A DNA stretch of 64,000 bases, taken from a phage. The position numbers and the translations under genes were made by a program. This document shows, one piece after another, positions 1 to 64,000 of the stretch; the first letter of the stretch is position 1; every line of letters starts with the position of its first letter. The stretch is taken from sequence record PQ374922.1; one strand, 5' to 3'. The notes under the pieces are model-generated. The model had not been told where the DNA came from. It saw only the letters and a list, made by a program, of their open reading frames with translations, and ran no database searches.

Positions 1-3000
1 ATGGCTAATAAACCAACACAGCCTGTTTTCCCTCTCGGTCTGGTGGCTGAAGAGCAGTCTACTTTGGCTGGTGTCGTCAACACGGGTACGATTGAGCATG
101 GACCAGATGCTGTCCTGACTTTACCCGAGGGTAATGCCAGCGCAGGACTCCCGTCTTCCGTTCGCTACAATGCCGACTCCGACGAATTTGAGGGCTTCTA
201 TGAAAATGGTGGATGGTTGCCGCTGGGTGGCGGTGGTATCCGCTGGGAAGTCCTTCCGCATGCCTCTACGACAACGCTCACTGAAGGGCGAGGCTATCTC
301 ATTAATAATACCACAGGGGCATCTACAGTGGTTCTCCCTTCCCCTACGCGTATTGGGGATTCCGTTACTATTTGTGATGCTTATGGGAAATTTGCCACTT
401 ACCCATTGACCGTGTCTCCTTCTGGAAATAATTTGTATGGCTCCACTGAAGACATGGCTATAACAACTGATAACGTATCAGCAACGTTCACTTGGTCTGG
501 ACCTGAACAAGGTTGGATTATTACATCCGGCGTCGGTCTTGGCCAAGGTCGCGTCTACAGTCGTGAAATCTTTACAAAAATTTTGGCGTCTGAAACAAGT
601 ACTGTCGCTCTCAATACCCCACCAACAATCGTGGACGTGTATGCTGACGGAAAACGTCTTGCGGAATCCAAATATTCACTAGATGGGAATGTAATCACTT
701 TCAGCCCTTCTTTGCCAGCCAACACAGAACTTCAGGTGATTGAATATACTCCTATTCAATTGGGTAATGGCGGTGGTTCTAGTTCTTCTACGATTACCTG
801 GGTCTATAATGGGGGTTCAGCGATTGGCGGTGAAACCGAAATCACGTTGGACGTCGTTGTTGATGATGTTCCGGCCATTGATATAAACGGAAGTCGCCAG
901 TATAAAAATCTGGGATTCACATTCGATCCATTAACCAGTAAAATCACTCTTGCGCAAGAACTGGAACCAGAGGATGAAGTTGTTGTGATTATAAATGGGA
1001 CACCAAACATTTATAACCAAATCGATCGTTCTTTACAGGAAGTTGCTCGTGCTGCTAACGTTAAAAATAGTGAAGTAATTCTTAGCACTGATATCACTCA
1101 ATTCTTGAATGACAAGAAAGTTGTTTATGATGTTACCGAACAGAAGGCTTATGGCCTACCTTCTTTGCCAACTAACGTTTGTATTGGTTCAGTATCTAAT
1201 GGTCAGCTTACTTATAATCCAGGCAGCATTACCGTAGATTTGATTCCATTGCCTAACTCCGTCGAACTGTTAAGCAATAATTTGATGTCATCTACAGGGT
1301 CTAGCTTCGTTAAGCATGGGGATAAGACTGTAGGGGAAATCTTGGATACCTTATCCAGTGTTCAACTACACTACTCTTCCTTTGCCTCTCTTACGGAGTT
1401 ACATGACTATATCATTAACAATAACCTTACTAACGTGGATATTATTTTTGATAAGGTATTAACTTTAGGTCCAGGCTCTGGTGGGTTAGGAACTCTGTTT
1501 GTACTCAGTAACATGAAGCACCTTGGTATCCACAACCTGGTTATAGATGACACTCTCCTCTATTCTGGTTCGTTTGATTTAACCCGTGTATTCGACCTTG
1601 CTAACATAGGTAATTTATACATGGAGGTAGATGCTACCAGTACCCTGGAATATGTTGGTGATGATAAAAGGGGGCTAACCCCATTACGTTTAAATGGCTG
1701 CGATAATTTTACGTTTATTGGTAAAACTACACGCTGTTATCAAGGTTATGAATGTACTAATGTAAAAAATCTCCATGCTCGTAGTGTGAATAATGATACT
1801 CGCTATCCACATCTTCTTGGTAATGTTGGTACAGTTGATATCCACACAGTTAATAATGGTTGTCGTCGTGACTTCTTCCTGACGAATAATTGTGCTGGGG
1901 GGAAGATTACAGTTGATGCCGTGGATACACAGCAGGGTACACCAATCAAAATGTACTTCTATAATGGGAACATGGACAACCAAATAAGTAACCTGACAAT
2001 TAATTATAAGTACCGTAGCACAGGTCGTTACACACTTCCGTACCGAGTAGCACCAATATGGTTGGATTGGGGCTGGGACAGCACCATAACGGAGTCTATG
2101 GTTGCTGGGCTGATGCGTAACATAACCATCATTTATGATGTCGTCGGGGGGAATTGGGGGAGTGTTATCGGCACAACAAAGCTGATTGATGAGTCTGTAG
2201 CAGACAACAACCCACGTGGCTATGGCTATTCAAATATTGTGATCACCGGACGCATAGAATTGGGGGGTGGGGACTCCAATAATCACGCATGGTTCTTTAA
2301 CTTCAACTCTAATGATAACTGGGTATCAGGAGATACTATTAATGGGTTTATCTGTCGTGACCTGGTGGTCCGGAAGCTGAATGGTGGTGATGTATACGTC
2401 AACACCAATCAGCTTACAGGTGCAGTGACAAATTATGGAGGAGTTAAATTTGAAGGTGTTAGTGCACCAGAAGCTAAGTTAACAGCTACTGATTACAGTA
2501 AAGTAAAATTTGCTAATTGCACGTTTTCTGATTTTGCATCTTTAGGTGCAGCAACTGATTCAAGCAAATGTGCTACGGGTTCCTTGCTGTTTATTAAAGC
2601 TGCTGGAAACCCAGGAAAATTCAAACTTGGAACGGTTAGTACATATCGTAACGTGAGCCTGTGGACCGTTGATGTTGTCGCTAACTCCCCTCTCTCTGGG
2701 GTATCGTCGGCATGGCATGGGCGTTTACAGGGAACACTGGCGATGGCTACAACTCCAGCAGCAAGCACAATGGAAGGTTCAGTACAAAGCTCGTTCACAA
2801 AAGGAACAGCAGCTACGCCGACTATATCAGTCGATGCTAGTGGTAACGTGTTCCTTAACTTTGATGGATGGGACGCACTAGAGGCTAACGTGGCTGTAAA
2901 TGTTAAAATGCAGTATGACGAATACAGTGGCGGAGGCAACAAAACTGTACGTGGTATGTTAAGCAAAGCTAATGGTGGGTTTAGTCTGAACCTTAGTTAA
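1..3000 (+). CDS. Tailspike protein with long N-terminal extension, shared anchor module and beta-rich C-terminal receptor-binding region; may be 5'-truncated by window edge
   Basis: 999-aa ORF starting at window position 1; internal module SEVILSTDITQFLNDKKVVYDVTEQKAYGLPSLPTNV..QLTYNPGSITVDLIPLP is paralogous to modules in the ORFs at 6468 and 9357; GC-hairpin terminator follows. Confidence 0.8.
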   Translation: MANKPTQPVFPLGLVAEEQSTLAGVVNTGTIEHGPDAVLTLPEGNASAGLPSSVRYNADSDEFEGFYENGGWLPLGGGGIRWEVLPHASTTTLTEGRGYLINNTTGASTVVLPSPTRIGDSVTICDAYGKFATYPLTVSPSGNNLYGSTEDMAITTDNVSATFTWSGPEQGWIITSGVGLGQGRVYSREIFTKILASETSTVALNTPPTIVDVYADGKRLAESKYSLDGNVITFSPSLPANTELQVIEYTPIQLGNGGGSSSSTITWVYNGGSAIGGETEITLDVVVDDVPAIDINGSRQYKNLGFTFDPLTSKITLAQELEPEDEVVVIINGTPNIYNQIDRSLQEVARAANVKNSEVILSTDITQFLNDKKVVYDVTEQKAYGLPSLPTNVCIGSVSNGQLTYNPGSITVDLIPLPNSVELLSNNLMSSTGSSFVKHGDKTVGEILDTLSSVQLHYSSFASLTELHDYIINNNLTNVDIIFDKVLTLGPGSGGLGTLFVLSNMKHLGIHNLVIDDTLLYSGSFDLTRVFDLANIGNLYMEVDATSTLEYVGDDKRGLTPLRLNGCDNFTFIGKTTRCYQGYECTNVKNLHARSVNNDTRYPHLLGNVGTVDIHTVNNGCRRDFFLTNNCAGGKITVDAVDTQQGTPIKMYFYNGNMDNQISNLTINYKYRSTGRYTLPYRVAPIWLDWGWDSTITESMVAGLMRNITIIYDVVGGNWGSVIGTTKLIDESVADNNPRGYGYSNIVITGRIELGGGDSNNHAWFFNFNSNDNWVSGDTINGFICRDLVVRKLNGGDVYVNTNQLTGAVTNYGGVKFEGVSAPEAKLTATDYSKVKFANCTFSDFASLGAATDSSKCATGSLLFIKAAGNPGKFKLGTVSTYRNVSLWTVDVVANSPLSGVSSAWHGRLQGTLAMATTPAASTMEGSVQSSFTKGTAATPTISVDASGNVFLNFDGWDALEANVAVNVKMQYDEYSGGGNKTVRGMLSKANGGFSLNLS

Positions 3001-3004
3001 TAAA

Positions 3005-3030
3005 ATTCCCCTCTTCGGAGGGGATCTTGT
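3005..3030 (+). terminator. Rho-independent terminator-like hairpin (cccctc-ttcg-gagggg) followed by T-rich tract
   Basis: Perfect 6-bp GC stem with UUCG-type loop directly after the stop at 3000. Confidence 0.6.
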
Positions 3031-3063
3031 TATACCTTTGTTCATAAATTTGATTAGTTCAGA

Positions 3064-3074
3064 CTAAATACCCC
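3064..3074 (+). promoter_or_regulatory. Late-promoter-like motif CTAAATACCCC
   Basis: Recurring box about 30 nt upstream of late-gene ATGs; here followed by complementary TATGGGGTA near the RBS. Confidence 0.6.
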
Positions 3075-3103
3075 ATATTGGACATCCTTTATGGGGTATT
3101 ATC

Positions 3104-6100
3104 ATGATTTCTCAATTCAATCAACCACGCGGCTCCACTTCCATAGAAGTTAACAAACAATCTATCGCTCGAAATTTCGGTGTCAAAGAAGACGAAGTCG
3201 TTTATTTCACTGCTGGTATTGATCTCAGTGGATTTAAAGTAATTTATGATGAGTCTACCCAACGGGCCTATTCTCTTCCTTCAGGTATTGTTTCAGGAAC
3301 GACTGCGATAAGTCTGAACGGACAAGCCATCCTCACTCATTCCGCTGGTTCTGTTGACCTCGGAGAATTAGCCGTATCCCGTGAGGAATATGTTACATTG
3401 CCTGGTTCATTTGATACAGGTGTAACTGTTAATTGTAAGAATGAATTAGTTGTCTTTACCGAGGGCAAGTACCGCTGGGATGGTGAATTACCTAAAGAAG
3501 TTCCTGCTGGTTCGACTCCTGAATCGTCTGGCGGCATTGGTGATGGGAAATGGGTCGGTGTTGGGGATGTGGCACTGCGTGGACAGATTTCAGACCCCGA
3601 GGGTGCAACAAAATATCCTGAACTACAAATGGCTCGCTGGCGTGATAATGGCGATCCGCGTGGATGGGGTGTTAAAGGTGATGCTGTACATGATGATACA
3701 GCAGCATTAACGAGCGTATTAAACGACACACCGGTTGGACAAAAGATTAATGGCAATGGGAAGACATATAAGGTCACATCCCTGCCTGACATTAGTAGAT
3801 TCGTCAATACTCGTTTTGTATATGAACGTATTCCTGGTCAGCCGCTTTATTATGCCTCTGAAGAATTTGTTCAGGGTGAGCTGTTCAAAATAACGGACAC
3901 CCCTTATTACAATGCGTGGCCACAAGATAAAGCGTTCGTTTACGACGATGTTATTTACTGTCCGTTCATGGCTAGTGATAGACATGGGGTTAGCAGGCTG
4001 CATGTATCCTGGGTTCGTTCAGGGGATGACGGACAGACCTGGACAACCCCGGAGTGGTTAACCGACCTACATCCTGACTATCCGACAGTTAACTACCACT
4101 GCATGAGTATGGGGGTGATGCGTAATCGTCTCTTTGCGATGATTGAGACCCGTACATTGGCATCTAACGCACTGGTAACCTGTGAGTTGTGGGATCGCCC
4201 CATGTCCCGTAACTACCATCCGACAGGCGGTATCACTAAAGCCGCCAACCAGCCTGTGGCTGTAATTACTATCCCTGAACACGGTCTTTTTGCTGGGGAT
4301 TTTGTTAACTTCTCAAACTCTGGGGTGACTGGAGTTTCAGGGAATATGACTGTAACTTCAGTTATTGACCGCAACACTTTCACAGTTACCACGCCAAATC
4401 AACAGGCGTTTGACCAAAATAATTCTGCCAGCCGTTGGCATATGGGTACATCGTTCCATGAGTCGCCGTGGCGTAAAACCAGCCTTGGGTTAATCCCAAT
4501 GGTGACTGAAGTTCATAGTTTTACCGCCATCAATAATGATTCATTCATGATGGGGTATCACCAAGGTGATGTTGCTCCTCGTGAAGTTGGCATGTTGTAT
4601 TTCCCGGATGCGTTTAATAACCCGGGTTTATACCAAAAACGTCGTATTCCTGCTGATTATGAACCTGATGCGGCAGAGCCTTGCGTTAAATATTTTGATG
4701 GCGTTCTTTATGTCTTAACTCGTGGTACTCGTTCAGATCGTTTGGGGAGTTCGTTGCATCGTAGTCATGATTTGGGCATGACTTGGGAATCACTCAGATT
4801 TCCTAATAATGTTCACCACTCTACGTTGCCGTTCGCTAAAGTCGGTAATGAACTAATCATTTTCGCCACAGAGCGTGCTGATAACGAATGGGAAGCCAAT
4901 GTACCTGATCAACGATACTTTACTTCTTATCCACGAACGTTCTACACGCGAGTGAACCTAGACACCTGGAACCTGGATAATACTCAGTGGGTGAATATCA
5001 CTGACCAGATTTATCAGGGCGGTATTGTCAACTCTGGAGTCGGTGTTGGCTCAGTGGTTGTTAAGGATAGTTATATCTATTACATGTTCGGTGGGGAAGA
5101 CCATCTGAACCCCTGGACATATGGAGATAACTCAGCGAAAGACCCATTCAAATCAGATGGTCATCCCTCAGATTTGTATTGCTACAAAATGAAGATTGGC
5201 CCAGACAATCGTGTTTCCAGGGATTTCAGATATGGTGCTGTACCTGACAGAGCTGTTCCCGTGTTTTTTGATACGAATGGGGTTCGCACTGTCCCTGCGC
5301 CAATGGAATTTACAGGAGATTTGGGTTTAGGTCATGTGACCCTTAGGGCCAGCACCAGTAATAACATTCGCTCTGAAATGCTACTGGAAGGCGAGTATGG
5401 GTTTATTGGGAAATCTGTACCTACTAATAACCCAGCAGGACAGCGCACCATATTTTGCGGTGGAGAAGGAACCAGTTCTTCTACTGGTGCACAGATTACG
5501 CTTTACGGTGCGAATAACACAGCTTCTCGCAGGATAGTTTACAACGGAGCTGAGCACCTGTTCCAGACTGCTGATGTTAAGCCTTATAACGATAACGCTA
5601 TTGCTCTTGGTGGGCCCAGCAACCGTTTCACCACTGCATACCTCGGAAGCAACCCTATTGTTACTTCTAACGGAGAGAAGAAAACGGAGCCGGTAGTTTT
5701 TGATGATGCTTTCCTGGATGCCTGGGGTGACGTTCACTACATCATGTACCAGTGGTTAGATGCTGTTCAACTGAAAGGCAATGAAGCTCGTATTCACTTC
5801 GGGGTTATTGCTCAGCAAATTCGTGATGTATTCATTGCACATGGTCTGATGGACGAAAACAGTACGGATTGTCGTTATGCCGTTCTGTGCTATGACAAGT
5901 ATCCACGGATGACCGATATGGTATTTTCGCACAATGAAATCGTTGAACACACTGACGAGGAGGGTAATGTCACCACCACGGAAGAGCCTGTATTCACTGA
6001 GGTGGTTATTCACGAAGAGGGTGAGGAGTGGGGCGTGCGGCCTGACGGAATTTTCTTTGCTGAAGCTGCTTATCAGCGAAGAAAACTGGAAAGAATCGAA

Positions 6101-6130
6101 GCCAGACTTTCTGCTCTTGAACAGAAGTAA
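3104..6130 (+). CDS. Tailspike protein with sialidase-like beta-propeller (two Asp-box motifs) and C-terminal intramolecular chaperone-like domain
   Basis: 1008 aa; Asp-boxes SGDDGQTW (4019-4042) and SHDLGMTW (4763-4786); N-terminal anchor-like module; acidic C-terminal ~150 aa (about 5680-6130) resembling self-cleaving tail-fibre chaperone domains. Confidence 0.8.
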   Translation: MISQFNQPRGSTSIEVNKQSIARNFGVKEDEVVYFTAGIDLSGFKVIYDESTQRAYSLPSGIVSGTTAISLNGQAILTHSAGSVDLGELAVSREEYVTLPGSFDTGVTVNCKNELVVFTEGKYRWDGELPKEVPAGSTPESSGGIGDGKWVGVGDVALRGQISDPEGATKYPELQMARWRDNGDPRGWGVKGDAVHDDTAALTSVLNDTPVGQKINGNGKTYKVTSLPDISRFVNTRFVYERIPGQPLYYASEEFVQGELFKITDTPYYNAWPQDKAFVYDDVIYCPFMASDRHGVSRLHVSWVRSGDDGQTWTTPEWLTDLHPDYPTVNYHCMSMGVMRNRLFAMIETRTLASNALVTCELWDRPMSRNYHPTGGITKAANQPVAVITIPEHGLFAGDFVNFSNSGVTGVSGNMTVTSVIDRNTFTVTTPNQQAFDQNNSASRWHMGTSFHESPWRKTSLGLIPMVTEVHSFTAINNDSFMMGYHQGDVAPREVGMLYFPDAFNNPGLYQKRRIPADYEPDAAEPCVKYFDGVLYVLTRGTRSDRLGSSLHRSHDLGMTWESLRFPNNVHHSTLPFAKVGNELIIFATERADNEWEANVPDQRYFTSYPRTFYTRVNLDTWNLDNTQWVNITDQIYQGGIVNSGVGVGSVVVKDSYIYYMFGGEDHLNPWTYGDNSAKDPFKSDGHPSDLYCYKMKIGPDNRVSRDFRYGAVPDRAVPVFFDTNGVRTVPAPMEFTGDLGLGHVTLRASTSNNIRSEMLLEGEYGFIGKSVPTNNPAGQRTIFCGGEGTSSSTGAQITLYGANNTASRRIVYNGAEHLFQTADVKPYNDNAIALGGPSNRFTTAYLGSNPIVTSNGEKKTEPVVFDDAFLDAWGDVHYIMYQWLDAVQLKGNEARIHFGVIAQQIRDVFIAHGLMDENSTDCRYAVLCYDKYPRMTDMVFSHNEIVEHTDEEGNVTTTEEPVFTEVVIHEEGEEWGVRPDGIFFAEAAYQRRKLERIEARLSALEQK

Positions 6131-6135
6131 TAAAC

Positions 6136-6166
6136 AAAACCCCGCTTCGGCGGGGTTAGTTTTTAC
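6136..6166 (+). terminator. Rho-independent terminator (aaaccccgcttcggcggggtt + T-tract)
   Basis: 8-bp GC stem, UUCG loop, T-run; same hairpin sequence recurs near 24378 and 31115. Confidence 0.7.
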
Positions 6167-6172
6167 TTATTA

Positions 6173-6430
6173 ATAATACTTTTTATATAGAGTTTACTGT
6201 TTGCATTACCCTTACTGATACAGCAGTTAAGGTAATAGTCTGACCTGATATGTTGAACATACCTAACTGTATACCATCCACCATGAAAGGGTCTGCTGAA
6301 CCTAGTGTGTAAGTAGCTAAAACGTTATCCCTGTTGGCTATATCTACACCCTGAACTTTGGTACTGGCATCTGAACCTACTATTGTAGTTCCATTGGTTC
6401 TCCTTGTTATACCTTTGTTCATAAATTTAT
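6173..6430. repeat. Copy A of ~240-bp intergenic direct repeat
   Basis: About 85% identical to 11305-11525 by eye; carries an intact 79-codon minus-strand ORF. Confidence 0.6.
6183..6422 (-). CDS. Small hypothetical protein (79 aa) encoded inside the repeat element; possibly a relic
   Basis: Intact ORF in copy A only; no convincing RBS; second copy is frameshifted. Confidence 0.25.
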   Translation of the reverse strand: MNKGITRRTNGTTIVGSDASTKVQGVDIANRDNVLATYTLGSADPFMVDGIQLGMFNISGQTITLTAVSVRVMQTVNSI

Positions 6431-6439
6431 TAGTTCAGA

Positions 6440-6450
6440 CTAAATACCCC
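6440..6450 (+). promoter_or_regulatory. Late-promoter-like motif CTAAATACCCC
   Basis: Same box and downstream TATGGGGTA complement as at 3064; leader nearly identical to that of the 3104 gene. Confidence 0.6.
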
Positions 6451-6467
6451 ATATTAGCAAATCCTCT

Positions 6468-8912
6468 ATGGGGTATCTTCAAATGACCAGAAACGTCGAG
6501 AGCATCTTTGGAGCGGTCGTAACAGCTCCGCACCAGATTCCATACACTTACACAGCAACGGGCGGAGAGAAGTTTATCTCCCTCCCTTTCTACCCTGTCA
6601 CGGGTATAGTCACAATCAACGGTGGTATGCAAGTTCCGTTAGACAACTTTGAAATCGATGGAAATACGTTGAATCTCGGGTGTGCATTATCCAAAGGTGA
6701 CGTTGTGTTCTGTCTGTTTGATAAGATTCTGTCTCCAGAAGATTATAAAACCGGGATTCGAATCTATAAGTTTCAGGCTATAGGAGGTGAAACCGAGTTC
6801 ACTCCTGATTACACATCTTATGGAGTCCAATCTCTTTATATCGGTGGTGAGTACAAAACACCCGAAATTGAATATTCCTATGACAGCACGACAGGGAAAG
6901 TGACTTTACAAACTGCGCTGACTGCAGGCGTTTGGGTAGTCGCTGAAATGTCTGTTAAACAACCGAATATCAGTCCGTTGTTTGACCGAAGTATTCAAGA
7001 AATCGCCCGTTCAGCTAATGTAAAAGATTCTGAAGTAATTCTTAGTACTGACACTACGCAATTATTGAATGGTAAAAAGATTGTCTACTCTGTTAGTGAG
7101 CAGAAGTCATATGGTTTACCTGTATTACCAGCGAATGTATATATTCAGTCTGTTAATGCAGGTAAGTTAACATATTCCCCTGGCGAAATTGTTGTTGATC
7201 TACTTCCTGTACCATCTTCAGTAAGAGATGAGCTGACTGCATATAAAGCGGATTTAGCTAGTGATTCCGGTGCAAGTAAGATTGGTATTAAGATTTCTTT
7301 GCCTGGGACAATTTCTCGTACATTGCAGGAACGGGCAGAAGATAGTGTTAGTGTCAAAGATTTTGGTGCAGTGCCTAATCTTACAACAGATAGTACTTAC
7401 GCCATTCAAGCTGCAATTGATGCGACTCCGTCTGGAGGTACTTTAGGTTTCTATGGCGGACCCTATAGGTTTGGTACTGTTACCGTGGACAAACCTATTA
7501 CACTAGTTGGAGATGCAGACTTGCAGTTTGAGTGTATTCGTATCAAAACAAGTAAGTTTCATAGTTTCTTGACAGGGACACTTACTGCTGCGAGATATGA
7601 CAACGCATGTCGTGCATTTCAAATATTGGCCTATGAAGACGGTAGAGACTATGAGGACATCAAGGTACATGGTGCACGTTTCGAGGGTTTCTTCTATAAC
7701 ACAGACTTCCGAGGTCGCTCTTACGATGCGTCAGAAAGCGATCCTACTAACAGAGTAGTTCGTGACACCTCTATTATGGGCTGTACTTCAGTTCAGCCTA
7801 AAGATGGTAAAGATAGAGGCCACTTTCAACACGTAGGTGTGACCAATGCCAAGTGCATAGGTAACTCGACGTATGGTGGCAAGAATGCTACTTCTTATAA
7901 CTTCATTAATGGTAACGGCTCTTTGGTGGTTATTGGTAACTATGACCATGACAATGAATATGGATCCTTAGAGATTGAGAATAACCAGATAAGCTACGGT
8001 GTTGTTACTGGTAATATCTTCCATAAACAGCTATGGATAGATGATACTAGCAACATTAACGTAATAGGTAACACCTGCACGGATAGGATTTTCATTACTG
8101 CACAATCTAACAACTCTGAGAACGTATCAGTAGTAGGAAACAATGTACCTCGCATCTACGTCAGTAAGTTTGGTCAAAGCCCAACAGGTCGTCACCGTAA
8201 CTTGACTATACGTGGCAACCATATCACTGGCAAGGATGTTCCTAACTGTATATTCTTAGATGATTCTATTGATTCCGCTTCTATTGAGGGTAATGATTGT
8301 TATGGTGTGTCTGGTGTTAGAGGTATAGCCATTACTCGCCATTCCGGTGCTAACTATACGGTGCGTCATAATAACTTACATGGCACTAACTTACTCTTTA
8401 GTGGTTCAGGCGGCAAAGTTTATAGTTATGACAACTTTGATGTTGGGGTTGATGAATCCCCTGTTATAAACAGAACTGACGCAATGCACATTGACAACCT
8501 TCTTCGTGTAAATGAAGAATACCTTGATTTGCCAGGAAAGTACCTATACAAATCTAAGTATGCAGGAGAAATTGCACAAGGTGGGTCAGTTACTATTGAG
8601 TTACCTGTATCAACAAGTGGTACTTTGTCTTTCCGTGGTCTTAGTCTGTGGGTTCTTATCCGTAACGTTTCTACAGGAAACTTTTCTTCCTATCGTGTCG
8701 ATGGAAGGCATGCAGTATTTGGCTCCTCTGTTACTGTTAGCTTTGGTGATAAATATGGAGCAGTAGGAGTAAATACTGGCGATATTACTGTTAGTGATGA
8801 TTCCTCCACAGCTAATCTTATTCGTATCAAGGTAATCAATGGGCACGTAGATCAAACAATGCAAGTGACAGTCATACCAGAGGTAACGAGCAGACTTGGG
8901 ACTGAAGAGTGA
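6468..8912 (+). CDS. Tailspike protein, pectate-lyase-like beta-helix type (true start may be ATG at 6483)
   Basis: 814 aa; anchor module SEVILSTDTTQLLNGKKIVYSVSEQKSYGLPVLPANV; VKDFGAV..TDSTYAIQAAIDA beta-helix entry motif. Confidence 0.8.
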   Translation: MGYLQMTRNVESIFGAVVTAPHQIPYTYTATGGEKFISLPFYPVTGIVTINGGMQVPLDNFEIDGNTLNLGCALSKGDVVFCLFDKILSPEDYKTGIRIYKFQAIGGETEFTPDYTSYGVQSLYIGGEYKTPEIEYSYDSTTGKVTLQTALTAGVWVVAEMSVKQPNISPLFDRSIQEIARSANVKDSEVILSTDTTQLLNGKKIVYSVSEQKSYGLPVLPANVYIQSVNAGKLTYSPGEIVVDLLPVPSSVRDELTAYKADLASDSGASKIGIKISLPGTISRTLQERAEDSVSVKDFGAVPNLTTDSTYAIQAAIDATPSGGTLGFYGGPYRFGTVTVDKPITLVGDADLQFECIRIKTSKFHSFLTGTLTAARYDNACRAFQILAYEDGRDYEDIKVHGARFEGFFYNTDFRGRSYDASESDPTNRVVRDTSIMGCTSVQPKDGKDRGHFQHVGVTNAKCIGNSTYGGKNATSYNFINGNGSLVVIGNYDHDNEYGSLEIENNQISYGVVTGNIFHKQLWIDDTSNINVIGNTCTDRIFITAQSNNSENVSVVGNNVPRIYVSKFGQSPTGRHRNLTIRGNHITGKDVPNCIFLDDSIDSASIEGNDCYGVSGVRGIAITRHSGANYTVRHNNLHGTNLLFSGSGGKVYSYDNFDVGVDESPVINRTDAMHIDNLLRVNEEYLDLPGKYLYKSKYAGEIAQGGSVTIELPVSTSGTLSFRGLSLWVLIRNVSTGNFSSYRVDGRHAVFGSSVTVSFGDKYGAVGVNTGDITVSDDSSTANLIRIKVINGHVDQTMQVTVIPEVTSRLGTEE

Positions 8913-9061
8913 TGCCATTAATCAAGTCAGTTAAGCAAAGTGCTGTACGCCGGAACGCAGAAGAACTCATCAAGGAAGAGTGTGACCCTAAGCAGGCTTA
9001 CGCCATTGCTAAGGATGTACAACGTCGTGCAATGAAGAAACCTTCTGTATCTTCTGCGTAA
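8912..9061 (+). CDS. Small hypothetical ORF (49 aa) translationally coupled to the upstream tailspike gene
   Basis: ATG overlaps the upstream stop (TGATG); basic helical-looking product; below the ORF-track size cut-off. Confidence 0.2.
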   Translation: MPLIKSVKQSAVRRNAEELIKEECDPKQAYAIAKDVQRRAMKKPSVSSA

Positions 9062-9356
9062 GCAGGTTAATATCTTAGTGTACACAAGGGCAGACCTATG
9101 ATAGCTCACAGCACACCTATGAGTGCCGCTCTGGAGTCTATGACTTGTTCCCTGACTATCTAGGTTTGCTCTTAGTGTATTCCAAGTATTAATATGAAAG
9201 GTTGGTGTAACATTGTAGGAGGGAATGGATGGTTATTGTATCTAGTAAGAGGAAAAGTCTAGATAAGATAATGCATACTGGCCTACGCTACCGTGTACTT
9301 ACCTAGTTATAAGACCCCGCTGAAGCGAGGTCTTCTAGAAAAACAAAGAGGTTGCT

Positions 9357-11264
9357 ATGAACGAGATGTTCTCTCAAGGTGGTAAAGGCTCTACGGGTAT
9401 TCTTACCAATATACAAGCCATTGCTCGTGCATGTAACGTAGCAGAAGGTAAAGTTATTCTCAGTACGAATACTAATACATTGCTAGATGATAAGACTGTA
9501 CTCTTCGATCGTAATGCTAAGAAGATATGGACTTTACCTACTCTCCCCTCCGGGGCAACCATTGCTAATGTAAATGGTGACCAATTAACCTATAACCCAG
9601 GAGGTATTACCGTTAGTCTACTTCCTGCACCAAATGACATTGCTGTACGAGTTAATGAAGCCATTACAGCAGTATATGACGAACTGGCTTCTAACACTGG
9701 CTCTAGTAAGGTTGGTCACATTACCGGACGTGTTGGTGAAGTTGCTCGCACTGTACAGGCTGCATTAGGTGATTGGGTAAGTCTGAAGGACTTTGGTGCA
9801 GTAGGTGATGGGATTACCGATGACACTGATGCTATTCAGGCTATGGTTGCTTGGGTAAACTCCCGAGCCAAATACTCTGCACCCATTTCTGTTATCTTTC
9901 CTGCTGGTCATTATAAGTACACTACTGGTATAAACTTTACACGCCCTGTAGCAGTATATGGTTTTCAGTCAGCTACTCTGGACTACTCAGGTACAGGTGC
10001 AGCAATGTACTTAGGTGACCCAACTCCAGAAGATGCACCTACTGCTGATAACTTTTATCAGTCTGAATACACTATAGAGGGTCTGCGATTCACTGGTGGT
10101 GTGCAAGCAGGTTTCGGTATTTTCATTAAGTCCTTCGTATTCACACCTAGAATCAGATACTGCATCTTTATGGACTATGGTAACTCTGCAACCTATGACA
10201 TCTATTCTCAGTATGAGAACTGGGATGGAATCATTGAGTGTTGTGAGAAACATACCTACTTCAGTACAGTAGCAACTGGTAGTTTCATAGCTCTCCTTGG
10301 CAAGAAGACTGATGGTAGTGCCTATGATGGTGGTAACTCACGATTTACCATACGTGACTGCTCAATGGGTGCATACGATAACCAAGACTTAGGTTACTTT
10401 GCATATATCAACTCTACATTGTGCCGTGTAATCGGAGGTAACGCACACCACTGTACCGGAGGTATTCTCCTTGGACCAAATGCTCACGGTGCTATTATTG
10501 ATGGATACTACACAGAGGTGAGTACAGCTGTACGACCTTGGATGGTTTCAGTGCTTAGTGACAAGACTAATCCTGCAAACTACCTTTTCCCACAGAGTGT
10601 ACGAATCCGTAACTGTTACATCAACATGCATAGCGAGAAGATAGGGAATAACGGTCGCATCATCGGAATGATGGATGGTAACGTTAAGTTACGTGATTGG
10701 GTAGTAGAGGATATTGCTGTTAGTACATTTGCTAATGGGCAGGTTCTGATTGATATGAACAACCTTGATGAACAGGTTAATAACACCTTTGCGCGAATTA
10801 ATCCTGTATTCATCCCTTATAACTCAGGTGCGGGTGCTAAATTCACTGTTGTCAATAACCCACCATTATCACCAAATGCATGGACATCCTCTGATGTTAT
10901 AGAAGGTACATGGACCCCTTCTGTAGGTGGTAATGCCACTTACAACATTCAGAAGGGTAAGTACCGTAAGGAAGGTCGTAAGGTAACAGTAGAGTTTGAT
11001 ATTCATATCAATACTATTGGTACAGGAAATCAGTCAGCAATTTTAGGTCTGCCTTTTGCGTGTGGTGATTCCACAGGTACAGGTAGTGTAAGCTACTATG
11101 CTGAACTTGCCTTACCTGTTTATGGTTTGTATATCCGAGTAGATGCACTAAGCTCCGATATTACAATCTCTGCATCCACAGCCTCAGCAGCGGGTATCTC
11201 TGGTTCTGTTGCAGCACTGGGGAATAATTCACGAATCATGGGTACATTGGTTTACTTTGTATAA
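9357..11264 (+). CDS. Tailspike protein, pectate-lyase-like beta-helix type
   Basis: 635 aa; N-terminal anchor module KVILSTNTNTLLDDKTVLFDRNAKKIWTLPTLP..QLTYNPGGITVSLLPAP; LKDFGAVGDGITDDTDAIQAMVAW motif; RBS aaagagg. Confidence 0.75.
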   Translation: MNEMFSQGGKGSTGILTNIQAIARACNVAEGKVILSTNTNTLLDDKTVLFDRNAKKIWTLPTLPSGATIANVNGDQLTYNPGGITVSLLPAPNDIAVRVNEAITAVYDELASNTGSSKVGHITGRVGEVARTVQAALGDWVSLKDFGAVGDGITDDTDAIQAMVAWVNSRAKYSAPISVIFPAGHYKYTTGINFTRPVAVYGFQSATLDYSGTGAAMYLGDPTPEDAPTADNFYQSEYTIEGLRFTGGVQAGFGIFIKSFVFTPRIRYCIFMDYGNSATYDIYSQYENWDGIIECCEKHTYFSTVATGSFIALLGKKTDGSAYDGGNSRFTIRDCSMGAYDNQDLGYFAYINSTLCRVIGGNAHHCTGGILLGPNAHGAIIDGYYTEVSTAVRPWMVSVLSDKTNPANYLFPQSVRIRNCYINMHSEKIGNNGRIIGMMDGNVKLRDWVVEDIAVSTFANGQVLIDMNNLDEQVNNTFARINPVFIPYNSGAGAKFTVVNNPPLSPNAWTSSDVIEGTWTPSVGGNATYNIQKGKYRKEGRKVTVEFDIHINTIGTGNQSAILGLPFACGDSTGTGSVSYYAELALPVYGLYIRVDALSSDITISASTASAAGISGSVAALGNNSRIMGTLVYFV

Positions 11265-11280
11265 CGCGTGACATTACTAA

Positions 11281-11310
11281 AAGCCCCCAATTAAGGGGGC
11301 TTTTCTTATA
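11281..11310 (+). terminator. Rho-independent terminator (aagcccccaattaagggggctttt)
   Basis: GC-rich stem plus T-tract after stop at 11264. Confidence 0.65.
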
Positions 11311-11525
11311 TAGAGTTTACCGTTTGCATTACCCTAATTGATACTGCTGTCAGGGTGATTACTTGCCCAGATATATTAAACATACCTAGTTGAATACCAT
11401 CCACCATGAAAAGGGTCAGTTGAACCAAGCGTGTAAGTAGCTAATACATTATCCCTGTTAGCAATGTCCGTTTTATACTAGCGTCTGAACCTACTACTGT
11501 AGTTCCATTGGTTCATCCCATTCTC
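11305..11525. repeat. Copy B of ~240-bp intergenic direct repeat (degenerate; internal ORF disrupted)
   Basis: Alignable by eye to 6173-6430; extra A in the homopolymer breaks the ORF found in copy A. Confidence 0.55.
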
Positions 11526-11635
11526 TTGCTGTACCACCACAAATAGCAGAGGTCTTGAATCCATGACCATAACCACAGAAAGATAATCAAAGACCCTTCG
11601 GACTTATTTCTTTCTATTCCTCGGTTGGTTGTATA

Positions 11636-11646
11636 CTAAATATCTC
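11636..11646 (+). promoter_or_regulatory. Late-promoter-like motif variant CTAAATATCTC
   Basis: About 30 nt upstream of ATG 11677. Confidence 0.45.
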
Positions 11647-11676
11647 TATAATGGCACCTATCGATGGAGCATCAAA

Positions 11677-14600
11677 ATGCAAGAAATGAACCTCAACCGC
11701 CGCCCATATTGGGATGACTGGAATCCAGAGAAGCGTTTTTCGCGCATCCTATTCCGCCCGGCACCTATCAAAGTTCAGACGCGTGAACTGAACCAGATGC
11801 AGACCATCTTCCAGGATCAACTGGAGAAACTTGGCAACCATCTGTTCAAAGACGGATCAATGGTTATCCCCGGCGGCCTGACGATCACCAATACTGCTGT
11901 GTCCATGAAGTTCACTCTGGCTGGTGGTAGTGAGTTCACTGATCTGGAAGGTATCTCCGAACTCTATGTTCTGGGCAAGGACAACAATGCGAAAGCACGC
12001 GTCCTGTCCTTGGAACGTTATCCAGCTGAGCCGGATACAATGTATGCCATCTTAGAGATGACTGAGAGTGGTAGTTCAGACGGTTTCGAAGCTGGCGACA
12101 ACCTATACTTCAACACCTATGACGTGAACGATAACTTCATCCGTGTCGGCTATGGTGTGGCCGATACTGTTGGTGGTTCGATTGTTGCTCGCATGACAAA
12201 GGGTGTTTATTTCGTTCGTGGTATGTTCCTGGATGTTGAACCAGCCACTCTGATCGTAGACAACGCATCGAACTCTACATCTCACCGCATTGGCTTCAAA
12301 GTTACAGAAACAATCGTGACCGAAGCAGAAGATGAAAGTCTGTTCTCCAATGCTCAGGGTACTCCGAACTCTAAAGCCCCTGGTGCGCATCGCCTGCGCG
12401 TCGACCTCGTGTTGTCTCGCTACGGTTATGATGAAGAAGTGGCCGACTTCGTTGAACTGGCGAAGGTGAAAGACGGTCGTGTTCAGTCCATGGTCACCCA
12501 GTCAACGTACAACATCCTCGAAGACGCCATGGCTCAGCGTACCTATGAGACCAACGGGGATTACAACGTCTCTACTCACCAGATCGACCTGCGCGAACAT
12601 CTGAAACAGAACAACAACGGCGGCGTTTACACTCCGGCCGAAGGTGGCGACGAAAGCAAATTCGTGGCGGTTATGAAGCCAGGGATATCCTACGTTCGTG
12701 GTCGTCGTATCGAAAACCTCGGCGAAGAGCTGGTCATAATTGACAAAGCCCGTGACACTGATATCCTGAACAACAACCCTGTGGCTGTTTCGACTGGCAA
12801 CTATCTGGTGTCCAAGAACTCCAAAGGGGTTCCGGTTGTCTCCCGCACAATCCGCTACAAGTTCCTGAACGCATCCAGCGATGTGCAGGCCACCGCCCTG
12901 CTGATTTCGGCAGAGCGCTCTGGTGCTGAATTCCGTCTGTATATGCGCGACCTGGTTGTGACTGGGGACATGGGCACGGTGACCAAAGTCGCTTATGAAG
13001 AAAGCGGCACAACCATGTTCTCTTGTGAACTGGAGTCCAATCAGTTCAGCCAGAGTTCAGCAATTGACCTGATCTTCCCTCTGCCTGTATTTGGTGTGAA
13101 GACTCTAGCACCTACAGGCACCATCGACATCAACTACACTGTCCTGCGGTCAAACAAGATCACGTTGAACGCCGCTGGTGCAGGCTCAATTTCTGCTCCT
13201 CTGGGTTACAGCTTCAGCCCTGAGTTTTCACTGTATTCCGCAGCGAAAGCAGATGGCACTGCAGCTCAGTTTGATATCTCTTCGGGACTGTCCCTGGCTG
13301 GTACTCCGGTTGGTTCAGCACTGCAGATTTCCCTGGGCGCGGGGTACGCCAACCAGTCTATCAACCTGTTGGCATTGATGGTCCGCACCACAGCGACGAT
13401 CAAGACCAAGACTGTTACCGAAGTCACCGAGACTGTGACGTTTACCGCGGCAGCCAGCGCACAACTTGGGAACCATGATGGTTACAAGCTGATCAGCGTG
13501 AAGAACGCAAATGGCGCTGACGTCACCTCTAACTTCACTCTGGACGGCGGTCAGCGTGATGCTGCATACTACCTTTCTAACCTCATATCGTCCACAGGAG
13601 CCATTTCAGGGACGTTCACGGTGGTGTATCAGTATTTCGCTCACAGCTCTGGTGATTTCTTCACAGCGGACTCCTATTCGTCCATCAACTACCCAGACAT
13701 CCCGAACTATGTTTCATCCAGTTCTGGTACTGTGTATGGGTTGGCCGACAGTCTGGACTTCCGTCCCAAGATCACCAGCGGAGCGTCTGACACGGACATG
13801 GTTCGCCCGAACACCGCGATCATCCTAGATGCAGAGTACTATCTGCCTCGTATTGATGCTGTGTATCTGGCAGACAACGGTGTGTTCAACGTTGCTCGTG
13901 GTGTGAGTTCCAACAACCTGGCTTCCCCTGCGATCCCAGACAACGGCATGCGCCTGTATGAATTGATGATCCCACCATACACGGCCAACATTGACGACAT
14001 CCAGATTCGTACTATCGACAACCGCCGCTACACGATGCGCGATATCGGTAAACTGGAGACCCGTATCTCCAATGTCGAATATTACACCTCACTGTCTCAG
14101 CTGGAATCCTCGGCGATGTCACAACAGGTGTTCGATCCAATTACTGGCAACCCGCGCTTCAAGAACGGTATCGCAGCAGACCCGTTCAAAGACTTCCGTC
14201 TGATCGACGATTTGTCTGCAGACTGGGTGGGTTCAATCGACACTGACAATGGTCGCCTGCGTCCGTTTGTTCAGCAGAACGCGATTGACCTGACGCCAGT
14301 CGGTTGGAACAACGTTCAGGATGGCATGGTTGTATGCAACTACACCCGTGAGATCTCTGTCCGCCAGGACTATGCAACCACGACCATCAACGTGAACCCG
14401 TATGCGGTGTTCAACTGGGAAGGTTTCTTGAAGCTGAACCCAACTACTGATTACTGGTTTGAGAACTACTATGTTACTCCACGTGTGATCAACGAAACGA
14501 TCAACACCCGTGGTGCGATCAAAGAAGGTTCTGTGTATGGCACATGGCGTACTGTGTCCGTGTCTGAGCGTGTGTGGGAACCGCATGGTGCAGGTGGTGT

Positions 14601-16515
14601 ATGGTGGGGCTATCGCTACCGCACGACTGTGTCTACCCGTGACGTCACCACGTACACGTACACCGACAAGACGACCACTACCCTGACTGGCGAGCAGATC
14701 GTTGAAACGCAGGTTATCCCATACATGCGCAAAACGAACATCAACTTCGAAGCCACAGGCCTGCGTCCGTTCACTCGTGTGTATCCGTTCTTCTCTGGGC
14801 GTGATGTGAGCGCGTACTGTACCCCAAACGGTGGTGTACTGGGTGGTGCGTTGAATACTGATGCCAACGGCAACATCAAAGGTGTGTTTGCGGTTCCTCA
14901 GAACGAGACTATCAAGTTTAACACGGGTGACAACGTCTTCCGTCTGACTGACAGTCCTGTGGACAGCAAGTCTGCTGATGATACCCTGACCAATGCCGAG
15001 GCTGTTCATAAGTCCTTCGGCAAGAAACAGGGCATCCAGAAGACTTATGTCAACACCCGCGTCCTGGGATACACTGCGACCAAGTCTACGGAAAACAAAA
15101 CAGAGACGGTTGAAGTCGCGAAGTGGAAAGATCCTATCGCCCAGTCCTTCATGGTTGCCACCAATATCGGCGGCGAATACATCGAAGGCATCGAAGTGTT
15201 CTTCTCTACCAAGTCCCGTGATATCCCGATCACTCTGGAAATCCGCGAGATGAGCAATGGTCTGCCAGCGACGACTGTCGTCACTCGTAAGACTCTGAAT
15301 CCATCAGAAGTTTCCATCTCCACAGACTCTTCTGTGCCGACGATGTTCAAGTTTGATTATCCTGTGTATCTGCAGGCGCAAACCGAGTTCGCGATTGTTC
15401 TCTTGGCCAACACTCAGGACTACAACGCATACATCGCAGAGATGGGCAAGAAGAACTTGCTGACCAACGAGTTCATTGCCAAACAGCCGTACACAGGCGT
15501 GTTCTTCACATCTTCAAATGGTACGACCTGGACTCCAAACCAGACTGCCGATATGAAGTTCCGTGTATATCGCTGTAACTTCTCCGCTGGTTCGAACATC
15601 GTGACCTTCGATGCTAAAGTCGGTCCGAAGATCCGCCCTCTGGGTCTGAATACCGTGAAATGTGTCAACGGTTCTTCAACTGTTACTGTGTACGCTCCGG
15701 GGCATGGCCTGACTGCGGGTGAAAGTGTTACTCTGTCTGGGTTGACGGGTGGTTGCGGTTTCACTCCTGAGCAACTGAACGCTCAACACACTGTGACTGA
15801 TGCGACGTTCACGACGTTCAAATTCGTTCTGAGTTCCAACGCCGACTCCGACGGTCAGATTGGTGGTGAAGCGGCTTCTTTCCTAGGCAACTACTTGGTA
15901 GACATGTTCTACGCAAGCGTCACCAATTCAGCCCTAGAAGGATCTGTATTGAAACTGGAATACCGCTATCGCGATGCGACCTCCAACTCATTCTCTGATT
16001 GGGTTGAGTTCGAATCCGATACGGACGTGTCTCTGCCGACGGAAGGTATCTATCGTCAGGTGGGCGACTTCCAGGTTCGTGCAACCATGACTCGCAACGA
16101 GAGTAATGTCTACACGGCTCCAATGATCGACGGTGATGATTTCACTATCATCTTCAACACCTACGGTGTGGATCCGTTTGAAGATGTGTTCAGCTATGTG
16201 ACCAAGGATATCGGATTCGATAACCCTTGCACCACTCTGAAGCAATACTTCGGCGCGATGCTACCTTCTCAGTCTTCAATGACTGTGCAGGTTAAACTTC
16301 TGCGCGCAGGTCAGGAGATGGATAATGTGCCATGGGAAACAGTGACACCGACATCCCCTCTGGTCAATGACGGTTCTACATTCTTCGAATATGAGTATGA
16401 CAAGACTGTAGAAAGCACCAATCCTTTCGTTGGTCTGAAGATCCGCCTGCTGGTCAGAGGCAACCGCACAGCACCGCCGTCATTCAAAGATTTCCGTTTG
16501 ATTGCTCTGGCATAA
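11677..16515 (+). CDS. Large virion structural protein (1612 aa), likely baseplate or tail-fibre associated
   Basis: Long ORF between the tailspike cluster and the neck genes; ORF track begins at TTG 11629, first ATG with RBS (ggag) is 11677; E. coli-like codon usage; function not assignable by eye. Confidence 0.6.
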   Translation: MQEMNLNRRPYWDDWNPEKRFSRILFRPAPIKVQTRELNQMQTIFQDQLEKLGNHLFKDGSMVIPGGLTITNTAVSMKFTLAGGSEFTDLEGISELYVLGKDNNAKARVLSLERYPAEPDTMYAILEMTESGSSDGFEAGDNLYFNTYDVNDNFIRVGYGVADTVGGSIVARMTKGVYFVRGMFLDVEPATLIVDNASNSTSHRIGFKVTETIVTEAEDESLFSNAQGTPNSKAPGAHRLRVDLVLSRYGYDEEVADFVELAKVKDGRVQSMVTQSTYNILEDAMAQRTYETNGDYNVSTHQIDLREHLKQNNNGGVYTPAEGGDESKFVAVMKPGISYVRGRRIENLGEELVIIDKARDTDILNNNPVAVSTGNYLVSKNSKGVPVVSRTIRYKFLNASSDVQATALLISAERSGAEFRLYMRDLVVTGDMGTVTKVAYEESGTTMFSCELESNQFSQSSAIDLIFPLPVFGVKTLAPTGTIDINYTVLRSNKITLNAAGAGSISAPLGYSFSPEFSLYSAAKADGTAAQFDISSGLSLAGTPVGSALQISLGAGYANQSINLLALMVRTTATIKTKTVTEVTETVTFTAAASAQLGNHDGYKLISVKNANGADVTSNFTLDGGQRDAAYYLSNLISSTGAISGTFTVVYQYFAHSSGDFFTADSYSSINYPDIPNYVSSSSGTVYGLADSLDFRPKITSGASDTDMVRPNTAIILDAEYYLPRIDAVYLADNGVFNVARGVSSNNLASPAIPDNGMRLYELMIPPYTANIDDIQIRTIDNRRYTMRDIGKLETRISNVEYYTSLSQLESSAMSQQVFDPITGNPRFKNGIAADPFKDFRLIDDLSADWVGSIDTDNGRLRPFVQQNAIDLTPVGWNNVQDGMVVCNYTREISVRQDYATTTINVNPYAVFNWEGFLKLNPTTDYWFENYYVTPRVINETINTRGAIKEGSVYGTWRTVSVSERVWEPHGAGGVWWGYRYRTTVSTRDVTTYTYTDKTTTTLTGEQIVETQVIPYMRKTNINFEATGLRPFTRVYPFFSGRDVSAYCTPNGGVLGGALNTDANGNIKGVFAVPQNETIKFNTGDNVFRLTDSPVDSKSADDTLTNAEAVHKSFGKKQGIQKTYVNTRVLGYTATKSTENKTETVEVAKWKDPIAQSFMVATNIGGEYIEGIEVFFSTKSRDIPITLEIREMSNGLPATTVVTRKTLNPSEVSISTDSSVPTMFKFDYPVYLQAQTEFAIVLLANTQDYNAYIAEMGKKNLLTNEFIAKQPYTGVFFTSSNGTTWTPNQTADMKFRVYRCNFSAGSNIVTFDAKVGPKIRPLGLNTVKCVNGSSTVTVYAPGHGLTAGESVTLSGLTGGCGFTPEQLNAQHTVTDATFTTFKFVLSSNADSDGQIGGEAASFLGNYLVDMFYASVTNSALEGSVLKLEYRYRDATSNSFSDWVEFESDTDVSLPTEGIYRQVGDFQVRATMTRNESNVYTAPMIDGDDFTIIFNTYGVDPFEDVFSYVTKDIGFDNPCTTLKQYFGAMLPSQSSMTVQVKLLRAGQEMDNVPWETVTPTSPLVNDGSTFFEYEYDKTVESTNPFVGLKIRLLVRGNRTAPPSFKDFRLIALA

Positions 16516-16564
16516 GTAATATTAACAAGGCGGGGTTGCCCCGCCATTAACAGAGGATATTATC

Positions 16565-16813
16565 ATGCGTGGTGTAAAAGTACAAGGGCATGCATCGATG
16601 ATGAGAAGTAGCTCTTGCCCTGGGGCTATCATCTGCACAGACAATGCTGCCGGTTTGGCAGCACTGAACGCTCGTCGAAATCAGGAAGAAAAGGACAAAA
16701 CTATTGCAGCGCAGGCAGCGCAAATAGATCAACTGACAGCGATGGTACAACTCATGGCAGAACACCTCGGGATTGAACTCCCGTCAGGAGGCCAAGATGG
16801 CAACCCAAACTGA
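16565..16813 (+). CDS. Hypothetical protein (82 aa)
   Basis: ATG with RBS agagga; overlaps next gene by 17 nt. Confidence 0.5.
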   Translation: MRGVKVQGHASMMRSSSCPGAIICTDNAAGLAALNARRNQEEKDKTIAAQAAQIDQLTAMVQLMAEHLGIELPSGGQDGNPN

Positions 16814-17135
16814 CACTGTGATCGATGTGAAAGCGATCCTCACCGGGGTGCTGACGGCGACGATAGTCTCTGTTGGCTCGGTTGTTTGGATGATGGGTAA
16901 ATTTGAGAATCGCCTTGATGTGGTTGAGCGTGACTCCAACAAGGTCGACCTAATCCTCACCAAGGTGAACGATATGAATGAGAAGATTGCTGTGTTAAAC
17001 ACAGACGTTAACTACGTCAAGCAGAACGTTGCTGAGTTGAAACTCAATAGCAACAGTCTATCCGACGACGTTCGCACTTTACGTATCACCGTCGCTGATA
17101 TCCAGAGCAACAAGGGGAATGGCAATGGCCGTTAA
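16797..17135 (+). CDS. Hypothetical protein with N-terminal hydrophobic segment and C-terminal coiled coil (112 aa)
   Basis: RBS aggagg before ATG 16797; hydrophobic stretch ILTGVLTATIVSVGSVVWMMG followed by heptad-like repeats. Confidence 0.5.
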   Translation: MATQTDTVIDVKAILTGVLTATIVSVGSVVWMMGKFENRLDVVERDSNKVDLILTKVNDMNEKIAVLNTDVNYVKQNVAELKLNSNSLSDDVRTLRITVADIQSNKGNGNGR

Positions 17136-17877
17136 TTCTATTGTTGATCGTAAAGGATTTATGAATTACATTCTCAAGAAATTGGGGGCACCTGTAATTC
17201 AGATCAACCTTGACCCAACGCAAGTTTCGGATGCTGTAGACGATGCTCTACAGAAGTTTTGGGAGTATCATCGTGATGGCAGTCAGGACGCATTCTTTGT
17301 TCACCAGGTGACTGAAGAAACTATCACCAACGGTTACATCGAATTCCCCAAAGACATCGACGACGTGGTTGAAGTCATCGTTGGCCCTCCGATTGAATCG
17401 ATCGGTAACTGGGCAACCCCTCAATGGCAGATGGCCCAAGCCATGTTGGTACCAAAGGCCGCCCTCGTTTCCATCCGCTTGGTCGACTATGTTTCAATGC
17501 AACAGCGTTTGTCTGACATCACCAGTGTGCTGAACGTGAAGCGCACCTTCGTTTACAAGAAATTCCAGCGCAAACTCTACCCACAATTCGCCCTGATAAA
17601 GGACGAGGTGTTGGCGTTCAAATGCTTCCAGAACATCGACCCAGAGGTTGAGGGTAATGAAGAAGCATGGAATGATATGTGGCTGAAGGCATATGCAACT
17701 GCGTTGGTCAAGCGCCGCTGGGCAGAAGTGCTCAAGAAGGCAAGAGGCATCCGTCTCCCTGGCGGTATCGAGCTGGATGGCGATAGTATGTTCAGTGAGG
17801 CTGAAGCGGAGATCGAGCGTTTAGAGGAAGAATTGCGTACTGGTCAGCAGTACCCTATCGACTTCTACATGGGATAA
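17119..17877 (+). CDS. Neck protein, T4 gp13-like
   Basis: N-terminal ILKKLGAPVIQINLDPTQV and C-terminal LKAYATALVK...RLPGGIELDG match my recollection of T4 gp13; position upstream of gp14/gp15-like genes. Confidence 0.8.
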   Translation: MAMAVNSIVDRKGFMNYILKKLGAPVIQINLDPTQVSDAVDDALQKFWEYHRDGSQDAFFVHQVTEETITNGYIEFPKDIDDVVEVIVGPPIESIGNWATPQWQMAQAMLVPKAALVSIRLVDYVSMQQRLSDITSVLNVKRTFVYKKFQRKLYPQFALIKDEVLAFKCFQNIDPEVEGNEEAWNDMWLKAYATALVKRRWAEVLKKARGIRLPGGIELDGDSMFSEAEAEIERLEEELRTGQQYPIDFYMG

Positions 17878-17879
17878 GG

Positions 17880-17906
17880 AAAGGCGGGATTACCCGCCCT
17901 TCTTTT
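17880..17906. terminator. Hairpin terminator shared by convergent genes (aaggcgggattacccgccctt)
   Basis: GC stem-loop between the plus gene ending 17877 and the minus gene ending 17905. Confidence 0.6.
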
Positions 17907-18117
17907 AGATTTTCAAATCCAGGTTTCCGTTGCCACTACCACGCAGCAGACCGTCTTCTGTCTTGTCTTTGGAGTTCCACCACTCAATGAAGTCTGTGCC
18001 ATCTACTTCTTTCACCAGACCGACGATGTCGTAATCACCACCTCCAATCTTGGCGTCCACACAGATGATTCGGACGCGACGACCGCTGCGAACTTCTTTG
18101 ATGTCTTCCACTTGCAT
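17905..18117 (-). CDS. Small hypothetical protein (70 aa) on the opposite strand inside the late structural operon
   Basis: Good RBS (gagga) 6 nt before the minus-strand ATG; flanked by terminator; product unrecognised. Confidence 0.45.
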   Translation of the reverse strand: MQVEDIKEVRSGRRVRIICVDAKIGGGDYDIVGLVKEVDGTDFIEWWNSKDKTEDGLLRGSGNGNLDLKI

Positions 18118-18146
18118 GAGCTATTCCTCAAAAGAATAAACTTCGA

Positions 18147-18157
18147 CTAAATACCTT
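18147..18157 (+). promoter_or_regulatory. Late-promoter-like motif CTAAATACCTT
   Basis: About 20 nt upstream of ATG 18177; followed by GAGGGTAT complement. Confidence 0.5.
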
Positions 18158-18176
18158 CAAAATTGAGGGTATCGAT

Positions 18177-18827
18177 ATGGCCACTTCTAAATATTTCAAC
18201 GCCACCAATCACCAAGGCACACAGAAGCTGATTGAAGATTTGGTACAGGAAATGATTGAGTTGCGCGGGATAGACATCAAGTATATACCCCGTTCCATCG
18301 TTGAAAAATTTCCTATCACTAACGATGCTAACCACAGATTCGACCAGGCGTTCGACATCGAAGCGTACATGCAGGATTATCAGGGCTTCAACACCCAGAT
18401 GTGGGAGAAGTTTGGGGGTATCCAATTGCAAGACGAAGTGACGTTCTCTATCTCGCGCCGCCGATTTGCCGAGGTGATAGGCAACGGTGTTGGGTTTGAA
18501 CAACAACCTCAGGAAGGTGACCTGATCTATCTACCACTGGCAAACAAGATCTTCAAGGTCAACAACCCGAACAACGATGAAGACTTCATGCAATTTGGCA
18601 AATGGTATACGTTCTCTCTGCCGTGTACGTTGTTCCAGTACGGCAACGAAAACTTCGATACGGGCGTTCCGGAGATCGACGATATCGACAAACGTCTGTC
18701 CATCTTGGACGAAGAGAACGAACCGGACGTGTACAAGGATTCTTCTCTGCAGACCGACAATGCTTTGGCGGATGTGCTTGAGAAGGGGCTTGCAGTAGAC
18801 AAGATGAAGATCGACTTTGGAGAATAA
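18177..18827 (+). CDS. Neck protein, gp14-like (by position)
   Basis: 216 aa; RBS gaggg; lies between gp13-like and gp15-like genes as in T4. Confidence 0.55.
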   Translation: MATSKYFNATNHQGTQKLIEDLVQEMIELRGIDIKYIPRSIVEKFPITNDANHRFDQAFDIEAYMQDYQGFNTQMWEKFGGIQLQDEVTFSISRRRFAEVIGNGVGFEQQPQEGDLIYLPLANKIFKVNNPNNDEDFMQFGKWYTFSLPCTLFQYGNENFDTGVPEIDDIDKRLSILDEENEPDVYKDSSLQTDNALADVLEKGLAVDKMKIDFGE

Positions 18828-18829
18828 TC

Positions 18830-19525
18830 ATGGCCAGACCATTTGAAAATTACTTCTACCATGATTCATTGATGAAATACATCAATCTGTTTGCCACCAT
18901 TATGTCTGATCTGAAGGTGAACACAGAGCGTGGTCTTATGGAAGTCCCATTACACATGGCCATCGGGAGACGCAATGACCTCAACAGGAACGTGCCATCC
19001 AACATGCTCCCATTTGCGACCTTCTCTTTTGGTCAGTTTGAGATCAACAAACAGGTGACGAAGACGTACCACAATCGACAATCGACACCAACAGCAGGGG
19101 CGAAGCAGCGAATCCCCCTGATTATCGATTTTGAGTACAATATCCGAACCAAGAAATTAGTTGAGATGTTACAGGTGCTAGAGCAGGTTTATTCGGTATT
19201 CACTCCCTCTCTAGACTGTGGTATCAAGGACAACGATACACTACAGCAAGACCAGAAGATCAAGATCCAACTGGTCAGCCACCAGATGTCCGATAACTGG
19301 GAAGGGGATGCTTCTGATTCACCACACGTCGACTGCTCCTTCATGTTCCAGCTGAGCGGCTTCATCTACGGGTATGACTATTGGGTGGACAACGAGGGAG
19401 GCGGGGATCCTAACGGGATCAAAGAGATAATTATCGAAATGTCTAATGATTTGAAAACACCGTGGACGGAACTGCCGGAGTGGTTCCGTGTTGACAAAGA
19501 CGGTGTACATCATCCTGGAGATTGA
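18830..19525 (+). CDS. Tail completion and sheath stabiliser protein, gp15-like
   Basis: 231 aa; segment KKLVEMLQVLEQVYSVFTPSL resembles the T4 gp15 region FQIVEQILPYFQP; synteny. Confidence 0.65.
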   Translation: MARPFENYFYHDSLMKYINLFATIMSDLKVNTERGLMEVPLHMAIGRRNDLNRNVPSNMLPFATFSFGQFEINKQVTKTYHNRQSTPTAGAKQRIPLIIDFEYNIRTKKLVEMLQVLEQVYSVFTPSLDCGIKDNDTLQQDQKIKIQLVSHQMSDNWEGDASDSPHVDCSFMFQLSGFIYGYDYWVDNEGGGDPNGIKEIIIEMSNDLKTPWTELPEWFRVDKDGVHHPGD

Positions 19526-19527
19526 TT

Positions 19528-20235
19528 ATGAGTGCTATGTCAGAACGCCTATTATCCACCCTCAGTGCTATCCAAGCGCGGGATGAGGTCGCTCAAGAAG
19601 TCATGGAGAAGACCTCGCCTATGGCCGGAAAAGATTACGATCCGGATACAGGCGAATGGTTGGGTGAAAAGCCTGCGGGGTATGAGCCTGTGGTGTTTCC
19701 TCCTTCATTGGACCCAGAAGAGCTGAAGCCCAAGGAGTCTAAGGTTCCAGACTTCGAAGACACTGATGCCACCACCGACTACAAACGCATCCGTGACACG
19801 ACTTATGCCATGCAGGAAGCCACGATGTTCATGATGGGACAGGCAGCCAAACTTGCGACGACGACTGAAGCACCCCGTGCCTTCACAGTCTTCAAAGAGT
19901 TGGGTGAACTCATGCGCGGTCTGAACAAAGACCTGATGGAGAACCAGAAAACTATCAAGGCGGTCACGGGCGACAGAGAGCCACCTCCTGGAGACGAAAC
20001 AACCGTCGAGGTCACCACGTCCCCTGATGGCACAACCACGGTCAACGTCGGTAAACAGGCCAGGTCTTCCCGTGATCTACTGAAGACCATCGAAGACGCT
20101 CGTAAACGTGCTGAAGAACGTACTGCAGCGAAAGCTGCGTCCAAAGGACCTGAACCCGAAGAAGATGTAATCGACGTTCAGGCCGAGCCGCAGCCGAAGG
20201 AAGAAGGTGAAGACAATGGCGTATCAGAAGCGTGA
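19528..20235 (+). CDS. Terminase small subunit, gp16-like
   Basis: Region APRAFTVFKELGELMRGLNKDLMENQKTIK resembles the T4 gp16 core; lies immediately upstream of the large terminase. Confidence 0.7.
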   Translation: MSAMSERLLSTLSAIQARDEVAQEVMEKTSPMAGKDYDPDTGEWLGEKPAGYEPVVFPPSLDPEELKPKESKVPDFEDTDATTDYKRIRDTTYAMQEATMFMMGQAAKLATTTEAPRAFTVFKELGELMRGLNKDLMENQKTIKAVTGDREPPPGDETTVEVTTSPDGTTTVNVGKQARSSRDLLKTIEDARKRAEERTAAKAASKGPEPEEDVIDVQAEPQPKEEGEDNGVSEA

Positions 20236-22426
20236 TGTAGAATACGCCCCACTCAAGACGGGGTTTAAGACAGAAGACGTCAGACTGCGTATGGACCAAA
20301 CGTTCATGCGCAAGCCGTCTGTGCGTGCTCCTCGTGTGGAGTTGATGCTAACCGACGAACAAGAATCGGAGTTCGTCGAGTGCGCGATGGACGCCCATTA
20401 CTTCGCCGCCAACTACTACAAGATCACGACCATCGATAAAGGCTTCATCCTCTTTGACATGCACGATTACCAGAAGCAGTTGTTCCATGACTTCCAGGAC
20501 TATCGATTCAATGCGGTCGTCCAGGCTCGTCAGTCTGGGAAATGTGTAAAAGGTGACACGCTTGTCACAGTTTACGATACTCTCAGCCAAGAGCAGTTGC
20601 TCCTGACCATAGGGGAGCTTCACAGCCGCTTCGAGGACGTCAATCACGCTGTGCCGCTGAATACCATTGGCAATCATGACAAGTTCGTGGACAGCCGCTT
20701 CGGCAAGCGTTACTTTGTGCAATCCGATAGTGGCTGGGTTCCGGTTATCGCAGCGCATAAGACGAAGAAATATGCGGAATTCGTTATTGTGACTGTTACT
20801 GGGCGGCGAATTAACGTGGCCGACGAACATATATTCTTCACTCCGGAAATGAAGGAGATATTTGCCAAAGACCTGAATGCTGGGTCATACATCATGACGT
20901 CAGAAGGTTCAGAAGAAATCCGTGAGGTTTGGCAGACTGGTGAGACGCATCACATGTATGACCTACAGGTGAAATCTAGTGATCAGCGCTACTACACCAA
21001 CGGCTTCCTCAGCCACAACACGACTGTCGTGGCAGCGTTCCTGCTCTGGTATGCGATGTTCCACTCCGACAAAGAGATCGCAGTACTGGCGAACAAAGAG
21101 AAGCAGGCGATTGAAATCCTAGATCGTATTCGCAAAGCATATCAAGATTTGCCATTCTTCCTCCAACAGGGTTGTGAGAAGTTCGGTTCCACGCTGATCG
21201 AGTTCGAAAACGGATCAAAGATCTACGCCTATGCGACATCTTCCGACTCCATCCGTGGTCGATCTGTATCGCTCCTGTATGTGGACGAAGTGGCGTTCAT
21301 TGAAAACGACTTTGAATTCTGGGAGTCTACATTCCCGGCGATTGCATCTGCAGAGACTTCACGTTGTATTCTGACCAGTACGCCGAAAGGTCAGCGCGGG
21401 TTGTTCTACGACATCGTCACCAAGGCGAACCCAGAACACCCACAATACAACGACTTCAAACTCACAGAGGTCCCATGGTATCGTGTTCCAACGTACACCA
21501 AAGATCCAGACTGGGAATCCAAACAAAGGGCGAAGCTGGGTGATGCACGTTTCGATCAAGAATTTGGCATTAAGTTCCGTGGTTCTGTGGGATCACTGAT
21601 ACCTGCCAAGTGTCTGGACAAGATGACCTCGAAGCTGTATCAGGAGCCGAACGAGTTCACCAAGATTTATCACGACTACGATCCTAAGCGCATCTATATG
21701 GGTATCGCAGATACAGGCAAGGGTGTCGAAGGGGATTATTCTGTGCTGACCATTATCGACATCACAGACTATCCTCACAAGATCGCAGCCAAGTATCGAA
21801 ATAACACGATACCTCCAATGATGTACGCGTACACAATCGCCGATATGGGTGAGAAGTATGGAACGTGCCCGATGCTAGTCGAGACCAACAACGACGTGGG
21901 TGGTCAGGTAATCACAATTCTATACCAGGAAATTGAATATCCAGAGATCATCTTCACCACAACAGATACCAAGGGTACAGGCAAGAGAATCGGTGGTCGC
22001 CGCCCTGAGCCTGGTATCAATACCAACAAGAAGGTGCGCACAAACGGCTGTGCCAACCTGAAAGCCCTGATTGAACGTGAAATGCTGGTGATAGATGACC
22101 AGGACACGATAGATGAACTCAGTACATTCGTATGGACTGGAACAAGGTATGAAGCCGATGATGGTTGTCATGATGACTGTGTAATGCCCCTCGTGTTGTA
22201 TGCATGGGCGGTGAAACAAGAATGGTTTAGTGATCTCACCAATTCAAATATCTCTGTGGACATGAGAGGACGGTTGTCTGCGATGGAAGAATCACAGATG
22301 CTACCATTTGGGGGTATGATGTCGACACCAGATCCTCACTCTGTGGAGAACATCCCAGGGTTCGGTGGAATTCAGGTTTATGATGAACGCTCTGGTATGT
22401 CTATGGAAGAATGGCTGAGACGGTGA
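20216..22426 (+). CDS. Terminase large subunit, gp17-like, interrupted by a mini-intein in the Walker A motif
   Basis: Walker A halves ARQSGK / TTVVAA flank the insert; Walker B LLYVDEVAF; nuclease-region similarity to T4 gp17 (..YHDDLVM.. equivalent CHDDCVM). Confidence 0.9.
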   Translation: MAYQKRDVEYAPLKTGFKTEDVRLRMDQTFMRKPSVRAPRVELMLTDEQESEFVECAMDAHYFAANYYKITTIDKGFILFDMHDYQKQLFHDFQDYRFNAVVQARQSGKCVKGDTLVTVYDTLSQEQLLLTIGELHSRFEDVNHAVPLNTIGNHDKFVDSRFGKRYFVQSDSGWVPVIAAHKTKKYAEFVIVTVTGRRINVADEHIFFTPEMKEIFAKDLNAGSYIMTSEGSEEIREVWQTGETHHMYDLQVKSSDQRYYTNGFLSHNTTVVAAFLLWYAMFHSDKEIAVLANKEKQAIEILDRIRKAYQDLPFFLQQGCEKFGSTLIEFENGSKIYAYATSSDSIRGRSVSLLYVDEVAFIENDFEFWESTFPAIASAETSRCILTSTPKGQRGLFYDIVTKANPEHPQYNDFKLTEVPWYRVPTYTKDPDWESKQRAKLGDARFDQEFGIKFRGSVGSLIPAKCLDKMTSKLYQEPNEFTKIYHDYDPKRIYMGIADTGKGVEGDYSVLTIIDITDYPHKIAAKYRNNTIPPMMYAYTIADMGEKYGTCPMLVETNNDVGGQVITILYQEIEYPEIIFTTTDTKGTGKRIGGRRPEPGINTNKKVRTNGCANLKALIEREMLVIDDQDTIDELSTFVWTGTRYEADDGCHDDCVMPLVLYAWAVKQEWFSDLTNSNISVDMRGRLSAMEESQMLPFGGMMSTPDPHSVENIPGFGGIQVYDERSGMSMEEWLRR
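20543..21019 (+). mobile_element. Mini-intein (159 aa, no homing-endonuclease domain) in the terminase large subunit P-loop
   Basis: Starts with Cys (CVKGDTLV), ends with ..GFLSHN, +1 residue Thr of the GKT Walker A; extein halves join to the canonical SRQxGKT motif. Confidence 0.85.
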
Positions 22427-22429
22427 TCA

Positions 22430-22440
22430 CTAAATATCTT
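22430..22440 (+). promoter_or_regulatory. Late-promoter-like motif variant CTAAATATCTT
   Basis: About 40 nt upstream of the sheath ATG. Confidence 0.45.
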
Positions 22441-22478
22441 TCAAATTGAGCGAAACTCTACAGAGAAGGAATAAGATT

Positions 22479-24374
22479 ATGGCAACTCAAAGCTTCAGCG
22501 TTGCGCCGTCCGTACAGTGGACTGAGCGTGATGCCACGCTTCAGACGTCTCCATCCGTTGTTGTTCAGGGTGCGACTGTCGGCAAATTCCAATGGGGTGA
22601 AGCAGAACTCCCTGTGTTGGTCACTGGTGGCGAAACTGGTCTGGTGAAGAAATTCTTCAAGCCAAACGATGCAACTGCCACCGACTTCTTGGTGATTGCT
22701 GACTTCCTGTCTTACAGCTCTGTTGCATGGGTGACCCGTGTGGTCGGTCCGGCGGCACGCAACGCTGTAACCAAAGGTCAGACTGCAATCCTTATCCGCA
22801 ACAAATTAGACTTCGAAACTGCGTCCCCATCTGCGTCTATTACCTGGACAGGCCGCTATGCTGGCTCCCTGGGTAACGACATTGCTGTGAACATCTGTGA
22901 CGCTGCGCTGTTCCCGACCTGGGAATTCCGTAACAACTTCGCATATGCTCCGCAGGATGGCGAGTACCATATCGCCATCGTTGACAAAGTAGGTCGCATC
23001 ACCGACTCTTCTGGCGCTGTTAGTCAGGTTGATCGTATCTCTGTATCCGGTACGGCCACCGCTGCTGGTTCCATCTCTGTTGCTGGTGAAGCCGTGGCGT
23101 ACACTGACGCTGACACCCCGGCGACTCTGGCGACAAAGATCGGAACTGCGCTGACGTCTCTGTCTAGCGTGTATTCTTCTGTTGTCGTGAAGTCCAACAC
23201 CGTCACCGTCACTCACAAAGCAATCGGTCCTCAGGCTGCGACTGCGATTGTTCCAGACGCGAATGGTCTGACTGCTACCGCTGCCGTCACCACTGTTGGT
23301 GCTTCCGGTACGATCATCGAGAAGTATGAACTAGTGCAGACCGCTCAGGGTTCTAAGAAATCTGATGGATCCAATGCGTACTTCAAAGACGTGATCAACG
23401 GCACCTCAAATTGGGTGTACACCTTCGCCAATACCCTGGCTGCTGGTGTCATTGAACTCGAAGGTGGTGTAGACGATTACACTGGGAACCGTGTTGCGGC
23501 TATCCAGGCACTGAACAACGCCGAAGCGTATGATGCCAAGCCAGTGTTCGGTTTCTGTGAAGAACTGATTGAGCAGCAGGCACTGATCGACCTGTCCACT
23601 GAGCGTAAAGACACAGTGTCCTTTGTGTCTCCTCTTCGCGATACGGTCGTCGGAAACCGTGGCCGTGAGATGGATGATGTTGTGGCCTGGCGTGAAAGCC
23701 TTGTTCGCGACTCCTCCTACTTCTTCATGGATGACAACTGGGCGTATGTGTACGACAAGTACAACGACAAAATGCGTTGGATTCCGGCTTGTGGCGGCAC
23801 CGCAGGTGTTTGGGCGCGAAGCATTGAAATCGCGGGCATCTACAAATCTCCGGCGTTCCACAACCGTGGTAAATACAACAACTATAATCGAATGGCGTGG
23901 TCTGCGTCTTCTGATGAGCGTGCTGTGCTGTATCGCAACCAGATCAACAGCATCGTCACCTTCTCCAACGAAGGCATCGTGTTGTACGGCGACAAGACTG
24001 GCCTGACCCGCCCATCTGCGTTCGACCGCATCAACGTTCGTGGTCTGTTCATTATGGCAGAGCAGAACATCGCAGCCATCGCCAAATACTACCTTGGTGA
24101 GAACAACGATGCATTCACTCGTGGGTTGTTCAGCAACGCTGTCCGCCCATATATCCGCCAGTTGGCCAACATGGGCGCGATCTATGACGGGATGGTGAAG
24201 TGTGACGAGGACAACAACACCGCTGATGTTATCGCAGCCAACACCATGGTCGCGGGCATTTGGCTGAAACCAGAGTACAGCATAAATTGGGTGTATCTTG
24301 ATTTTGCTGCCGTTCGTCCGGACATGGAATTCAGTGAGATCGAATCCGGCGGTGGTATCGTCGCTGCGTCCTAA
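22479..24374 (+). CDS. Tail sheath protein, gp18-like
   Basis: N-terminal GKFQWGEAE and C-terminal PSAFDRINVRGLF...SINWVYLDFAAV match the T4 gp18 pattern; start chosen at ATG with RBS agaagga (ORF track begins at TTG 22446). Confidence 0.9.
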   Translation: MATQSFSVAPSVQWTERDATLQTSPSVVVQGATVGKFQWGEAELPVLVTGGETGLVKKFFKPNDATATDFLVIADFLSYSSVAWVTRVVGPAARNAVTKGQTAILIRNKLDFETASPSASITWTGRYAGSLGNDIAVNICDAALFPTWEFRNNFAYAPQDGEYHIAIVDKVGRITDSSGAVSQVDRISVSGTATAAGSISVAGEAVAYTDADTPATLATKIGTALTSLSSVYSSVVVKSNTVTVTHKAIGPQAATAIVPDANGLTATAAVTTVGASGTIIEKYELVQTAQGSKKSDGSNAYFKDVINGTSNWVYTFANTLAAGVIELEGGVDDYTGNRVAAIQALNNAEAYDAKPVFGFCEELIEQQALIDLSTERKDTVSFVSPLRDTVVGNRGREMDDVVAWRESLVRDSSYFFMDDNWAYVYDKYNDKMRWIPACGGTAGVWARSIEIAGIYKSPAFHNRGKYNNYNRMAWSASSDERAVLYRNQINSIVTFSNEGIVLYGDKTGLTRPSAFDRINVRGLFIMAEQNIAAIAKYYLGENNDAFTRGLFSNAVRPYIRQLANMGAIYDGMVKCDEDNNTADVIAANTMVAGIWLKPEYSINWVYLDFAAVRPDMEFSEIESGGGIVAAS

Positions 24375-24375
24375 A

Positions 24376-24406
24376 AATAAACCCCGCTTCGGCGGGGTTT
24401 TCATTT
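24376..24406. terminator. Bidirectional Rho-independent terminator (aaaccccgcttcggcggggttt)
   Basis: Sits between convergent sheath (+) and GIY-YIG (-) genes; same hairpin sequence as near 6138 and 31115. Confidence 0.7.
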
Positions 24407-25195
24407 CCTCTGTATTGACCACCCAGAAGTATTTGTCCTCTTGGTAGAAGACTTTCTGTATGGTGCTGGGATGGGATTCGGCTTTCTCCCTGCGAGAGCC
24501 ATATTAAAGGTCTCTGAACAAAGTTCCCTTTCCTTGCAAAACTTCAACAGATTCTTAATTTCATATTTCTCTCCATCAGGAGATATCAATATAAATTCTC
24601 GACCTAAGCCAGCATTGACTTTATTTTGAAAAGAAGGGTCAGATCTCAATTTATCCATCGCTTTCTTTAAATTTTTCTTCTTTTCAGGGTCTTTGAAAAC
24701 TTCCTTCAACAACTGCGACTGGGATTTCTTCTTTTCTTCTGTCCAAACCGCTTGTTGAGATGCTGACATCTTCAACCGACTTTCTTCTTTATGAACTGCC
24801 CCGTATTGTTTCGCCACGAATAAAACGCCCCAACCCTCATCGTCAACTGGTTTCATACCGACATATTTTCTGGTGTTAATATCAAAGGCAGCCGCCATAC
24901 CAGATATATCGATTTGTCCTCCTTTGCTGATGTTCATGCCACCCTGACTAATATGGGATTTATGGAGTTCAATGTAATAGATTTCCCTCTCGTTTAAATA
25001 CCCAACGGGACACTCTTCCAATATTTCATAAGAGATGGCTTCTTCGCCGTATTTTCTTATGCAATTGTAGAGATATGCTTTGTTGCCCCTTCGCGCTTCT
25101 TGGATATGTTCCCTGAAGCGTTGTTGAAAGCCGTTCCTTGTTTGCCCGATGTAGGTCTTGTTGTTGATTTTGAGCAGATAAATAATACCAAGCAT
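24401..25195 (-). CDS. GIY-YIG family homing endonuclease (free-standing)
   Basis: N-terminal GIIYLLKINNKTYIGQT..R..EH motif; AT-rich relative to neighbours; inserted antisense between sheath and tube genes. Confidence 0.85.
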   Translation of the reverse strand: MLGIIYLLKINNKTYIGQTRNGFQQRFREHIQEARRGNKAYLYNCIRKYGEEAISYEILEECPVGYLNEREIYYIELHKSHISQGGMNISKGGQIDISGMAAAFDINTRKYVGMKPVDDEGWGVLFVAKQYGAVHKEESRLKMSASQQAVWTEEKKKSQSQLLKEVFKDPEKKKNLKKAMDKLRSDPSFQNKVNAGLGREFILISPDGEKYEIKNLLKFCKERELCSETFNMALAGRKPNPIPAPYRKSSTKRTNTSGWSIQRK

Positions 25196-25237
25196 AATAC
25201 ACCTCCTTGGTGCATTTTACCTGTAATTTCTTCAAGA

Positions 25238-25248
25238 CTAAATACCGA
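25238..25248 (+). promoter_or_regulatory. Late-promoter-like motif CTAAATACCGA
   Basis: About 35 nt upstream of the tube ATG. Confidence 0.5.
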
Positions 25249-25282
25249 ATATGAAACCCATTCTCTATAGGAGAGTAATACA

Positions 25283-25816
25283 ATGGCTACAGTTAATGAA
25301 TTCAGAGCAGCTATGTCACGCGGGGGCGGCGTTCAGCGCCAACACCGTTGGCGTGTGACTGTTAACTTCCCTTCCTTCGTGGCTGGAAGCGATACTATCC
25401 GTGATGTTTCGCTGTTGGCAGTGACCACAAATACCCCAACAGGCCAGCTCGGGGAAATACTCGTCCCATGGGGTGGTCGTGAACTTCCATTCCCAGGCGA
25501 CCGTCGTTTCGAAGCGCTGCCTGTAACGTTTATCAACGTTGTGGACAACGCCCCGTACAACGCATTCGAAGTCTGGCAGCAGTATATCAACGGCAGCAAC
25601 AACAACCGTGCGTCTGCTAACCCAGATGATTATTTCCGTGATGTAATCATGGAACTGCTGGATGCGAATGACAATGTCACCAAGACCTGGACCCTTCAGG
25701 GCACCTGGCCTCAGAACCTCGGTCAGCTGGAACTGGACATGTCTGCAATGGACTCTTATACTCAGTTCACTGTTGACCTGCGTTACTTCCAGGCCATTTC
25801 AGACAAGTCTCTCTAA
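25283..25816 (+). CDS. Tail tube protein, gp19-like
   Basis: C-terminal TWTLQGTWPQNLGQLELDMSAMDSYTQFTVDLRYFQ matches the T4 gp19 pattern GLWPTNVGELQLDWDS..FEVTLALDYW. Confidence 0.85.
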   Translation: MATVNEFRAAMSRGGGVQRQHRWRVTVNFPSFVAGSDTIRDVSLLAVTTNTPTGQLGEILVPWGGRELPFPGDRRFEALPVTFINVVDNAPYNAFEVWQQYINGSNNNRASANPDDYFRDVIMELLDANDNVTKTWTLQGTWPQNLGQLELDMSAMDSYTQFTVDLRYFQAISDKSL

Positions 25817-25836
25817 TGTCCTCAGTGCTGGGGGAT

Positions 25837-25847
25837 CTATATTCCCC
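25837..25847 (+). promoter_or_regulatory. Possible late-promoter variant CTATATTCCCC
   Basis: About 35 nt upstream of portal ATG; weaker match to the recurring box. Confidence 0.3.
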
Positions 25848-25882
25848 CTCACTAATTACAAGAAAATGTTGAGGACTTAATC

Positions 25883-27577
25883 ATGGCATTCGGTAATGGT
25901 GCATTCGGAAATGGGTTCTTCGGCCTGTTCGGTAGAGGCGGCAAAGTAGAAGCGCCGATTGATACTGACAAGATGGTCACGAACCAAGAAGAGAAGTTGC
26001 TTTCAAAAGCGACTGTTGTTGCGCTGGACGATTCTCAGGATGGCTCGATCATCCTCCAGGGCGGCGCGAACACATTCAATTTCGTTGGTGTTGAGAATGA
26101 GTTGCTCAACGTCAAACAGCTGGTCGAAGAGTACCAGTCTATGGCTCAGCAGCCTGAGATTCGTAAAGCTGTGGATATCATTGTCAACGACGTCGTCACT
26201 TGTGAAGAGGAAGAGACTCCTGTAACCATCAACCTGGAAAAGGTAGATGGCATCACAGACGAAGTCAAAGAGAAGATCACTGACGCATTCAAAGAGATCA
26301 TGCATCTCCTTGACTTTGACAACACGGCGTATCAGAAGATCCGCAAATGGTATATTGAAGGCCGTCAGGCATTCCACGTTGTAGTGGACCCGAAGAACAA
26401 GAAAGCGGGTATCGCCAAACTCATCATGATGGACTCACGCTGTATCCGCCCAGTGTACATCGTTCAAAAGGCGATGCGCGACGGTATCGAAGTCATCAAT
26501 GACGTAAAACTTCAATACTACTACAACCCGAACTACAACCGCAACCAATTCACTGGCCAGTCCGGTACGTCTCAGAACTTCCAACCGTCACAGCAAGAGC
26601 TGGTGTTTGATGATGAGAGCATAGTGTATCTGGACAGTGGTGAAGAGCCTCTGGCGAATGGGGTTGTACCAAGCCTGCTGAACCCAGCTATCCGTCCCCT
26701 GAACAACCTTGTTACAACTGAAGATGCAACGGTGATCTATGCGATCACACGTGCTCCTGAGAAGCGAGCGTTCTATCTCGACGTGGGTACGCTGGGTAAG
26801 AAGTCGGCAGAAGAATACATGCAAGCCATGATGGGTAAATTCAAGAACCGTCTGGCGTATGACCGCACCACTGGTAAGGTGGCTGGCAACACTCATTTGA
26901 TGGGTATCGCTGAGGACTACTGGTTACCACGTCGCGAAGGGCAGAACGCAACCGAGATCTCCAACGTAGGCGGTGGCGACCAACTGGGTCAAATGGATCA
27001 TGTGGTATACTTCCGCGAGAAGCTCTACGAGGCTCTGATGATCCCTAAAAGCCGCCTGCAAGAGGAAGGTTCCATCAACATCGGTGGTTCCAATCTTGCT
27101 GAAATCACACAGGAAGAATTGCGCTTCAACAAGTTCTGTGCGAGCCTGCGCCGTCGTTATTCTTCTGGTATCTTCCTGGAACTTCTGCGTCGCCATCTGA
27201 TATTAAAAGGCATTACAGACCAGGCTGACTGGAATGAGAAGATCAAGCCGTTCGTCAAGTTCGAATTCACTTCTGACAGCTTCATCCGTGAACAACAAGA
27301 GAACGAAATCTTGTCGCAGCGTATGGCGGCTCTCGGTCAGATCGAACCATATATCGGCACTCTCTTCTCTATCGATTTTGCTCAACGCAATCTGCTGCGC
27401 ATGTCTGATGAAGACATCAAAGACCAGCAAGAGAAGATCGCGAAAGAGAAGAAAGAAGGCAAATATCCTGAAGTACAGGCAGATGAGTCCGGCGGCTTCG
27501 GCAGCGGGGAAGTCAGTCCACTGAAATTCAGACCTAACGTCATCCCAGCGACTAACCCTCCTGGTGGTGAAGAATAA
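25883..27577 (+). CDS. Portal protein, gp20-like
   Basis: Region TEDATVIYAITRAPEKRAFYLDVGTL...GIAEDYWLPRREGQNATEISNVGGGDQ closely follows the T4 gp20 core. Confidence 0.9.
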   Translation: MAFGNGAFGNGFFGLFGRGGKVEAPIDTDKMVTNQEEKLLSKATVVALDDSQDGSIILQGGANTFNFVGVENELLNVKQLVEEYQSMAQQPEIRKAVDIIVNDVVTCEEEETPVTINLEKVDGITDEVKEKITDAFKEIMHLLDFDNTAYQKIRKWYIEGRQAFHVVVDPKNKKAGIAKLIMMDSRCIRPVYIVQKAMRDGIEVINDVKLQYYYNPNYNRNQFTGQSGTSQNFQPSQQELVFDDESIVYLDSGEEPLANGVVPSLLNPAIRPLNNLVTTEDATVIYAITRAPEKRAFYLDVGTLGKKSAEEYMQAMMGKFKNRLAYDRTTGKVAGNTHLMGIAEDYWLPRREGQNATEISNVGGGDQLGQMDHVVYFREKLYEALMIPKSRLQEEGSINIGGSNLAEITQEELRFNKFCASLRRRYSSGIFLELLRRHLILKGITDQADWNEKIKPFVKFEFTSDSFIREQQENEILSQRMAALGQIEPYIGTLFSIDFAQRNLLRMSDEDIKDQQEKIAKEKKEGKYPEVQADESGGFGSGEVSPLKFRPNVIPATNPPGGEE

Positions 27578-27614
27578 TTCGACTAAGTATAGAAAACATT
27601 TAGAGGATATGAAC

Positions 27615-27785
27615 ATGGCCGCTATCGATCTGGTAAAAGCAATCATCGCTGGTGATACTGATGCCGCTGCTGCTGAATGCGAAATGGAGCTATCCGCTCG
27701 CGCCCAAGAACTGGTCCAGCAGGGTACTGAATATGTCTTGAACTCCCTGAGCCAAGACATGGGTCCTTTCGGCGACGACCAGTAA
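27615..27785 (+). CDS. Small acidic prohead core protein (gp67-like by position)
   Basis: 56 aa from ATG with RBS agagga (ORF track begins at GTG 27564); between portal and prohead protease. Confidence 0.45.
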   Translation: MAAIDLVKAIIAGDTDAAAAECEMELSARAQELVQQGTEYVLNSLSQDMGPFGDDQ

Positions 27786-27797
27786 GAGGAATGTATC

Positions 27798-28103
27798 ATG
27801 GAAATCGAAGAAGTTGCAACGTTCGCTGATTTCCTGGCTTCCCGCATGGATGAGCAGAAAGTCATTGACAAGGTGAACGCAAAAGGCAAACGCCGTCGCC
27901 GTCTGCAGTGTGCTCCTGGTTTCAAACTGTCTGCGGATGGTTCCCGTTGTGAAGTGATGGTCGCCAGTGAGCGCCGTACTCGCAAGCTGGGCAACCGCAA
28001 GGCGATCCGAGCCAAGAAACGCATGGGTATGGGATACCAGCGCAAAATCGAGCGTCGTAAGAAAAAAGCAATGAAGTTCCGTCGTATGATGGGGCTGAGT
28101 TAA
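27798..28103 (+). CDS. Highly basic prohead core or internal protein (gp68-like by position)
   Basis: 101 aa, Arg/Lys-rich C-terminus; RBS agagga. Confidence 0.45.
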   Translation: MEIEEVATFADFLASRMDEQKVIDKVNAKGKRRRRLQCAPGFKLSADGSRCEVMVASERRTRKLGNRKAIRAKKRMGMGYQRKIERRKKKAMKFRRMMGLS

Positions 28104-28110
28104 GGAGCGA

Positions 28111-28779
28111 ATGATGAAACTGTTGCGTGAGATCACTGCGATAGGGAAAGACCTTCAGATTGGTGAAGCGGCCACGGCTACTGGCGGCAAGGCCATGTAC
28201 ATCGAAGGTCCATTCGTGATGTGTAACCAGGTGAACCGTAATGGTCGCAACTACGATCTCCAAAAGGTGGGTATCCCTGCTGTCGAAGCATACGACAAAG
28301 AGTATATCCAGGATCGTCGTGCAATCGGTGAACTCAAGCATCCGGATTATCCTTTCCCCGATATCGAACACGCTGCACTCAAAACCGAATCTTTGCGCTG
28401 GGAAGGCACCAACGCTATCGGTCGAGCGCGGATCCTGAATACACCGAAAGGTCAGATCATTCGTGCTCTGGCTGAAGCAGACTTCAACCTGGCCGTGTCT
28501 ACACGTGGCCTTGGTGAGACCAAGTCAGTGAACGGCTATGATGACGTTCAACCCGGCTTTATGCTCACTGCTGTTGATGCAGTCGACCGTCCTTCTGGAC
28601 AAGTTTGTTATGTAAAGGCTGTGAGCGAATCTGTGGAATGGCAGCTTGATGAATCTTCAGGAATTTGGGTTCCTAAGGACATTAAGGGGCATGTGGTCGA
28701 TTCATTGGTGAAAACCAATATTCAGTTAGAAGACGACTTCCTGCGCCGCCTCGATATCGCATTGAAACATCTGGGCTGA
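28111..28779 (+). CDS. Prohead core protein and protease, gp21-like
   Basis: Motifs AMYIEGPFVMCNQVNRNGRNY, AIGELKHPDYP, GRARIL, LAVSTRGLGE match the T4 gp21 pattern. Confidence 0.85.
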   Translation: MMKLLREITAIGKDLQIGEAATATGGKAMYIEGPFVMCNQVNRNGRNYDLQKVGIPAVEAYDKEYIQDRRAIGELKHPDYPFPDIEHAALKTESLRWEGTNAIGRARILNTPKGQIIRALAEADFNLAVSTRGLGETKSVNGYDDVQPGFMLTAVDAVDRPSGQVCYVKAVSESVEWQLDESSGIWVPKDIKGHVVDSLVKTNIQLEDDFLRRLDIALKHLG

Positions 28780-28790
28780 ATTCAGCCTCA

Positions 28791-28800
28791 CTAAATACTG
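28791..28800 (+). promoter_or_regulatory. Late-promoter-like motif CTAAATACTG
   Basis: About 25 nt upstream of scaffold ATG; preceded by palindrome gggctgaattcagccc. Confidence 0.45.
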
Positions 28801-28824
28801 AAAATCGTTCAGAAGGAAACAATC

Positions 28825-29676
28825 ATGAAACCTGAATTGCAAAAACTGTTTGAGGGCGTTAACGGCCTCAGCACCGACTTCTTGGATAAAGTGTCTGGTC
28901 TGCTGGAATCTAAAGTAGAAGCCGCTCGCCTGACCGCTATTCAAGAAACCGAAAACGCTGCCAATATTGAGCGCCTGCGTCTGGTTGAAGCTCATCAGGC
29001 TGAGATTGCTCAGCTGAAAGAGTCTCACTTGATGGAAATCGCGACGAAAGTCGATGGCTTCCTGAATGCTGTTGTAGAAGAGTGGGCTAACAAGAACGCT
29101 CCTGCAATCGATGCTCAGATCAAACGTGAAGCGGCTGAAAACCTGCTGACTGGCCTGACTGGTGTTCTGAAAGAAGCTGGTATTAACTTTGCCACCGACG
29201 AAAACGGCCAGATCGCTGCGTTGACTGCCCGCCTGGCCGAAGCAGAACAACGCGCTGCGGCTGCTGAAAGCGAAAACCGTCAAATCAAAGAAGCCGCGAA
29301 TGCGACTCTGCGTGACTCTGTGATCGCCCGTATCTGTGAAGGTATGGTCGATACCAAGAAAGCAACGGTTGTCAATCTGCTGGAAGCGGTGCAGTTCACC
29401 ACCGAAAGCGAATTCGCTTCCCGCGTACACACCTTCCGCAACCTGGTAGAAGGTAAGTCCGTGAAGAAAGAAGGCGATGACGATGACGATGACTTCCAGG
29501 ACAAAGTCGGCGGAAAAGACGGCGATGACGACAACAAAGATGTTAAAGCCGAAGGCAAAAAGCCTAAGAAAGAAGGCGATGAAGATGACGATGAAGATGA
29601 AACAGACAAAGAGCTGAAAGAATCTATCAAGCGTCAGTTGGCCGACTATAATCGTCGCTTCGGCATCAACGGCTAA
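28825..29676 (+). CDS. Prohead scaffolding protein, gp22-like
   Basis: Ala/Glu-rich coiled-coil protein with acidic poly-D/E C-terminal tract; position between protease and capsid genes. Confidence 0.7.
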   Translation: MKPELQKLFEGVNGLSTDFLDKVSGLLESKVEAARLTAIQETENAANIERLRLVEAHQAEIAQLKESHLMEIATKVDGFLNAVVEEWANKNAPAIDAQIKREAAENLLTGLTGVLKEAGINFATDENGQIAALTARLAEAEQRAAAAESENRQIKEAANATLRDSVIARICEGMVDTKKATVVNLLEAVQFTTESEFASRVHTFRNLVEGKSVKKEGDDDDDDFQDKVGGKDGDDDNKDVKAEGKKPKKEGDEDDDEDETDKELKESIKRQLADYNRRFGING

Positions 29677-29766
29677 TTTAGCAGCCACAGCCCTCGAAAG
29701 GGGGCTTGATTTTGAACTACTAAGTAATTTCAACTTAACTGAATATCAATGTAAGGAATGACCATC

Positions 29767-31089
29767 ATGGCTAAGAAACTTGTTACCGAACAAATGCGCG
29801 AGCAGTGGCTGCCAGTTCTTCAGAAAGAATCTGAAAGCATCCAGCCGCTTTCTGCCGAAAACGTTGCCGTCCGTCTGCTGCAAAACCAGGCTGAGTGGAA
29901 CGCCAAAAACCTGGGCGAATCCGACGCTCCTGGCTCCGTGAACGCCTCTGTGGGCAAATGGCAGCCAGTCCTGATCGACATGGCCAAACGTCTGGCTCCG
30001 GTCAACATCGCGATGGACTTCTTCGGCGTTCAGCCGCTGTCTGGTCCTGACGGTCAGATCTTCGCACTGCGTGCTCGCCAGGGTGTTGCAGACGGCTCCA
30101 ACACTACCCAGTCCCGCGCTGAGCTGTTCATGAACGAAGCCAACTCCGGTTACTCCGGTGACGATACTGCACAGGCTGGCGACCCATCTGGCTTCTCCCA
30201 GACTGAGATCGAAGGTTCCGGCGCTGCTACCACCACCATCGGTAAAGGCATGTCAACCTCCGACGCTGAACTGCTGGGCACCACCACCAACCCATGGGCA
30301 CGTGTTGGTATCACCGTTCAGAAAGCAACCGTGACTGCGAAGTCTCGCGGCCTGTACGCTGACTACAGCCACGAACTGCGCCAGGACATGATGGCGATCC
30401 ACGGCGAAGACGTTGACAGCATCCTGTCCGACGTGATGGTAACTGAAATTCAGGCAGAGATGAACCGTGAGTTTATCCGCACCATGAACTTCAGCGCAGT
30501 ACGCTTCAAAAAATTCGGCACCAACGGTATCGTAGACATCTCCACTGACATCTCCGGTCGTTGGGCGCTGGAAAAATGGAAGTACATGACTTTCATGCTG
30601 GAAGTTGAAGCGAACGGCATCGGTGTTGACACCCGTCGTGGTAAAGGCAACCGTGTTCTGTGTTCTCCGAACGTAGCATCCGCTCTGGCGATGTCCGGCA
30701 TGCTGGATTATGCTCCGGCGCTGCAGGAAAACACCAAGCTGGCGATTGATCCGACTGGCCAGACCTTCGCTGGTGTGCTGTCTAACGGTATGCGTGTCTA
30801 CATCGACCCGTATGCAGTAGCAGAATACATCACCCTGGCATACAAAGGCGCAACCGCGCTGGACGCTGGTATCTTCTTCGCACCGTATGTACCGCTGGAA
30901 ATGTACCGCACCCAGGGTGAAACCACCTTCGCACCACGTATGGCATTCAAGACCCGCTACGGGATTTGTGCTAACCCATTCGTTCAGATCCCAGCGAACC
31001 AGGATCCACAGGTCTATGTGACTGCGGATGGTATCGCCAAGGACACCAACGTGTACTTCCGTAAAGGGCTGATCAAAGGCCTGTTCTAA
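29767..31089 (+). CDS. Major capsid protein, gp23-like
   Basis: N-terminal FFGVQPLSGPDGQIFALRA and C-terminal GIFFAPYVPLE...FKTRYGICANPF match the T4 gp23 pattern; start chosen at second ATG for RBS spacing. Confidence 0.9.
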   Translation: MAKKLVTEQMREQWLPVLQKESESIQPLSAENVAVRLLQNQAEWNAKNLGESDAPGSVNASVGKWQPVLIDMAKRLAPVNIAMDFFGVQPLSGPDGQIFALRARQGVADGSNTTQSRAELFMNEANSGYSGDDTAQAGDPSGFSQTEIEGSGAATTTIGKGMSTSDAELLGTTTNPWARVGITVQKATVTAKSRGLYADYSHELRQDMMAIHGEDVDSILSDVMVTEIQAEMNREFIRTMNFSAVRFKKFGTNGIVDISTDISGRWALEKWKYMTFMLEVEANGIGVDTRRGKGNRVLCSPNVASALAMSGMLDYAPALQENTKLAIDPTGQTFAGVLSNGMRVYIDPYAVAEYITLAYKGATALDAGIFFAPYVPLEMYRTQGETTFAPRMAFKTRYGICANPFVQIPANQDPQVYVTADGIAKDTNVYFRKGLIKGLF

Positions 31090-31112
31090 TCGAACAGTTG
31101 TCCTTAACCCTG

Positions 31113-31140
31113 ACAAACCCCGCTTCGGCGGGGTTTTTAT
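31113..31140 (+). terminator. Rho-independent terminator (aaaccccgcttcggcggggttttt)
   Basis: Strong hairpin plus T-tract after the capsid gene. Confidence 0.75.
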
Positions 31141-31193
31141 TTGTTCATATTATCGAACAGGTTATACTAGATACCATATGGAGGAGAATAATT

Positions 31194-32666
31194 ATGTATC
31201 AGGTAATCTGTAGTGTCTGCCATGAACAGTTCAAAGCATCCAGGAAAGATAAGAAATTTTGTTCAGATGCTTGCAAGACCTTCGCATCGAACACCCTAAA
31301 GAACCTCCCGGAAGGTTTCCTTGAAGCAGTGAATGAATTGTCTGACGAGGAATCATATCGCCAATTTTTCTACAAATATATGTTCACCAAGAACAACAAA
31401 TTGGATATCCAAAAATGCAAATCTGAACTGCTTATGAAGCACATCAATGTAGACCTTTTAGTGTTCGCCAATACCCACAACACCCTACAAGATTTGGCTT
31501 GTAAAGTCACAGCTTGGCTGTACAATAGAACCGTGAAAATATGCCCGGTGTGTTCCAAGGAAACCAACTTTTATATCAATAATAAAGATTACAGAACATA
31601 TTGTTCTGAAGAATGTTATCAGGTTTCTATGTGTAAAGGTGGGATTGGTCGGAAAGCCATAGAGAATTCGAATATATCCAAATACGGAAGCTGCTCCACA
31701 CTACAATTACCTGGTGTGAGGGAGAAGGCGTTGGCAACGTTACAAGAACGTTATGGTGTTGACAACCCTATGAAAAATTCGAACATACTAAAACGTGCGT
31801 TGTTCAGCAATGGTTCTATCAGGAACAAGAAATCTTCTTATGAAAAGGAAATATCCGAGTTTCTCACCTCAATGGGAGTTGTAAACACTGTTTCTGATTA
31901 CAGTATATTATCCGGTAAACAACTGGATATCTATTGCCCTGAACACAAATTGGCGATTGAATTTAATGGCCTGTACTGGCATTCAGAAGTTTTTAAAGAG
32001 AAACATTATCACCTGGAAAAGACTGAAATATGTGAAACTCAGGGTATCCAGTTGATCCACATCTGGGAAGATGAATGGGTTGAGAAACAGGAAGTGGTAA
32101 AATCTCTTCTGAAAGCTAAACTTGGAATTAAAACGCCTGCGTCATATGCTCGCCAACACAAAGTCGTTTGGGGAAATATAAGCGGCTTGAGGGAGTTTTT
32201 AGACAACCACCACATACAAGGTTCCGTTTCTTCCACCCACCATTTGTCGTTAATTGACAAGAGTGGGGCCATACAAGCCGTGATGCTATTCACTAAAAGG
32301 AAAGATGGCCTGGAATTAGTCAGATTTGCCTCTAATGATTGCCACGGGGCATTCAGTAAACTTCTTTCACACTTCAGAAGAAAATTTACCGGCACCAAAA
32401 TCTATTCCTTTGGGGATAGGTGTGTTGTAAGCAGGTTGTCCAACATTTACCTATCCCACGGATTCGTAGAAGAGGAAGTACAGAAGCCAGACTACAAATA
32501 TCACAAGCCTGGCACATTTATGCGTGAGCACAAATTCGGTTTCAGAAAAGGTTCATTTGCTCGCATGGGGTATGACGTAGAAGGCAAAACAGAAAGCCAA
32601 TTAGCAACCGAAGCCGGGTTGGTCAGGATTTGGAATTGTGGACTGATCAAATATGTCTTGAACTAA
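31194..32666 (+). CDS. Zinc-ribbon protein with Vsr/DUF559-like endonuclease motif; putative homing-endonuclease-like selfish gene
   Basis: Two CxxC...CxxxC ribbons (CSVCHEQ..FCSDAC; CPVCSKE..YCSEEC); nuclease-like AIEFNGLYWHSE...IHIWEDEW; AT-rich; RBS ggaggag. Confidence 0.6.
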   Translation: MYQVICSVCHEQFKASRKDKKFCSDACKTFASNTLKNLPEGFLEAVNELSDEESYRQFFYKYMFTKNNKLDIQKCKSELLMKHINVDLLVFANTHNTLQDLACKVTAWLYNRTVKICPVCSKETNFYINNKDYRTYCSEECYQVSMCKGGIGRKAIENSNISKYGSCSTLQLPGVREKALATLQERYGVDNPMKNSNILKRALFSNGSIRNKKSSYEKEISEFLTSMGVVNTVSDYSILSGKQLDIYCPEHKLAIEFNGLYWHSEVFKEKHYHLEKTEICETQGIQLIHIWEDEWVEKQEVVKSLLKAKLGIKTPASYARQHKVVWGNISGLREFLDNHHIQGSVSSTHHLSLIDKSGAIQAVMLFTKRKDGLELVRFASNDCHGAFSKLLSHFRRKFTGTKIYSFGDRCVVSRLSNIYLSHGFVEEEVQKPDYKYHKPGTFMREHKFGFRKGSFARMGYDVEGKTESQLATEAGLVRIWNCGLIKYVLN

Positions 32667-32674
32667 AAGAACAT

Positions 32675-32700
32675 TTCAATAACGGGGCGAAAGGTATCAT
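32675..32700 (+). promoter_or_regulatory. Candidate middle-type promoter: TTCAATAA box, 12-nt spacer, TATCAT
   Basis: Recurring TTCAATAA-N12-TAnnnT arrangement about 30 nt upstream of ATG 32730. Confidence 0.4.
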
Positions 32701-32729
32701 TACCCTCTCTATTAATCGAGGAAATCGCA

Positions 32730-32930
32730 ATGAGCCTGAAAGAAGATTCTGTAAACACCACAGTCGCCAACTCCACCTTCCGTGAGTGGCACGACGTATT
32801 ATGTAAAGTCGCGAAAAGCCAGGGTGGTTCAGCCGCCGACGCCGACGCCTGGCGTGATGACTACGAAGCGGGCAAGACACCTCGCCAGTCTTGGGAAGAT
32901 GAATGGGGTTGGGAAGAACAAGAAGGATAA
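32730..32930 (+). CDS. Small acidic Trp-rich hypothetical protein (66 aa)
   Basis: RBS gaggaaa; product unrecognised. Confidence 0.45.
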   Translation: MSLKEDSVNTTVANSTFREWHDVLCKVAKSQGGSAADADAWRDDYEAGKTPRQSWEDEWGWEEQEG

Positions 32931-32935
32931 CAGTT

Positions 32936-32961
32936 TTCAATAACGGGGTGAGAGGTATTAT
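32936..32961 (+). promoter_or_regulatory. Candidate middle-type promoter: TTCAATAA box, 12-nt spacer, TATTAT, with the -10 inside a hairpin
   Basis: Same box arrangement; arms acgggg and ccccgt flank the TATTAT. Confidence 0.4.
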
Positions 32962-32990
32962 TGCCCCGTCTACTATCCGAGGGTTGTACC

Positions 32991-33215
32991 ATGTACTTGA
33001 AAAAGATCGTGAAGAAGCCGAAAGCCGGTGTTGCCGAGGTGCGCCTCATCGAGGTTTACGTTGATTCTTGTAACAATGAGCAGTGTTACTTCATGGTCGA
33101 CACGATGGTGTATGTGCCAGCCTCTCACCTGAACCGTGATTTCGTCACAACCGAAAATGTCGTCCGCTGGGAGATTGCAACGCAGTCCGATATCGACGAA
33201 CACAACATTCTTTGA
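32991..33215 (+). CDS. Hypothetical protein (74 aa)
   Basis: First ATG in frame with RBS gaggg; ORF track begins at TTG 32961. Confidence 0.45.
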   Translation: MYLKKIVKKPKAGVAEVRLIEVYVDSCNNEQCYFMVDTMVYVPASHLNRDFVTTENVVRWEIATQSDIDEHNIL

Positions 33216-33232
33216 AAGGAAGGATCTATATC

Positions 33233-33676
33233 ATGTGTAACAAGAATTTCATTTTCATTAGTCCCGCCAAGAAACAGTTCTTCCGTAGCTCCGTTGGGGA
33301 CAAGGTGGAAGGTTTCCGTAAATTCAAAGATTATCGCCTGGCATGTGGTGATGTTGATTTTCAGAGTTTCGACAATGATCGCCAGGATTTGAACGATGAG
33401 GGTTGGACAGAAGTTCCATCCCCTCAGTATATCCATATCAAGCTGTACTACATGAAGGACAGCGGGAAGTATTATTCTGAAGGTGAACTCGTCCTCAATC
33501 GTGGAGAGGCTGAAGCTGAACCTGCTAAGTCCTGGATGGACACTATGGATAAAATCCGATATCTACTCGACTCAGGCAATTTGCCCGGTTTGGTTAAAGG
33601 TGCCCGGTACGAGGTCTTCGTGACCGGAGAAGGGCATCCAGGTGGTTATCCACAACTGTTCCGCATTAACAACTGA
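33233..33676 (+). CDS. Hypothetical protein (147 aa)
   Basis: RBS aaaggaagga; ORF track begins at TTG 33212. Confidence 0.5.
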   Translation: MCNKNFIFISPAKKQFFRSSVGDKVEGFRKFKDYRLACGDVDFQSFDNDRQDLNDEGWTEVPSPQYIHIKLYYMKDSGKYYSEGELVLNRGEAEAEPAKSWMDTMDKIRYLLDSGNLPGLVKGARYEVFVTGEGHPGGYPQLFRINN

Positions 33677-33684
33677 GGTTAAAC

Positions 33685-33921
33685 ATGATTATCAAAAAGA
33701 TCGGCGCAAGTCCTCTCACTGGTACTATATTCCAGGGCAGGTTGAACACCAAAACCAGCATGTGGGTTGGTGAGAAGACCGACGTGACAGATGACTGCGT
33801 GGCAGCTGTAGCTGAACACTTGCGTCACATCAAGAAAGACTATTGCTTCCCAACGACGGATGGTAAGTTTCTGGTGCTGAGCGCCGAGGTTCACGACACC
33901 CTTCCTGATCGCTTCAAATAA
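33685..33921 (+). CDS. Hypothetical protein (78 aa)
   Basis: RBS gagg; followed by hairpin acgggg...ccccgt. Confidence 0.5.
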   Translation: MIIKKIGASPLTGTIFQGRLNTKTSMWVGEKTDVTDDCVAAVAEHLRHIKKDYCFPTTDGKFLVLSAEVHDTLPDRFK

Positions 33922-34123
33922 ATTTTAAATTTATTCAATAAACGGGGTTTAATTCTTCAATAAACCCCGTATACTTCATTCCATAAGCAGCACAACACTG
34001 ACTCTGAAATGAAGGGACTATCACCAATCTCGTTACAAAGTAACATTGCAGCAATTTGTTCTAAACCTTTGAACAGGGTATGTTAACCGCATACCCTATC
34101 CCCTACAAATAGAGGACTTTACC

Positions 34124-34468
34124 ATGGCAGCAGACACCAAACTGAACAAATCCGTGGAGATCCCCCACATCGTCAAATTCGAAAAGCCGAGTGAGCGCAA
34201 GCCACGCAAAACGCGCCGCCTGGTCACCAAGCTGGATCTTCTGAAACAGAAGTTCGGCGACCACAGCGTGTTCACTCGCATTCGAAATGCAATAAAGGAA
34301 GGGCGAACTGAGCTGGAGCTATATCGACCGAACGGTTCGACACGCGCGTATCAGACCACTGACGGCTTACTGGAACTGATCCGCCTGAGCGGGATGACGA
34401 TCGAACCGCGTTCGTCAGGCACTCCTCTGTGCTCCCTGTACGTAATCGGCAATCTTGGGGCGCTGTGA
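34124..34468 (+). CDS. Hypothetical basic protein (114 aa)
   Basis: RBS agagga; Lys/Arg-rich N-terminal half. Confidence 0.5.
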   Translation: MAADTKLNKSVEIPHIVKFEKPSERKPRKTRRLVTKLDLLKQKFGDHSVFTRIRNAIKEGRTELELYRPNGSTRAYQTTDGLLELIRLSGMTIEPRSSGTPLCSLYVIGNLGAL

Positions 34469-34473
34469 GTTCT

Positions 34474-34896
34474 ATGAAGAAGTATATCGTTCTCATTACG
34501 GGTTCCCGCTCAATCACCGAGCGGGATAAGGTATTCGCCAAGCTGGACGAACTCCTCGATCCTCATGAGGTCTATACACTGATTGAGGGTGAAGCCTCTG
34601 GTGTGGACAAGATTTGCCGTGACTGGGCTGAAATCAATTATGTTCATATCACTCCTATGCCAATACCTCCGAGCTATTATGAAAAGTATGGGAAAGGGAT
34701 GGGCAACAAACGCAATCAGGACATGTTAGACAAGGCATTGGATCTCGTCAGGCAGACCAAGCTGGAAGTGTATCCGATTGCGATGTGGGATGGTTCGTCC
34801 ACTGGCACCCTGGACATGATCAACCGTTGCAAGAAAGCTGGCCTCCCTGTGGATATCACTCTAATGGGTAAGCCGAAGACCAAGCGCCTTTTGTAA
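34474..34896 (+). CDS. SLOG/LOG-like (Rossmann-fold, DUF2493-like) nucleotide-binding protein
   Basis: YIVLITGSR...EGEASGVDK...WDGSSTGTLDMI motifs typical of LOG/SLOG nucleotide-processing domains. Confidence 0.5.
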   Translation: MKKYIVLITGSRSITERDKVFAKLDELLDPHEVYTLIEGEASGVDKICRDWAEINYVHITPMPIPPSYYEKYGKGMGNKRNQDMLDKALDLVRQTKLEVYPIAMWDGSSTGTLDMINRCKKAGLPVDITLMGKPKTKRLL

Positions 34897-34937
34897 CATA
34901 TCATAAATAATTTGAGTATACACAGCGGAGATACATC

Positions 34938-35108
34938 ATGTTTGTCGTCATCAATCTGTTCTGTTACATCTTCACGGCGTACTTCTTGGGCGCGGTAGGG
35001 ATTGAGACCTACAATGACCTGAAGGATGGGGAATACGCCAACCGAATGGTTTATGTCAAGAAGTTTGTTCGTAAGTTCTGGTCCAACTTCGTTTACAAAC
35101 TACCATGA
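34938..35108 (+). CDS. Small hydrophobic protein (56 aa, one predicted TM helix)
   Basis: ATG preceded by ggag; below ORF-track cut-off; MFVVINLFCYIFTAYFLGAVG hydrophobic N-terminus. Confidence 0.35.
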   Translation: MFVVINLFCYIFTAYFLGAVGIETYNDLKDGEYANRMVYVKKFVRKFWSNFVYKLP

Positions 35109-35111
35109 TCC

Positions 35112-35122
35112 CTAAATACCCC
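35112..35122 (+). promoter_or_regulatory. Late-promoter-like motif CTAAATACCCC with complementary ATGGGGGTAT hairpin arm
   Basis: Exact box about 25 nt upstream of ATG 35147. Confidence 0.55.
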
Positions 35123-35146
35123 CATCATCCATGGGGGTATTTTCTT

Positions 35147-35875
35147 ATGAACACACAGATCTATGACGCCCTATCACAGGGCAACGCCTTTACCAATCCT
35201 CTCCCGTCCCTCAGCAGCGCCTCACAGGGGTTAATCACCAGTGGTAAGGCGACTACAGCGTCACTGGCTAACACCGGAAATGCGCAGATTCAGGAAGCGC
35301 TGACGGCAGGTGGGTTGACTACAGCCAAACTCAACGAATCTACAGCAATGTTCAACTCAGCCAACAACAGCATCACTACTTTGAACAACTATGGCGACCA
35401 GTCAGTGAACGAGGCATATTCCCGCATCGGTACATCTGTGTCGTATAAGTCCGCCCTGAAGTCTATAGGTCGAGAACCGAACAACTGTGATCTGATCAAT
35501 AATGCATTTGGGGTTATTCAGAACCTCGGCAAACAGTGGATCAACACCATGCAAAGTGTTCTCACAACTATCACAAACAAGATGAATGAGCTGGCTGAGT
35601 TGGTAGCTCAGGGTGTCAGTGCTGGTCTTGATGCTATTCGGGCACTGGCTGCTGAAGTTACTCAAGCCATCGACACTGCTGTCGCATCAGTAGCCTCTAT
35701 TGCTCAGGACATCACGAACGGTATTGCAGCAGAGTTAGCCCATATCCAAGACATGGTTGGTAAGTGTCTTAACTTCTCTTTTGCCAACGTGATCTCAGAG
35801 TGGGCGAAAGATATCTGCGCCGGAGGTGTCATCAACAGCATTGGTTCCGATAATCTGAAGAACGCGCTGAAGTAA
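35147..35875 (+). CDS. Ser/Thr/Asn/Ala-rich hypothetical late protein (243 aa), possibly virion-associated
   Basis: Late-promoter box directly upstream; low-complexity alpha-helical-looking sequence; start chosen downstream of the promoter box (ORF track ATG 35105 overlaps the box). Confidence 0.5.
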   Translation: MNTQIYDALSQGNAFTNPLPSLSSASQGLITSGKATTASLANTGNAQIQEALTAGGLTTAKLNESTAMFNSANNSITTLNNYGDQSVNEAYSRIGTSVSYKSALKSIGREPNNCDLINNAFGVIQNLGKQWINTMQSVLTTITNKMNELAELVAQGVSAGLDAIRALAAEVTQAIDTAVASVASIAQDITNGIAAELAHIQDMVGKCLNFSFANVISEWAKDICAGGVINSIGSDNLKNALK

Positions 35876-36283
35876 TCAGTGCTCCCGCGCCGGAAGAACT
35901 CCCACTGGTTCGATGCCATCCAACAGCAGGGAGTTCACACCCACATTACTCAGTCTGATCAAGATCGTTCCCCCTGGGTTAACTTCAAAGATACTCATCC
36001 CATTTCCAACCGCGTCGTTGTTAACGAACACACCCTGAGTTGCGATTCGTACTGGTTTATCTGAGTCATTCATGATCTTGAACGTCACGATTATATCTGA
36101 TGTTGTATCCAGTCGCCCAACCATGTGTTGCTTCAGCTTGGCATGGAATGATGGATTAAAAGTGATAATGATGCTGTTATTCTGAGAGTAATAAATACTT
36201 GCTGATAGGTATGGAATCTTCCCTTCATCGCCATGCCGCAGGAGAGGAATTGTGGTCTTCCAGTATGGCTTGAGGGTGCTCAT
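35876..36283 (-). CDS. Hypothetical protein on minus strand (about 135 aa; start uncertain)
   Basis: Only the C-terminal part of the 271-codon antisense ORF looks protein-like; convergent with the gene ending 35875; weak RBS. Confidence 0.3.
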   Translation of the reverse strand: MSTLKPYWKTTIPLLRHGDEGKIPYLSASIYYSQNNSIIITFNPSFHAKLKQHMVGRLDTTSDIIVTFKIMNDSDKPVRIATQGVFVNNDAVGNGMSIFEVNPGGTILIRLSNVGVNSLLLDGIEPVGVLPAREH

Positions 36284-36554
36284 GTTCTCATCAAAGCAAC
36301 CTAAAGGTACGAGCTTCTGGAAGGGCTGGAACTCTTGCACGATGATGTCCAGCATACCCTTGTTACAAGTGGGAACGCTGGCCGACAACGTCACAGGTAC
36401 AGTGCGCACTTCTGGGTTCCAGAGTTCGGAAACAGAAATTATTGGCGTGACAAAGATGCGACAGCTCGTAAACAAGAGCATCGAGCATGCCAACAACAAT
36501 CTACTGATCCCGCGCATCAGGGTCACAAAATATCTCCACAGCAAAGGTGCTATT

Positions 36555-37067
36555 ATGTCCAACGTACAATTTAAGAACGAAAACCCTAATTTCGCGGCGT
36601 CCGATAAGTGGCGTCTGACTATCGGAGACCTTGTACTCCTAACCCGTAACATCCACGACTTCAGTATACCAGGGGTGTACTCCGAAGGCATCGATGGTCC
36701 GTCTCCTGGTGACGTGTTGGTTTCTATACCTTCAGAGCGTTTAACCTATGATCCCGTCGTATTTACTTTCGTTATAGACGAGGACTGGAAATCATGGTTA
36801 CAGATCCACCAATGGATTACCAGCAACGTCGGCAAGGATTTGCCTGTCAGCAAGGACATTACCATTGAATTGCTGGATAACCTCAACCGACCGATTGGCC
36901 TCACTCTCGTGCTGGAGGAAGCCCGCCCGACTGCTTTGGACAACGTACTGGTGGACGTAGACGCAGCTGTACCTCAGCTGGTGACGACAGTGACCTTCAA
37001 GTTCCAACAGCTGGTTCCACTATCTGGTGGGAAGGCGATTGATTCTAATCCGCGAAATGCGGTATAA
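36555..37067 (+). CDS. Tail-tube-fold paralogue (gp19-like), possibly a baseplate tube component such as gp48/gp54
   Basis: C-terminal ITIELLDNLNRPIGLTLVLEEARPTALDNVLVDVDAAVPQLVTTVTFKFQ aligns by eye with the tube protein at 25283; start chosen at ATG 36555. Confidence 0.6.
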   Translation: MSNVQFKNENPNFAASDKWRLTIGDLVLLTRNIHDFSIPGVYSEGIDGPSPGDVLVSIPSERLTYDPVVFTFVIDEDWKSWLQIHQWITSNVGKDLPVSKDITIELLDNLNRPIGLTLVLEEARPTALDNVLVDVDAAVPQLVTTVTFKFQQLVPLSGGKAIDSNPRNAV

Positions 37068-37097
37068 TTCTATGACATTGACAAGCTGGGATATTTT

Positions 37098-37550
37098 ATG
37101 AAAGAACAACTACAGACAATGGCTACCGAGGACATCATGAACGAACTGGAGCCGCTGATCACAGTGGACCCAGAAGACATGAACCTTGACCAGATCTCAC
37201 TGAAAATCGGGCGCTCTTGGATGGCTGTACAGCGGCATTATCTGCGCGAGGGGCGTTATCTTGAATTTCTCAACGGGCGCTTCCGCCAGATCGATCTCTA
37301 TCTGCGCCGCTACTATGCAGGGGAGTTACCCCCTAACATCTACGCAGAGCGCCCCCTGAAGGTTCGCCCCCTGAAGTCTGACCTAGATACATGGGTCAAA
37401 GCAGACGATGACTATGTGGAGTTGTCTGTTCTGTTACAAGAACAAAAAGCAAAAGTCAAGTTCATAGAGACTTGTTTGGATCGCCTGAACAAACTGGGAT
37501 ACGAAGTGAAAAATGCTATTGAGTGGAGAAAATATATTGATGGTGTATAA
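37098..37550 (+). CDS. uvsY: Recombination mediator, UvsY-like
   Basis: 150 aa; segment YYAGELPPNIYAERPLKVRPLKSDLDTWVKADDDYVELSVLLQE resembles the T4 UvsY core; lies two genes upstream of uvsW as in T4. Confidence 0.65.
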   Translation: MKEQLQTMATEDIMNELEPLITVDPEDMNLDQISLKIGRSWMAVQRHYLREGRYLEFLNGRFRQIDLYLRRYYAGELPPNIYAERPLKVRPLKSDLDTWVKADDDYVELSVLLQEQKAKVKFIETCLDRLNKLGYEVKNAIEWRKYIDGV

Positions 37551-37565
37551 CGAGGATCACACATA

Positions 37566-38312
37566 ATGGCATCCCTCCAAGATCTACGCAAGCTGAACGA
37601 CTTCGAAAACCGTCATTACACATTCCAGCAATACGAACTTCCTTACAAGGAACTGGAGTGTGTTACGACGGAGAATGGTCGTCATTACGTTTCACCGTCT
37701 GGTGTAAAACTGACATCCGTCACGACTATGCTGGGACGCACTGGAGATCATGAATGGCTTGAGTCTTGGAGGAAGAAGCTGGGCGCAGAGGCCGCTGACC
37801 TTGAGACCATGCGCTGTGCTGACCGAGGGGAGAAGCTGCACCTTGCGTGTGAACTGTATCTAAAGAACCGCCCAATGAAAGAAGTGTTGGAAGCGGCTGG
37901 CGAATACATGTTCATGTTCAAGCAGCTGTTCCCTTACCTGAACAAGATGACAAAGATCTATGCTCAGGAGATCCCATTATATAGCGAGGTGCTTGGTCTT
38001 GCAGGTCGTGTAGACCTTATCGGGGTTTATGAGGGTAAACCTGCTGTCATCGACTTCAAGACATCGAACACCATGAAGACGCGGGGCATGATCGAGGATT
38101 ACAGTATCCAGCTATGCTTATATTCGGTCATGTTCCAGCAGATGTTCGGCGTCAAGATCACCCGCCTCATCAACGTGATCGCCAACGAGTCTTCCCCTCT
38201 ACCAACCGTCATTGAGTTCAACCGTGATGACATTCTGACAAAGATGTTTGAGCGTGTTCGTCTGTATCATCGCATGGATAAAGAACAAAACGGAGTCTGG
38301 CCGGATCACTAA
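37566..38312 (+). CDS. PD-(D/E)xK superfamily nuclease (exonuclease-like)
   Basis: Motifs GRVDLIGVY (Asp) and PAVIDFKTS (D-x-K) in beta-strand context. Confidence 0.55.
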   Translation: MASLQDLRKLNDFENRHYTFQQYELPYKELECVTTENGRHYVSPSGVKLTSVTTMLGRTGDHEWLESWRKKLGAEAADLETMRCADRGEKLHLACELYLKNRPMKEVLEAAGEYMFMFKQLFPYLNKMTKIYAQEIPLYSEVLGLAGRVDLIGVYEGKPAVIDFKTSNTMKTRGMIEDYSIQLCLYSVMFQQMFGVKITRLINVIANESSPLPTVIEFNRDDILTKMFERVRLYHRMDKEQNGVWPDH

Positions 38313-38319
38313 ATACCCC
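38309..38319 (+). promoter_or_regulatory. Late-promoter-like motif CTAAATACCCC upstream of uvsW
   Basis: Exact box 22 nt upstream of ATG 38341, overlapping the upstream stop codon. Confidence 0.55.
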
Positions 38320-38340
38320 ATAATCCTTGGGAGATTTTGT

Positions 38341-39849
38341 ATGGTAGACATTCAGATTGTTAAGGTTAACGAAGTCCGCATGCGTTGCATCGCAGATCTT
38401 TCTATCAGGGAAGAACTTAATGACTACTTCAAATTCGAAGACCCGAACTTCGTTCCCAACCCCTTTTCTAAATGGGACGGGGTTGTCCGCCTATTTACCA
38501 AGTCATCTGGTCTAATCGATATCGGTCTGCTGTTTGAGGTATTTAAGTTCTGTAAGAACAACGGATACACCATTGAACTGGATCCGGCACTGAAGTACAT
38601 TCAGGACATCCCAGATGAAGAAATCCGTGACTTCATCGACAGTCTGCATCCAAAGATCCGCACCGAAAATCACGAATATATCGATGCCGAGACTCGTGAC
38701 TACCAGTACGACACCATCGCCAAGGCTATGCGTCAAACCAGATGCGTCTGTGAACTGGCTACGAGTGCCGGTAAGTCCTTTATTCTGTATGTCATGGCGC
38801 GGTACTACAGGCGGCGCAGAGAAGCTCTCGAAAGTCCTCTGAAGACGCTTATCGTGGTGCCGTCAATCCACCTAGTCACTCAGCTGTACGACAACTTCGA
38901 AGAGTATGCACATGGCAGTGATTGGAAGCCCGTTGTTAACACCCAGCTGATTTTTGAGGGCGCGACAAAGGATATCAGCAAACCAATCGTCATCAGTACA
39001 TGGCAAGGCATTCAAGACCAGCCGAAGGAATGGTTCCACCAGTTCGGTGATATCGTGGTGGATGAAGTGCACACCTCCAAGTCTGAGAAACTGTCTTACA
39101 TCCTAAACAACTGCATCTATGCCGACCAGCGCCTGGGGGTTACAGGTACGCTGGCGAATACCAAAGTTGCCGGGCTTCAGGTGGTGGCTCACTTCGGGGC
39201 GTACCATAAGATCATCACGGCTCGCGATCTTATCAATCTCGGGTACGCCACTGACATCAAAGTGAAGATGATCCAGCTGAAGCACACTCCGGCGGATGCT
39301 GTTGGTCTGGACGGGGATTATTCCAAGGAAATAGAATACCTTATCACACACCAGTCCCGCAACGAACTGATCGCCAAGATGGCACTGAATCTGAAAGGAA
39401 ACGTGGCCATCATGTTCGAACGTATTGATGGTCACATGATGGTCGTGTATGATATGCTGAGCGCGGTCAAGCCCAACGTGTTTGTCATCAACGGGGAAGT
39501 AAAGATCGAAGACCGCCGCCGCATACAGAAAGCGATGGAGGATGGAGAGGACATCACCCTGTTGGCATCATACGGGACAATGCAGCAGGGAGTGTCGATC
39601 AAGAAGCTACACCACCTTGTACTGGCACACCCGAGCAAGTCATATATCCGCGTCATACAGACATTGGGTCGTCTGATGCGTCAGCACTCCTCTAAGGACG
39701 TCGCGTGGATATGGGACTTAGTGGATGATGCATCGTACAACGCCAGCACGAACCACGCTCTTAGGCACTCTCACGAGCGTTACAAGTTTTACCTGGCAGA
39801 GCGCCACCCTGTGGAGTTCATGAAGGTGGCGCTGGGTAATCACGATTAA
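38341..39849 (+). CDS. uvsW: UvsW-like SF2 DNA/RNA helicase
   Basis: Walker A ELATSAGKS, DEVH box, VISTWQGIQDQPKEWFHQFG, C-terminal LASYGTMQQGVSIKKLHHLVLAHPSKS all matching the T4 UvsW pattern. Confidence 0.9.
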   Translation: MVDIQIVKVNEVRMRCIADLSIREELNDYFKFEDPNFVPNPFSKWDGVVRLFTKSSGLIDIGLLFEVFKFCKNNGYTIELDPALKYIQDIPDEEIRDFIDSLHPKIRTENHEYIDAETRDYQYDTIAKAMRQTRCVCELATSAGKSFILYVMARYYRRRREALESPLKTLIVVPSIHLVTQLYDNFEEYAHGSDWKPVVNTQLIFEGATKDISKPIVISTWQGIQDQPKEWFHQFGDIVVDEVHTSKSEKLSYILNNCIYADQRLGVTGTLANTKVAGLQVVAHFGAYHKIITARDLINLGYATDIKVKMIQLKHTPADAVGLDGDYSKEIEYLITHQSRNELIAKMALNLKGNVAIMFERIDGHMMVVYDMLSAVKPNVFVINGEVKIEDRRRIQKAMEDGEDITLLASYGTMQQGVSIKKLHHLVLAHPSKSYIRVIQTLGRLMRQHSSKDVAWIWDLVDDASYNASTNHALRHSHERYKFYLAERHPVEFMKVALGNHD

Positions 39850-40217
39850 TCTTGATTCACATAGGCGGGGGTGGCCTCGCCTTCATCAGTTACTACACCG
39901 AACAATTTGTCCAGAGAAGCCAGACATTGTGCGTTCAGGTGTTCACTGATCGTATCCTTCAGCATTTGTTCGCTGTTCAATTGGAATGGCAGAACCTTCG
40001 CTTCGATGCCGTTATCAAACGTCACAACGCCAACATACAGACCAACTTTCAGGCCTGTCATCAAGCCAAGGGGGACAAATCGCGGCTCCGATGGTAAGTT
40101 CTTGTCTGACGCCAGCTGTGTCAGATAAACTGGGGTGCCTGTGATAAATTGACCTGTGGTGAGGTTGGCGTCTGGCTTACTACACCCGACTGCGTATAAT
40201 CCTACGAACTGTTTCAT
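39846..40217 (-). CDS. Hypothetical protein (123 aa), possibly exported or lipid-anchored
   Basis: Minus strand, convergent with uvsW; N-terminus MKQFVGLYAVGCSK is weakly signal or lipobox-like. Confidence 0.45.
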   Translation of the reverse strand: MKQFVGLYAVGCSKPDANLTTGQFITGTPVYLTQLASDKNLPSEPRFVPLGLMTGLKVGLYVGVVTFDNGIEAKVLPFQLNSEQMLKDTISEHLNAQCLASLDKLFGVVTDEGEATPAYVNQD

Positions 40218-40404
40218 ATATTACTCTCGTGTGTTGGTTAACATGACATACATATTATTTCGCGTGCATGTTTAGACCAAATAAATTATTTTTGTTGTTG
40301 AATAAAAACTGCTTTCTTGTTGAACAATGGCGTGGTATTATACGAGTTGTGAGCGTTAGCGAACAACGAGTATTTGTTTTATGAGCGAAGCGAATAGGAT
40401 TAAT

Positions 40405-40445
40405 AAAAGTTATTATCTTTAATAAGGTTATTATCTTTAATAAAG
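40405..40445. repeat. Tandem duplication of an 18-nt AT-rich unit (gttattatctttaataag, two copies) in a 360-bp AT-rich intergenic region
   Basis: Direct tandem copies followed by palindrome aaatgccgaaggcattt; region 40218-40577 separates divergent genes. Confidence 0.5.
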
Positions 40446-40577
40446 TCCATAAATGCCGAAGGCATTTATTAATAACGCGTAGCGCAATTTGCCACTTGTT
40501 CTATAAGCAAAACACAGCGATACTAGATTTCGTCAAACATGACTTGAACCACCACTATATTTTGAGGATACATACAA

Positions 40578-41246
40578 ATGCAAGAGATCACTCTCTCCGA
40601 ACGTACACTTCAGTTGCTGGCCAACTTTGAGACCATCAACCCATCTATCGTTCTGACACCGGGCAAGATGCTGCGCAGTATTAATGATTCTTCTACTGTG
40701 ATCGCCGTGGCGCAGATCGAAGAAGACTTCCCGTTTGAGTTCCCGATTCTGGACCTGACCAAACTTCTGGCCATCCAGCGCCTACCTTCCTTCAAAGGTG
40801 CCAAAGCCGAATTCCATCAGGACTACATCCTGTTGAAAGGTGAAAGTTCTCAGCTGCAATTCTGGCGTTCTGCTAAAGAACTCACGGTTGTCCCGGCTGA
40901 TACTATCGAACTGCCGTCTGTTGACTTTGAAGCGATCATCACTCCAGAGAAGATGAAAGAACTGACCCGCGCCTGTTCTACCCTCGGACATAAGACTGTG
41001 CGCCTGGTTGCTCAGGGTGGCAAAACTCGCCTGGTTGCAACCACCACTACCCTGGACAACTCCAACAACTACACTGTTGAGCTGGGTGAAACCGCGCTGC
41101 CGGACTTCGTAATGCCGCTGGATGTTGCCAACCTGAAAATGATCGAAGGCAACTACACTCTGCGTGCCTGTGCTGATCTACAGATGGTGAACTTCCAATC
41201 ATCCGACGCGACGATCAATTACTTCGTCGGCGCACAGATTGAGTAA
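40578..41246 (+). CDS. Sliding clamp, gp45-like
   Basis: N-terminal TLQLLANFETINPSIVL matches T4 gp45 TTALLKNFATINSGIML; RBS gagga; optimal-codon-rich. Confidence 0.9.
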   Translation: MQEITLSERTLQLLANFETINPSIVLTPGKMLRSINDSSTVIAVAQIEEDFPFEFPILDLTKLLAIQRLPSFKGAKAEFHQDYILLKGESSQLQFWRSAKELTVVPADTIELPSVDFEAIITPEKMKELTRACSTLGHKTVRLVAQGGKTRLVATTTTLDNSNNYTVELGETALPDFVMPLDVANLKMIEGNYTLRACADLQMVNFQSSDATINYFVGAQIE

Positions 41247-41262
41247 TCAATCTCCAGCCTGA

Positions 41263-41300
41263 TGCTATAATGTGTGGGCGGGGCGTTCCCCGCCTATTTG
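41263..41300 (+). promoter_or_regulatory. Extended -10 promoter-like element (TGcTATAAT) followed by GC hairpin ggcgggg-cgtt-ccccgcc
   Basis: Between gp45 stop and gp44 start; the hairpin may be a 5'-UTR structure or a terminator. Confidence 0.4.
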
Positions 41301-41327
41301 AAATGATTCTTCTACACGAGGCTGAAA

Positions 41328-42317
41328 ATGTCTAATATCACAATTGTAAAAGACCAGTATGCATGGGAAAACCGCTTCCGCCCTGACAACCTGGACGAGA
41401 TTATCATCCCTCAAGACGTCCGCGCTAAAATCCATGGCTACATCACCAGCGGCAACGGCAACATCCCGTCTATGCTGTTCTACTCCCCTCAGCCTGGTAC
41501 TGGCAAGACTACCTCCGCCCTGGCCGTGTGTAACGAGATCGGTTGTAAGCAACCACTGATGATCAACGCATCCCTGGACAACAGCATCGACGTTATCCGT
41601 GACCGCGTGATTCAGTACTCTACTGGTGTGAGCGTATTCGGTGGTCGCAAAGTCGTTATCCTCGACGAAGTAGAGCGTCTGTCTATGGCGGCACAGGAGT
41701 CGCTGAAGGGTATTGTGGAGAAGGTCTCCAAGAACTGTTCATTCATCCTGACCACCAACGCCAAGCAACGTGTGAACGAACCTCTGCGCTCTCGTTGCCG
41801 TGAAATCGACTTTATCTGGAATGAGACCGAGGCTGATGAGGTCAAACTTCAGTTCATGCGCCGCTGTGCTGAAATCCTTCGCTGCGAAGGTGTTGAGTAT
41901 GACCCTCCTGTGTTGGCTGCTATTGTCAAGCGCCATTTCCCTGATAACCGCCGCATCATGGGTGTTCTACAGGATAACGTCACCACTTACGGCAAGATCG
42001 ACGAACGTGCACTGGCTGTGTTAAAATCGGCCGATATGGGCATGTTGGTGAATATGTTGAAGGATAATGACTGGGCTGGGATGAAGCAGTGGGTGACCGA
42101 CAACCAGAACTATATCACTGAAGACTTCTATTCCCGCTTCTTCCAGTTCTGTGTACCACAGGATAAAGAGAAGCAAATGTTGGTTCAGAATGAGTCTATC
42201 CCTGATCTGGTATGTGTATGTGGTCAGTCTCAGATTGAACACCGTCAAGTCGGCGATGTCTGGCTGCATGCTGTGTTTTTCCTGACCAATGTCATGCTCA
42301 ACATCAAGTGGAAGTGA
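41328..42317 (+). CDS. Clamp loader large subunit, gp44-like AAA+ ATPase
   Basis: Walker A PQPGTGKTTSA, Walker B ILDEVE, sensor region; follows gp45 as in T4. Confidence 0.85.
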   Translation: MSNITIVKDQYAWENRFRPDNLDEIIIPQDVRAKIHGYITSGNGNIPSMLFYSPQPGTGKTTSALAVCNEIGCKQPLMINASLDNSIDVIRDRVIQYSTGVSVFGGRKVVILDEVERLSMAAQESLKGIVEKVSKNCSFILTTNAKQRVNEPLRSRCREIDFIWNETEADEVKLQFMRRCAEILRCEGVEYDPPVLAAIVKRHFPDNRRIMGVLQDNVTTYGKIDERALAVLKSADMGMLVNMLKDNDWAGMKQWVTDNQNYITEDFYSRFFQFCVPQDKEKQMLVQNESIPDLVCVCGQSQIEHRQVGDVWLHAVFFLTNVMLNIKWK

Positions 42318-42321
42318 TATT

Positions 42322-42744
42322 ATGGCCGCCCTTGGATTGTTCGATTACCTGGCTGCTCTGAACAGCAGCAAAGAAAACCTTTTGCGGTCTGATGACCCAG
42401 AAGTGTTGAAAGGATTCGACCCGTTTATGACGCGGCGTGGTTTAGCTCAGAGCAAAGACACTCTAGTGGCTGCGCAACAGATGAATAAGCTACATGCTAT
42501 CACTCCATGGATGCAATGGTCATATGCCTTTTACACCATTCCGGCTCGGAAACGCTACGACAAATGGTCTAAGAAAGGTCCGATTGATCCTGACGTGAAG
42601 TTACTCTCAGAGTACTTCTACATCAGCATGGAGAAGGCATCGGAGTACGTCCGTTTCTTGCCGAAGGAAGTCCTGGCCGAGATACGCGAGAAGATGAGAC
42701 GCACTGAGCTGAACGCCAAAGCGAAACCGCGCAAGGCTAAGTAG
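42322..42744 (+). CDS. Clamp loader small subunit, gp62-like
   Basis: ARKRYDKWSK resembles T4 gp62 RGKRYGKWAK; position after gp44. Confidence 0.7.
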   Translation: MAALGLFDYLAALNSSKENLLRSDDPEVLKGFDPFMTRRGLAQSKDTLVAAQQMNKLHAITPWMQWSYAFYTIPARKRYDKWSKKGPIDPDVKLLSEYFYISMEKASEYVRFLPKEVLAEIREKMRRTELNAKAKPRKAK

Positions 42745-42773
42745 TTCAAACTATTGTAAAAGGGGAATGAGTC

Positions 42774-43238
42774 ATGGCGCGTAATACGCTAGACATATTG
42801 AATATTTCAGCAGTCAACGATGAGGCCAGCATCGTTGATTGTATGGTTGAAGTTCAATTGAACCAAGATCGGCCAGGTATATTCCTGGGGATCAAGGAAA
42901 CACTGAGTCGAATTGGGGTAAACACGCGCCAAGAGCCGAATACTCTGTATCAGACTTGCCATATTCTTCATAAGTGTGGTAAGTATTATATCGTCCACTT
43001 CAAGCATCTATTTATGCTGGACGGGCATTATAACGGATTTAACCGCGAAGATGTCCTGAGGATGAACCGAATCATCAAGCTGCTGGAGCAGTGGAACATG
43101 GTGAAGGTCATTCATCCTGAGCAGGTCACTGAAGCAGCCGATATGTCTCGCATTAAAGTGGTTAAACACGATCAGGTTCCTGAATGGAAACTGGTTCCAA
43201 AATACATCATCCGGCCTACGAAGGCAAAAAGCGAATAA
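42774..43238 (+). CDS. regA: Translational repressor RegA
   Basis: IKETLSRIGVNTRQEPNTLYQTCHILHKCGKYYIVHFKHLFMLDG and PEWKLVPKYII closely match T4 RegA. Confidence 0.9.
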   Translation: MARNTLDILNISAVNDEASIVDCMVEVQLNQDRPGIFLGIKETLSRIGVNTRQEPNTLYQTCHILHKCGKYYIVHFKHLFMLDGHYNGFNREDVLRMNRIIKLLEQWNMVKVIHPEQVTEAADMSRIKVVKHDQVPEWKLVPKYIIRPTKAKSE

Positions 43239-43254
43239 CTGGAGTCGCTAAATC

Positions 43255-44127
43255 ATGACAACTACATTTTCCAAGAACGTGAATCTGAATCTGGCTTTCG
43301 GTAATGCAAAGGGCGACGTCACATCGCCCGACTTTGGTAAGATCCGCAATCAGGCGAAACTGGTGCTGGAAGAAACCCGTGAACTGCTGGAAGCGGCGTA
43401 TTTCGACCACGAGGTGAAAATTGAGTTCACTGCATCTCCGCGAGTCCTGAAAGAACCCGTTGTTGTCGACATCAAAGACATTATGCGCCAGATCATGGAT
43501 GCTCAGGGCGACATCACAACAGTCAACGACGGCGTGGCTCATATTGCTGGTTTCGACGGTGACGAATGCCTACAGCGCGTGTATGCCTCTAACATGAGCA
43601 AGTTCATCCGTAATGAAGGTGAAGTTGTGCCAGCACTGGATTACTACTACAACAAAGGATTCCCACGCGAAAGTCTACGCATCGAAGGGGAATTCCCTCA
43701 GGCGTGCATCAAAGTGGTAGACACCATCACCGTCGACGGCAAAGAATACCCGGCTGGCAAGTTCCTGAAGAACATGGCAACCTTCAAAGAGCCTGACTTC
43801 TCTGATATGTTGACCGCCGAGCCTAAGCGCCAGATCACCGAAATCATTCTGACAGGTACGGCTACCCCAGGTCGACTCGGATGCAACGAACACGCTGGTG
43901 TTGCCTACGCACCGTTCGATTTTATTGACGAGATCGTGGGATACACCAAGATGGGCTTCCAGGCGTTCTCTGGCGAAACAGTCGAGAGCTACATTCCCGT
44001 GTTTGTTTTCAATGAAGACAACTTCCCAACTCTACCGTTGATCTGGGGTGAATGGAAAGCCAACGTCCGTATCTATGTGGCCAGCCCAGTGCAATCATCT
44101 ATCACCCAACTGACCCGTATCGATTAA
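43255..44127 (+). CDS. Hypothetical protein (290 aa), possibly with MazG-like NTP pyrophosphohydrolase-type N-terminal helix pair
   Basis: KLVLEETRELLEAAYFDHE resembles the EExxE metal-binding helix of all-alpha NTP pyrophosphatases; weak. Confidence 0.45.
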   Translation: MTTTFSKNVNLNLAFGNAKGDVTSPDFGKIRNQAKLVLEETRELLEAAYFDHEVKIEFTASPRVLKEPVVVDIKDIMRQIMDAQGDITTVNDGVAHIAGFDGDECLQRVYASNMSKFIRNEGEVVPALDYYYNKGFPRESLRIEGEFPQACIKVVDTITVDGKEYPAGKFLKNMATFKEPDFSDMLTAEPKRQITEIILTGTATPGRLGCNEHAGVAYAPFDFIDEIVGYTKMGFQAFSGETVESYIPVFVFNEDNFPTLPLIWGEWKANVRIYVASPVQSSITQLTRID

Positions 44128-44148
44128 GATATACAGTTGTTCACTAAA

Positions 44149-44176
44149 CAACAGAGGCTATAATGGCCTCTGTTTT
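44149..44176 (+). terminator. Hairpin terminator (cagaggc-tataatg-gcctctg + T-tract) with TATAAT in the loop
   Basis: 7-bp stem plus T-run after stop at 44127. Confidence 0.6.
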
Positions 44177-44195
44177 CGTATTCTAAGAGGATACC

Positions 44196-45416
44196 ATGAA
44201 AGATAAAGCCCTGGACGTCCCGTACTGCGGTGTCCGTGAAGAAAAGATAAAGTCGGCCAAACCGGTTCTCAGTCCGACCCATACCTGCCTGTCTTACGAA
44301 TGGATGCGCGATCGTTATCAGATCCACGTCAAGAAGGACGTCCAGCGCCTTCCTGCTCCTTGGACTGATAATCCCATATTACGGCAGGTCAAGTTCTGTA
44401 ACGTCCGGAGAGAGCACGACAGGCAGTCTCTCAACCTGATCAACAACATCGTCAACAACGATGCTCTGGGTATGGCCGACAAGATGTTCAACTGCGTGTT
44501 GTTCCGCATGTTCAACCTCTGGGATCCAATCCAGGCTATCGGCGGCGCGATGACGATCAAAGAATTCGCCGAGATCAACCTCGATGCAACCCGCGAACGA
44601 CTTAAGAAGTTCGAGGCCGACGGCGGTAAGGTATTCACCAATGCCTTCAACACGGGCGGCCTGAAACAATGCCTGGCTTTCCCTGAGATGGTTGTCAACC
44701 ACAAGGAGCAGCGCTTCGGTGGGATGATGGTGAATCTGATCTGTAAAGATGGTTCAACCCAGAACATGGATTATAAAGAAGCCAAGGCGATAGCCGAAGC
44801 AGAACCGGACTTCTACACCATCGAAGGTTGGGAACCGTACATGCCAATGCGTGTCATCCGCTCCCTGAAGGCATTCGTCAACAAGTATCCAAATTACTTC
44901 CATGACCTGCTGCGCCTTGGTACTCCTTTGGAAGTATACCAGCGCATGTACGACGACATCGAAGGGCTTGGTCCATTCCTGGCCTATCAGATCTGGGTAG
45001 ACTTCACTTACATTCCTGAATATCCTTTCAGTGAGAACCACTTCACGGTTGCTGGACCAGGCTGTCGCGCAGGGATCGACCTGATGTTCCAGGACAAAGA
45101 TGGCATGACGCATGAAGAATGCATCTTCTGGTTGCGGGACAATCAGGACGCGGTTTATGGCCCTCTTGGGTATAACAGGGAAGAATTTTGGTCTGCGGAA
45201 GAGCCTTGGGATCAGTGTATGAATGTGATGAGCATCGAGAATATGGCATGTGAATTGTCGAAATATACTCGTTGTGTAGAGGCCATACAGCAAGGTAAAA
45301 AACCGCGCGGGAAGGTTGGATATGACGGCGGTGGGGAATACAAAAAGCGCTGTGATGAAGTCGTGCTCAAACGTGGTTCCGTCAATTTGCTGGACCGTTT
45401 GAAGAAACCTGAATAA
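44196..45416 (+). CDS. Hypothetical protein (406 aa)
   Basis: RBS aagagga; no recognisable motif by eye. Confidence 0.55.
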   Translation: MKDKALDVPYCGVREEKIKSAKPVLSPTHTCLSYEWMRDRYQIHVKKDVQRLPAPWTDNPILRQVKFCNVRREHDRQSLNLINNIVNNDALGMADKMFNCVLFRMFNLWDPIQAIGGAMTIKEFAEINLDATRERLKKFEADGGKVFTNAFNTGGLKQCLAFPEMVVNHKEQRFGGMMVNLICKDGSTQNMDYKEAKAIAEAEPDFYTIEGWEPYMPMRVIRSLKAFVNKYPNYFHDLLRLGTPLEVYQRMYDDIEGLGPFLAYQIWVDFTYIPEYPFSENHFTVAGPGCRAGIDLMFQDKDGMTHEECIFWLRDNQDAVYGPLGYNREEFWSAEEPWDQCMNVMSIENMACELSKYTRCVEAIQQGKKPRGKVGYDGGGEYKKRCDEVVLKRGSVNLLDRLKKPE

Positions 45417-45436
45417 AGATTCCCTTTACTTCGTTC

Positions 45437-45462
45437 TTCAATAACTCAATCCAGCGTATATT
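45437..45462 (+). promoter_or_regulatory. Candidate middle-type promoter: TTCAATAA box, 12-nt spacer, TATATT
   Basis: Same arrangement as at 32675 and 32936; about 70 nt upstream of ATG 45531 with a GC hairpin in the leader. Confidence 0.4.
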
Positions 45463-45530
45463 GACCTCACTTAAACGAAGCGCCCTGGCAAACGGGGCGC
45501 ACATTTGAACTGAAACAGGAAGATTACACC

Positions 45531-47549
45531 ATGTCAGATTTTAAGCCCTTCGCAGTAGCTGTCAACAATAACGTGCTGGCCATGTCAGCAACTGGTCTGT
45601 TCATGACCAACATCGATAAAGATGCTCTGTGGGATCTGTATCTGTCTTCTTTCCCTGCTGGCACTAACCCGCTTTATCGTGAGCGTACCGAGCACGACTG
45701 TACCTGCTGCAAACAATTCATCCGTAACATCGGCGGTGTAGTCACCATCGACTCCGATCTGAACGTGATCTCTATCTGGGATAACATTCAGCTGGGTAAC
45801 GAATACGACGTTGTCGCTGCGGCGCTGTCAGCATATGTTAAGCAGCACGCAATCGTCGACGTGTACTTCAACGACACCAAGAAAGTTGGTGTTGAATCGA
45901 ATCACGAAATGAAAGACGGTATTGTCCGCACCTACAACCACTTCCACACCGACCTGCTGGGCAGCTATGTTCTGCGGGCAGATACCATCGCTTCTAAGAA
46001 GGGTGAAATCCGCCAGGCGATTGAAGTGTTTGAGCGCGGCCTGCGTGAACTGTCTCTGGAATCGGCTGAAATCGTTCTGGAATTGATCGACCAGAATTCT
46101 CTGTATCGCGGTGAAGAGCACAAAGCGGCAGTGCAGGCGTTCGTGGTGAACAAGACCCTGTACGAACAAACTGCAGAAGAGAAACGCGCTCTGTGGGCTT
46201 GGCGCACTGGCTACCGTGCAAACGGTCATACCCCTCACGGCATTCGTAATACCGTGATTGGCTCTCTGCTGGTAGACCTCAATGAAGGCCGGGATCTGGA
46301 AACCGCCGTGAAGTCCTTTGAAGCCAAAGTCGCTCCGACGAACTACAAGCGCCCAACCGCGCTGGTCACGAAATCCATGATTGAAAACGCGCAGAAAGAA
46401 GTCGAAGCGCTGGGTCTGACTGATTCACTGGGTCGCCGTTATGCCGTGTATGACGATCTGACCATCAACAACGTTCTGTTCGCCGACCTAGCAGCTCAGA
46501 AGAAGATGGACCCGTTTGCTCAGCTGGCGTCTGAAGTGAAGACTCCGACCAAGTCCCTGGACAAGGTTGAAGAGATCACGATCGACGACTTCCTGACCAA
46601 CGTGTTGCCAAAGGCGCATTCCCTGGAAGTGCTGGTCGAAAACTCTCACATTGGCAACCTGATGTCCCTGATCGCTCCGGCCACCGCAGGCGCTCCTAAC
46701 CTGTTCAAGTGGAACAACGGCTTCAGCTGGTCGTACAATGGCGAAGTGGCCGACTCCATCAAAGAGCGCGTGAAGACCGCAGGCGGCAATGTCGACAGCT
46801 TCCTCCGTGTGTCACTGGCTTGGCATAACAACGACGACCTGGATCTGAGCCTGAACGATCCTCTTCACAACCACGTGTATTATCACAACCGTCGTTCGAC
46901 AACTGGCGCAACTCTAGACATCGACATGAACGGTATGGACGGCATTGATCCAAACCGCCGTCCGGTGGAGAACATCTTCTTCAGCGATGAACGCAAGCTG
47001 CGTGATGGTCTGTACGAGTTCTATGTCACTAACTTCAGCCAGCGTGAAACCTGTGATATGGGCTTCGAAATCGAAGTTGAATACAAAGGCCAGACCAAGC
47101 GTTTTTCGCATCCTGGCCTGAAGCACAAAGATCGCACTCTGGCTGTTGTGATTGATGTCCGCGCTGGACAAGTGGTAGACATCCGTTCTACCCTGAAAGA
47201 CGACGCTCGCTCTCAGGAAATCTGGGGCATCAAGACCTCCGTCTTCCAGAAGGTACAGCTGGTTCTGAACTCACCAAACCATTGGGACGGCGAGCAGACT
47301 GGCAACAAGCACGTGTTCTTCATCCTGGAAGGTTGTGCTAACCCTGTCGGCACCCGTGGTTTCTATAACGAATATCTGAAGCCGGAACTTGATAAACACC
47401 GCAAGGTTTTTGAAATGTTAGGTGGTAAGATTAAAGTACAGCCAAGCACTGAGCAGCTGTCCGGTCTGGGCTTCTCTACCACCCAACGCAACCACGTGTT
47501 CGTGAAGGTGAGCGGTTCGTTCAACCGCACTGTGAAAGTTGTGTTCTAA
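45531..47549 (+). CDS. Large hypothetical protein (672 aa); weak ADP-ribosyltransferase-like signature in the C-terminal half
   Basis: RBS aggaag; R...STT...EIE spacing loosely reminiscent of R-S-E ADP-ribosyltransferases; not confirmed. Confidence 0.5.
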   Translation: MSDFKPFAVAVNNNVLAMSATGLFMTNIDKDALWDLYLSSFPAGTNPLYRERTEHDCTCCKQFIRNIGGVVTIDSDLNVISIWDNIQLGNEYDVVAAALSAYVKQHAIVDVYFNDTKKVGVESNHEMKDGIVRTYNHFHTDLLGSYVLRADTIASKKGEIRQAIEVFERGLRELSLESAEIVLELIDQNSLYRGEEHKAAVQAFVVNKTLYEQTAEEKRALWAWRTGYRANGHTPHGIRNTVIGSLLVDLNEGRDLETAVKSFEAKVAPTNYKRPTALVTKSMIENAQKEVEALGLTDSLGRRYAVYDDLTINNVLFADLAAQKKMDPFAQLASEVKTPTKSLDKVEEITIDDFLTNVLPKAHSLEVLVENSHIGNLMSLIAPATAGAPNLFKWNNGFSWSYNGEVADSIKERVKTAGGNVDSFLRVSLAWHNNDDLDLSLNDPLHNHVYYHNRRSTTGATLDIDMNGMDGIDPNRRPVENIFFSDERKLRDGLYEFYVTNFSQRETCDMGFEIEVEYKGQTKRFSHPGLKHKDRTLAVVIDVRAGQVVDIRSTLKDDARSQEIWGIKTSVFQKVQLVLNSPNHWDGEQTGNKHVFFILEGCANPVGTRGFYNEYLKPELDKHRKVFEMLGGKIKVQPSTEQLSGLGFSTTQRNHVFVKVSGSFNRTVKVVF

Positions 47550-47593
47550 ACCTGATTTGAAATTGTAACCCATTCATCATTGAGGATAGTAAA

Positions 47594-47965
47594 ATGTTTG
47601 ATAAAGCAACCCGTATGAAACTGCGCTTCGAGTCTAACAAAGGTCTGCTGTCTGTTGAGCAGGTCTGGGACCTGAGCCTGACTGCCCTGAACGAAATGGC
47701 GAAAGGTCTGAGCCGTCAGGTGAAAGCAGCAGAAACCGATGAAGAAGATTTCATTGGTACCAAAAGCAACGTTGACTCCGAACTGCAGCTGCGCTTCGAC
47801 GTTGTCAAGCACATCATCGGCGTTAAGCTGAAAGAACGTGACGACAGCAGAGAAGCGGCAGAGCGTAAGGCGAACAACCAGGTTATCCTGGAGCTGATCC
47901 AGCGTAAGAAACAGCAAGAGCTGGAAAGCAAATCTGTTGAAGAACTGGAAGCGCTGCTGAAATAA
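47594..47965 (+). CDS. Hypothetical protein (123 aa)
   Basis: RBS gaggata; charged helical-looking protein. Confidence 0.5.
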   Translation: MFDKATRMKLRFESNKGLLSVEQVWDLSLTALNEMAKGLSRQVKAAETDEEDFIGTKSNVDSELQLRFDVVKHIIGVKLKERDDSREAAERKANNQVILELIQRKKQQELESKSVEELEALLK

Positions 47966-47985
47966 CCCTGTTGGCCTCGGCCTGA

Positions 47986-48014
47986 GCAACCCCGCCATGT
48001 GCGGGGTTTCTTTT
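47986..48014 (+). terminator. Rho-independent terminator (aaccccgccatgtgcggggtttctttt)
   Basis: GC stem plus T-tract after stop at 47965. Confidence 0.65.
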
Positions 48015-48025
48015 GGACAAAGAAT

Positions 48026-48436
48026 ATGAAACTTGTCATCTGTGATTACTGCGGCCTCCTAGCCGAATTCGTCGGTGGTGATGTTCTCTACCCTCATCGC
48101 CCTGACCTCCGCAATCTGAAGTTCTGGGTTTGTACCCCATGTGATGCCCGTGTCGGTTGCCATGCCCATGGCGACGGCAGACAACCTCTGGGAAGGATGG
48201 CGAATGCCGCTCTCCGTGCCGAGAAGCAAAAAGCCCATAGATCGTTTGACCCATTATGGAAAGGCGGAGAGAGGAGCAGGAGCGACGCTTACAGTTGGCT
48301 GGCGCATAAGCTGGGGATAAAGAAGCGTGAGTGTCATATTGGCTTGTTCGATATCGACATGTGCCGTAAAGTAGTTGTTGTCTGTCAACAATACGAGGCA
48401 CATATCAATGTCAAAGGAAATACAAGAAGCGTTTGA
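48026..48436 (+). CDS. Zinc-ribbon hypothetical protein (136 aa)
   Basis: CDYC...CTPC cysteine pairs; ORF track begins upstream at 47999. Confidence 0.5.
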   Translation: MKLVICDYCGLLAEFVGGDVLYPHRPDLRNLKFWVCTPCDARVGCHAHGDGRQPLGRMANAALRAEKQKAHRSFDPLWKGGERSRSDAYSWLAHKLGIKKRECHIGLFDIDMCRKVVVVCQQYEAHINVKGNTRSV

Positions 48437-48713
48437 GAATCTAACTCAGGCGCTCACCAACTGCAACCGTCTCAACTATTGCAACGACCCATTGCAAAAG
48501 CTGAAGTCCCTGGTAGAATCAGAACTGGCTAAACTGGCCGAATACAACGCCATCCAAGAAGACGTGGCGTTCATGTCGGACACGGTCGTAGACACCCTTC
48601 CGCGCGAAGTGTACAATGTCTTGGACCGCATCGCAAAGGTGGGTTTCCGTGAACCACAAGACGCCAAACCCACCCCCGAAATTCTTACATCCATCGTTGA
48701 CTCGTTTAAGTGA
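48408..48713 (+). CDS. Hypothetical protein (101 aa)
   Basis: Internal ATG with RBS gagg, overlapping the end of the previous gene. Confidence 0.4.
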   Translation: MSKEIQEAFENLTQALTNCNRLNYCNDPLQKLKSLVESELAKLAEYNAIQEDVAFMSDTVVDTLPREVYNVLDRIAKVGFREPQDAKPTPEILTSIVDSFK

Positions 48714-48720
48714 GACCACC

Positions 48721-48954
48721 ATGTCTAAAGAGATTATCTTTACCGGGGCGGCGCTTGACACCATGTATGCCCTGTACAATCGTGGTCCACTGAGCATTGG
48801 CGATATCCCGTCTAAGTCAGGTCTGGACTTCCTGTTGCGACATAAGCTGGTTGTGGCTGTGGTAGTCAGGGGTGAAACGCAATACGCCGGGTCGATGGCC
48901 ATGGCTTCCCACTACAAACGTCAGACATGGAAGGGCGCTTCCTCCAAATCCTGA
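48721..48954 (+). CDS. Hypothetical protein (77 aa)
   Basis: ATG 8 nt after the previous stop. Confidence 0.4.
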   Translation: MSKEIIFTGAALDTMYALYNRGPLSIGDIPSKSGLDFLLRHKLVVAVVVRGETQYAGSMAMASHYKRQTWKGASSKS

Positions 48955-49025
48955 GTTTGTCAAAACCTTTTCAATATCAATAACGTCCAGCGTAAATGCT
49001 GGGCGTTTCAATTTGTGCATCACAG

Positions 49026-49031
49026 TATAAT
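49026..49031 (+). promoter_or_regulatory. Sigma70-like -10 hexamer TATAAT upstream of the Prs-like/Nampt-like pair
   Basis: Perfect TATAAT about 30 nt upstream of ATG 49063; upstream region also holds overlapping TTCAATA-like boxes. Confidence 0.4.
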
Positions 49032-49062
49032 ACGGCTGTACAATACACCATGAGGCTACATT

Positions 49063-49917
49063 ATGTTTCGTTTGAAATTGAACGACCAAGATGTGTTCTA
49101 CAAACACTTCACCTTCCCAGGTGGTGAGGAACATATCAAGATTCAAAAGTCTGGTATCCCTATCGGCCACGTTCAGAACGTGGCGATTGATGCTCACATC
49201 AAATCATCGGCTGACTTCATTGAGCTGGCGCTTCTGGTAAACGCCGTTCGTGGTCTGGGTAACGTGGACCGTCTGACGACATTCCATGCGTATATCCCTT
49301 ACTTCCCGTATGCTCGCCAGGACCGCCATTGTGACTTCGGTGAGCCTCTGTCTGTGAAGTGGGCGGCTGAGTTCATCAATAGCATGAACTTTGACCGCGT
49401 GGCGATCAAAGATCCTCACAGCCATGTTGTGTCTTCTCTGATCAACAACGTCCATGTTGTCCCGCAAGATTACATCGTGCGTCAGTATCTGGGCTGGTTC
49501 ATCCGTGGGAACAACGCTGTGTTGGTAGCCCCTGACGGCGGCGCGGCTAAGAAGACCGAAGCCCTCAGTCTGTCGTTGGACGGTGTTCCTGTTGTCTACG
49601 GTCACAAGAACCGTGACACCAAGACTGGTGAGATCATTGGGGTGAGTATTACGAACCCTGAACTGATCAAAGACCGCTATCTGGTGGTGGTCGATGATAT
49701 CTGCGACGGTGGGCGCACGTTCGTTGAGTTAGGCAAAGAGCTTCAGAAGCACAAGCCTAAGCACATGACGCTCTTCGTTACCCATGGCATCTTCAGCAAA
49801 GGTCTCTCTGTTTTCGACGGGATCTATGATGCTGTGTATGCCGACACTGTCTGGTGGGAGAACATCACCGCCGACGGGCTTCCTTTCAAAACTGAAAATA
49901 CAGGACGTGTAAAATGA
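49063..49917 (+). CDS. Ribose-phosphate pyrophosphokinase-family protein (Prs-like; candidate ADP-ribose pyrophosphate synthetase of NARP1)
   Basis: 284 aa; phosphoribosyl-binding loop LVVVDDICDGGRT (diverges from canonical DTGGT); RBS gagg. Confidence 0.8.
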   Translation: MFRLKLNDQDVFYKHFTFPGGEEHIKIQKSGIPIGHVQNVAIDAHIKSSADFIELALLVNAVRGLGNVDRLTTFHAYIPYFPYARQDRHCDFGEPLSVKWAAEFINSMNFDRVAIKDPHSHVVSSLINNVHVVPQDYIVRQYLGWFIRGNNAVLVAPDGGAAKKTEALSLSLDGVPVVYGHKNRDTKTGEIIGVSITNPELIKDRYLVVVDDICDGGRTFVELGKELQKHKPKHMTLFVTHGIFSKGLSVFDGIYDAVYADTVWWENITADGLPFKTENTGRVK

Positions 49918-51578
49918 GCATGCGCCACTTAGACCCAATCCATGCGATCGACTTCTACAAATCGGGGCACATCTATCAGTTCCCTGAAGGCAGTGAGCTG
50001 GTGTTCTCCAACGGAACTCCGCGCTCTAACAAACTGTTCAACTCTCACCTGCCGAAGAACGGCGTGGTGGTCTGGGGCATCCAGGGCTTCATGACCTGGT
50101 TCCACGAACTGTTTGACGAAGCATTCTTCCAGCGCCCGAAGGCCAAGGTGCTGAAGAAGTATGCCCGTCGCATGAACAAAGTCCTGGGTCCAGGCCGCGT
50201 CGGCACAGAGCATATTGAAGCCCTGCATGACCTCGGCTACCTGCCTATCGAAGTCCGTGCGCTGCCTGAAGGCACCATGTGTCCGTATGGCGTTCCGGTG
50301 TATGTGATGTTCAATACCCTGCCGGAGTTCTACTGGCTGACCAACTATCTGGAGACTGTGTTCAGCTCTGAGATCTGGAAGCCGATGACGAACGCCACCA
50401 TAGCTCTGCATTACAAGGCACTGATGGTGAAAGCTGCCCTCGCTACGGGAGTATCACCAGACCATTGGTTCATCGACTACCAAGGTCACGACTTCTCCTT
50501 CCGTGGTATGAGCGGGTGGCATGACGCCGCGTCTTCCGGTTCCGGTCATCTGGTGTTCTTCAAAGGCACCGACACCAACCCTGCCCTGGACTTCGTAGAA
50601 GAGTATTATGGCGCAGACATCGACGAAGACTATGTCGTTGCTGGGTCGGTTGCCGCAACGGAACATGCGGTGATGTGTATGGGCACGAAGGATGGTGAAT
50701 TCGAAACCTTCCGCCGCCTGGTGCAGGACGTGTATCCTGATGGCATCGTCAGCATCGTGTCTGATGCGTGGGATTACTGGCAGGTCATCGACGACTATCT
50801 GCCTCGCCTGAAAGACATTATCATGGCGCGCAATGGTAAAGTCGTGATCCGCCCCGACTCGGGCGACCCTGTACACATCGTCGGCGGCTACCGCATCGAG
50901 GGGTTCAAAGACCGCGCTACGCTGAACATCAGCGGCGTGTCTAGCAGCACCGAAGTTATCCACATCGAAGAGACGAACACCTATCACCTGATCACAGGCG
51001 AAGGCACGATCAACTCTCTGATGGCAGATGACCGTAATATCATCAGCCGTTCAGAAGCGGTCGGCTCTATCCAGCGCCTGTGGGAGATCTTTGGTGGCAC
51101 CCAGACTGAAACTGGGCACTTCCTGTTGGATGAGCACATCGGCCTGATCTACGGTGATTCTATCACCCTGGCGCGTGAAGACCAGATCTTTAGCCGTCTG
51201 GCTGACCGGAACTTCGCTTCCATCAACGTGGTGTTCGGTATCGGTTCCTACACCTACCAGATGAACACCCGTGACAGTACTGGCACAGCAGTGAAAGCCA
51301 CGGCTGGTAAAGTGAACGGTGAATTCCGTGAGATCTTCAAAGAGCCGAAGACCGATAAAGGCGGGACTAAAAAGTCTGCGCGTGGTTTCCTTAAAGTCAT
51401 TAAAGACCCTCAGGGTAAACTAGTGTTGGTTGACGGTATCACTTTTGATCAGGTGCAAGACGCCGACAACCAGCACCAGCTGGTGTATCGTGATGGCGAG
51501 TTCTTCAATACTCAAACACTGGAAGATGCGCGTGTTCGTGCTGCTCCTCTGGTGACGGAACTGGCATCACAAATCTGA
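49914..51578 (+). CDS. Nicotinamide phosphoribosyltransferase-family protein (Nampt/NadV-like; candidate nicotinamide ADP-ribose transferase of NARP1)
   Basis: 554 aa; DFYKSGH and RPDSGDP hallmarks of the Nampt family; start overlaps upstream stop (ATGA). Confidence 0.85.
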   Translation: MSMRHLDPIHAIDFYKSGHIYQFPEGSELVFSNGTPRSNKLFNSHLPKNGVVVWGIQGFMTWFHELFDEAFFQRPKAKVLKKYARRMNKVLGPGRVGTEHIEALHDLGYLPIEVRALPEGTMCPYGVPVYVMFNTLPEFYWLTNYLETVFSSEIWKPMTNATIALHYKALMVKAALATGVSPDHWFIDYQGHDFSFRGMSGWHDAASSGSGHLVFFKGTDTNPALDFVEEYYGADIDEDYVVAGSVAATEHAVMCMGTKDGEFETFRRLVQDVYPDGIVSIVSDAWDYWQVIDDYLPRLKDIIMARNGKVVIRPDSGDPVHIVGGYRIEGFKDRATLNISGVSSSTEVIHIEETNTYHLITGEGTINSLMADDRNIISRSEAVGSIQRLWEIFGGTQTETGHFLLDEHIGLIYGDSITLAREDQIFSRLADRNFASINVVFGIGSYTYQMNTRDSTGTAVKATAGKVNGEFREIFKEPKTDKGGTKKSARGFLKVIKDPQGKLVLVDGITFDQVQDADNQHQLVYRDGEFFNTQTLEDARVRAAPLVTELASQI

Positions 51579-51585
51579 TAACCGA

Positions 51586-51610
51586 AGGGGAGGCAACTCC
51601 CCTGTTTTGA
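51586..51610 (+). terminator. Rho-independent terminator (aggggaggcaactcccctgtttt)
   Basis: GC stem plus T-tract after stop at 51578. Confidence 0.65.
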
Positions 51611-51680
51611 GGGAAACCTGATGTCTGTGAAGACCGTTATTAAATCCCAACAGGGCTTCGTCTCTGTTAAGTGAGATCAA

Positions 51681-51896
51681 ATGATACTGAAAGAATGTTT
51701 TACCGACCTGAAGGCGACGTCTGAAAGTATTCCGGCTTGCATTCAGAACTATGCTCCAAAGGATGTGCTCTTGGCTCAGCTGGAGCAGTCTCGTGAATTT
51801 ATCAACAATATGCTGGACTCTGTAAAGACGCGCATCGAAGCCGCTGATGAGTCTGAACTTAACCCTTACGCACAAGGCGAAGAAAACAATGATTGA
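51681..51896 (+). CDS. Small hypothetical protein (71 aa)
   Basis: Weak RBS; overlaps the start of the vWA gene by 8 nt. Confidence 0.35.
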   Translation: MILKECFTDLKATSESIPACIQNYAPKDVLLAQLEQSREFINNMLDSVKTRIEAADESELNPYAQGEENND

Positions 51897-54090
51897 ATCA
51901 TTAGAATTTAAGAATGCGGTTGCGACTGCTGCCCCGTCCAACCATGTAATCGTTGTAGACATTTCCGGCTCTATGTACCGTGCGCTCCCTGAAGTCCGCA
52001 AGCACCTGAAGGAGAACCTGCCATCCCTGGTGAAACCGGAAGACACTGTGAGTGTTCTATACTTCTCATCCAAAGGCGACTTTGGTACTGTGTTCGCTGG
52101 CCGTCAGATCAATGCAGCATCCGACCTGAGCGAAATCAACAATCTGATTGACCGCTTCCTGAAACCGTCTGGTTGCACTGGCTTTGTTGAGCCGTTGAAA
52201 CTGGCGATGGACACTGCTCGTGGCCTGAAGAAGCCTGGCTATGTCAACAACCTGGCGTTCATGACTGACGGGTATGACAACTGCTGGCGTACCAACGAAA
52301 TTCTACTGGTTGCTGAGACCCTGCCATTTGCTTTCGATAACATTACATTTATTGAATATGGCTGGTACTGTAACCGCGAACTGCTGGCGCAGATGGCCGA
52401 ACGCTCTGGTGCTACTCACGTGTTTGCCGAAGGTCAGACCGAATACCAGACCGAACTGGAAAACGTGCTGAAGTCATCAGTGCCGAAGGTGAAAGTTGAT
52501 GTCCCAGTCATCTACACCCATGCCATCTACGTCGAAAACGGTGTGGCAACAGTACTGGCGGTGCAGGACGATGACTCTCACCCGGTCGGCTATGTGAGCA
52601 TCCCTGAGAGCATCACCAAGCTGTGGGTTGTAAACCCTAACATGATCGACCAGCTTGATGCGCTGGCGGATATCCAGGCGGCATACGTGCTGGCGTTCTA
52701 CGGCGTACACATCATGGACGCGGACCTGGTGTGGGCTGCACTGAAGAAAACGGGTGACGTTCGCTTCATCAAACAGTACAGCAACTGCTTCACCAAGCAG
52801 GACTACTCCAACATCAAGAACGATCTGGTTCAGGCGATTGTTGACGACCAGCTGCGCGGCGTTGACGGTATTGACTATGACCTGGTTCCGGCTGAAGATG
52901 CGACCACCGTCGTTGATGTGCTGACGTACCTGGCTGAAGCTGGTGTGCCTGTTGCTACCAAGCATCCGATGTTCTCCTATAAGAGCATCGGGCGCGGTAC
53001 TGTGCAGAAAACCGACGACACCGAAGACAAGCTGGCAGAACAGATCGCGAATGCTCAGTCCAAAGAAGAGCGTAAAGCCCTGGCTCTCAAGCTGGCAGAA
53101 CACGAAGAGTGGAACCCGACGTTCGAACCTACCAACGACCTGGGTGTTGTGCCAATCAGCGATTTGGTCTATAACTCCGAGCGCCCGAACATCAGTGTGC
53201 GTACAATTCAACACGGTACTGTGGCTGTGCCTGAATTCGCACAGAAGAAGTTTGGCCTGCCTGAAGAACTGGACACTTTCCAGTGGCGCAACTACACCAT
53301 CGTCAAAGACGGCATCATCAACGTGAAGACTCTGCCGTTCAAGGCTGATATCGAAGTTGTACAGAAGCTGATCGAAATGGGCGTCCACGTGTTTGGTGGT
53401 CCGGAAGTGTTCATCCTGAACCTGGAAAGCGTACCACTGGTCAACCGCGCCATGGTCAAGAACATCAGTGCTGCTCAGTTCTTTGCGGATAATGTCCGTT
53501 TGGAAGCCCTGAAAGGCAAGCAGAAGGTGCTGAAGTTCTATCGAGACGCCCTGGTTGGTAAGGGTAACGCCAAAGGCCTGGCAGTACAGTACGGTGCTGA
53601 GGCGGCCGAGTTCCTGTCCTCCTACGGTATCCGCGATTACGGCTTCTCACCGAAGACTGAGACCAAAGAGTCTACCGACTTCTACATGAGCCGTGAGCTG
53701 AACGTTAAGATCGCCGGGGCGTCTTCACTACCGAGCATCGCGGCAGTACAGAAGAAGATCGCAGAGAATAAGAAACTCAATGCTGGTGACTTGTTTATCG
53801 CCAATGCTCTGAAAGAGTACGAAGCATTCGTGAAGTCTCCTATGATCACTGCCGTGCCTGAAGCCTTACAGAAACAGCTGATCGAAAACTGGATCGACGC
53901 TGCTGCCAAGGCGGCCATCACCGAAGTCCGTGCCCTGAACAAGACACTGTCTAAAGTGGTGTATGGTATCGTTGCTGGCCACGGCTGGTTCACCGACCTC
54001 GACCTGGAAGAGTCCACCATGGAAGTTGAAGTGGATGGCGTGAAGTACAAGGTCACTGCCGAACTGACAGAGAAAGAAATCAAAATCTAA
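51889..54090 (+). CDS. von Willebrand factor type A (vWA) domain protein (733 aa)
   Basis: N-terminal MIDAS-like VIVVDISGSMY (DxSxS); long C-terminal region unrecognised; start chosen at second in-frame ATG. Confidence 0.6.
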   Translation: MIESLEFKNAVATAAPSNHVIVVDISGSMYRALPEVRKHLKENLPSLVKPEDTVSVLYFSSKGDFGTVFAGRQINAASDLSEINNLIDRFLKPSGCTGFVEPLKLAMDTARGLKKPGYVNNLAFMTDGYDNCWRTNEILLVAETLPFAFDNITFIEYGWYCNRELLAQMAERSGATHVFAEGQTEYQTELENVLKSSVPKVKVDVPVIYTHAIYVENGVATVLAVQDDDSHPVGYVSIPESITKLWVVNPNMIDQLDALADIQAAYVLAFYGVHIMDADLVWAALKKTGDVRFIKQYSNCFTKQDYSNIKNDLVQAIVDDQLRGVDGIDYDLVPAEDATTVVDVLTYLAEAGVPVATKHPMFSYKSIGRGTVQKTDDTEDKLAEQIANAQSKEERKALALKLAEHEEWNPTFEPTNDLGVVPISDLVYNSERPNISVRTIQHGTVAVPEFAQKKFGLPEELDTFQWRNYTIVKDGIINVKTLPFKADIEVVQKLIEMGVHVFGGPEVFILNLESVPLVNRAMVKNISAAQFFADNVRLEALKGKQKVLKFYRDALVGKGNAKGLAVQYGAEAAEFLSSYGIRDYGFSPKTETKESTDFYMSRELNVKIAGASSLPSIAAVQKKIAENKKLNAGDLFIANALKEYEAFVKSPMITAVPEALQKQLIENWIDAAAKAAITEVRALNKTLSKVVYGIVAGHGWFTDLDLEESTMEVEVDGVKYKVTAELTEKEIKI

Positions 54091-54096
54091 TCCAAC

Positions 54097-54121
54097 GGGC
54101 GGGGCAACCCGCCTTTCTTTG
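54097..54121 (+). terminator. Terminator-like hairpin (ggcggg-gcaa-cccgcc + T-tract)
   Basis: After stop at 54090. Confidence 0.6.
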
Positions 54122-54132
54122 GGAGAAGTAGC

Positions 54133-54456
54133 ATGAGCAGTAAACCAACATATGTTGAAGTCATGCGTCATCTGGCTCAGTACGCCACTGACAATCTGAA
54201 TATGGATCTGTGGCGTGACGATGACAAGCGCAAATTGCTGGACGACGTGGCATCTCAGAACGAGGACGCCCTGGACAAGCTGGCTGGCCTCCGTACCAAG
54301 AAAGACCTCGGCGGTGATGAACTGGATGCCATCGAAATTGTAATGGAACTAGAAGAAGAGTTCAACGTCGAAATCGACGACGGTTGGCTGGGTAGTAAAG
54401 GTGATGACCCGACCATGGGTGAACTCGCTGAACTCGTGGTTGCCCTGCGCAAATAA
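54133..54456 (+). CDS. Acyl carrier protein-like protein with Glu replacing the phosphopantetheine-attachment Ser
   Basis: KDLGGDELDAIEIVMELEEEFNVEI aligns with the E. coli ACP core [25 protein letters not shown]; residue 63 (54319-54321) is GAA/Glu where ACP has Ser. Confidence 0.65.
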   Translation: MSSKPTYVEVMRHLAQYATDNLNMDLWRDDDKRKLLDDVASQNEDALDKLAGLRTKKDLGGDELDAIEIVMELEEEFNVEIDDGWLGSKGDDPTMGELAELVVALRK

Positions 54457-54460
54457 CAGA

Positions 54461-54490
54461 AGCCCCCAACAAACGTTGGGGATTTTTACT
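54461..54490 (+). terminator. Rho-independent terminator (cccccaac-aaac-gttggggg + T-tract)
   Basis: 8-bp stem plus T-run after stop at 54456. Confidence 0.65.
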
Positions 54491-54564
54491 TTTAGGGGTT
54501 TACTTCCTCTAAGGAATGTCCTATTATTCAATAACTGGCGAACGATGGCGTTCACCAGATTGAG

Positions 54565-54819
54565 ATGAAGGATTACATTATGAAACTGCCTGGTTACGTT
54601 GACATCTATGCCCGCCTCGATAAAGACGGCAATCTGAAAGCCAAAGAATTGACGCACATGATTATCAAGTACGGCGTCGACACTGTGGTCGAAGTTGAAA
54701 ACGAACAAGTTAAAGGTGAGTATGTCAAAATTAAAGGGTGTGGCCTCAGAACAAACCCGACTTACTTTGTGGGAGTTCACCTTGACACAGGTAAAGAAGT
54801 CGTGGAGATGGTGGCATAA
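54565..54819 (+). CDS. Hypothetical protein (79-84 aa; start 54565 or 54580)
   Basis: Second ATG has better RBS (aagga). Confidence 0.45.
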   Translation: MKDYIMKLPGYVDIYARLDKDGNLKAKELTHMIIKYGVDTVVEVENEQVKGEYVKIKGCGLRTNPTYFVGVHLDTGKEVVEMVA

Positions 54820-55064
54820 TGTCAAATAAGAACAAGATGGTAGAAACCTCAGTAGAGATTGATCGCAATTGGGGATTGCTCCGCGCTAAAGGGTTCCGCC
54901 GTGTGTATGCGACCAAAGAAGTCTACGCACAGCGTCGTGACGTTATCATCAGCAAGAAAGGCAAAGAGTGGGTTGCTGAAGAAGTTGATGTCGAGACAGG
55001 CATCGTGGGAAAGGTAAAGGCCAAGGCCGCGATCCTCTTCGCTCTTCTGAAGCACATCAGTTAA
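54819..55064 (+). CDS. Hypothetical protein (81 aa)
   Basis: TAATG stop-start overlap with the upstream gene. Confidence 0.45.
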   Translation: MSNKNKMVETSVEIDRNWGLLRAKGFRRVYATKEVYAQRRDVIISKKGKEWVAEEVDVETGIVGKVKAKAAILFALLKHIS

Positions 55065-55123
55065 TTCTATAACTTTGGGCGGGGTATGATTACCCCGTCT
55101 ATTTGAAACCAAGAGACTATATC

Positions 55124-55498
55124 ATGAAAAAGTTAATCCTCGCTGTTGCCCTGCTGGGCGCTTCCTTTGCTGCTGTTTCCGCCCCTCCTGTCATCACCGG
55201 AGTGTCTACCAACGGTGTTTATGCTTTCAAGGCGTATGGCCAAGACCTCGTTCTGTATAAGAACGGGAAGATGATTGAGCGCTGCGTATCAGACGACGTG
55301 AATCGTGGGATCGACAATCAGGGCAGCCCATACGTCCTGGACATCTATTCCTGCTCTAACGGGACGAAGTCCTTTGGCGTCAAGACCTTTGGCAACGTCG
55401 CCGACGGTGGCTGGGGCTTCATGTTCGAAACCCGCAACCACCACCCGGTCAAGACCATGCAAGAAGAGTTCTTGATCTCTGTCGGGGGTACGTTATGA
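55124..55498 (+). CDS. Exported protein with cleavable signal peptide (124 aa precursor)
   Basis: MKKLILAVALLGASFAAVSA followed by PP; two Cys in mature part; ORF track begins at TTG 55103. Confidence 0.55.
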   Translation: MKKLILAVALLGASFAAVSAPPVITGVSTNGVYAFKAYGQDLVLYKNGKMIERCVSDDVNRGIDNQGSPYVLDIYSCSNGTKSFGVKTFGNVADGGWGFMFETRNHHPVKTMQEEFLISVGGTL

Positions 55499-55782
55499 CA
55501 CCATCAGAGAGAAGTTCTATCAAGGAGATGATCAGAGACAAGGCGTGTGTTGACCATACTCAGTCAGAGAACATCTTGCGCCTGATGGTAATAAAGAACG
55601 ATATCGATAACAGCCGATTCCAATCAGCGCTCTACGGGCTTCTCGAGTTCGTTCTCCGCCAGGCTGATCTTGGTCCTGTCGGTACTCTTGATGATCTAAC
55701 CAAGCTGTTGAACACGGGCGGGGAAACTTTCGACGCCGCTCGTATCCTGATTGACGGTAGACCTGAAGAAGACGAGGTATAA
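55495..55782 (+). CDS. Hypothetical protein (95 aa)
   Basis: ATGA overlap with upstream stop. Confidence 0.45.
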   Translation: MTPSERSSIKEMIRDKACVDHTQSENILRLMVIKNDIDNSRFQSALYGLLEFVLRQADLGPVGTLDDLTKLLNTGGETFDAARILIDGRPEEDEV

Positions 55783-55942
55783 TTTGGATAAAGAATTGGT
55801 TTGGGAAATTGTGAAGGGTGTCCTAGTAATAATCGCGGTGGTTTTCATCTTGGGTGGGAACTTCTTCTATTGGTTATTCCGATCCGACCAGAAACGTCGC
55901 GAACGCAAGGAGAAAGAGAGAAAGGATCGATGGATGCGCTAA
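55751..55942 (+). CDS. Possible tiny membrane protein (non-ATG start, position uncertain)
   Basis: Hydrophobic segment VLVIIAVVFILGGNFFYWLF followed by a basic tail; no in-frame ATG before the hydrophobic segment. Confidence 0.2.
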   Translation: MTVDLKKTRYNLDKELVWEIVKGVLVIIAVVFILGGNFFYWLFRSDQKRRERKEKERKDRWMR

Positions 55943-55974
55943 CTAAGGGATAACCCTATATCCCGAGGTGTGTC

Positions 55975-56424
55975 ATGTTCCTTACATCTTTTATTGACTG
56001 GTTGAACATCATTAACGGCCTGAGGATTCCTGTTGGGAACCTCGGGCTTTCGCGTTCTTCTATGCCACAAATCGATGCCGACAAACAAGAAGATTTTCAC
56101 AAATATCTTGAAGACAACGGCGTGTCCATAGATGCTGTACAAGTGCCCATCAAAATGCTTCGTCTCACCCAGAACGAAATCAACAAGATGAAGGTCTGGA
56201 AGATCATGAAGAACATCAGAAATAAGAAACCTATGGGTCGAGTTTGGGTGTCTTCTGACAATTACGTTGTTGACGGTTCTCACCGATTTGTCGCTGCGTT
56301 GAACATGGACGGCAAACAGCGCATGAAGGTCTACAAAGTTGATTTGCCAGCGATGGAATTTGTTAAACTCGCTAAACAGTTTCAGGGTGTGCGATACAGA
56401 ACGGTCAGCGATACTCGTTTCTGA
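55975..56424 (+). CDS. ParB/sulfiredoxin-like nuclease-domain protein
   Basis: 149 aa; VVDGSHRFVAAL resembles the ParB N-terminal DGxHR motif; RBS gagg. Confidence 0.55.
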   Translation: MFLTSFIDWLNIINGLRIPVGNLGLSRSSMPQIDADKQEDFHKYLEDNGVSIDAVQVPIKMLRLTQNEINKMKVWKIMKNIRNKKPMGRVWVSSDNYVVDGSHRFVAALNMDGKQRMKVYKVDLPAMEFVKLAKQFQGVRYRTVSDTRF

Positions 56425-56503
56425 ATACGATAGTTTATTGAATCCCTTTACTCATCATGGTGAGCCGCCTATCATTTCATCCAATGAAATAAGGAGAATC
56501 ACC

Positions 56504-57190
56504 ATGAAACGTTTAATCCTCGGGGTTGTGCTGGCTGGTCTGGCATTACCCGCCGCTGCCAAGCTGAACTCCACAGGTGATAAACTGTGGTCCGACCTTT
56601 CCTATTGTGCTGGGTTCTCCCAGGCGGTTGCCATCGACAAGTCTGGTTCCATAGAGAACTTCGCTGAACTCTGGAACACAGGCAACGTCTCCACTGCTGT
56701 CATCAATGCCGGAATTGAGTTCAACCGTTACAAACAGGGAGCCTATAACCTCAAAGGCTACCTCAATGACGACGAATTTAACCGTGGAGGCATGGAGGCT
56801 GGCGATTTGATCATGACTGGGCGTATGGGCACCCAAGGCCGAATGACCGTAAGACAGTGCCGTTCGCTCCCTTCTCCGGCATTACAGAAGGGTGTGCAGG
56901 TTGGTCGCCGCCACCTGAACCTTATCAACGATGGCAACCAGTGCATCAAAGTATTCGAATACAGCGCTACGCAGACCTCTGATCGCGTCCTGAAGAAGGA
57001 ATGGCGCACCCGCGCTCTTGGTCTCAGAGCCTGGCTGGTTGAGAACGATTATTACTTTGAAGACAGGGTTCAGAACGGTCTGAAAGACCTGGCCACGAAT
57101 CTGAGCGTGAACCTTGATGATCCCCGCATGTCGCGCGAACTCCAGCAGACTCGTGTTGACTGCGACAATATGATGAAGGAGAACGAGTGA
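56504..57190 (+). CDS. Exported protein with signal peptide (228 aa precursor)
   Basis: MKRLILGVVLAGLALPAAA followed by K; RBS aaggaga; ORF track begins upstream at 56339. Confidence 0.55.
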   Translation: MKRLILGVVLAGLALPAAAKLNSTGDKLWSDLSYCAGFSQAVAIDKSGSIENFAELWNTGNVSTAVINAGIEFNRYKQGAYNLKGYLNDDEFNRGGMEAGDLIMTGRMGTQGRMTVRQCRSLPSPALQKGVQVGRRHLNLINDGNQCIKVFEYSATQTSDRVLKKEWRTRALGLRAWLVENDYYFEDRVQNGLKDLATNLSVNLDDPRMSRELQQTRVDCDNMMKENE

Positions 57191-57516
57191 TGAAATGTAA
57201 AATCCTGCTCTTGTTGGTACTGATAGCCGGGTGTGTAAATGCCGCGCCACCGTCTAAACTGAACACATGTGTGGCATGGATGGAGACGTATCAGCAGTTC
57301 CACCCAGATGACAAAGACACATCTATCCTCCTGTCCGACTTCGAGGGGGAGCTGAAGCGCCTTGATCTGTTCAGTGTTGATCAGATAGAGAATGCGCTGG
57401 ATCTTCCCATGATGCTGACTGCGGCTGACAACAGTACACAAACGAAGAAAGACCTGATGTATTGCCGGGGGATTGCCCAGGACTTTGTCGGATTTCAAAA
57501 TAAAGTTTCGGGTTAA
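57190..57516 (+). CDS. Predicted lipoprotein (108 aa precursor)
   Basis: Signal MKCKILLLLVLIAGC with lipobox LIAGC; start overlaps upstream stop. Confidence 0.6.
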   Translation: MKCKILLLLVLIAGCVNAAPPSKLNTCVAWMETYQQFHPDDKDTSILLSDFEGELKRLDLFSVDQIENALDLPMMLTAADNSTQTKKDLMYCRGIAQDFVGFQNKVSG

Positions 57517-57555
57517 AATTTAGCCCTACAATGTGAACTGAAGGAATACACTGTG

Positions 57556-58422
57556 ATGCTCCTGACCAAAACAATCGCTGCGGCGATTATCGAAAAGAAT
57601 AAGGCTTTTGCCCCCAACGCAGCCAAAGTTATGTTGGTACACGAAGACGCTCGCGTGATCTTCGCCGAGAAGTTCGAGATGGGCGCGAAGTTCTGGTATG
57701 CCGACAACTTGCGTGAGAGCAAACTTCAGGGTATCATCCACAAACTGACTCTGGTCGCCAAGCGTAATGACCAGGGTGACTGGGTCGGCGTTTCTGACTT
57801 CAGTACGAAGATCACCCCAAAGGCTCCGCTTTCTCGTCAAGAGCGCATTCTGGAAGCCCAGGAAAAGCTGCGTGCGGCTCGGAGTACCCCAAAGGCGAAA
57901 CCAGATGCAAGCCCTGTCATCAAGCCAGCGGTTGTTCCTAAGTCCAAATACCTCCCGCCCGTGAGTCAAAAGGCTGTGGAGCAATTGGTCGAGAAGCGCA
58001 AGGGTGACGTTGTGATGAAGTCTGACTCTTCAGTGGAGCCGTTCAAGCCGGATCCAGCAGAAGTACAGGCGCTGGCAGAAAAGGTAAAGAATTCACAATT
58101 CATTTCCTTGCGTGAACTTGAACCGCCTACTCGCCGTCGTGTCGCCAACGAGCTGTTTGTGTCGTTCAGGTCGGATGGCAAGATCGTCCTGTGCAAAGCC
58201 CTGCGCGATGCAATCCCTTGGACAACTCTGAACATGATGGTCACTCGCGACTTCAAGCGTTTTGGTATCATGCAAGGCAAGGACTACAACGTCAACCAGA
58301 GCGGGACTTATGTTAATCGCGCCATGTGTGACAAACTGACCTTCCCAGAAGATACCGGAACGATCCGTGTCGTTCTGAACTGGGACGACAAGCTGAACAT
58401 GTATGTTGGCGATTTCCAATAA
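57556..58422 (+). CDS. Hypothetical protein (288 aa)
   Basis: RBS aaggaa; Lys/Pro-rich central linker. Confidence 0.5.
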   Translation: MLLTKTIAAAIIEKNKAFAPNAAKVMLVHEDARVIFAEKFEMGAKFWYADNLRESKLQGIIHKLTLVAKRNDQGDWVGVSDFSTKITPKAPLSRQERILEAQEKLRAARSTPKAKPDASPVIKPAVVPKSKYLPPVSQKAVEQLVEKRKGDVVMKSDSSVEPFKPDPAEVQALAEKVKNSQFISLRELEPPTRRRVANELFVSFRSDGKIVLCKALRDAIPWTTLNMMVTRDFKRFGIMQGKDYNVNQSGTYVNRAMCDKLTFPEDTGTIRVVLNWDDKLNMYVGDFQ

Positions 58423-58478
58423 TCAATAACCTCGGGCGGCTTATCATAAAGCTGCCCTTTCATTTGAGTGACTATATC

Positions 58479-58940
58479 ATGGAAAAACTTTATTCTATTA
58501 TCGTCGGTCCTGATCCTGACGGATTATTCTTCGCCCCGTTGTCTTATATTGCCCACGCCCGTATCGGTAGCCATTACGCATATTGCACACGTGGCCACGA
58601 CGGTTCCAATATCCTCCATTATAGCCGCCTGAACGATTTCCTGGCACTTCAACCAGAAGATGTTGTGTTGGCGCGTCGCGTGTTCATCGACTTCAACGCG
58701 ATGCACAACAACGAAATCGACGCTCGCTATCATGCCATGCGTTCTATGGAAGGGGGAGACTGCATTTATCGTATCGACCATTTTAGTGAGTTTACCCAAT
58801 CTATTGATTGGTTCGTTTCAGAAAAGACGTTGGGTGAAAGAATCGTCACAACTCCGTGGGCACATGCGGACAACTTCGTGTGTCTACCGATGCGTACAAA
58901 GAAGTCGACAATCTGTGCAACAAGTTCCGCATCTCGGTGA
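58479..58940 (+). CDS. Hypothetical protein (153 aa)
   Basis: First ATG in frame (ORF track begins at TTG 58464); 3' end overlaps the next ORF in another frame. Confidence 0.45.
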   Translation: MEKLYSIIVGPDPDGLFFAPLSYIAHARIGSHYAYCTRGHDGSNILHYSRLNDFLALQPEDVVLARRVFIDFNAMHNNEIDARYHAMRSMEGGDCIYRIDHFSEFTQSIDWFVSEKTLGERIVTTPWAHADNFVCLPMRTKKSTICATSSASR

Positions 58941-59140
58941 CCTGTAATCAAGACCTGGGCGAAGAGATACAATGGACAGCTGAGTCTCCTCATTTCAGTG
59001 GCCTGGTGATGACGGCCGAAACCCGTTCCCGTGCTGTTGTCCAGTTAGTACTCTGGGCGTTCTACCAGCGCACCCCGTTCTCATACATGGGACAGAAAGA
59101 GATTGATGAACTCCTGAAGTCTCACGCGGTGGAGGTATGA
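58856..59140 (+). CDS. Hypothetical ORF overlapping the 3' end of the previous gene (possible frameshift continuation or separate gene)
   Basis: Protein-like translation in the +1 frame relative to 58479-58940; no RBS before ATG 58856. Confidence 0.3.
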   Translation: MGTCGQLRVSTDAYKEVDNLCNKFRISVTCNQDLGEEIQWTAESPHFSGLVMTAETRSRAVVQLVLWAFYQRTPFSYMGQKEIDELLKSHAVEV

Positions 59141-59141
59141 C

Positions 59142-59420
59142 ATGGCTGGTGTATGGTGTGATGTCTTGCTGGTTCGTTACAGCGTAAATGGGAGCACGCA
59201 AGTGTGTTCTGCTTTCTATCCGGTCCCGTTCTCTTCCGGTGGCCTGACGGTTCAGCGAGTTCTCAATATTGAGGCAGAACTGAACAAAAAGTCTTTTGGT
59301 GTACAAGTCCTGGGGTACGATCTTCTGAATGAAATGATGGTTGAAGAAGACAAAGTTGAGACTGTCATTGGTCGTCAGGAGATGGAATCGTTAATCTCCA
59401 AATCGGAGGTCAAATCATGA
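59142..59420 (+). CDS. Hypothetical protein (92 aa)
   Basis: RBS ggaggt. Confidence 0.45.
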   Translation: MAGVWCDVLLVRYSVNGSTQVCSAFYPVPFSSGGLTVQRVLNIEAELNKKSFGVQVLGYDLLNEMMVEEDKVETVIGRQEMESLISKSEVKS

Positions 59421-59668
59421 GTCCCAACATGGCAATAATCTGGGTTGGTGAATCGTCAATGCGTTGTCCTCACAAGACGATCACCTTCTTGGACGATGAG
59501 CGCCTGGCCGAACAACGGGTTGAAGTCCGCGAAATGCAGGTTTCTTCAAAGGCGGTGAACGTTCCTGTGACTAATATTCAGACTTTTAAGCCTTGCGTTA
59601 GAGTGATTTGTGAACGCTGTGGATGTTATGGCACGATGACGACTGAAGACGTGGCGAAAGGCTATTAA
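59417..59668 (+). CDS. Hypothetical Cys-containing protein (83 aa)
   Basis: ATGA overlap; CxxC pair near C-terminus. Confidence 0.45.
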   Translation: MSPNMAIIWVGESSMRCPHKTITFLDDERLAEQRVEVREMQVSSKAVNVPVTNIQTFKPCVRVICERCGCYGTMTTEDVAKGY

Positions 59669-59688
59669 TTCCGCTTTATTCAATAAAA

Positions 59689-59714
59689 TTTGTTAGTTAA
59701 ACTGTAGTCCTCTT
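59689..59714 (+). promoter_or_regulatory. Candidate middle-type promoter: TTCAATAA box, about 12-nt spacer, TAAACT
   Basis: About 45 nt upstream of the HU-like gene ATG. Confidence 0.35.
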
Positions 59715-59758
59715 GTAGTGAACATGAAAGTAAACATTAACCCAACGGAGAAATCCAG

Positions 59759-60037
59759 ATGAATCGTACTGAATTTGTTGCCCACATTGCTTCGACCCAG
59801 AATATCACCAAAGGCGAAGCGGAGAAAGTAGTGGCATCCTTTATCGACGGTGTTAAAACTGCAGTTGCTGCAGGCGCATCTGTACAGCTGGTCGGCTTCG
59901 GTGCGTTCGAAGTGAAACACCAAGAAGCGCGTGAAGGCCGCAACCCTCTGAACGGCCAGACTATTCAGATCGCGGCGAAAAACGTTGTGAAATTCAAAGT
60001 GGGCGAAGGTCTGAAGAACGCTGCCAACGGCAAGTAA
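59759..60037 (+). CDS. HU/IHF-family histone-like DNA-binding protein
   Basis: 92 aa; GFGAFEVKHQEAREGRNPLNGQTIQIAAKNVVKFKVGEGLK is the classic HU arm and body. Confidence 0.85.
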   Translation: MNRTEFVAHIASTQNITKGEAEKVVASFIDGVKTAVAAGASVQLVGFGAFEVKHQEAREGRNPLNGQTIQIAAKNVVKFKVGEGLKNAANGK

Positions 60038-60085
60038 TTCTATCTGACGCGCGGCCAGGCTCTGCAATCAGGGCATGGCAAAAGA

Positions 60086-60118
60086 GAAAGCCGGAGTACA
60101 ATGCTCCGGCTTTTTCGT
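60086..60118 (+). terminator. Rho-independent terminator (aagccggag-tacaatg-ctccggctt + T-tract)
   Basis: 9-bp stem plus T-run after the HU-like gene. Confidence 0.7.
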
Positions 60119-60165
60119 TCTTGGGGATCGGGTAAACTATAGGCGAATCCCATAGGAGGAAGAAA

Positions 60166-61884
60166 GTGACAGCATTCAACCAATATACCAAGGCGCTTGA
60201 CGGCGTCGGACCAGTCAGCATAGACCGCATCAAGTCTCTTGCCACTGAGTTCTTCCCGTATGACACCGCCAACCCCGGCCAGATGGAATGCATCGTTGAA
60301 GCCATTGATGCCCTTGTGAATAAGAAATTCAAACACGTGATCATCGAGGCTCCGACTGGTGTGGGTAAATCCCTCATCGGCACTACCATCCATAACGTGC
60401 TTCGCCATTTGGTTCTTGAGCACAACCCGTATGGTCAGTTCCGCACGTCTATCACGACGCCGACCAAAGGTTTACAGGATCAGTATGCAGCAGAGAAAGC
60501 CGTGACGATAGACATCCTGAAGGGCAAGAAGAACTACCGTTGCCACATCAGTCCCGACCTATACTACAACGCCATTCAGTGCCGTATGGCATGCCGTGAT
60601 GGCCACTGTAGTAAGAATCGTTGCCCATATGTTCAGGCGCGTAGACAGTGGACCGACGTCTCCTCCCTGCGCTGCACCAACGCCGCCATGATGGTGGAGA
60701 TGTGTACGACGATTTGTATGAAGCCGGAAAACCGTGCCGATATGCTGATCCTTGACGAGTGTCATAAGATGCCCTCTACGCTCCTAGAGCATACTATCAT
60801 GGAATACAACATAAAGGCTGTGGAAGGGTTGCTTACGATCCCCGAGGGAGTGCCTATCGTGGAGACCATCAAGGATATCATCATCCGCACAGATAACTAT
60901 GAATTGGGCAAGCTGTATTCCCTGTCTGGTGAGATGCATGCGATATTTGATGAACTGCACGGCAAGGTTGAAGCCCTGTTGGAAACTCTTGAGGAACTGG
61001 TAGAGGACGAGCGCCTGACTGAAGCCCAGGTGATGAAGCTGTCTGATATTATTGATACTCTTCACAACCTCAGCGACTACTGTGGTATCATGGGGCAGAC
61101 CAACGCCAGCACTTTCATCGTACAGGAGAAGGACAAGGGTATGATTCAGTTCAAGCCTGTCATCGCCTCTGATGTATCCCAGTTCGGCCTGTTCCGCAAG
61201 GGTGACTACCACGTTCACATGTCGGCTACCATTTGCGGGATTGACTCGTACGCCCGGTCACTGGGTATCCGCGAGGGTGAGTACCACAAGATACAGATCG
61301 GCAACCCTATCCCGATTGAGAACCGGAAAGTCAACTACATGCCCATCATGAAGATGACAGCGAACATGGGTGACTACGAGATGAAGAAGCTGGCTGAATA
61401 CGTGGATGAAATTATCGCGTTCCACCCTGGGCAGTCTGGCATCATTCACACAGTCAGTTATGACCGCGCCCTGGCTCTACAAAAGTTCAGTAAGTACCGG
61501 AATATGATTCACGTTCCTCGTACTCGTAAGGCTCTGATGGACATCATGGAACACGCGTTCAGGACGAAGACACCTTGTGTCATCGCCAGTCCGTCCATGG
61601 AAGAGGGGTATGACTTCAAAGGCGATTATAGTCGATTTCAGATCTTGATCAAGGTGCCATATGATTACCTTGGTGATCCTCTGGTGGCCCACGTCAACAG
61701 TGTGGACCCATCGGCGTACTTCAGGATGGCGGTACTGCGTATCGTTCAGATGTGTGGGCGTTCGGTCAGGGGCGTGAATGACTGGGCTGCGACGTACATC
61801 CTTGATTCTTCTTTTGAATCACTGATGATGCGCAACCCAGAGTTCTTCCCCGCTTGGTTCACTGATGCCGTGTTTGAGGTTTAG
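60166..61884 (+). CDS. DinG/XPD-family Fe-S helicase (SF2)
   Basis: GTG start with RBS aggagga; Walker A EAPTGVGKS, DECH box, Cys cluster CH..C..C..C between motifs. Confidence 0.8.
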   Translation: MTAFNQYTKALDGVGPVSIDRIKSLATEFFPYDTANPGQMECIVEAIDALVNKKFKHVIIEAPTGVGKSLIGTTIHNVLRHLVLEHNPYGQFRTSITTPTKGLQDQYAAEKAVTIDILKGKKNYRCHISPDLYYNAIQCRMACRDGHCSKNRCPYVQARRQWTDVSSLRCTNAAMMVEMCTTICMKPENRADMLILDECHKMPSTLLEHTIMEYNIKAVEGLLTIPEGVPIVETIKDIIIRTDNYELGKLYSLSGEMHAIFDELHGKVEALLETLEELVEDERLTEAQVMKLSDIIDTLHNLSDYCGIMGQTNASTFIVQEKDKGMIQFKPVIASDVSQFGLFRKGDYHVHMSATICGIDSYARSLGIREGEYHKIQIGNPIPIENRKVNYMPIMKMTANMGDYEMKKLAEYVDEIIAFHPGQSGIIHTVSYDRALALQKFSKYRNMIHVPRTRKALMDIMEHAFRTKTPCVIASPSMEEGYDFKGDYSRFQILIKVPYDYLGDPLVAHVNSVDPSAYFRMAVLRIVQMCGRSVRGVNDWAATYILDSSFESLMMRNPEFFPAWFTDAVFEV

Positions 61885-62648
61885 TAACCCGCAACGAAGG
61901 ACAGATGGCACTTGACATTCGGTTCCAACGACGTCACAGAAACCGTCATATTGTCCGTATCTTGGCTGAAGTCAATGGTGGCGAGAGGTTTGGTCTGAAT
62001 ATGGTTGTATACACTGTAGATCAGATCCTCGCCACGATACCCTACCTTCCCGTCTGTGTCTTGCCAATGACCCAGTGTCTCATCGTAGACATGCACTCTG
62101 AACTCGATCATATGGAAGAGTGCCTTGGGGATGTCCTTGAGTACGCTGGTGCCAACCACGGGAATCTCTATGCTGGAATCATTAGAGTTCCCTTCATAGA
62201 CCGAAGCCCATGCAAAGGTAGGATCACCCCCAGCAACAGGGGTTCGCTTCCAGTATTGGAATTCTGGGTTGCCTGAAGCGTTCTTCTGAAGTAGAATGAC
62301 CTCACCACCTTTGAAGTTCGAGGTATCGATGTCGCCTCGCTGAAGTTCATCTGCTGGAGATCCAATAAATTTCCAGCCTTCGCGATCCAGTAAAGACTTA
62401 TAATAGTCGGTGAACACGTTGCTGTCTTCTGCATCGTTGATGGCATCTTTGAGACCTTGGCCTGTCACCATCTCGTTGAGCTTCAACCACATGTTCTTGA
62501 CAGCAGAAGCTGCTGCGACTTGTCCAGCAGTCCCACCTGCAGCATAATCATAGATGATATCTTCTGACTTGATAGCATCATAGATAGAGAGGAGCAATTG
62601 CTCAATCTGCGGGGCGGTGAGACTGAAACGATATGCGCGGGGTGCCAT
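61881..62648 (-). CDS. Hypothetical protein (256 aa) divergent from the RNase H gene
   Basis: Strong RBS (agaggaa) before minus-strand ATG 62648; stop overlaps the DinG-like stop; product unrecognised. Confidence 0.5.
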   Translation of the reverse strand: MAPRAYRFSLTAPQIEQLLLSIYDAIKSEDIIYDYAAGGTAGQVAAASAVKNMWLKLNEMVTGQGLKDAINDAEDSNVFTDYYKSLLDREGWKFIGSPADELQRGDIDTSNFKGGEVILLQKNASGNPEFQYWKRTPVAGGDPTFAWASVYEGNSNDSSIEIPVVGTSVLKDIPKALFHMIEFRVHVYDETLGHWQDTDGKVGYRGEDLIYSVYNHIQTKPLATIDFSQDTDNMTVSVTSLEPNVKCHLSFVAGY

Positions 62649-62693
62649 AGTTTCATTCCTCTTTCTATAAAACCAGTTTGGGATATTTATATC

Positions 62694-63221
62694 ATGATAG
62701 AAATTTATTCTGACGGGGGTTCTAACCCGAAGACCAACCAGGCCGCAGGCTGGGCATTTGTCATCAGGCCAATAACGGGTATGCAATGGAAGGTGTTCTT
62801 CGGTCATCTACCTCCCCCGTCCACTAACAATATCGCCGAGTTGTTGGGTGTGACCAACGCATTGAAGCTACTGTGGGCATTCTCAGGAAAGGGTGAGCGC
62901 AGAATACCAAAGGCAACAATTTGGTCTGACAGCCAATATGCCATCAAGAGTGTCACCGAATGGCGAACGAAGTGGGAGTATCAGGGTTTCCCAGAAAAGA
63001 ACGTTGAACTCATCAAAGATCTGTTCAGAATCTATGATCTCGTTTGTTCAATTTGTGATGTTGAACTAAAATGGGTTAAGGGTCATGCGGGACACGAAGG
63101 CAACGAACTTGCCGATGACTGGGCTACAGCAGCCAAAAACGACAGCAACTTCCTGATTGAGAATGACAAGATCTCGGTGAAGAAGGTTGTTGGATCTTTT
63201 GATGAATTTATCGGTATCTGA
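62694..63221 (+). CDS. rnh: Ribonuclease H (RNase HI family)
   Basis: MIEIYSDGGS...WAFVI; IWSDSQYAI; KWVKGHAGHEGNELADDWA catalytic motifs. Confidence 0.8.
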   Translation: MIEIYSDGGSNPKTNQAAGWAFVIRPITGMQWKVFFGHLPPPSTNNIAELLGVTNALKLLWAFSGKGERRIPKATIWSDSQYAIKSVTEWRTKWEYQGFPEKNVELIKDLFRIYDLVCSICDVELKWVKGHAGHEGNELADDWATAAKNDSNFLIENDKISVKKVVGSFDEFIGI

Positions 63222-63232
63222 GGACTATCATA

Positions 63233-64000
63233 ATGGGAATGAACTTCGTGGACAGAGGGGAGAATGTCGTCAAATATTTCACGGACGAAGACAACGAGCG
63301 TGTCATTAGTATCCTTCGTGATTGGATCCCTGCTCGCAAGAAAGCACTTGCTGAGGGCACCAGGCTTCCAAAGATCCCCAACTATGTTGCTCTGCAGGTC
63401 CAGCGCATCATCACCAAGATGAGTACCCGCTACAACTATCGCGATTATCCCTTCCGTGAAGACATGGTCTCTGAAGCAATAGTCAACATCTTGCGCTACC
63501 TCCACACATTTGACGTCGAACACATTGGAAAGAAAGGGAAGATCAACTTCTTCTCTTGGGTGACCATGTGTGCTGATCGATCATTCGCTCGTAAACTGAA
63601 TATCGAAGAAGAGCACACGTACATTAAATTGCGCTCATTTGAAGAGGCGGGTGGGTTCGCAGGCCTGGCAGACGATCCCGACTTCCAACAAGAGGTCTTT
63701 GTTGATGCTACAGGAATTGGCATGGACTTCCGTGAACGTATCGGCAACTTTGAGAACAAAAAGGACGCTCAAAGGCAGAAGGAGCGAGAGAAGGTGGAGG
63801 CAGCTCGTCTCGCAGAATCGAATAAAAAGATTGCGAAAGGCATACTTCAATACATGGCGCAGGCTAAGAATACGGTAACAGCGCAGGCCGAAGACAATTC
63901 AGATCAAGACTTCGGCAAAACCCAATTCAATCTGGAAGATGATATCTGTGCGATGGAACCAGATTGGGAAGCCCTCAAACAAAGATTAGAAGAACGGGAG
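63233..64000 (+). CDS. gp55-like late-transcription sigma factor (3' end beyond window)
   Basis: No stop before window end; helix pattern FSWVTMCADRSFARKLNIEEEH resembles the T4 gp55 region ITQACFNAFVQRIKKERKE. Confidence 0.65.
   Translation, partial: MGMNFVDRGENVVKYFTDEDNERVISILRDWIPARKKALAEGTRLPKIPNYVALQVQRIITKMSTRYNYRDYPFREDMVSEAIVNILRYLHTFDVEHIGKKGKINFFSWVTMCADRSFARKLNIEEEHTYIKLRSFEEAGGFAGLADDPDFQQEVFVDATGIGMDFRERIGNFENKKDAQRQKEREKVEAARLAESNKKIAKGILQYMAQAKNTVTAQAEDNSDQDFGKTQFNLEDDICAMEPDWEALKQRLEERE

Follow-up and report, generated by a model that had tools for sequence, protein, structure and literature searches.

Positions 1-11264 of the analysed stretch (64,000 nucleotides of PQ374922.1, hereafter the window) hold the tsp4-tsp3-tsp2-tsp1 tailspike cluster of an Agtrevirus-like Ackermannviridae myophage of E. 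coli. The four spikes very probably form a branched complex of the CBA120 type, with the module that they share acting as the head domain and, in its coding sequence, as the homology for cargo exchange. The four-tailspike architecture is itself textbook for Vi1-like phages and adds little, and the repeated module is a domain characterised before, the D1/TD1 head, which has been solved in all four CBA120 tailspikes and in G7C gp63.1.

The cluster comprises four long, co-oriented open reading frames on the plus strand (1-3000, 3104-6130, 6468/6483-8912 and 9357-11264), which bears out the four tandem tailspike genes proposed in an earlier sequence-only reading. A fifth gene follows them:

1..3000, plus strand: tsp4 (ORF1), 999 aa; AD-XD1 (aa 1-~181), XD2 (~182-253), XD3 (~254-335), D1 (341-421), no D2, neck and receptor-binding body
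3104..6130, plus strand: tsp3 (ORF2), 1008 aa; D1, D2, K1-type endosialidase (aa 191-854) and C-terminal intramolecular chaperone (aa 858-915)
6483..8912, plus strand: tsp2 (ORF3), 809 aa from 6483 (longest ORF from 6468); XD2-XD3 (aa 1-166), D1, no D2, neck and β-helix body
9357..11264, plus strand: tsp1 (ORF4), 635 aa; TSP1-type peptide (aa 1-24), D1, no D2, helical neck (~93-113) and pectate-lyase-like β-helix from ~aa 140
11677..16515, plus strand: VriC-like virion protein, 1612 aa, with DUF4815; closes the cluster, as orf209 does in CBA120

The domain limits of TSP4 were taken from the CBA120 constructs N181, N253 and N335. When our ORF calls were set against the annotation of the Kuttervirus CBA120, the order of the tsp genes and the VriC-like gene downstream corresponded to orf213-212-211-210-209. 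All four ORFs match tail-spike PHROG families (phrog_34575, ‘tail spike protein’, for the TSP4 body and phrog_20231 for that of TSP2), and each is predicted to end in a polysaccharide-degrading body, on the strength of these families, of endosialidase domains in ORF2 (a protein with Pfam matches to PF18668, PF12218, PF12217, PF12195, PF12219 and PF13884) and of a PF12708 β-helix start in ORF3 (aa 294-352) and ORF4 (aa 140-212). The ATG at position 1 is the true start of tsp4, because the protein (MANKPTQP...) aligns from residue 1 with CBA120 TSP4. For tsp2 the probable start is the second ATG, at 6483 (MTRNVE...), in line with the CBA120 and YX22 annotations.

A related module is indeed present in all four proteins. 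The six pairwise BLASTP comparisons were all significant (E from 5.5e-6 to 1.9e-39), and HMM boundaries gave a length of ~80 aa instead of the ~70 aa first estimated. The module copies, together with the D2 domain that follows one of them, are located as follows:

1021..1263, plus strand: D1/TD1 of TSP4, aa 341-421, internal, subtype B (pairwise BLASTP, alignment and HMM)
3143..3379, plus strand: D1 of TSP3, aa 14-92, TSP1/3/4 subtype (HMM)
3371..3568, plus strand: D2 of TSP3, aa ~90-155
6981..7223, plus strand: D1 of TSP2, aa 167-247 counted from 6483, subtype B (HMM)
9399..9641, plus strand: D1 of TSP1, aa 15-95, subtype B (HMM)

As originally described, the module is N-terminal in the ORFs at 3104 and 9357 (starting at residue 14-15) and internal in those at 1 (residue 341) and 6468 (residue 167-172). 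The similarity noted between ORF1 and ORF3 at the nucleotide level was recovered as 73% identity, ungapped, between 1050-1150 and 7010-7110, and as 72% identity over 150 nt, in register, between 1036-1185 and 6996-7145 (E = 7e-20). The four-way alignment contains 12 invariant columns and is not of low complexity. A profile built from the four copies matched 392 representative protein clusters among 1.84 billion (E <= 1e-3), and in the best 150 of these the module starts only at residues ~15, ~170, ~290-305 and ~342. An AlphaFold2 model of ORF4 residues 1-140 reached a pLDDT of 81-88 over residues 21-90, this monomer model being unreliable outside residues ~15-105. Searching with the model for similar folds (E <= 1e-3) returned only D1 domains, namely those of CBA120 TSP1, TSP2, TSP3 and TSP4, of G7C gp63.1 and of Shigella phage B2 Gp48, with an rmsd of 1.6-1.9 Å over 75-81 alignment columns to the TSP1/3/4 and gp63.1 type. 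The comparison with CBA120 tailspikes suggested earlier thus came out positive, the ORF4 D1 model superposing on the D1 of all four. Chance or low-complexity similarity is ruled out by the pairwise E-values, the invariant columns, the 392 clusters and the shared solved fold.

D1/TD1 is a trimeric head domain consisting of an N-terminal helix followed by a small β-sandwich. Its presence in all four TSPs has been published, at residues 1-96, 157-257 and 344-421, nearly the positions found in the window (PMC8432352). By sequence, the D1 copies fall into a TSP1/3/4 subtype (A) and a TSP2 subtype (B), in agreement with the divergent D1 reported for CBA120 TSP2, which has the fold common to the other D1s at ~35% identity (PMC7506556). 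Three of the four copies in the window (TSP4, TSP2 and TSP1) are of subtype B without D2. The D2 domain was found only in ORF2, both by PF18668 and by our own D2 HMM, whereas CBA120 carries D1 and D2 on TSP1, TSP3 and TSP4 and D1 alone on TSP2. D1-only variants of TSP4 and TSP1 also occur among database representatives. D2 after D1 is not needed for membership in a CBA120-type TSP complex.

The platform domains point to the way in which the spikes are joined. Residues 1-338 of ORF1 match the AD-XD1-XD2-XD3 structure of CBA120 TSP4-N (7REJ/7RFO; E = 5e-196, 88.5% identity). Residues 6-254 of ORF3 match residues 1-250 of CBA120 TSP2 (6W4Q; E = 4e-129), beginning directly with XD2-XD3, without an anchor domain; this N-terminus is 86.7% identical to CBA120 TSP2-N, and its XD3 resembles that of TSP4. 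Residues 1-165 of ORF2 align with the D1-D2 head of CBA120 TSP3 (6NW9/5W6F; E = 5e-84), the D1 being 94% identical, and TSP1 agrees with CBA120 TSP1 at each of the first 18 positions. The baseplate anchor, AD with XD1, is present only in ORF1 among the four.

These assignments bear on the proposal that two spikes dock onto the baseplate and carry the other two. Branching, with one long spike carrying one short spike, very probably holds; two spikes on the baseplate does not, given that only ORF1 has AD-XD1. A version in which ORF1 and ORF3 dock independently, each bearing one short spike, would suit the gp10-like XD2-XD3 in the N-terminal extensions of both long proteins, and its pairing of one long with one short spike also fits the published model (PMC11414711). 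We consider it improbable and already disfavoured, since ORF3 begins at XD2, and CBA120 TSP2 binds TSP4 through XD2 and not the baseplate (Chao 2022, PMC8825819; Sorensen 2024, PMC11414711). That binding, to TSP4-N, has a Kd of ~0.1 uM and is lost when XD2 of TSP2 is deleted (PMC8825819). In the published model the virion anchor belongs to TSP4 alone, whose first ~80 residues make the attachment to the baseplate (PMC8825819, PMC11414711).

The module itself had been read as an anchor, and this part of the interpretation is overturned: D1 is a head domain, which would dock onto XD3 in the short spikes and which follows the protein's own XD3 in the long ones. If it were instead a generic head-binding domain like that of the P22 tailspike, with four independent spikes attached straight to the tail, its N-terminal place before a helical neck in two proteins would be as in P22. 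Such an arrangement is very hard to credit: the module is preceded by platform domains of 340 residues in ORF1 and 166 in ORF3, and in CBA120 there is no association among TSP1, TSP2 and TSP3 unless TSP4-N is present, TSP1 requiring XD3 of TSP4 (PMC8825819).

The CBA120-type assembly remains our preferred reading, and its scheme is transferred from CBA120, the platform domains of which are 87-89% identical to those of the window. TSP4 (ORF1) would attach to the baseplate via its N-terminal anchor domain, and TSP2 (ORF3) would bind TSP4, XD2 against XD2. TSP1 (ORF4) would insert its N-terminal D1 head into XD3 of TSP4, and TSP3 (ORF2) its D1-D2 head into XD3 of TSP2, the latter step following formation of the TSP2:TSP4 complex. 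The internal D1 of TSP4 and TSP2, following their own XD3, would connect the platform with the neck and enzymatic body beyond it. The outcome would be one branched particle bearing four depolymerases, one of them a K1 endosialidase, which probably recognise different host surface polysaccharides. The contacts are those of the CBA120 analytical ultracentrifugation data and model, in which TSP1 D1 binds TSP4 XD3, XD2 of TSP2 binds TSP4, and the TSP2:TSP4 complex receives the TSP3 head (PMC8825819, PMC11414711).

The heads differ from those tested in CBA120. The D1 of TSP1 is 43% identical to the D1 of CBA120 TSP2 and 99% to that of St11Ph5 gp63.1. Speaking against a transfer from CBA120, it is only 27% identical to the tested D1 of CBA120 TSP1, and subtype-B D1-only heads occur on three spikes, versus TSP2 alone in CBA120 and YX22. 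The net charge of the TSP1 head is ~0, compared with +1 to +2 in the CBA120 and YX22 heads, so the proposed charge complementarity to XD3 of TSP4 (-9) is weaker. All four receptor-binding bodies also differ from those of CBA120, whose TSP3 is an O77 glycosidase where that of the window is a K1 endosialidase.

YX22, RPN242 and AV101 are Agtrevirus-like phages (Ackermannviridae, Aglimvirinae), and the backbone of the window is 98-99% identical to YX22 and RPN242. No record in a collection of 50,697 phages covers at least 80% of positions 1-11264. The window shares with YX22 the TSP4 N-terminal part, the entire endosialidase TSP3, the TSP2 N-terminal part and an intergenic gene remnant; it differs in the bodies of TSP4, TSP2 and TSP1, and YX22 has A-type D1-D2 heads on TSP4 and TSP1. 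Homology of tsp4 to YX22 stops at nt 1069, inside D1, and the TSP4 body is 85.6% identical in nucleotides to Ag3 orf212. From 3008 to 7174, a segment that includes the whole of tsp3, identity to YX22 is 95.4% (96.3% over 3008-7054 by megablast). Within tsp3, the endosialidase part shares ~91% identity with its counterpart in the Gamaleyavirus UE-S5a and ~82% with that of K1F. Three further features lie in tsp2 and downstream of it:

6996..11334, plus strand: block 97.35% identical over 4339 nt to the Gamaleyavirus St11Ph5, an N4-like podovirus; takes in the D1-to-stop part of gp66, the intergenic region containing a small ORF, the complete gp63.1 and a further 70 nt
7041..7100, plus strand: crossover zone inside D1 of tsp2, YX22-type (Agtrevirus) upstream and St11Ph5-type downstream, located by an informative-site walk and by BLASTN limits (3008-7174 against YX22; 6996-11334 against St11Ph5)
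8909..9061, plus strand: 50-aa ORF with a GTG start, overlapping the tsp2 stop; full-length match to phrog_2423 (E = 7e-21)

The breakpoints at nt 1069 in ORF1, 7041-7100 in ORF3 and 9428 in ORF4 all lie within the first third of D1. Because they fall there, the D1 coding sequence, chiefly its first ~20 codons, is the shared homology for swapping receptor-binding cargo. The best 15 of the 67 records that match the ORF3 and ORF4 bodies include no Ackermannviridae, and a tally of all 67 by host name gave no typical Ackermannviridae host names except Escherichia and three Salmonella entries. The 50-aa ORF, annotated in St11Ph5, belongs to a conserved small family travelling with tailspike cassettes, and its segment is ~88-92% identical in K1E/K1-5-like Vectrevirus phages, where it lies beside their spikes.

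In G7C-like Gamaleyavirus (Schitoviridae), the same logic is found in the pair gp66/gp63.1, a long XD2-XD3-D1 spike carrying a D1-headed short spike, with the TSP1 N-terminal peptide on gp63.1. A complex of this type has been solved by cryo-EM, Gp48-Gp49 of Shigella phage B2 (9D84; PMC11654681). The entries 9D80-9D84 are tail proteins of Shigella phages B2/Moo19: the description in the fold search identifies 9D84, and the protein names and sizes given in PMC11654681 identify the rest. In St11Ph5 gp66, residues 1 to ~300 comprise the podoviral tail attachment and an XD2-XD3 of its own; the window lacks this part, ORF3 carrying the Ackermannviridae XD2-XD3 in its place. The Gamaleyavirus system has two spikes instead of four and no TSP4-type anchor. 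Since the gp66 homology begins at D1 (6996) and the backbone is Ackermannviridae, the window appears to hold gp66/gp63.1-derived cargo but is not a member of the Gamaleyavirus two-spike system.

GC content was considered as a marker of the direction of transfer. The tsp cluster has 42-47% GC and the backbone 49-52%; St11Ph5 has 42.6% and Kuttervirus genomes ~45%. GC thus cannot tell the sources apart and was rejected for this purpose.

Traces of podoviral DNA also adjoin two of the four spikes, as remnants of one gene, listed here together with a conserved upstream element:

3026..3098, plus strand: conserved element upstream of tsp3, separated from its start by 5 nt; contains an 11-bp hairpin (AUACCCCAUAU...AUAUGGGGUAU) and recurs at 6403-6476
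6183..6422, minus strand: 79-aa ORF, remnant of the C-terminal third of a convergent podoviral gene of 208-209 aa
11302..11535, minus strand: second, frameshifted copy of the remnant, downstream of tsp1

Residues 6-78 of the 79-aa ORF match positions 136-207 of phrog_17779 (208 positions), and its first five codons derive from the repeated upstream element. The region 6136-6408 is 83.5% identical in nucleotides to UE-S5a, across UES5a013. The second copy is a direct repeat of 6180-6400 (81-89% identity), is 80.9% identical in nucleotides to UE-S5a, and retains only a 40-aa ORF. The records that contain the N-terminal two thirds of the phrog_17779 gene are all 41-76 kb long, none of them of Ackermannviridae size. 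An intact small gene at 6183-6422 was rejected as the default in view of the partial match to the C-terminal third, the borrowed first codons and the frameshifted second copy.

The position of the breakpoints raises the question of which part of the head specifies docking. The address could be a position-specific stretch of ~25 residues at the very start of the protein (the N-terminal peptide and the first helix, with Q-x-I/V-A-R), the remaining D1 being interchangeable trimerising cargo and a recombination arm. This refines the CBA120-type explanation and does not exclude it. All three breakpoints fall just after this stretch. In ORF4 and St11Ph5 gp63.1 the first 18 residues are exactly those of the TSP1 type and a subtype-B D1 follows, and the first 24 residues of ORF4 are identical to YX22 at 23 positions. 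The TSP4 N-terminal parts of the window and YX22 are 98.8% identical, yet TSP1 is of subtype B in the former and A in the latter; likewise, gp66-N of St11Ph5 and UE-S5a is 95.7% identical, yet gp63.1 is of subtype B and A, respectively. An address in the first ~25 residues is suggested because nearly identical platforms take either D1 subtype. In KP32-type Klebsiella podophages, a 29-aa N-terminal peptide of RBP2 docks onto a gp10-like branching domain (PMC13352976). On the other hand, removal of 13 residues from the start of the CBA120 TSP1 head did not prevent its binding to TSP4-N335, making the extreme N-terminus dispensable in vitro (PMC8825819), and we regard a peptide address, taken by itself, as possible but on balance doubtful. 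KP32-type phages share the logic of a primary receptor-binding protein with a T4 gp10-like branching domain onto which a secondary one docks by a conserved N-terminal element (PMC11414711, PMC13352976); their docking element is a peptide of ~29 aa and not a folded D1, and the likeness noted here is one of logic.

A wider combined reading strikes us as a serious candidate that falls somewhat short of probable. The first ~20 codons of D1 would be a universal splice point and the decayed podoviral 3' fragment the right arm, two-spike cassettes would cross between N4-like podoviruses and Ackermannviridae, and the choice of XD3 by a short spike would be set by its first ~25 residues instead of by the D1 body. 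The mobile cassette would begin at the D1 of the long spike, include the small ORF and finish with the complete short spike, and in the window the transfer would have gone from podovirus to myovirus. Such natural chimeras, here a K1 endosialidase on a TSP3 head and a gp66/gp63.1 pair grafted onto Agtrevirus platforms at the D1 start, are of practical value, as they mark where tailspike cargo can probably be swapped without breaking the complex, provided that this phage, with its four spikes, is viable. If the address is indeed the first ~25 residues, new spikes could be placed according to a simple design rule.

RNA genes and regulatory elements were also sought. No tRNAs were found within the window, and an Rfam scan of 1-12000 returned no known RNA family. 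A sigma-70 promoter scan gave 17 sites against 26 expected from shuffled sequence, fewer than chance and uninformative on the promoters of these late genes. Terminator-like hairpins were located at two positions:

3007..3024, no strand assigned: GC hairpin downstream of tsp4
6138..6157, no strand assigned: bidirectional hairpin after tsp3

The upstream element of tsp3 recurs as a direct repeat (3026-3079 and 6403-6455, 94-100% identity), and its two copies have fold z-scores of -3.8 and -2.3. The same element was found before orf211 and orf212 of CBA120.

Four long ORFs open the window, and the next gene downstream encodes a 1612-1628-aa DUF4815 protein. The gene order matches the transcription order in the Kuttervirus CBA120, namely orf213 (TSP4), orf212 (TSP3), orf211 (TSP2), orf210 (TSP1) and orf209, and ORF1 to ORF4 were therefore assigned to TSP4, TSP3, TSP2 and TSP1, respectively. 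Outside the spike cluster, the window contains terminase, sheath, portal and capsid genes and is 96-99% identical to the Agtrevirus-like Ackermannviridae YX22, RPN242, LHE287 and AV101.

Window 1-11264, plus strand: four long ORFs of 999, 1008, 814 and 635 aa (ORF calling)
ORF1 aa 341-421; ORF3 aa 167-247 (from 6483); ORF4 aa 15-95; ORF2 aa 14-92: limits of the shared module (HMM)

The related module that the sequence-only reading had noticed in the four tailspike ORFs stands well above chance. One module was aligned in all six BLASTP pairs (E 5.5e-6 to 1.9e-39), with normal composition and 12 invariant columns in the four-way alignment. The similarity between ORF1 and ORF3 extends into the domain before the module (residues 274-435 versus 104-270, 51% identity by BLASTP). 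The nucleotide similarity reported between their modules is real and in register, amounting to 72% between window 1036-1185 and 6996-7145 (E 7e-20) and to 73% over the range named in that reading. A profile built from the four copies retrieved 392 representative clusters (E <= 1e-3) among 1.84 billion proteins. In the best 150 of these 392, the module starts at ~15 (28), ~170 (28), ~290-305 (82) or ~342 (9) and at no other position, corresponding to short spikes, TSP2-like, podoviral gp66-like and TSP4-like proteins, respectively.

The same reading took the module for an anchor, which was not borne out. From matches of all four ORFs to solved structures, we identify it as the D1 (TD1) head domain. 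ORF1 residues 1-338 match CBA120 TSP4-N (7REJ/7RFO: anchor domain, XD1, XD2 and XD3; E 5e-196), ORF3 residues 6-254 match residues 1-250 of full-length CBA120 TSP2 (6W4Q; E 4e-129), and ORF2 residues 1-165 match CBA120 TSP3 (6NW9/5W6F; E 5e-84), with further matches to TSP1 (4OJ5), TSP4dN (5W6H) and G7C gp63.1 (4QNL). The ORF4 N-terminus matches 6W4Q, 4OJ5 and 4QNL. As an independent test of the fold, ORF4 residues 1-140 were modelled and the model was searched against the PDB. It comprises a helix (13-25), six strands and a neck helix (93-113), with a pLDDT of 81-88 over residues 21-90. At E <= 1e-3 it retrieved D1 domains alone (18/18 matches: CBA120 TSP1-4, G7C gp63.1 and Shigella phage B2 Gp48), superposing on D1 of the TSP1/3/4 and gp63.1 type with an rmsd of 1.6-1.9 Å over 75-81 columns, and the module copies thus share a fold.

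The module positions in the window are those published for TD1 (1-96, 157-257 and 344-421; Sorensen et al. 2021, PMC8432352). According to Chao et al. 2022 (PMC8825819), TSP4 is organized as AD-XD1-XD2-XD3-D1-D2-neck-body, TSP2 as XD2-XD3-D1-neck-body, and TSP1 and TSP3 as D1-D2-neck-body. In their ultracentrifugation experiments, the TSP1 head bound TSP4 XD3, TSP2 bound TSP4 via its own XD2, and TSP3 required a preformed TSP2:TSP4 complex. In the model of Sorensen et al. 2024 (PMC11414711), XD3 of TSP4 and TSP2 are the partners of TSP1 and TSP3 TD1; all four TSPs carry TD domains, and only TSP4 carries the virion anchor. The branched complex proposed earlier is therefore right in kind, but not in docking two spikes onto the baseplate. 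The spike system of the window is a new combination of cargo on a thoroughly characterised architecture.

D1 occurs in two subtypes, which share the fold and split at ~35% versus ~70% identity (Greenfield et al. 2020, PMC7506556). TSP1, TSP3 and TSP4 of CBA120 and YX22 have subtype A ('VVYF...LVHSAGSVDLG'), with D2 behind it; their TSP2 and podoviral gp66 have subtype B ('VILSTD...LTYNPG'), without D2. In the window, TSP4, TSP2 and TSP1 carry subtype B without D2, and TSP3 alone carries subtype A with D2. This pattern is unusual compared with CBA120 and YX22 but not unique, as several representative clusters have a D1 of subtype B, either at the TSP4 position or N-terminally.

Recombination breakpoints are concentrated at the beginning of D1. 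Homology with YX22 stops at nt 1069 in ORF1 and 9428 in ORF4. Informative sites in ORF3 are exclusively YX22-type up to 7041, mixed over 7045-7097, and nearly all of the type of the N4-like podovirus St11Ph5 from 7099 on (one YX22-type site, 7218). These natural examples support the published idea of TD domains as recombination sites (PMC11414711, PMC8432352).

Window 6996-11334 is 97.35% identical to St11Ph5, a phage of an O5ab UPEC strain, over 4339 nt. The block spans the long spike gp66 from D1 to its stop codon, an intergenic small ORF and the entire short spike gp63.1. The receptor-binding body of ORF3 (7349-9095) shares 98% nucleotide identity with St11Ph5 gp66 and 91% with the Vectrevirus T205P5 spike, so that a myovirus and two podoviruses, one N4-like and one SP6/K1E-like, have the same body. 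None of the 15 best matches to the ORF3 and ORF4 bodies was an Ackermannviridae record, and no record in a 50,697-phage collection covered at least 80% of the whole spike cluster.

8909-9061, plus strand: 50-aa ORF with a GTG start, overlapping the tsp2 stop; full-length match to phrog_2423 (unknown function)
6183-6422, minus strand: gene remnant after tsp3, reading as a 79-aa reverse ORF
11302-11535, minus strand: gene remnant after tsp1, frameshifted
3026-3098 and 6403-6476, immediately 5' of the start codons of tsp3 and tsp2: ~54-nt element and hairpin of 10-11 bp (AUACCCCAUA...UAUGGGGUAU)

The phrog_2423 ORF seems to travel with tailspike cassettes, since it lies between both spikes in St11Ph5 and beside the spikes in K1E/K1-5-like Vectrevirus.

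The TSP3 endosialidase body (3638-6141), C-terminal intramolecular chaperone included, shares ~91% identity with the endosialidase found at the gp66 position in Gamaleyavirus UE-S5a and its relatives, and ~82% with K1F gp17. By this similarity, E. coli with a K1 capsule is the expected target, as it is for YX22, a phage obtained on an APEC strain.

A ~215-nt repeat occurs twice, once in the intergenic region that follows tsp3 and once in that following tsp1. It is the 3' third, in decayed form, of a convergent gene that encodes 208-209 aa in Gamaleyavirus-like podoviruses (phrog_17779; UE-S5a UES5a013); the 79-aa reverse ORF is fortuitous. The N-terminal two thirds of this gene occur in 35 records, and those listed are all 41-76 kb, none being Ackermannviridae-sized, which argues for a podoviral origin of the flanks and probably of the adjoining spike cargo. 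This suggests that spike cassettes moved from podoviruses to myoviruses along with their flank.

Near-identical platforms accept short spikes of either subtype. TSP4-N is 98.8% identical between our phage and YX22, whose TSP1 are of subtype B and A, respectively; gp66-N is 95.7% identical between St11Ph5 and UE-S5a, whose gp63.1 are of subtype B and A. As the short spikes of all four phages share their first ~24 residues, we infer that the N-terminal peptide and first helix hold the position-specific address. A 29-aa docking peptide in KP32-type phages is a precedent (PMC13352976). Two caveats apply: CBA120 TSP1 retains binding after loss of 13 N-terminal residues (PMC8825819), and the ORF4 head carries less positive charge than that of CBA120 TSP1. 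Only three points go slightly beyond the literature consulted: such an address, the junctions at the D1 start, and the podoviral cassette of two spikes, near-identical and accompanied by a gene remnant.

The ATG at window position 1 is the genuine ORF1 start, as the alignment with solved CBA120 TSP4-N begins at residue 1. In ORF3, the second ATG (6483, MTRNVE...) is the most likely start codon, in agreement with CBA120 and YX22. For the VriC-like DUF4815 gene, the longest ORF starts with TTG at 11629, and the annotated start, per YX22 alignment, is the ATG at 11677 (MQEMNLNRRPYWDD...). By composition, the tailspike cluster is foreign to the Agtrevirus backbone, with a GC content of 42-47% (1-11600) versus 49-52% in the rest of the window (11677-64000).

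The 54-nt element had no Rfam match. It could serve as a late promoter combined with a regulatory or processing structure in the 5'-UTR, and the ribosome-binding site may lie within the G-rich 3' arm of the hairpin. Element and hairpin recur ahead of CBA120 orf211 and orf212.

Follow-up and report, generated by a model that had tools for sequence, protein, structure and literature searches.

Late-type genes in a 64,000-nt stretch of phage DNA (the window) are preceded by CTAAATA boxes, and at a subset of these genes the box and the nucleotides after it can pair with the gene's own ribosome-binding site (RBS). This arrangement probably represents T4-type gating, in which a late promoter is combined with an RBS-sequestering helix and translation is tied to the gene's own late-promoter start; we regard this as the best explanation because the leader of T4 gene e has an identical architecture.

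The box itself is not novel. The nearest relative of the window is Escherichia phage YX22 of the family Ackermannviridae (Vi1-like), and CTAAATA is the late-gene promoter already published for this Vi1-like phage group. PMC7283392 cites 'CTAAATAcCcc' word for word, after Adriaenssens et al. (2012, Arch Virol), as one of two regulatory motifs of Viunalikevirus. This is the identical motif in the identical phage group, which bears out the original prediction that a similar motif had been reported for Vi1-like phages. Five motif positions are listed there for phage EspM4VN, and four of them lie directly upstream of annotated genes (those for the first tailspike, the third tailspike and a structural protein, and the first uvsW ORF). 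The paper gives motif positions alone. Neither RBS complementarity nor a function of the C-rich tail is described in the Ackermannviridae papers PMC7283392, PMC3296691, PMC3184105, PMC11721090 and PMC10892097, and our literature search found no start sites, transcript 5′ ends or expression data for the family.

CTAAATA boxes precede late-type genes

CTAAATA occurs 10 times on the + strand of the window and not at all on the − strand (chance expectation, both strands summed, ~4.7). All nine positions named in the original prediction carry the box on the + strand, starting 30–49 nt upstream of the start codon, while positions 25–60 nt upstream of a listed start make up only ~3.5% of the strand. 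As predicted, two of them precede uvsW and the gene at 35147.

3064–3070, + strand: predicted late-promoter box CTAAATA (−12 to −6) of tailspike 2; ATG 3104, predicted +1 near 3076
6440–6446, + strand: predicted late-promoter box of tailspike 3, a duplicate of the 3064 cassette; likely ATG 6483
11636–11642, + strand: predicted late-promoter box of a VrlC-like structural protein; ATG 11677
18147–18153, + strand: predicted late-promoter box of neck protein gp14; ATG 18177
18187–18193, + strand: CTAAATA copy within the gp14 coding sequence, probably no promoter
22430–22436, + strand: predicted late-promoter box of tail sheath gp18; ATG 22479
25238–25244, + strand: predicted late-promoter box of tail tube gp19; ATG 25283
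28791–28797, + strand: predicted late-promoter box of scaffold gp22; ATG 28825
35112–35118, + strand: predicted late-promoter box of a virion structural protein; ATG 35147
38309–38315, + strand: predicted late-promoter box of uvsW, overlapping the upstream gene's TAA stop; ATG 38341

Exact copies of the full 11-mer CTAAATACCCC start at 3064, 6440, 35112 and 38309; with up to one mismatch there are five matches against 0.55 expected, a count reached in 0 of 100 shuffles. A genome-wide motif search had been proposed as a check on the box, and its outcome in YX22 was favorable: of the 18 CTAAATA copies, 14 are followed within 90 nt by an annotated start on the same strand, even though 91% of the genome is coding. 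The proposed conservation of a C-rich 3′ part was borne out less evenly, with CCCC at four of the nine sites but CCTT, TCTC, TCTT, CCGA and CTGA at the other five, and this tail is best read as a pyrimidine-rich spacer (−5 to −1) that doubles as an anti-Shine-Dalgarno arm.

Variant boxes were found at four further positions.

25852–25858, + strand: portal gp20 variant box CTAATTA (ACTAATTA); 31 nt before ATG 25883
29720–29726, + strand: major capsid gene variant box CTAAGTA, conserved in all five genera compared; ATG 29758
42737–42743, + strand: regA variant box CTAAGTA, 37 nt before ATG 42774; no hairpin
62684–62691, − strand: canonical TATAAATA ahead of a minus-strand gene of unknown function (phrog_3833), at a distance of 43 nt; no hairpin

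The original prediction also named a weaker variant at 25837, which is probably misassigned and unlikely to be the portal promoter, and the box at 25852 fits better; it is the sole CTAATTA on the + strand of the window and has an identical context in YX22. The orthologous gp19 site has CTAATTA instead of CTAAATA in Kuttervirus and Taipeivirus, and the regA position of YX22 has CTAAATA.

The box matches the T4-type late promoter

Every available indirect line supports reading CTAAATA as a late promoter. The resemblance to the T4 late promoter that was claimed at the outset is close: the box corresponds to positions −12 to −6 of the T4 consensus, TATAAATA, which spans −13 to −6 (PMC2988020), and for Aeromonas phage Aeh1 the late promoter is given as 'CTAAATA, beginning at −12' (Nolan 2006, PMC1524935). 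At orthologous sites across genera CTAAATA, TATAAATA, TTAAATA, CTAATTA and CTAAGTA interchange, and A occupies the T4-predicted +1 at 11 of 16 sites. The genes behind the boxes are virion genes and uvsW. Genes for the corresponding machinery are also present, including that for a gp33-like co-activator (PMC3184105 for the gp55-, gp33- and gp45-like genes).

40578–41246, + strand: gp45-like sliding clamp (phrog_223; synteny)
63233–64000, + strand: gp55-like late sigma factor, presumed reader of the box, running into the window end (phrog_234, E 3e-52)

The gp45 clamp is an activator of T4-type late transcription. The gp55-like protein is identical to its YX22 counterpart over 255 of 255 residues and is annotated as gp55 throughout the family.

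It is extremely improbable that CTAAATA is no promoter and instead works at the RNA level, for instance as a site for processing or protein binding in leaders whose transcription begins elsewhere. The box does always lie in the leader region of the following gene, and our start sites are predicted ones. However, it matches the Aeh1 and T4 late promoter class in both sequence and distance to the gene, it interchanges with the T4 octamer at orthologous sites with A enriched at the predicted +1, a late sigma factor and its partners are encoded, and the box keeps its spacing at sites that have no RNA structure.

Box arms pair with the RBS at a subset of sites

The original prediction also held, offering no mechanism, that promoter and Shine-Dalgarno region can pair. 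This was true of a subset: pairing is strong and site-specific at 3064/6440, 18147 and 35112 and weak or marginal at 11636, 22430, 28791 and 38309, whereas 25238 has none. The arms of the strong sites are as follows.

3067–3077, + strand: tailspike 2 5′ arm AATACCCCATA (box part plus spacer), putative anti-Shine-Dalgarno; hairpin ΔG −19.5
3090–3100, + strand: tailspike 2 3′ arm TATGGGGTATT over the Shine-Dalgarno; ends 3 nt before the ATG
6444–6453, + strand: tailspike 3 5′ arm ATACCCCATA
6467–6476, + strand: tailspike 3 3′ arm TATGGGGTAT over the Shine-Dalgarno
18151–18159, + strand: gp14 5′ arm ATACCTTCA
18164–18172, + strand: gp14 3′ arm TGAGGGTAT over the Shine-Dalgarno; one G·U wobble
35114–35125, + strand: virion structural gene 5′ arm AAATACCCCCAT; ΔG about −17
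35131–35142, + strand: virion structural gene 3′ arm ATGGGGGTATTT over the Shine-Dalgarno

Because ~55 nt of near-identical upstream sequence is common to 3064 and 6440, these represent one duplicated cassette rather than two independent cases. In tailspike 3, an in-frame ATG at 6468 falls within the 3′ arm.

Duplexes at the strong sites reach −11.5 to −18.4 kcal/mol, compared with ~−4 kcal/mol against the RBS regions of 34 other genes or with shuffled arms. Averaged over the window, the box arm pairs with its own RBS at −9.5 kcal/mol, versus −4.1 kcal/mol with other genes' RBS regions (Wilcoxon p = 0.002) and −4.0 kcal/mol for shuffled arms (p = 0.001). At the weaker sites, CTCTAT pairs with ATGGAG upstream of VrlC (11644–11651 with 11661–11669) and TCTTTC (22437–22442) with GAAGGA (22465–22470) upstream of gp18, while the small CTGAA/TTCAG helix at gp22 adjoins the Shine-Dalgarno without covering it. 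The interrupted pairing at uvsW (38311–38320 with 38328–38337) is indistinguishable from that of shuffled arms, and no pairing between box and RBS was found at gp19. Across the YX22 genome, 9 of 26 box-bearing genes have helices of 9–15 bp that outperform pairing with 95% or more of 159 control RBS regions; the endolysin gene and that of a RuvC-like Holliday-junction resolvase are among them. For the stretch from Shine-Dalgarno to AUG, the probability of being unpaired is predicted as 0.37 in read-through RNA and 0.51 in late RNA (controls, 0.46 and 0.52; p ~0.02), a modest increase as an average over all ten sites.

The C-rich tail could in principle be purely an extended promoter element, namely a discriminator-like spacer for contact with the gp55-like sigma factor or for promoter opening, with incidental Shine-Dalgarno complementarity. 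Consistent with this idea, 13 of 16 sites have C at −4, and uvsW and the YX22 site at 140508 have CCCC with little or no helix. Sites that lack a long helix also show C at −4 (6 of 9) and pyrimidines at −5 to −2, so some of the C-richness may be there for the promoter itself. C-richness is not general to the late-promoter class, however, because the segment after the T4 box is AT-rich (PMC2988020). We consider a pure promoter role unlikely, given that the helices extend into AAATA/UAUUU on one side and by 3–8 further pairs on the other, that they surpass both composition-preserving arm shuffles and other genes' RBS regions, and that the arms differ from site to site and covary.

Among 28 distinct hairpin versions from eight genes, aligned in the register that the box sets, every position from −5 to +6 shows three to five different standard pair types. 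Compensatory changes between genera include a G:C pair lost from both arms of the resolvase leader, C-G replaced by U-A in the leader of a 55-aa gene, and CAT/ATG replaced by CAA/TTG in the structural-gene leader, where the Kuttervirus pair CCCCCAA/TTGGGGG is compensated. G·U wobbles make the sense RNA 2–4.5 kcal/mol more stable than the antisense in five of eight gene groups, with no such advantage in two groups and the reverse for tailspike 3.

These wobbles bear on whether the inverted repeat acts in DNA, as a cruciform, as a protein-binding palindrome or as a by-product of face-to-face promoter pairs. The YX22 sites 18354/18383 and 38220/38247 do carry boxes on both strands as an inverted repeat, driving or facing a divergent gene. 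At the strong sites, however, the 3′ arm does not read as a box when reverse-complemented (e.g., AAAATACCCCC) and no opposite-strand gene follows, and outside the box the arms have no common sequence that a protein could read. Together with the preference for sense RNA, this makes a role in DNA very improbable.

A further alternative is that the hairpins are intrinsic terminators, attenuators or 3′-end stabilizers of upstream transcripts in which the next promoter is embedded, so that the insulation would be transcriptional. The AAAUA/UAUUU stem base resembles bidirectional terminators, and a U-rich run follows the 3′ arm at 35112 and the endolysin (UAUUUUCUU) and at the Kuttervirus resolvase (UAUUUUU), but the tails of other sites make poor U-tracts (UAUUAUC, UAUCGAU, UAUCUUCAA). 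A terminator scan called no box hairpin, whereas clear terminators with a GC stem and T-run lie separately upstream (3007–3024, 6138–6157 and 17883–17898). Moreover, the 3′ arm always lies over the Shine-Dalgarno and ends 1–8 nt before the AUG, a placement needed for RBS occlusion but not for termination. A terminator function is thus decidedly unlikely.

Proposed gating of translation

In the T4-type gating that we favor, (A)CTAAATA would be the −10-type element (−13/−12 to −6) of a late promoter read by host RNA polymerase with the gp55-like sigma factor, the gp33-like co-activator and the gp45 clamp, and transcription would start ~6 nt past the box, in most cases at an A. In about one site out of three, the pyrimidine- or C-rich 5-nt spacer between box and start, together with AAATA of the box, would form the 5′ arm of a 9–15 bp helix, whose 3′ arm would consist of the Shine-Dalgarno and the following UAUU(U), ending 1–8 nt before the AUG. 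Early, middle or neighboring read-through RNA entering from upstream would contain both arms, and its RBS would therefore be sequestered. RNA from the late promoter would begin where the 5′ arm ends or farther downstream, leaving the RBS open, and translation would consequently be conditional on the gene's own late promoter. Loss of the 5′ arm from late RNA is the key step, which we infer from the T4-like spacing alone.

Three of the four strong sites in the window (tailspikes 2 and 3 and gp14) come after canonical terminators and late genes, so early read-through is not an obvious threat there. Only 35112, where a cluster of small genes bearing early-type promoters ends, lies directly behind such genes. 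For gp14, LIMEstone1 and some Kutterviruses have an alternative leader that retains the box with almost no helix, indicating that the hairpin is dispensable for this gene.

Comparison with Aeh1 and T4

Aeh1 has the identical 7-mer at an identical inferred distance from the start, and there too it lies ahead of T4-type late genes, but Aeh1 belongs to a separate phage lineage, and its motif was likewise found in silico; the available part of PMC1524935 mentions neither a C-rich tail nor RBS pairing.

The closest parallel is the leader of T4 gene e. In NC_000866 it reads TATAAATACCTTCTA[TAAATACT]TAGGAGGTATTATG, with the box plus CCTTC as the 5′ arm against the Shine-Dalgarno. McPheeters et al. 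(in 1986) reportedly described its late promoter as lying within the 5′ strand of a helix that sequesters the RBS. In both systems the late −10 box and the next nucleotides form the 5′ arm, and the Shine-Dalgarno plus UAUU forms the 3′ arm before the AUG. Core sequence is also common to T4 e (AAUACCUUCUA/UAGGAGGUAUU) and the endolysin here (AAAUACCUUCGCA/UGCGGAGGUAUUU), although this likeness may be convergent because a box joined to an anti-Shine-Dalgarno arm leaves little sequence freedom. The gating mechanism is established for T4 e, soc, 49 and I-TevI (reviewed in Uzan & Miller 2010, PMC3014915), by experiment, whereas here it is predicted from sequence. The YX22 endolysin and resolvase correspond in function to T4 e and 49, and both lie inside clusters of replication-type genes on the same strand. 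T4 49 is endonuclease VII, however, while the resolvase here is RuvC-like and not a homologue of endonuclease VII. T4 belongs to the Straboviridae and the phage studied here to the Ackermannviridae, and position −12 of the box is A in T4 but C here. The arrangement also extends here to ~9 genes in each genome, among them those for tailspikes and a neck protein, which are surrounded by late genes already.

Gene content of the window

By its sequence, the window is Ackermannviridae (Vi1-like) phage DNA, with a G+C content of 48.5% over 64 kb. When the first 25 kb were searched by megablast, the closest match was Escherichia phage YX22 (98% identity over the shared part), for which a complete genome is available, while Agtrevirus, Limestonevirus, Kuttervirus and Taipeivirus were more distant matches. 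Genes were named from synteny with annotated relatives and PHROG scans, as follows.

Gene map of the window
1-11264: four tailspikes
from 11677: VrlC-like protein
17119 and 18177: neck proteins gp13 and gp14, followed by gp15 and terminase
22479: sheath gp18
25283: tube gp19
25883: portal gp20, followed by prohead proteins
28825: scaffold gp22
29758: capsid gp23
32.7-35.1 kb: small-gene block
35147: virion structural protein, followed by gp3, uvsY and exonuclease
38341: uvsW
40578: gp45 clamp, then clamp loader
42774: regA, followed by metabolic and replication genes to 64 kb
63233 to window end: gp55-like late sigma (phrog_234), the last window gene

Two homing-endonuclease genes, both absent or different in some relatives, lie within this order: a GIY-YIG type between the sheath and tube genes (24401-25195, minus strand) and an HNH type (phrog_3339) just 3' of the capsid gene (31098-32666, plus strand), with a terminator-like hairpin (31115-31136) spanning the start of the HNH gene. 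Upstream of the gp45 clamp gene, a 728-nt intergenic region carries 2.6 copies of an 18-nt AT-rich unit, TTAATAAAGTTATTATCT (40400-40446), which looks iteron-like and may serve as a replication origin or in regulation. The second published Viunalikevirus motif, an early-type promoter resembling TTCAAT-N14-TATAAT, occurs on the plus strand at 32675, 32936, 45437 and 49007, with weaker copies at 59679 and 63047; these copies precede small genes and metabolic genes, and in several cases a short GC hairpin comes next (e.g. TTCAATAACGGGG....).

The CTAAATA box resembles the late promoter of phage Aeh1

The original prediction was that a box, CTAAATAcCcc, precedes at least nine late-type genes. CTAAATA is indeed found at all nine listed positions, 30-49 nt before the ATG (box start to ATG), and the exact 11-mer CTAAATACCCC at four of them (3064, 6440, 35112 and 38309). 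The window holds ten copies in all, every one on the plus strand, where ~4.7 would be expected for both strands together; the tenth, at 18187, lies within the gp14 coding sequence. The suggested genome-wide motif search, carried out in YX22, also placed the box mainly upstream of genes, with 14 of 18 copies no more than 90 nt upstream of a same-strand annotated start despite the genome being 91% coding. Box-bearing genes are those for tailspikes, VrlC, gp14, gp18, gp19, gp22, the structural protein and uvsW in the window, and include endolysin, baseplate and head-closure genes in YX22, so that in both the box lies upstream of late (virion, lysis) genes, as a T4-type late promoter does. At uvsW, promoter and upstream coding sequence overlap, since the exonuclease gene that precedes it (37566-38312) ends in the TAA of the box (38310-38312) as its stop codon.

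The T4 late promoter is described as TATAAATA at -13 to -6 without a -35 element, read by gp55, gp33 and the gp45 clamp (PMC2988020; PMC1524935), and that of Aeromonas phage Aeh1 as "CTAAATA, beginning at -12" (Nolan et al., PMC1524935). Alignment of 16 late sites revealed an 8-bp A/T-rich element like TATAAATA at -13 to -6, in which TAAATA (-11 to -6) was invariant and position -12 was C at 12 sites, the Aeh1-variant feature, and T or A at the others. No conservation was visible from -30 to -14, with information content at or below 0.12 bit from -16 to -13, and thus no conserved -35 element; A was enriched exactly at the +1 predicted from T4 (11/16). A literature search for Ackermannviridae start-site or transcriptome data returned nothing relevant. 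The one departure concerned the AT-rich segment directly 3' of the T4 box, which is an average tendency rather than a strict criterion (PMC2988020): here C and T predominated at -5 to -2, and 13 of 16 sites had C at -4. T4 gene e itself has CCTTC after the box of its first late promoter.

Counterparts of the T4 proteins that read such promoters are also encoded, namely a gp55-type sigma (phrog_234, window 63233 to end), a gp33-type co-activator (phrog_254, YX22 40602-40847) and a gp45 clamp (phrog_223, window 40578-41246). A tblastn search asked whether the gp55-like sigma is especially close to that of Aeh1, which would link the C at -12 to the sigma; the matches listed came from its own family and, at 25-40% identity, from Vibrio phages, cyanophages and others, with neither Aeh1 nor T4 among them. 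Homologues of gp55, gp33 and gp45 were previously noted in CBA120, ViI and AG3, with the late recognition sequence "not yet identified" (Kutter et al. 2011, PMC3184105), and 33 late promoters were predicted in the LIMEstone1 paper from likeness to T4. The suggested link to a motif of Vi1-like phages was borne out: the EspM4VN paper (PMC7283392) names two regulatory motifs of Viunalikevirus, one of them written exactly "CTAAATAcCcc", and its attribution to the original 2012 genus paper (doi 10.1007/s00705-012-1360-5) follows this quotation. For EspM4VN, four of five listed positions fall just upstream of annotated genes (first tailspike, third tailspike, structural protein and first uvsW ORF). 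Taken together, these data support the box being an Aeh1-type variant of the T4 late promoter, with transcription predicted to start ~6 nt 3' of it; by itself, this only confirms an already published in silico motif.

Variant boxes suggest promoters for genes without an exact copy

TATAAATA itself is present on the minus strand of the window (62684-62691), and other genera carry it at orthologous sites. The structural-gene ortholog carries TATAAATA in Kuttervirus and TTAAATA in Taipeivirus, the endolysin leader has TTAAATA in all genomes compared, the gp19 ortholog has CTAATTA in both Kuttervirus and Taipeivirus, and regA has CTAAGTA in the window versus CTAAATA in YX22. That the box might be an RNA signal instead of a promoter is unlikely given this orthologous TATAAATA and the Aeh1 and T4 precedents.

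Since box forms interchange at orthologous sites, they provide better candidates for genes lacking an exact box:

25852: ACTAATTA, candidate portal box, one mismatch to the box
29720: CTAAGTA, candidate capsid-gene box

The weaker variant originally placed at 25837 (CTATATTCCCC) was rejected for the portal gene. With GGGGGAT on its 5' side pairing with ATTCCCCC, it seems to belong to a stem-loop that follows the tail-tube gene and is probably not a promoter; ACTAATTA, 15 nt further on, fits the portal gene better. At the variant-box sites of portal, capsid, regA, the 34938 gene and the minus-strand 62691 site, no hairpins were found.

Pairing between box and ribosome-binding site is strong at a subset of genes

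It had also been predicted that in several cases the C-rich part of the box can pair with the Shine-Dalgarno region. To evaluate pairing, box-to-ATG segments were folded, and the duplex energy of box positions 3-17 against the 20 nt before the ATG was calculated.

Pairing of window boxes with the ribosome-binding site (RBS) of the downstream gene
3064 and 6440, tailspikes 2 and 3: 10-11 bp helix, highly specific
18147, gp14: 9 bp helix, highly specific
35112, structural protein: 12 bp helix, highly specific
11636, 22430 and 28791, VrlC, gp18 and gp22: short pairing, marginally specific
38309, uvsW: weak interrupted pairing, indistinguishable from shuffled arms
25238, gp19: no pairing

Pairing was thus strong at four sites, where duplex energies were -11.5 to -18.4 kcal/mol, against approximately -4 when arms were shuffled or matched with the RBS regions of other genes; it was weak or marginal at 11636, 22430, 28791 and 38309, and absent at 25238. 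In the gp19 leader, the Shine-Dalgarno GGAGAG is instead paired in a local hairpin (25263-25279; CATTCTCT ATA GGAGAGTA, -5.4 kcal/mol) wholly downstream of the predicted late start, which would therefore persist in late mRNA, unlike the box-arm hairpins.

Among 26 YX22 genes with TAAATA 12-60 nt upstream, nine exceeded a cut-off of beating at least 95% of 159 control RBS regions. By PHROG assignment these encode tailspikes 1-3, gp14, the structural protein, a baseplate wedge protein (weaker), a 55-aa protein, endolysin and a RuvC-like Holliday-junction resolvase, with the endolysin and resolvase genes lying outside the window.

Sites 3064 and 6440 have ~55 nt of near-identical upstream sequence in common and are one duplicated tailspike cassette. 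This stretch (3024-3078 and 6400-6454; CTTGTTATACCTTTGTTCATAAATTT.ATTAGTTCAGACTAAATACCCCATATT), located upstream of tailspikes 2 and 3, is a portable promoter-hairpin module at cassette boundaries. A ~220-nt segment with 81% identity also recurs in two intergenic regions, 6180-6403 (tailspike 2/3) and 11303-11518 (tailspike 4/VrlC); the former copy has an intact 79-aa ORF on the minus strand (6183-6422), the latter looks degenerate, and the repeat may be a remnant of tailspike-cassette exchange. The longest tailspike 3 ORF starts at ATG 6468, within the 3' arm (TATGGGGTAT), while an in-frame ATG at 6483 lies 7 nt past the arm and is likely the start. The hairpins thus correct some likely start codons.

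Two other explanations for the inverted repeats were considered. U-rich tails at a few sites would be compatible with the box hairpins being terminators, but a consensus terminator scan gave no support for this, and the real terminators are separate elements. No Rfam family was found in the window at gathering thresholds. A DNA palindrome formed by face-to-face promoters is the layout at two YX22 loci but does not describe the strong hairpin sites. At those loci (18354-18383, between the head-closure and baseplate tail-tube cap genes, and 38220-38247), two late boxes, one per strand, face each other as an inverted repeat between divergent genes, each box lying within the other gene's predicted 5' UTR.

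The helices are conserved through compensatory changes

Orthologous leaders from IMG/VR and five annotated genomes yielded 28 distinct hairpin versions of eight genes; the structural-protein locus search recovered only two related loci, so its orthologues came mainly from the annotated genomes. In all 28 versions the 5' arm began at -11 to -6, inside the box, and the 3' arm covered the Shine-Dalgarno sequence (GGGG, GGAGG, GAGGG or GAGGA), ending 1-8 nt before the ATG. Each box-anchored position from -5 to +6 was occupied by three to five standard pair types. Between genera, the resolvase leader changed from AAATAGCCCATA/TATGGGCTATTT to AAATACCCATA/TATGGGTATTT, with one pair gone from both arms, the structural-gene leader from CCCCCAT/ATGGGGG to CCCCCAA/TTGGGGG, and the 55-aa gene leader from a C-G pair to U-A, while CCTCT and CCTTC in endolysin leaders both pair with an invariant GGAGG via G.U wobbles. 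These compensatory changes, together with specificity relative to control RBS regions and shuffled arms, indicate that the helix is under selection.

Because of the G.U wobbles, the sense strand folded 2-4.5 kcal/mol better than the antisense strand in five of the eight gene groups, equally in two and worse in one; p was ~1e-6 over 55 sequences, but with only eight gene groups we count this as five for, two neutral and one against. The advantage is suggestive of an RNA-level role without being decisive.

A purely promoter-related C-rich tail would account for the C at -4 and the pyrimidines at -5 to -2, which are frequent also where no long helix forms, and the spacer may thus have a promoter function as well. 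However, such a tail does not explain the extended, covarying helices. In one natural gp14 leader variant, the box was kept while the helix was nearly lost. LIMEstone1 and some Kutterviruses have a second, unrelated region upstream of gp14, with the same box and a different leader (...CTAAATAtatttaaatcttgaggaaaatattATG), which fits the insertion between two neck genes reported in the LIMEstone1 paper.

A predicted late-promoter gate on translation and its T4 counterparts

Beyond the existence and conservation of the helix, we infer how it would act. With T4 spacing, the late transcript would begin where the 5' arm ends or just beyond it, and the helix could therefore not form in late RNA, while RNA arriving from upstream would be able to form it. 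The predicted unpaired probability of the Shine-Dalgarno-to-AUG region was 0.37 in read-through RNA versus 0.51 in late RNA (controls, 0.46 and 0.52; p ~0.02), a modelled change in the direction expected for gating.

Judging by gene order, read-through is possible at 35112 and, in YX22, at the endolysin and resolvase genes. Tailspikes 2 and 3 and gp14 lie behind canonical terminators and late genes, so there is no obvious need to guard them against early read-through; a possible but speculative purpose is insulation from polycistronic late transcripts. With slightly less than even confidence, we propose that the "cCcc" tail is primarily an anti-Shine-Dalgarno arm and that each genome carries a regulon of ~9 promoter-embedded, RBS-sequestering hairpins (endolysin, Holliday-junction resolvase, three tailspikes, neck protein and others), each making translation conditional on the gene's own late promoter and, in late operons (tailspikes, gp14), insulating output from polycistronic read-through rather than simply delaying expression.

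The hairpin layer explains the variable C-rich tail of the published motif and predicts which late genes are translationally gated, and the 11-15 bp arms, with their natural compensatory variants, are directly testable elements. Ackermannviridae tailspike cassettes are swapped for host-range work, and the expression of a tailspike gene moved without its box-hairpin module, or with a mismatched RBS, could change. The hairpins are not mentioned in the Ackermannviridae papers PMC7283392, PMC3296691, PMC3184105, PMC11721090 and PMC10892097.

The gating mechanism itself is already known from T4, where promoter-gated translation is established for genes e, soc, 49 and I-TevI (PMC3014915). Checked directly in the sequence, the T4 e leader, TATAAATACCTTCTA[TAAATACT]TAGGAGGTATTATG, has its box and CCTTC paired with the Shine-Dalgarno sequence, and the endolysin leader of the Ackermannviridae family (AAATACCTTCGCA...TGCGGAGGTATTT) has nearly this same core. 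The putatively gated genes include functional counterparts of T4 e and 49, endolysin and junction resolvase, and such gating of the same functions points to a recurrent solution for dangerous late genes downstream of early transcription. A regulon of ~9 hairpins, if true, would be broader than the few special cases known in T4.

Follow-up and report, generated by a model that had tools for sequence, protein, structure and literature searches.

Among phage endosialidases (CAZy family GH58), the well-studied enzyme of phage K1F (endoNF) breaks down the K1 capsule of pathogenic Escherichia coli, which consists of polysialic acid. Strains of E. coli K1 are responsible for meningitis in newborns, for infections of the urinary tract and bloodstream and for colibacillosis in birds, and most phages are stopped by their capsule. 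A separate described system is the branched tailspike complex of phage CBA120, in which tailspike protein 3 (TSP3) cannot bind the TSP4-N:TSP2 complex without its head (PMC8825819).

The locus described here has features of both systems. Within the window (the whole 64,000-nt stretch of phage record PQ374922.1 that we analysed), the plus-strand open reading frame (ORF) at 3104-6130 is intact, with an ATG start and 1008 codons followed by a stop (Table 1), and it fills the tsp3 slot in the tsp4-tsp3-tsp2-tsp1 cluster of an Aglimvirinae phage. Judged by homology, its product is a K1F-endosialidase-like body on an attachment head of the kind found in Ackermannviridae phages with four spikes. Directly observed are the homology, the domains, the conserved residues, the position of the gene and the fact that both assembly partners are encoded. 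We place at roughly 0.88 the probability that this is an Aglimvirinae (Agtrevirus-like) TSP3 whose usual beta-helix receptor-binding body has been swapped for a complete endoNF-type endosialidase, which is predicted to be active, to cleave itself, to enter the virion and to be specific for K1. The enzyme itself is ordinary and belongs to a known family; only the phage family carrying it is unusual.

Table 1. Features of the tsp3 locus (positions in the window).
Feature	Position	Strand	Details
CTAAATACCC motif, putative late-promoter element	3064..3073	+	40 nt upstream of start codon
Stable hairpin just upstream of ATG, overlapping the CTAAATACCC motif	3067..3100	+	-20 kcal/mol, z = -4.05
tsp3, predicted endosialidase tailspike precursor	3104..6130	+	1008 aa, 112.3 kDa
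TSP3 head (D1-D2), predicted docking module of branched tailspike complex	3104..3568	+	aa 1-155
Recombinant neck patch relative to YX22 tsp3	3268..3877	+	~600 nt; first/last differing bases
Approximate 5' crossover, Agtrevirus TSP3 head / endosialidase lineage	3470..3510	+	
Endosialidase N-terminal extension	3674..3871	+	aa 191-256; Pfam PF12218, E 4.8e-36
Catalytic six-bladed beta-propeller	3872..5197	+	aa 257-698; Pfam PF12217, E 1.2e-204
Asp-box 1, SGDDGQTW	4019..4042	+	aa 306-313
Beta-barrel insertion	4205..4453	+	aa 368-450; Pfam PF12195, E 1.5e-40
Asp-box 2, SHDLGMTW	4763..4786	+	aa 554-561
Triple-beta-helix stalk	5204..5665	+	aa 701-854; Pfam PF12219, E 1.3e-76
Intramolecular chaperone	5666..6127	+	aa 855-1008, 17.9 kDa; predicted release at T854/S855
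Hairpin terminator	6138..6157	+	8 nt past stop codon; -20.8 kcal/mol, z = -4.83

Catalytic body and C-terminal chaperone

In a phmmer search of the PDB, aa 185-854 match the endoNF structures 3gvl/1v0e (E = 0, 1350 bits) at ~84% identity to the crystal structure of the phage K1F endosialidase, and aa 734-1008 match 3gw6, the endoNF stalk and chaperone (E = 3.4e-176). Because this ~84% identity to solved structures extends across 670 residues, the question of the fold is already answered. Pfam returns five domains in canonical order (End_N_terminal, End_beta_propel, End_beta_barrel, End_tail_spike and Peptidase_S74), including all four endosialidase ones, with the End_beta_barrel match nested within that of End_beta_propel. 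The preliminary description had suggested a sialidase or an endosialidase, and on endoNF homology, domain set and residues the product is predicted to be an endosialidase in the strict sense, beyond a sialidase-like propeller. The two perfect Asp-boxes on which that description drew are both present, exactly at its coordinates, and since shuffled proteins of the same composition contain on average only 0.00025 matches to S.D.G.TW each, two in one ORF are not a product of chance. A six-frame scan of the window returned a third perfect match (SVDHGKTW, 20060-20083, minus strand), which we rejected as a second sialidase-like gene, as its antisense ORF overlaps the plus-strand genes at 19522-20235 and 20207-22426. 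Given that this match falls in an antisense ORF, the motif alone is weak evidence, and it is homology that decides.

The active site is kept, with H294, R493, E525, R540 and R591 corresponding to endoNF H350, R549, E581, R596 and R647. Equivalents of endoNF R812, Y821, R837, S848 and Q853 are conserved in the stalk, where R781, S792 and Q797 correspond to R837, S848 and Q853, positions of the second sialic-acid binding site that endosialidases have in this domain. Near the start of the chaperone, in the context IVT/SNGEKK (the stroke marking the predicted cut), Ser855 and Lys860 correspond to endoNF Ser911 and Lys916, which we take to be the Ser-Lys catalytic dyad of chaperone self-cleavage. 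A mutational scan of the K1F enzyme lists the five active-site positions as catalytic or critical, together with Q330, D331, H527, S528, K585 and N699 (PMC12632334), whose equivalents are likewise conserved in our alignment. Across a list that joins positions from that scan (PMC12632334) with R837, S848, Q853, S911 and K916, 20 of 21 functional positions are conserved. The sole exception is endoNF K410, replaced by Ser here, a residue reported as essential in vitro yet tolerant of substitution in the phage context (PMC12632334).

The last 154 residues are acidic (31 D/E vs 15 K/R, pI 4.62), in agreement with the earlier proposal of an acidic, chaperone-like C terminus of ~150 aa, and they match both PDB 3gw6 and Peptidase_S74 (PF13884, aa 858-915; E = 5.8e-9, 36.6 bits vs a cut-off of 22). 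This domain is 96.8% identical to that of K1F. The predicted cleavage position was transferred by alignment from the mat_peptide annotation of the K1F record AM084414, which gives gp17* as aa 2-910 and gp17-CTD as aa 911-1064.

Attachment head, neck and flanking elements

By plus-strand order the gene is indeed the second tailspike, as it had been called, and in the CBA120 nomenclature it is TSP3. Residues 1-165 align with residues 1-165 of CBA120 'tailspike protein 3' (5w6f/6nw9; phmmer E = 3e-84), D1 is near-identical to its CBA120 counterpart across aa 1-102, and Pfam Tail_spike_N lies at aa 90-155. Both docking partners, which carry the XD docking domains, are encoded nearby, since the ORF at 1-3000 matches CBA120 TSP4-N335 (7rej; 5e-196 over aa 1-338) and that at 6468-8912 matches the N-terminal residues 1-250 of 6w4q (4e-129), which we take to be CBA120 TSP2. 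This CBA120-type head, unseen in the preliminary description, would make the enzyme part of a branched complex of four spikes. The same description had called all three neighbouring spikes pectate-lyase-like; Pfam bears this out for 6468-8912 and 9357-11264 but returns no domain match in the receptor-binding part of 1-3000. The window's backbone is 99.2% identical to Escherichia phage YX22 and 98% identical to other Aglimvirinae, while two of its other three spikes make up a 4.3-kb block that is 97.8% identical to Gamaleyavirus St11Ph5.

YX22 (OR776998; protein WPH64569) is the only public record in which we found the same chimera, and comparison with its tsp3 locates a divergent neck. Nucleotide differences between the two genes fall almost entirely (130/134) within gene codons 61-240, where dS is 0.94 and dN 0.16, compared with dS of 0.025 and 0.004 in the two flanks; the patch is 60-87% identical to that of YX22. 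We rejected positive selection as the source of this divergence, as a dS of 0.94 with dN/dS of 0.17 indicates a replaced segment, and the ~600-nt patch was replaced by recombination relative to YX22. Homology to 'tail spike 3' of phage PC3 covers gene nt 1-407 (93.9%), and homology to K1F gene 17 starts at gene nt 367. The neck being different from that of YX22, we assume that this particular join of head and body is geometrically compatible.

A recurring promoter-like motif precedes the intact ORF, and a strong terminator follows it. At one mismatch or fewer, CTAAATACCC occurs 8 times in the window (2.3 expected), always on the plus strand, with copies 28-45 nt ahead of the plus-strand starts at 3104, 6468, 18177 and 25283. 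The terminator stem is 8 bp long, 6 of its pairs being GC, and a T-rich tail comes after it. Hairpins similar to the upstream one and to the terminator lie, respectively, at 6444-6476 ahead of tsp2 and at 3007-3024 downstream of tsp4. A sigma-70 promoter scan yielded sites no more numerous than in shuffles, and the window gave no matches when scanned for tRNAs or against Rfam.

Under the mechanism we propose, the 112-kDa precursor would trimerise under the guidance of its C-terminal chaperone (aa 855-1008), which would then use the Ser855/Lys860 dyad to cut itself off between T854 and S855; a mature spike of 94 kDa would remain. The D1-D2 head (aa 1-155) would attach this mature spike to TSP2 in the TSP4-anchored branched baseplate complex. 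On meeting an E. coli cell with a K1 capsule, the spike would hold alpha-2,8-polysialic acid at its beta-barrel and stalk sites and cleave it at the propeller active site (E525, R540, R591, H294 and R493), so that the phage could tunnel through the capsule.

Competing readings and significance

The product might be an active polysialic-acid depolymerase whose effective specificity is unlike that of K1F, perhaps through additional activity on K92 (alternating alpha-2,8/alpha-2,9) or through discrimination between O-acetylated and non-acetylated K1, in which case 'K1-type' would be approximate; we regard this as unlikely. The beta-barrel, which in endoNF is a polysialic-acid binding site, is 70% identical to that of K1F (vs 93-98% to those of UE-S5a and IME392), and the second propeller segment (aa 451-698) is 79% identical to K1F. 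The related endosialidase of phage phi92, an enzyme that also cleaves K92, matches aa 191-852 as well (4hiz; phmmer E = 4e-232), but at 776 bits it is a much more distant match than endoNF at 1350 bits, and every active-site and stalk-site residue is identical to that of endoNF. Barrel loops have been reported as hotspots of host discrimination, with distal residues also implicated in discrimination between K1 strains (PMC12632334); the loops being such hotspots and the barrel only 70% identical, the K1 strain range may differ from that of K1F. The host of the sister phage is, on the other hand, K1: according to its record YX22 was isolated on APEC IMT5155, an O2:K1 strain (PMC13608507), which by analogy fits the K1 specificity predicted for the tsp3 product.

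It is very improbable that the gene is a recombination relic, in which a foreign body mismatched to the TSP3 head is expressed but not incorporated, or is catalytically silent. The junction region is mosaic and unlike that of the only other known copy, in YX22, as such a relic might have it, yet nothing interrupts the 1008-codon ORF, purifying selection acts on the neck patch (dN/dS about 0.17), D1 is near-identical to that of CBA120 over aa 1-102 and YX22 grows on a K1 host. The endosialidase body also appears to be maintained, since two phages that have unlike other spikes carry it at 99.9% identity. Many propeller families have Asp-boxes, and the window itself contains a perfect one that arose by chance in a non-coding frame, so a generic Asp-box propeller glycosidase or an exosialidase unrelated to endosialidases might be considered; this case, which the preliminary description had named as one that would overturn its proposal, we dismiss almost entirely, as it is refuted by the PDB and Pfam matches, with ~84% identity to endoNF over 670 residues and all endosialidase-specific domains present.

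More broadly, there is about an even chance that the K1 endosialidase circulates as a self-contained promoter-to-terminator cassette in a tailspike gene pool shared by Agtrevirus myoviruses and N4-like Gamaleyavirus podoviruses, and acquires new heads through recombination within the conserved D2/neck segment. We consider this because its nearest relatives outside Ackermannviridae are Gamaleyavirus endosialidases (91% nt), because the two-spike block of 4.3 kb is 97.8% identical to Gamaleyavirus St11Ph5, and because two Agtrevirus phages carry a 99.9% identical body with different necks and spike sets. Were the cassette reading true, recognition of the K1 capsule would be combined with O-antigen spikes (possibly O5-type), a combination undescribed for Ackermannviridae. 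Recognising the predicted endosialidase gene would explain how such phages reach K1 hosts and enable host range to be predicted from sequence. A TSP3 head that tolerates a chaperone-dependent body other than a beta-helix may also be useful in engineering multivalent therapeutic phages. The chimera is not mechanistically new and leaves the understanding of the endosialidase mechanism unchanged.

Comparison with known phages and tailspikes

Scans of IMG/VR and metagenomes with junction segments found no junction-spanning chimera; the matches were to heads alone (aa 1-159 to 1-236) or bodies alone (from aa 81, 102 or 177 onward). An exact-sequence look-up of all four spikes in a collection of 15 billion proteins gave no match, and our literature search found no report of a TSP3-head endosialidase chimera. 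Sialidases are not mentioned in the surveys of Ackermannviridae tailspikes that we consulted, nor does one appear in a recent study of an Ackermannviridae phage obtained on an O2:K1 strain (PMC13608507). The YX22 record says only 'tail spike protein', the enzyme not being identified there.

The YX22 protein (Ackermannviridae, Aglimvirinae) is likewise a chimera of 1008 aa at the same position in the cluster. The two proteins are 96.1% identical over their whole length, and their genes are 99.9% identical in nt 721-3027 (the catalytic body), but the other three YX22 spikes have receptor-binding parts unlike those in the window. Outside Ackermannviridae, the closest catalytic bodies are those of the Gamaleyavirus (N4-like) phages UE-S5a, UE-S5b, UE-M3, UE-M6, PBM-2 and PBM-3 (90.8-90.9% nt over gene nt 535-3027; 93-99% aa per domain). 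These enzymes are 1215 aa long, with a longer and unlike N-terminal attachment region, and are paired with a K5 lyase, whereas the tsp3 product is accompanied by three other spikes.

K1F gp17 (endoNF; 1v0e, 3gvl, 3gw6) has the same domain order from N-terminal extension to chaperone and identical catalytic, stalk-site and cleavage residues, and from aa 102 onward the identity is ~84% at the aa level and 82% at the nt level; a short D2/neck segment (gp17 residues ~156-245) is also homologous. The two proteins differ at the N terminus, where aa 1-~155 of gp17 are a T7-type particle-binding region and the tsp3 product has a CBA120-type TSP3 head, and in their carriers, K1F being a 40-kb podovirus with a single spike type and the present phage a ~155-kb myovirus relative with four. 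The endosialidase of myovirus phi92 (4hiz) likewise belongs to a large phage that has a contractile tail and a multivalent spike set, but its sequence is much more distant and its attachment system and phage lineage are different. CBA120 TSP3 shares the D1-D2 head and the gene slot between tsp4 and tsp2. In CBA120 a released chaperone domain was not detected and the body is a beta-helix for the E. coli O77 O-antigen, whereas the same head here carries a propeller endosialidase with an S74 chaperone.

Endosialidase identity of the tsp3 product

The tsp3 reading frame is intact over its 1008 codons, and the two Asp-boxes reported in the preliminary description have exactly the coordinates given there (SGDDGQTW, nt 4019-4042; SHDLGMTW, nt 4763-4786). 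The acidic C-terminus it had noted is present too (31 D/E against 15 K/R in the last 154 residues, pI 4.62). In shuffled tsp3 protein, Asp-box motifs are expected 0.00025 times on average. The same motif scan of the window returned a third perfect box, SVDHGKTW at 20060-20083 (-), which we rejected as a chance match within an antisense ORF of 85 aa that overlaps two genes of the + strand, 19522-20235 and 20207-22426; because a perfect box can fall opposite real genes in this way, the motif alone is weak evidence rather than proof. The second of these genes (20207-22426, +), encoding the terminase large subunit, seems to be split in its P-loop (…RQSGK/CVKGD…FLSHN/TTVV…) by an insert of ~170 aa with intein-like ends; Pfam Intein_splicing matches terminase aa 130-231 below cut-off (E 1e-6; 29 vs 35.8 bits), while the Terminase_6N match picks up again at aa 272.

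Searching all PDB sequences, we matched aa 185-854 to structures of endoNF, the K1F phage endosialidase gp17 (3gvl and 1v0e, E=0, 1350 bits), aa 734-1008 to the endoNF stalk and chaperone (3gw6, 3.4e-176), and the protein also to the phi92 endosialidase (4hiz, 4e-232); the Pfam endosialidase domains and Peptidase_S74 follow in canonical order (see table). Functional residues were checked in an alignment of the tsp3 protein with K1F gp17, IME392, and the proteins of YX22, an Escherichia phage of the Ackermannviridae, and UE-S5a, an N4-like Gamaleyavirus podovirus. Equivalents of the endoNF stalk-site residues R837, S848 and Q853 and of its Ser911/Lys916 pair are kept. Also kept are all positions listed as catalytic or critical by a deep mutational scan of K1F: H350, R549, E581, R596, R647, Q330, D331, H527, S528, K585, N699, R866 and D994 (PMC12632334). 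The sole exception among the positions checked is endoNF K410, replaced by Ser at a position that the same scan found tolerant in the phage context (PMC12632334). In the K1F record AM084414, residues 2-910 are given as mature gp17* and residues 911-1064 as the chaperone that is released; this maturation site corresponds to a predicted cleavage between T854 and S855 (nt 5665/5666), with predicted products of 94.4 kDa and 17.9 kDa. Structure matches, domains, kept residues and the K1F-mapped cleavage site thus support, to the limit of sequence, the earlier proposal of an endosialidase with a self-cleaving chaperone.

Spike genes, tsp3 protein domains and promoter-like motif in the window
Feature	Position	Strand	Match or remark
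tsp4	1-3000		upstream of tsp3; aa 1-338 match 7rej (CBA120 TSP4 anchor/assembly fragment), 5e-196
tsp3	3104-6130	+	
End_N_terminal	aa 191-256		Pfam
End_beta_propel	aa 257-698		Pfam, E 1e-204
End_beta_barrel	aa 368-450		Pfam; nested in End_beta_propel
End_tail_spike	aa 701-854		Pfam
Peptidase_S74	aa 858-915		Pfam
tsp2	6468-8912		downstream of tsp3; matches first 250 residues of 6w4q (CBA120 TSP2), 4e-129
tsp1	9357-11264		TSP1-type head
CTAAATACC(C) motif	3064-3073, 6440-6449, 18147, 25238, 35112, 38309	+	28-45 nt upstream of gene starts

Attachment head, spike cluster and expression signals

The preliminary description missed the head and the cluster context. Residues 1-165 align 1:1 with 'tailspike protein 3' (5w6f/6nw9, E 3e-84) of CBA120, an Ackermannviridae phage with a branched tailspike complex, and are near-identical to it across the first 102. 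From the matches of heads and ORFs to the CBA120 spikes, the cluster order is therefore read as tsp4-tsp3-tsp2-tsp1, with the endosialidase filling the tsp3 slot. Binding in CBA120 needs the TSP3 head, which partners only a pre-formed TSP4-N:TSP2 complex (PMC8825819; PMC11414711); by sequence match, both partners are encoded in the window, docking regions included. Over its backbone (20000-44000), the phage shares 99.2% identity with YX22 and ~98% with RPN242, LHE287, ZQ1 and AV101, all Ackermannviridae of the subfamily Aglimvirinae.

Several neighbouring features were also observed. The called tsp2 start (ATG 6468) falls within a hairpin (6444-6476), and since 6w4q residue 1 aligns to ORF residue 6, where there is an in-frame ATG, the actual start is probably 6483. 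The TSP4 body (aa 408-999) is without a Pfam match, its sole match being phrog_34575 'tail spike protein'. After the cluster, a 1628-aa protein (11629-16515, +; DUF4815 E 9e-61, weak Phage_spike_2 match, 98.4% identical to its YX22 counterpart) is presumably part of the baseplate or of a tail fibre.

The motif CTAAATACCC occurs 40 nt 5' of the tsp3 ATG and is enriched in the window (8 matches vs 2.3 expected, all on the + strand). It resembles T4-type late promoters (TATAAATA), and its distribution suggests that CTAAATACC(C) is a putative late promoter of the phage; mechanically called ORF starts near 35112 and 38309 fall upstream of the motif and so are probably over-extended. Strong hairpins stand 3' of tsp4 (3007-3024) and tsp3 (6138-6157), and with this motif and these flanks tsp3 thus looks like a self-contained cassette. 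Conserved hairpins ACCCCATA…TATGGGGT were observed directly 5' of the start codons of tsp3 (3067-3100, z -4.05) and tsp2 (6444-6476, z -2.61). Their 5' arm overlaps the promoter-like motif; the sole G-rich, Shine-Dalgarno-like stretch is in their 3' arm. Speculatively, motif-started transcripts would lack the 5' arm, while read-through would yield folded transcripts in which the ribosome site might be hidden.

Mosaic structure and possible spike exchange

By megablast, Agtrevirus tsp3 heads match gene nt 1-407 (93.9% for PC3 'tail spike 3'), and homology begins at nt 367 for K1F gene 17, nt 448 for IME392 and nt 535 for Gamaleyavirus endosialidases; these overlapping limits therefore place the 5' crossover at the end of head domain D2 and the neck. 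The segment there (…YRWDG.LPK.VPAGSTP…VGD..LR…) is common to K1F gp17 residues ~156-245 and TSP heads. At the 3' end, the podovirus genes remain homologous as far as 6141-6163, where the terminator hairpin lies. Outside the Ackermannviridae, the nearest bodies are those of the Gamaleyavirus UE-S5a group (90.9% nt), K1F being less close (82.4%).

The full chimera is otherwise recorded only in YX22 (1008 aa, 96.1% aa identity), annotated merely as 'tail spike protein'. Of 134 nucleotide differences between the two genes, 130 fall in codons 61-240 (window 3268-3877; dS 0.94, dN 0.16), with one at the head start and nt 721-3027 99.9% identical (dS 0.004). The patch values rule out positive selection as the cause of the neck divergence; on this substitution pattern, the neck was swapped in by recombination from a diverged homologue under purifying selection. 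Beyond tsp3, the two phages have only the conserved 5' assembly modules of their spikes in common: the receptor-binding parts of TSP4 (1070-3000), TSP2 (7175-8912) and TSP1 (9357-11264) have no YX22 counterpart, despite the 98-99% identical backbone. A nearly identical endosialidase body thus stands behind two different necks, beside two different spike sets.

Elsewhere in the cluster, the TSP2 receptor-binding part, intergenic region and whole TSP1 form one 4.3-kb block (7015-11334), 97.8-97.9% identical to a two-gene host-recognition module of Gamaleyavirus ShWW44 and St11Ph5. Because St11Ph5 was isolated on an O5ab strain, UPEC up11, TSP2 and TSP1 may target an O5-type antigen; the block would represent multi-gene tailspike transfer between a podovirus and a myovirus family. 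Within it, a 50-aa ORF directly after tsp2 (8909-9061, +) is conserved along with the spikes, ShWW44 having a 150-nt 'hypothetical protein' at the equivalent place. An element of ~220-335 nt is repeated downstream of tsp3 (6180-6400) and tsp1 (11303-11514) at 81-89% identity; the first copy holds an intact 79-aa ORF (6183-6422, -) matching only the C-terminal third of phrog_17779 (E 3e-36), and the second is broken. It looks like a gene remnant, and spike genes could recombine with one another through it. G+C is 38-47% in the tailspike cluster (600-11700) vs 49-53% in adjacent structural genes (11700-16500), which fits an import of spike bodies from phages of lower G+C, for example St11Ph5 (42.6% GC).

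Relation to known phages

None of the four spike proteins has an exact match in a 15-billion-protein collection, and the 330 junction-spanning residues recovered heads alone or endosialidase bodies alone from IMG/VR and a metagenome collection, never the join. Judged largely by titles and abstracts, the literature naming both Ackermannviridae and endosialidase does not point to a report of the chimera; two of these papers name the enzyme only in reference lists or for its chaperone fold. Two surveys devoted to the tailspikes of Ackermannviridae and of Agtrevirus leave sialidases unmentioned, and the 2026 description of ND-4, an Ackermannviridae phage from the O2:K1 strain IMT5155, notes none (PMC13608507). 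Enzyme family, fold, catalytic machinery and chaperone mechanism all follow the textbook, and GenBank already contained the chimera, unrecognised; the novelty is modest, a second endosialidase copy, differently joined, that takes the TSP3 slot in a phage of the Ackermannviridae, as read from sequence. The predicted product of this gene indicates that Ackermannviridae would be able to target the K1 capsule, and that their TSP3 head would accept a propeller-type, chaperone-dependent body.
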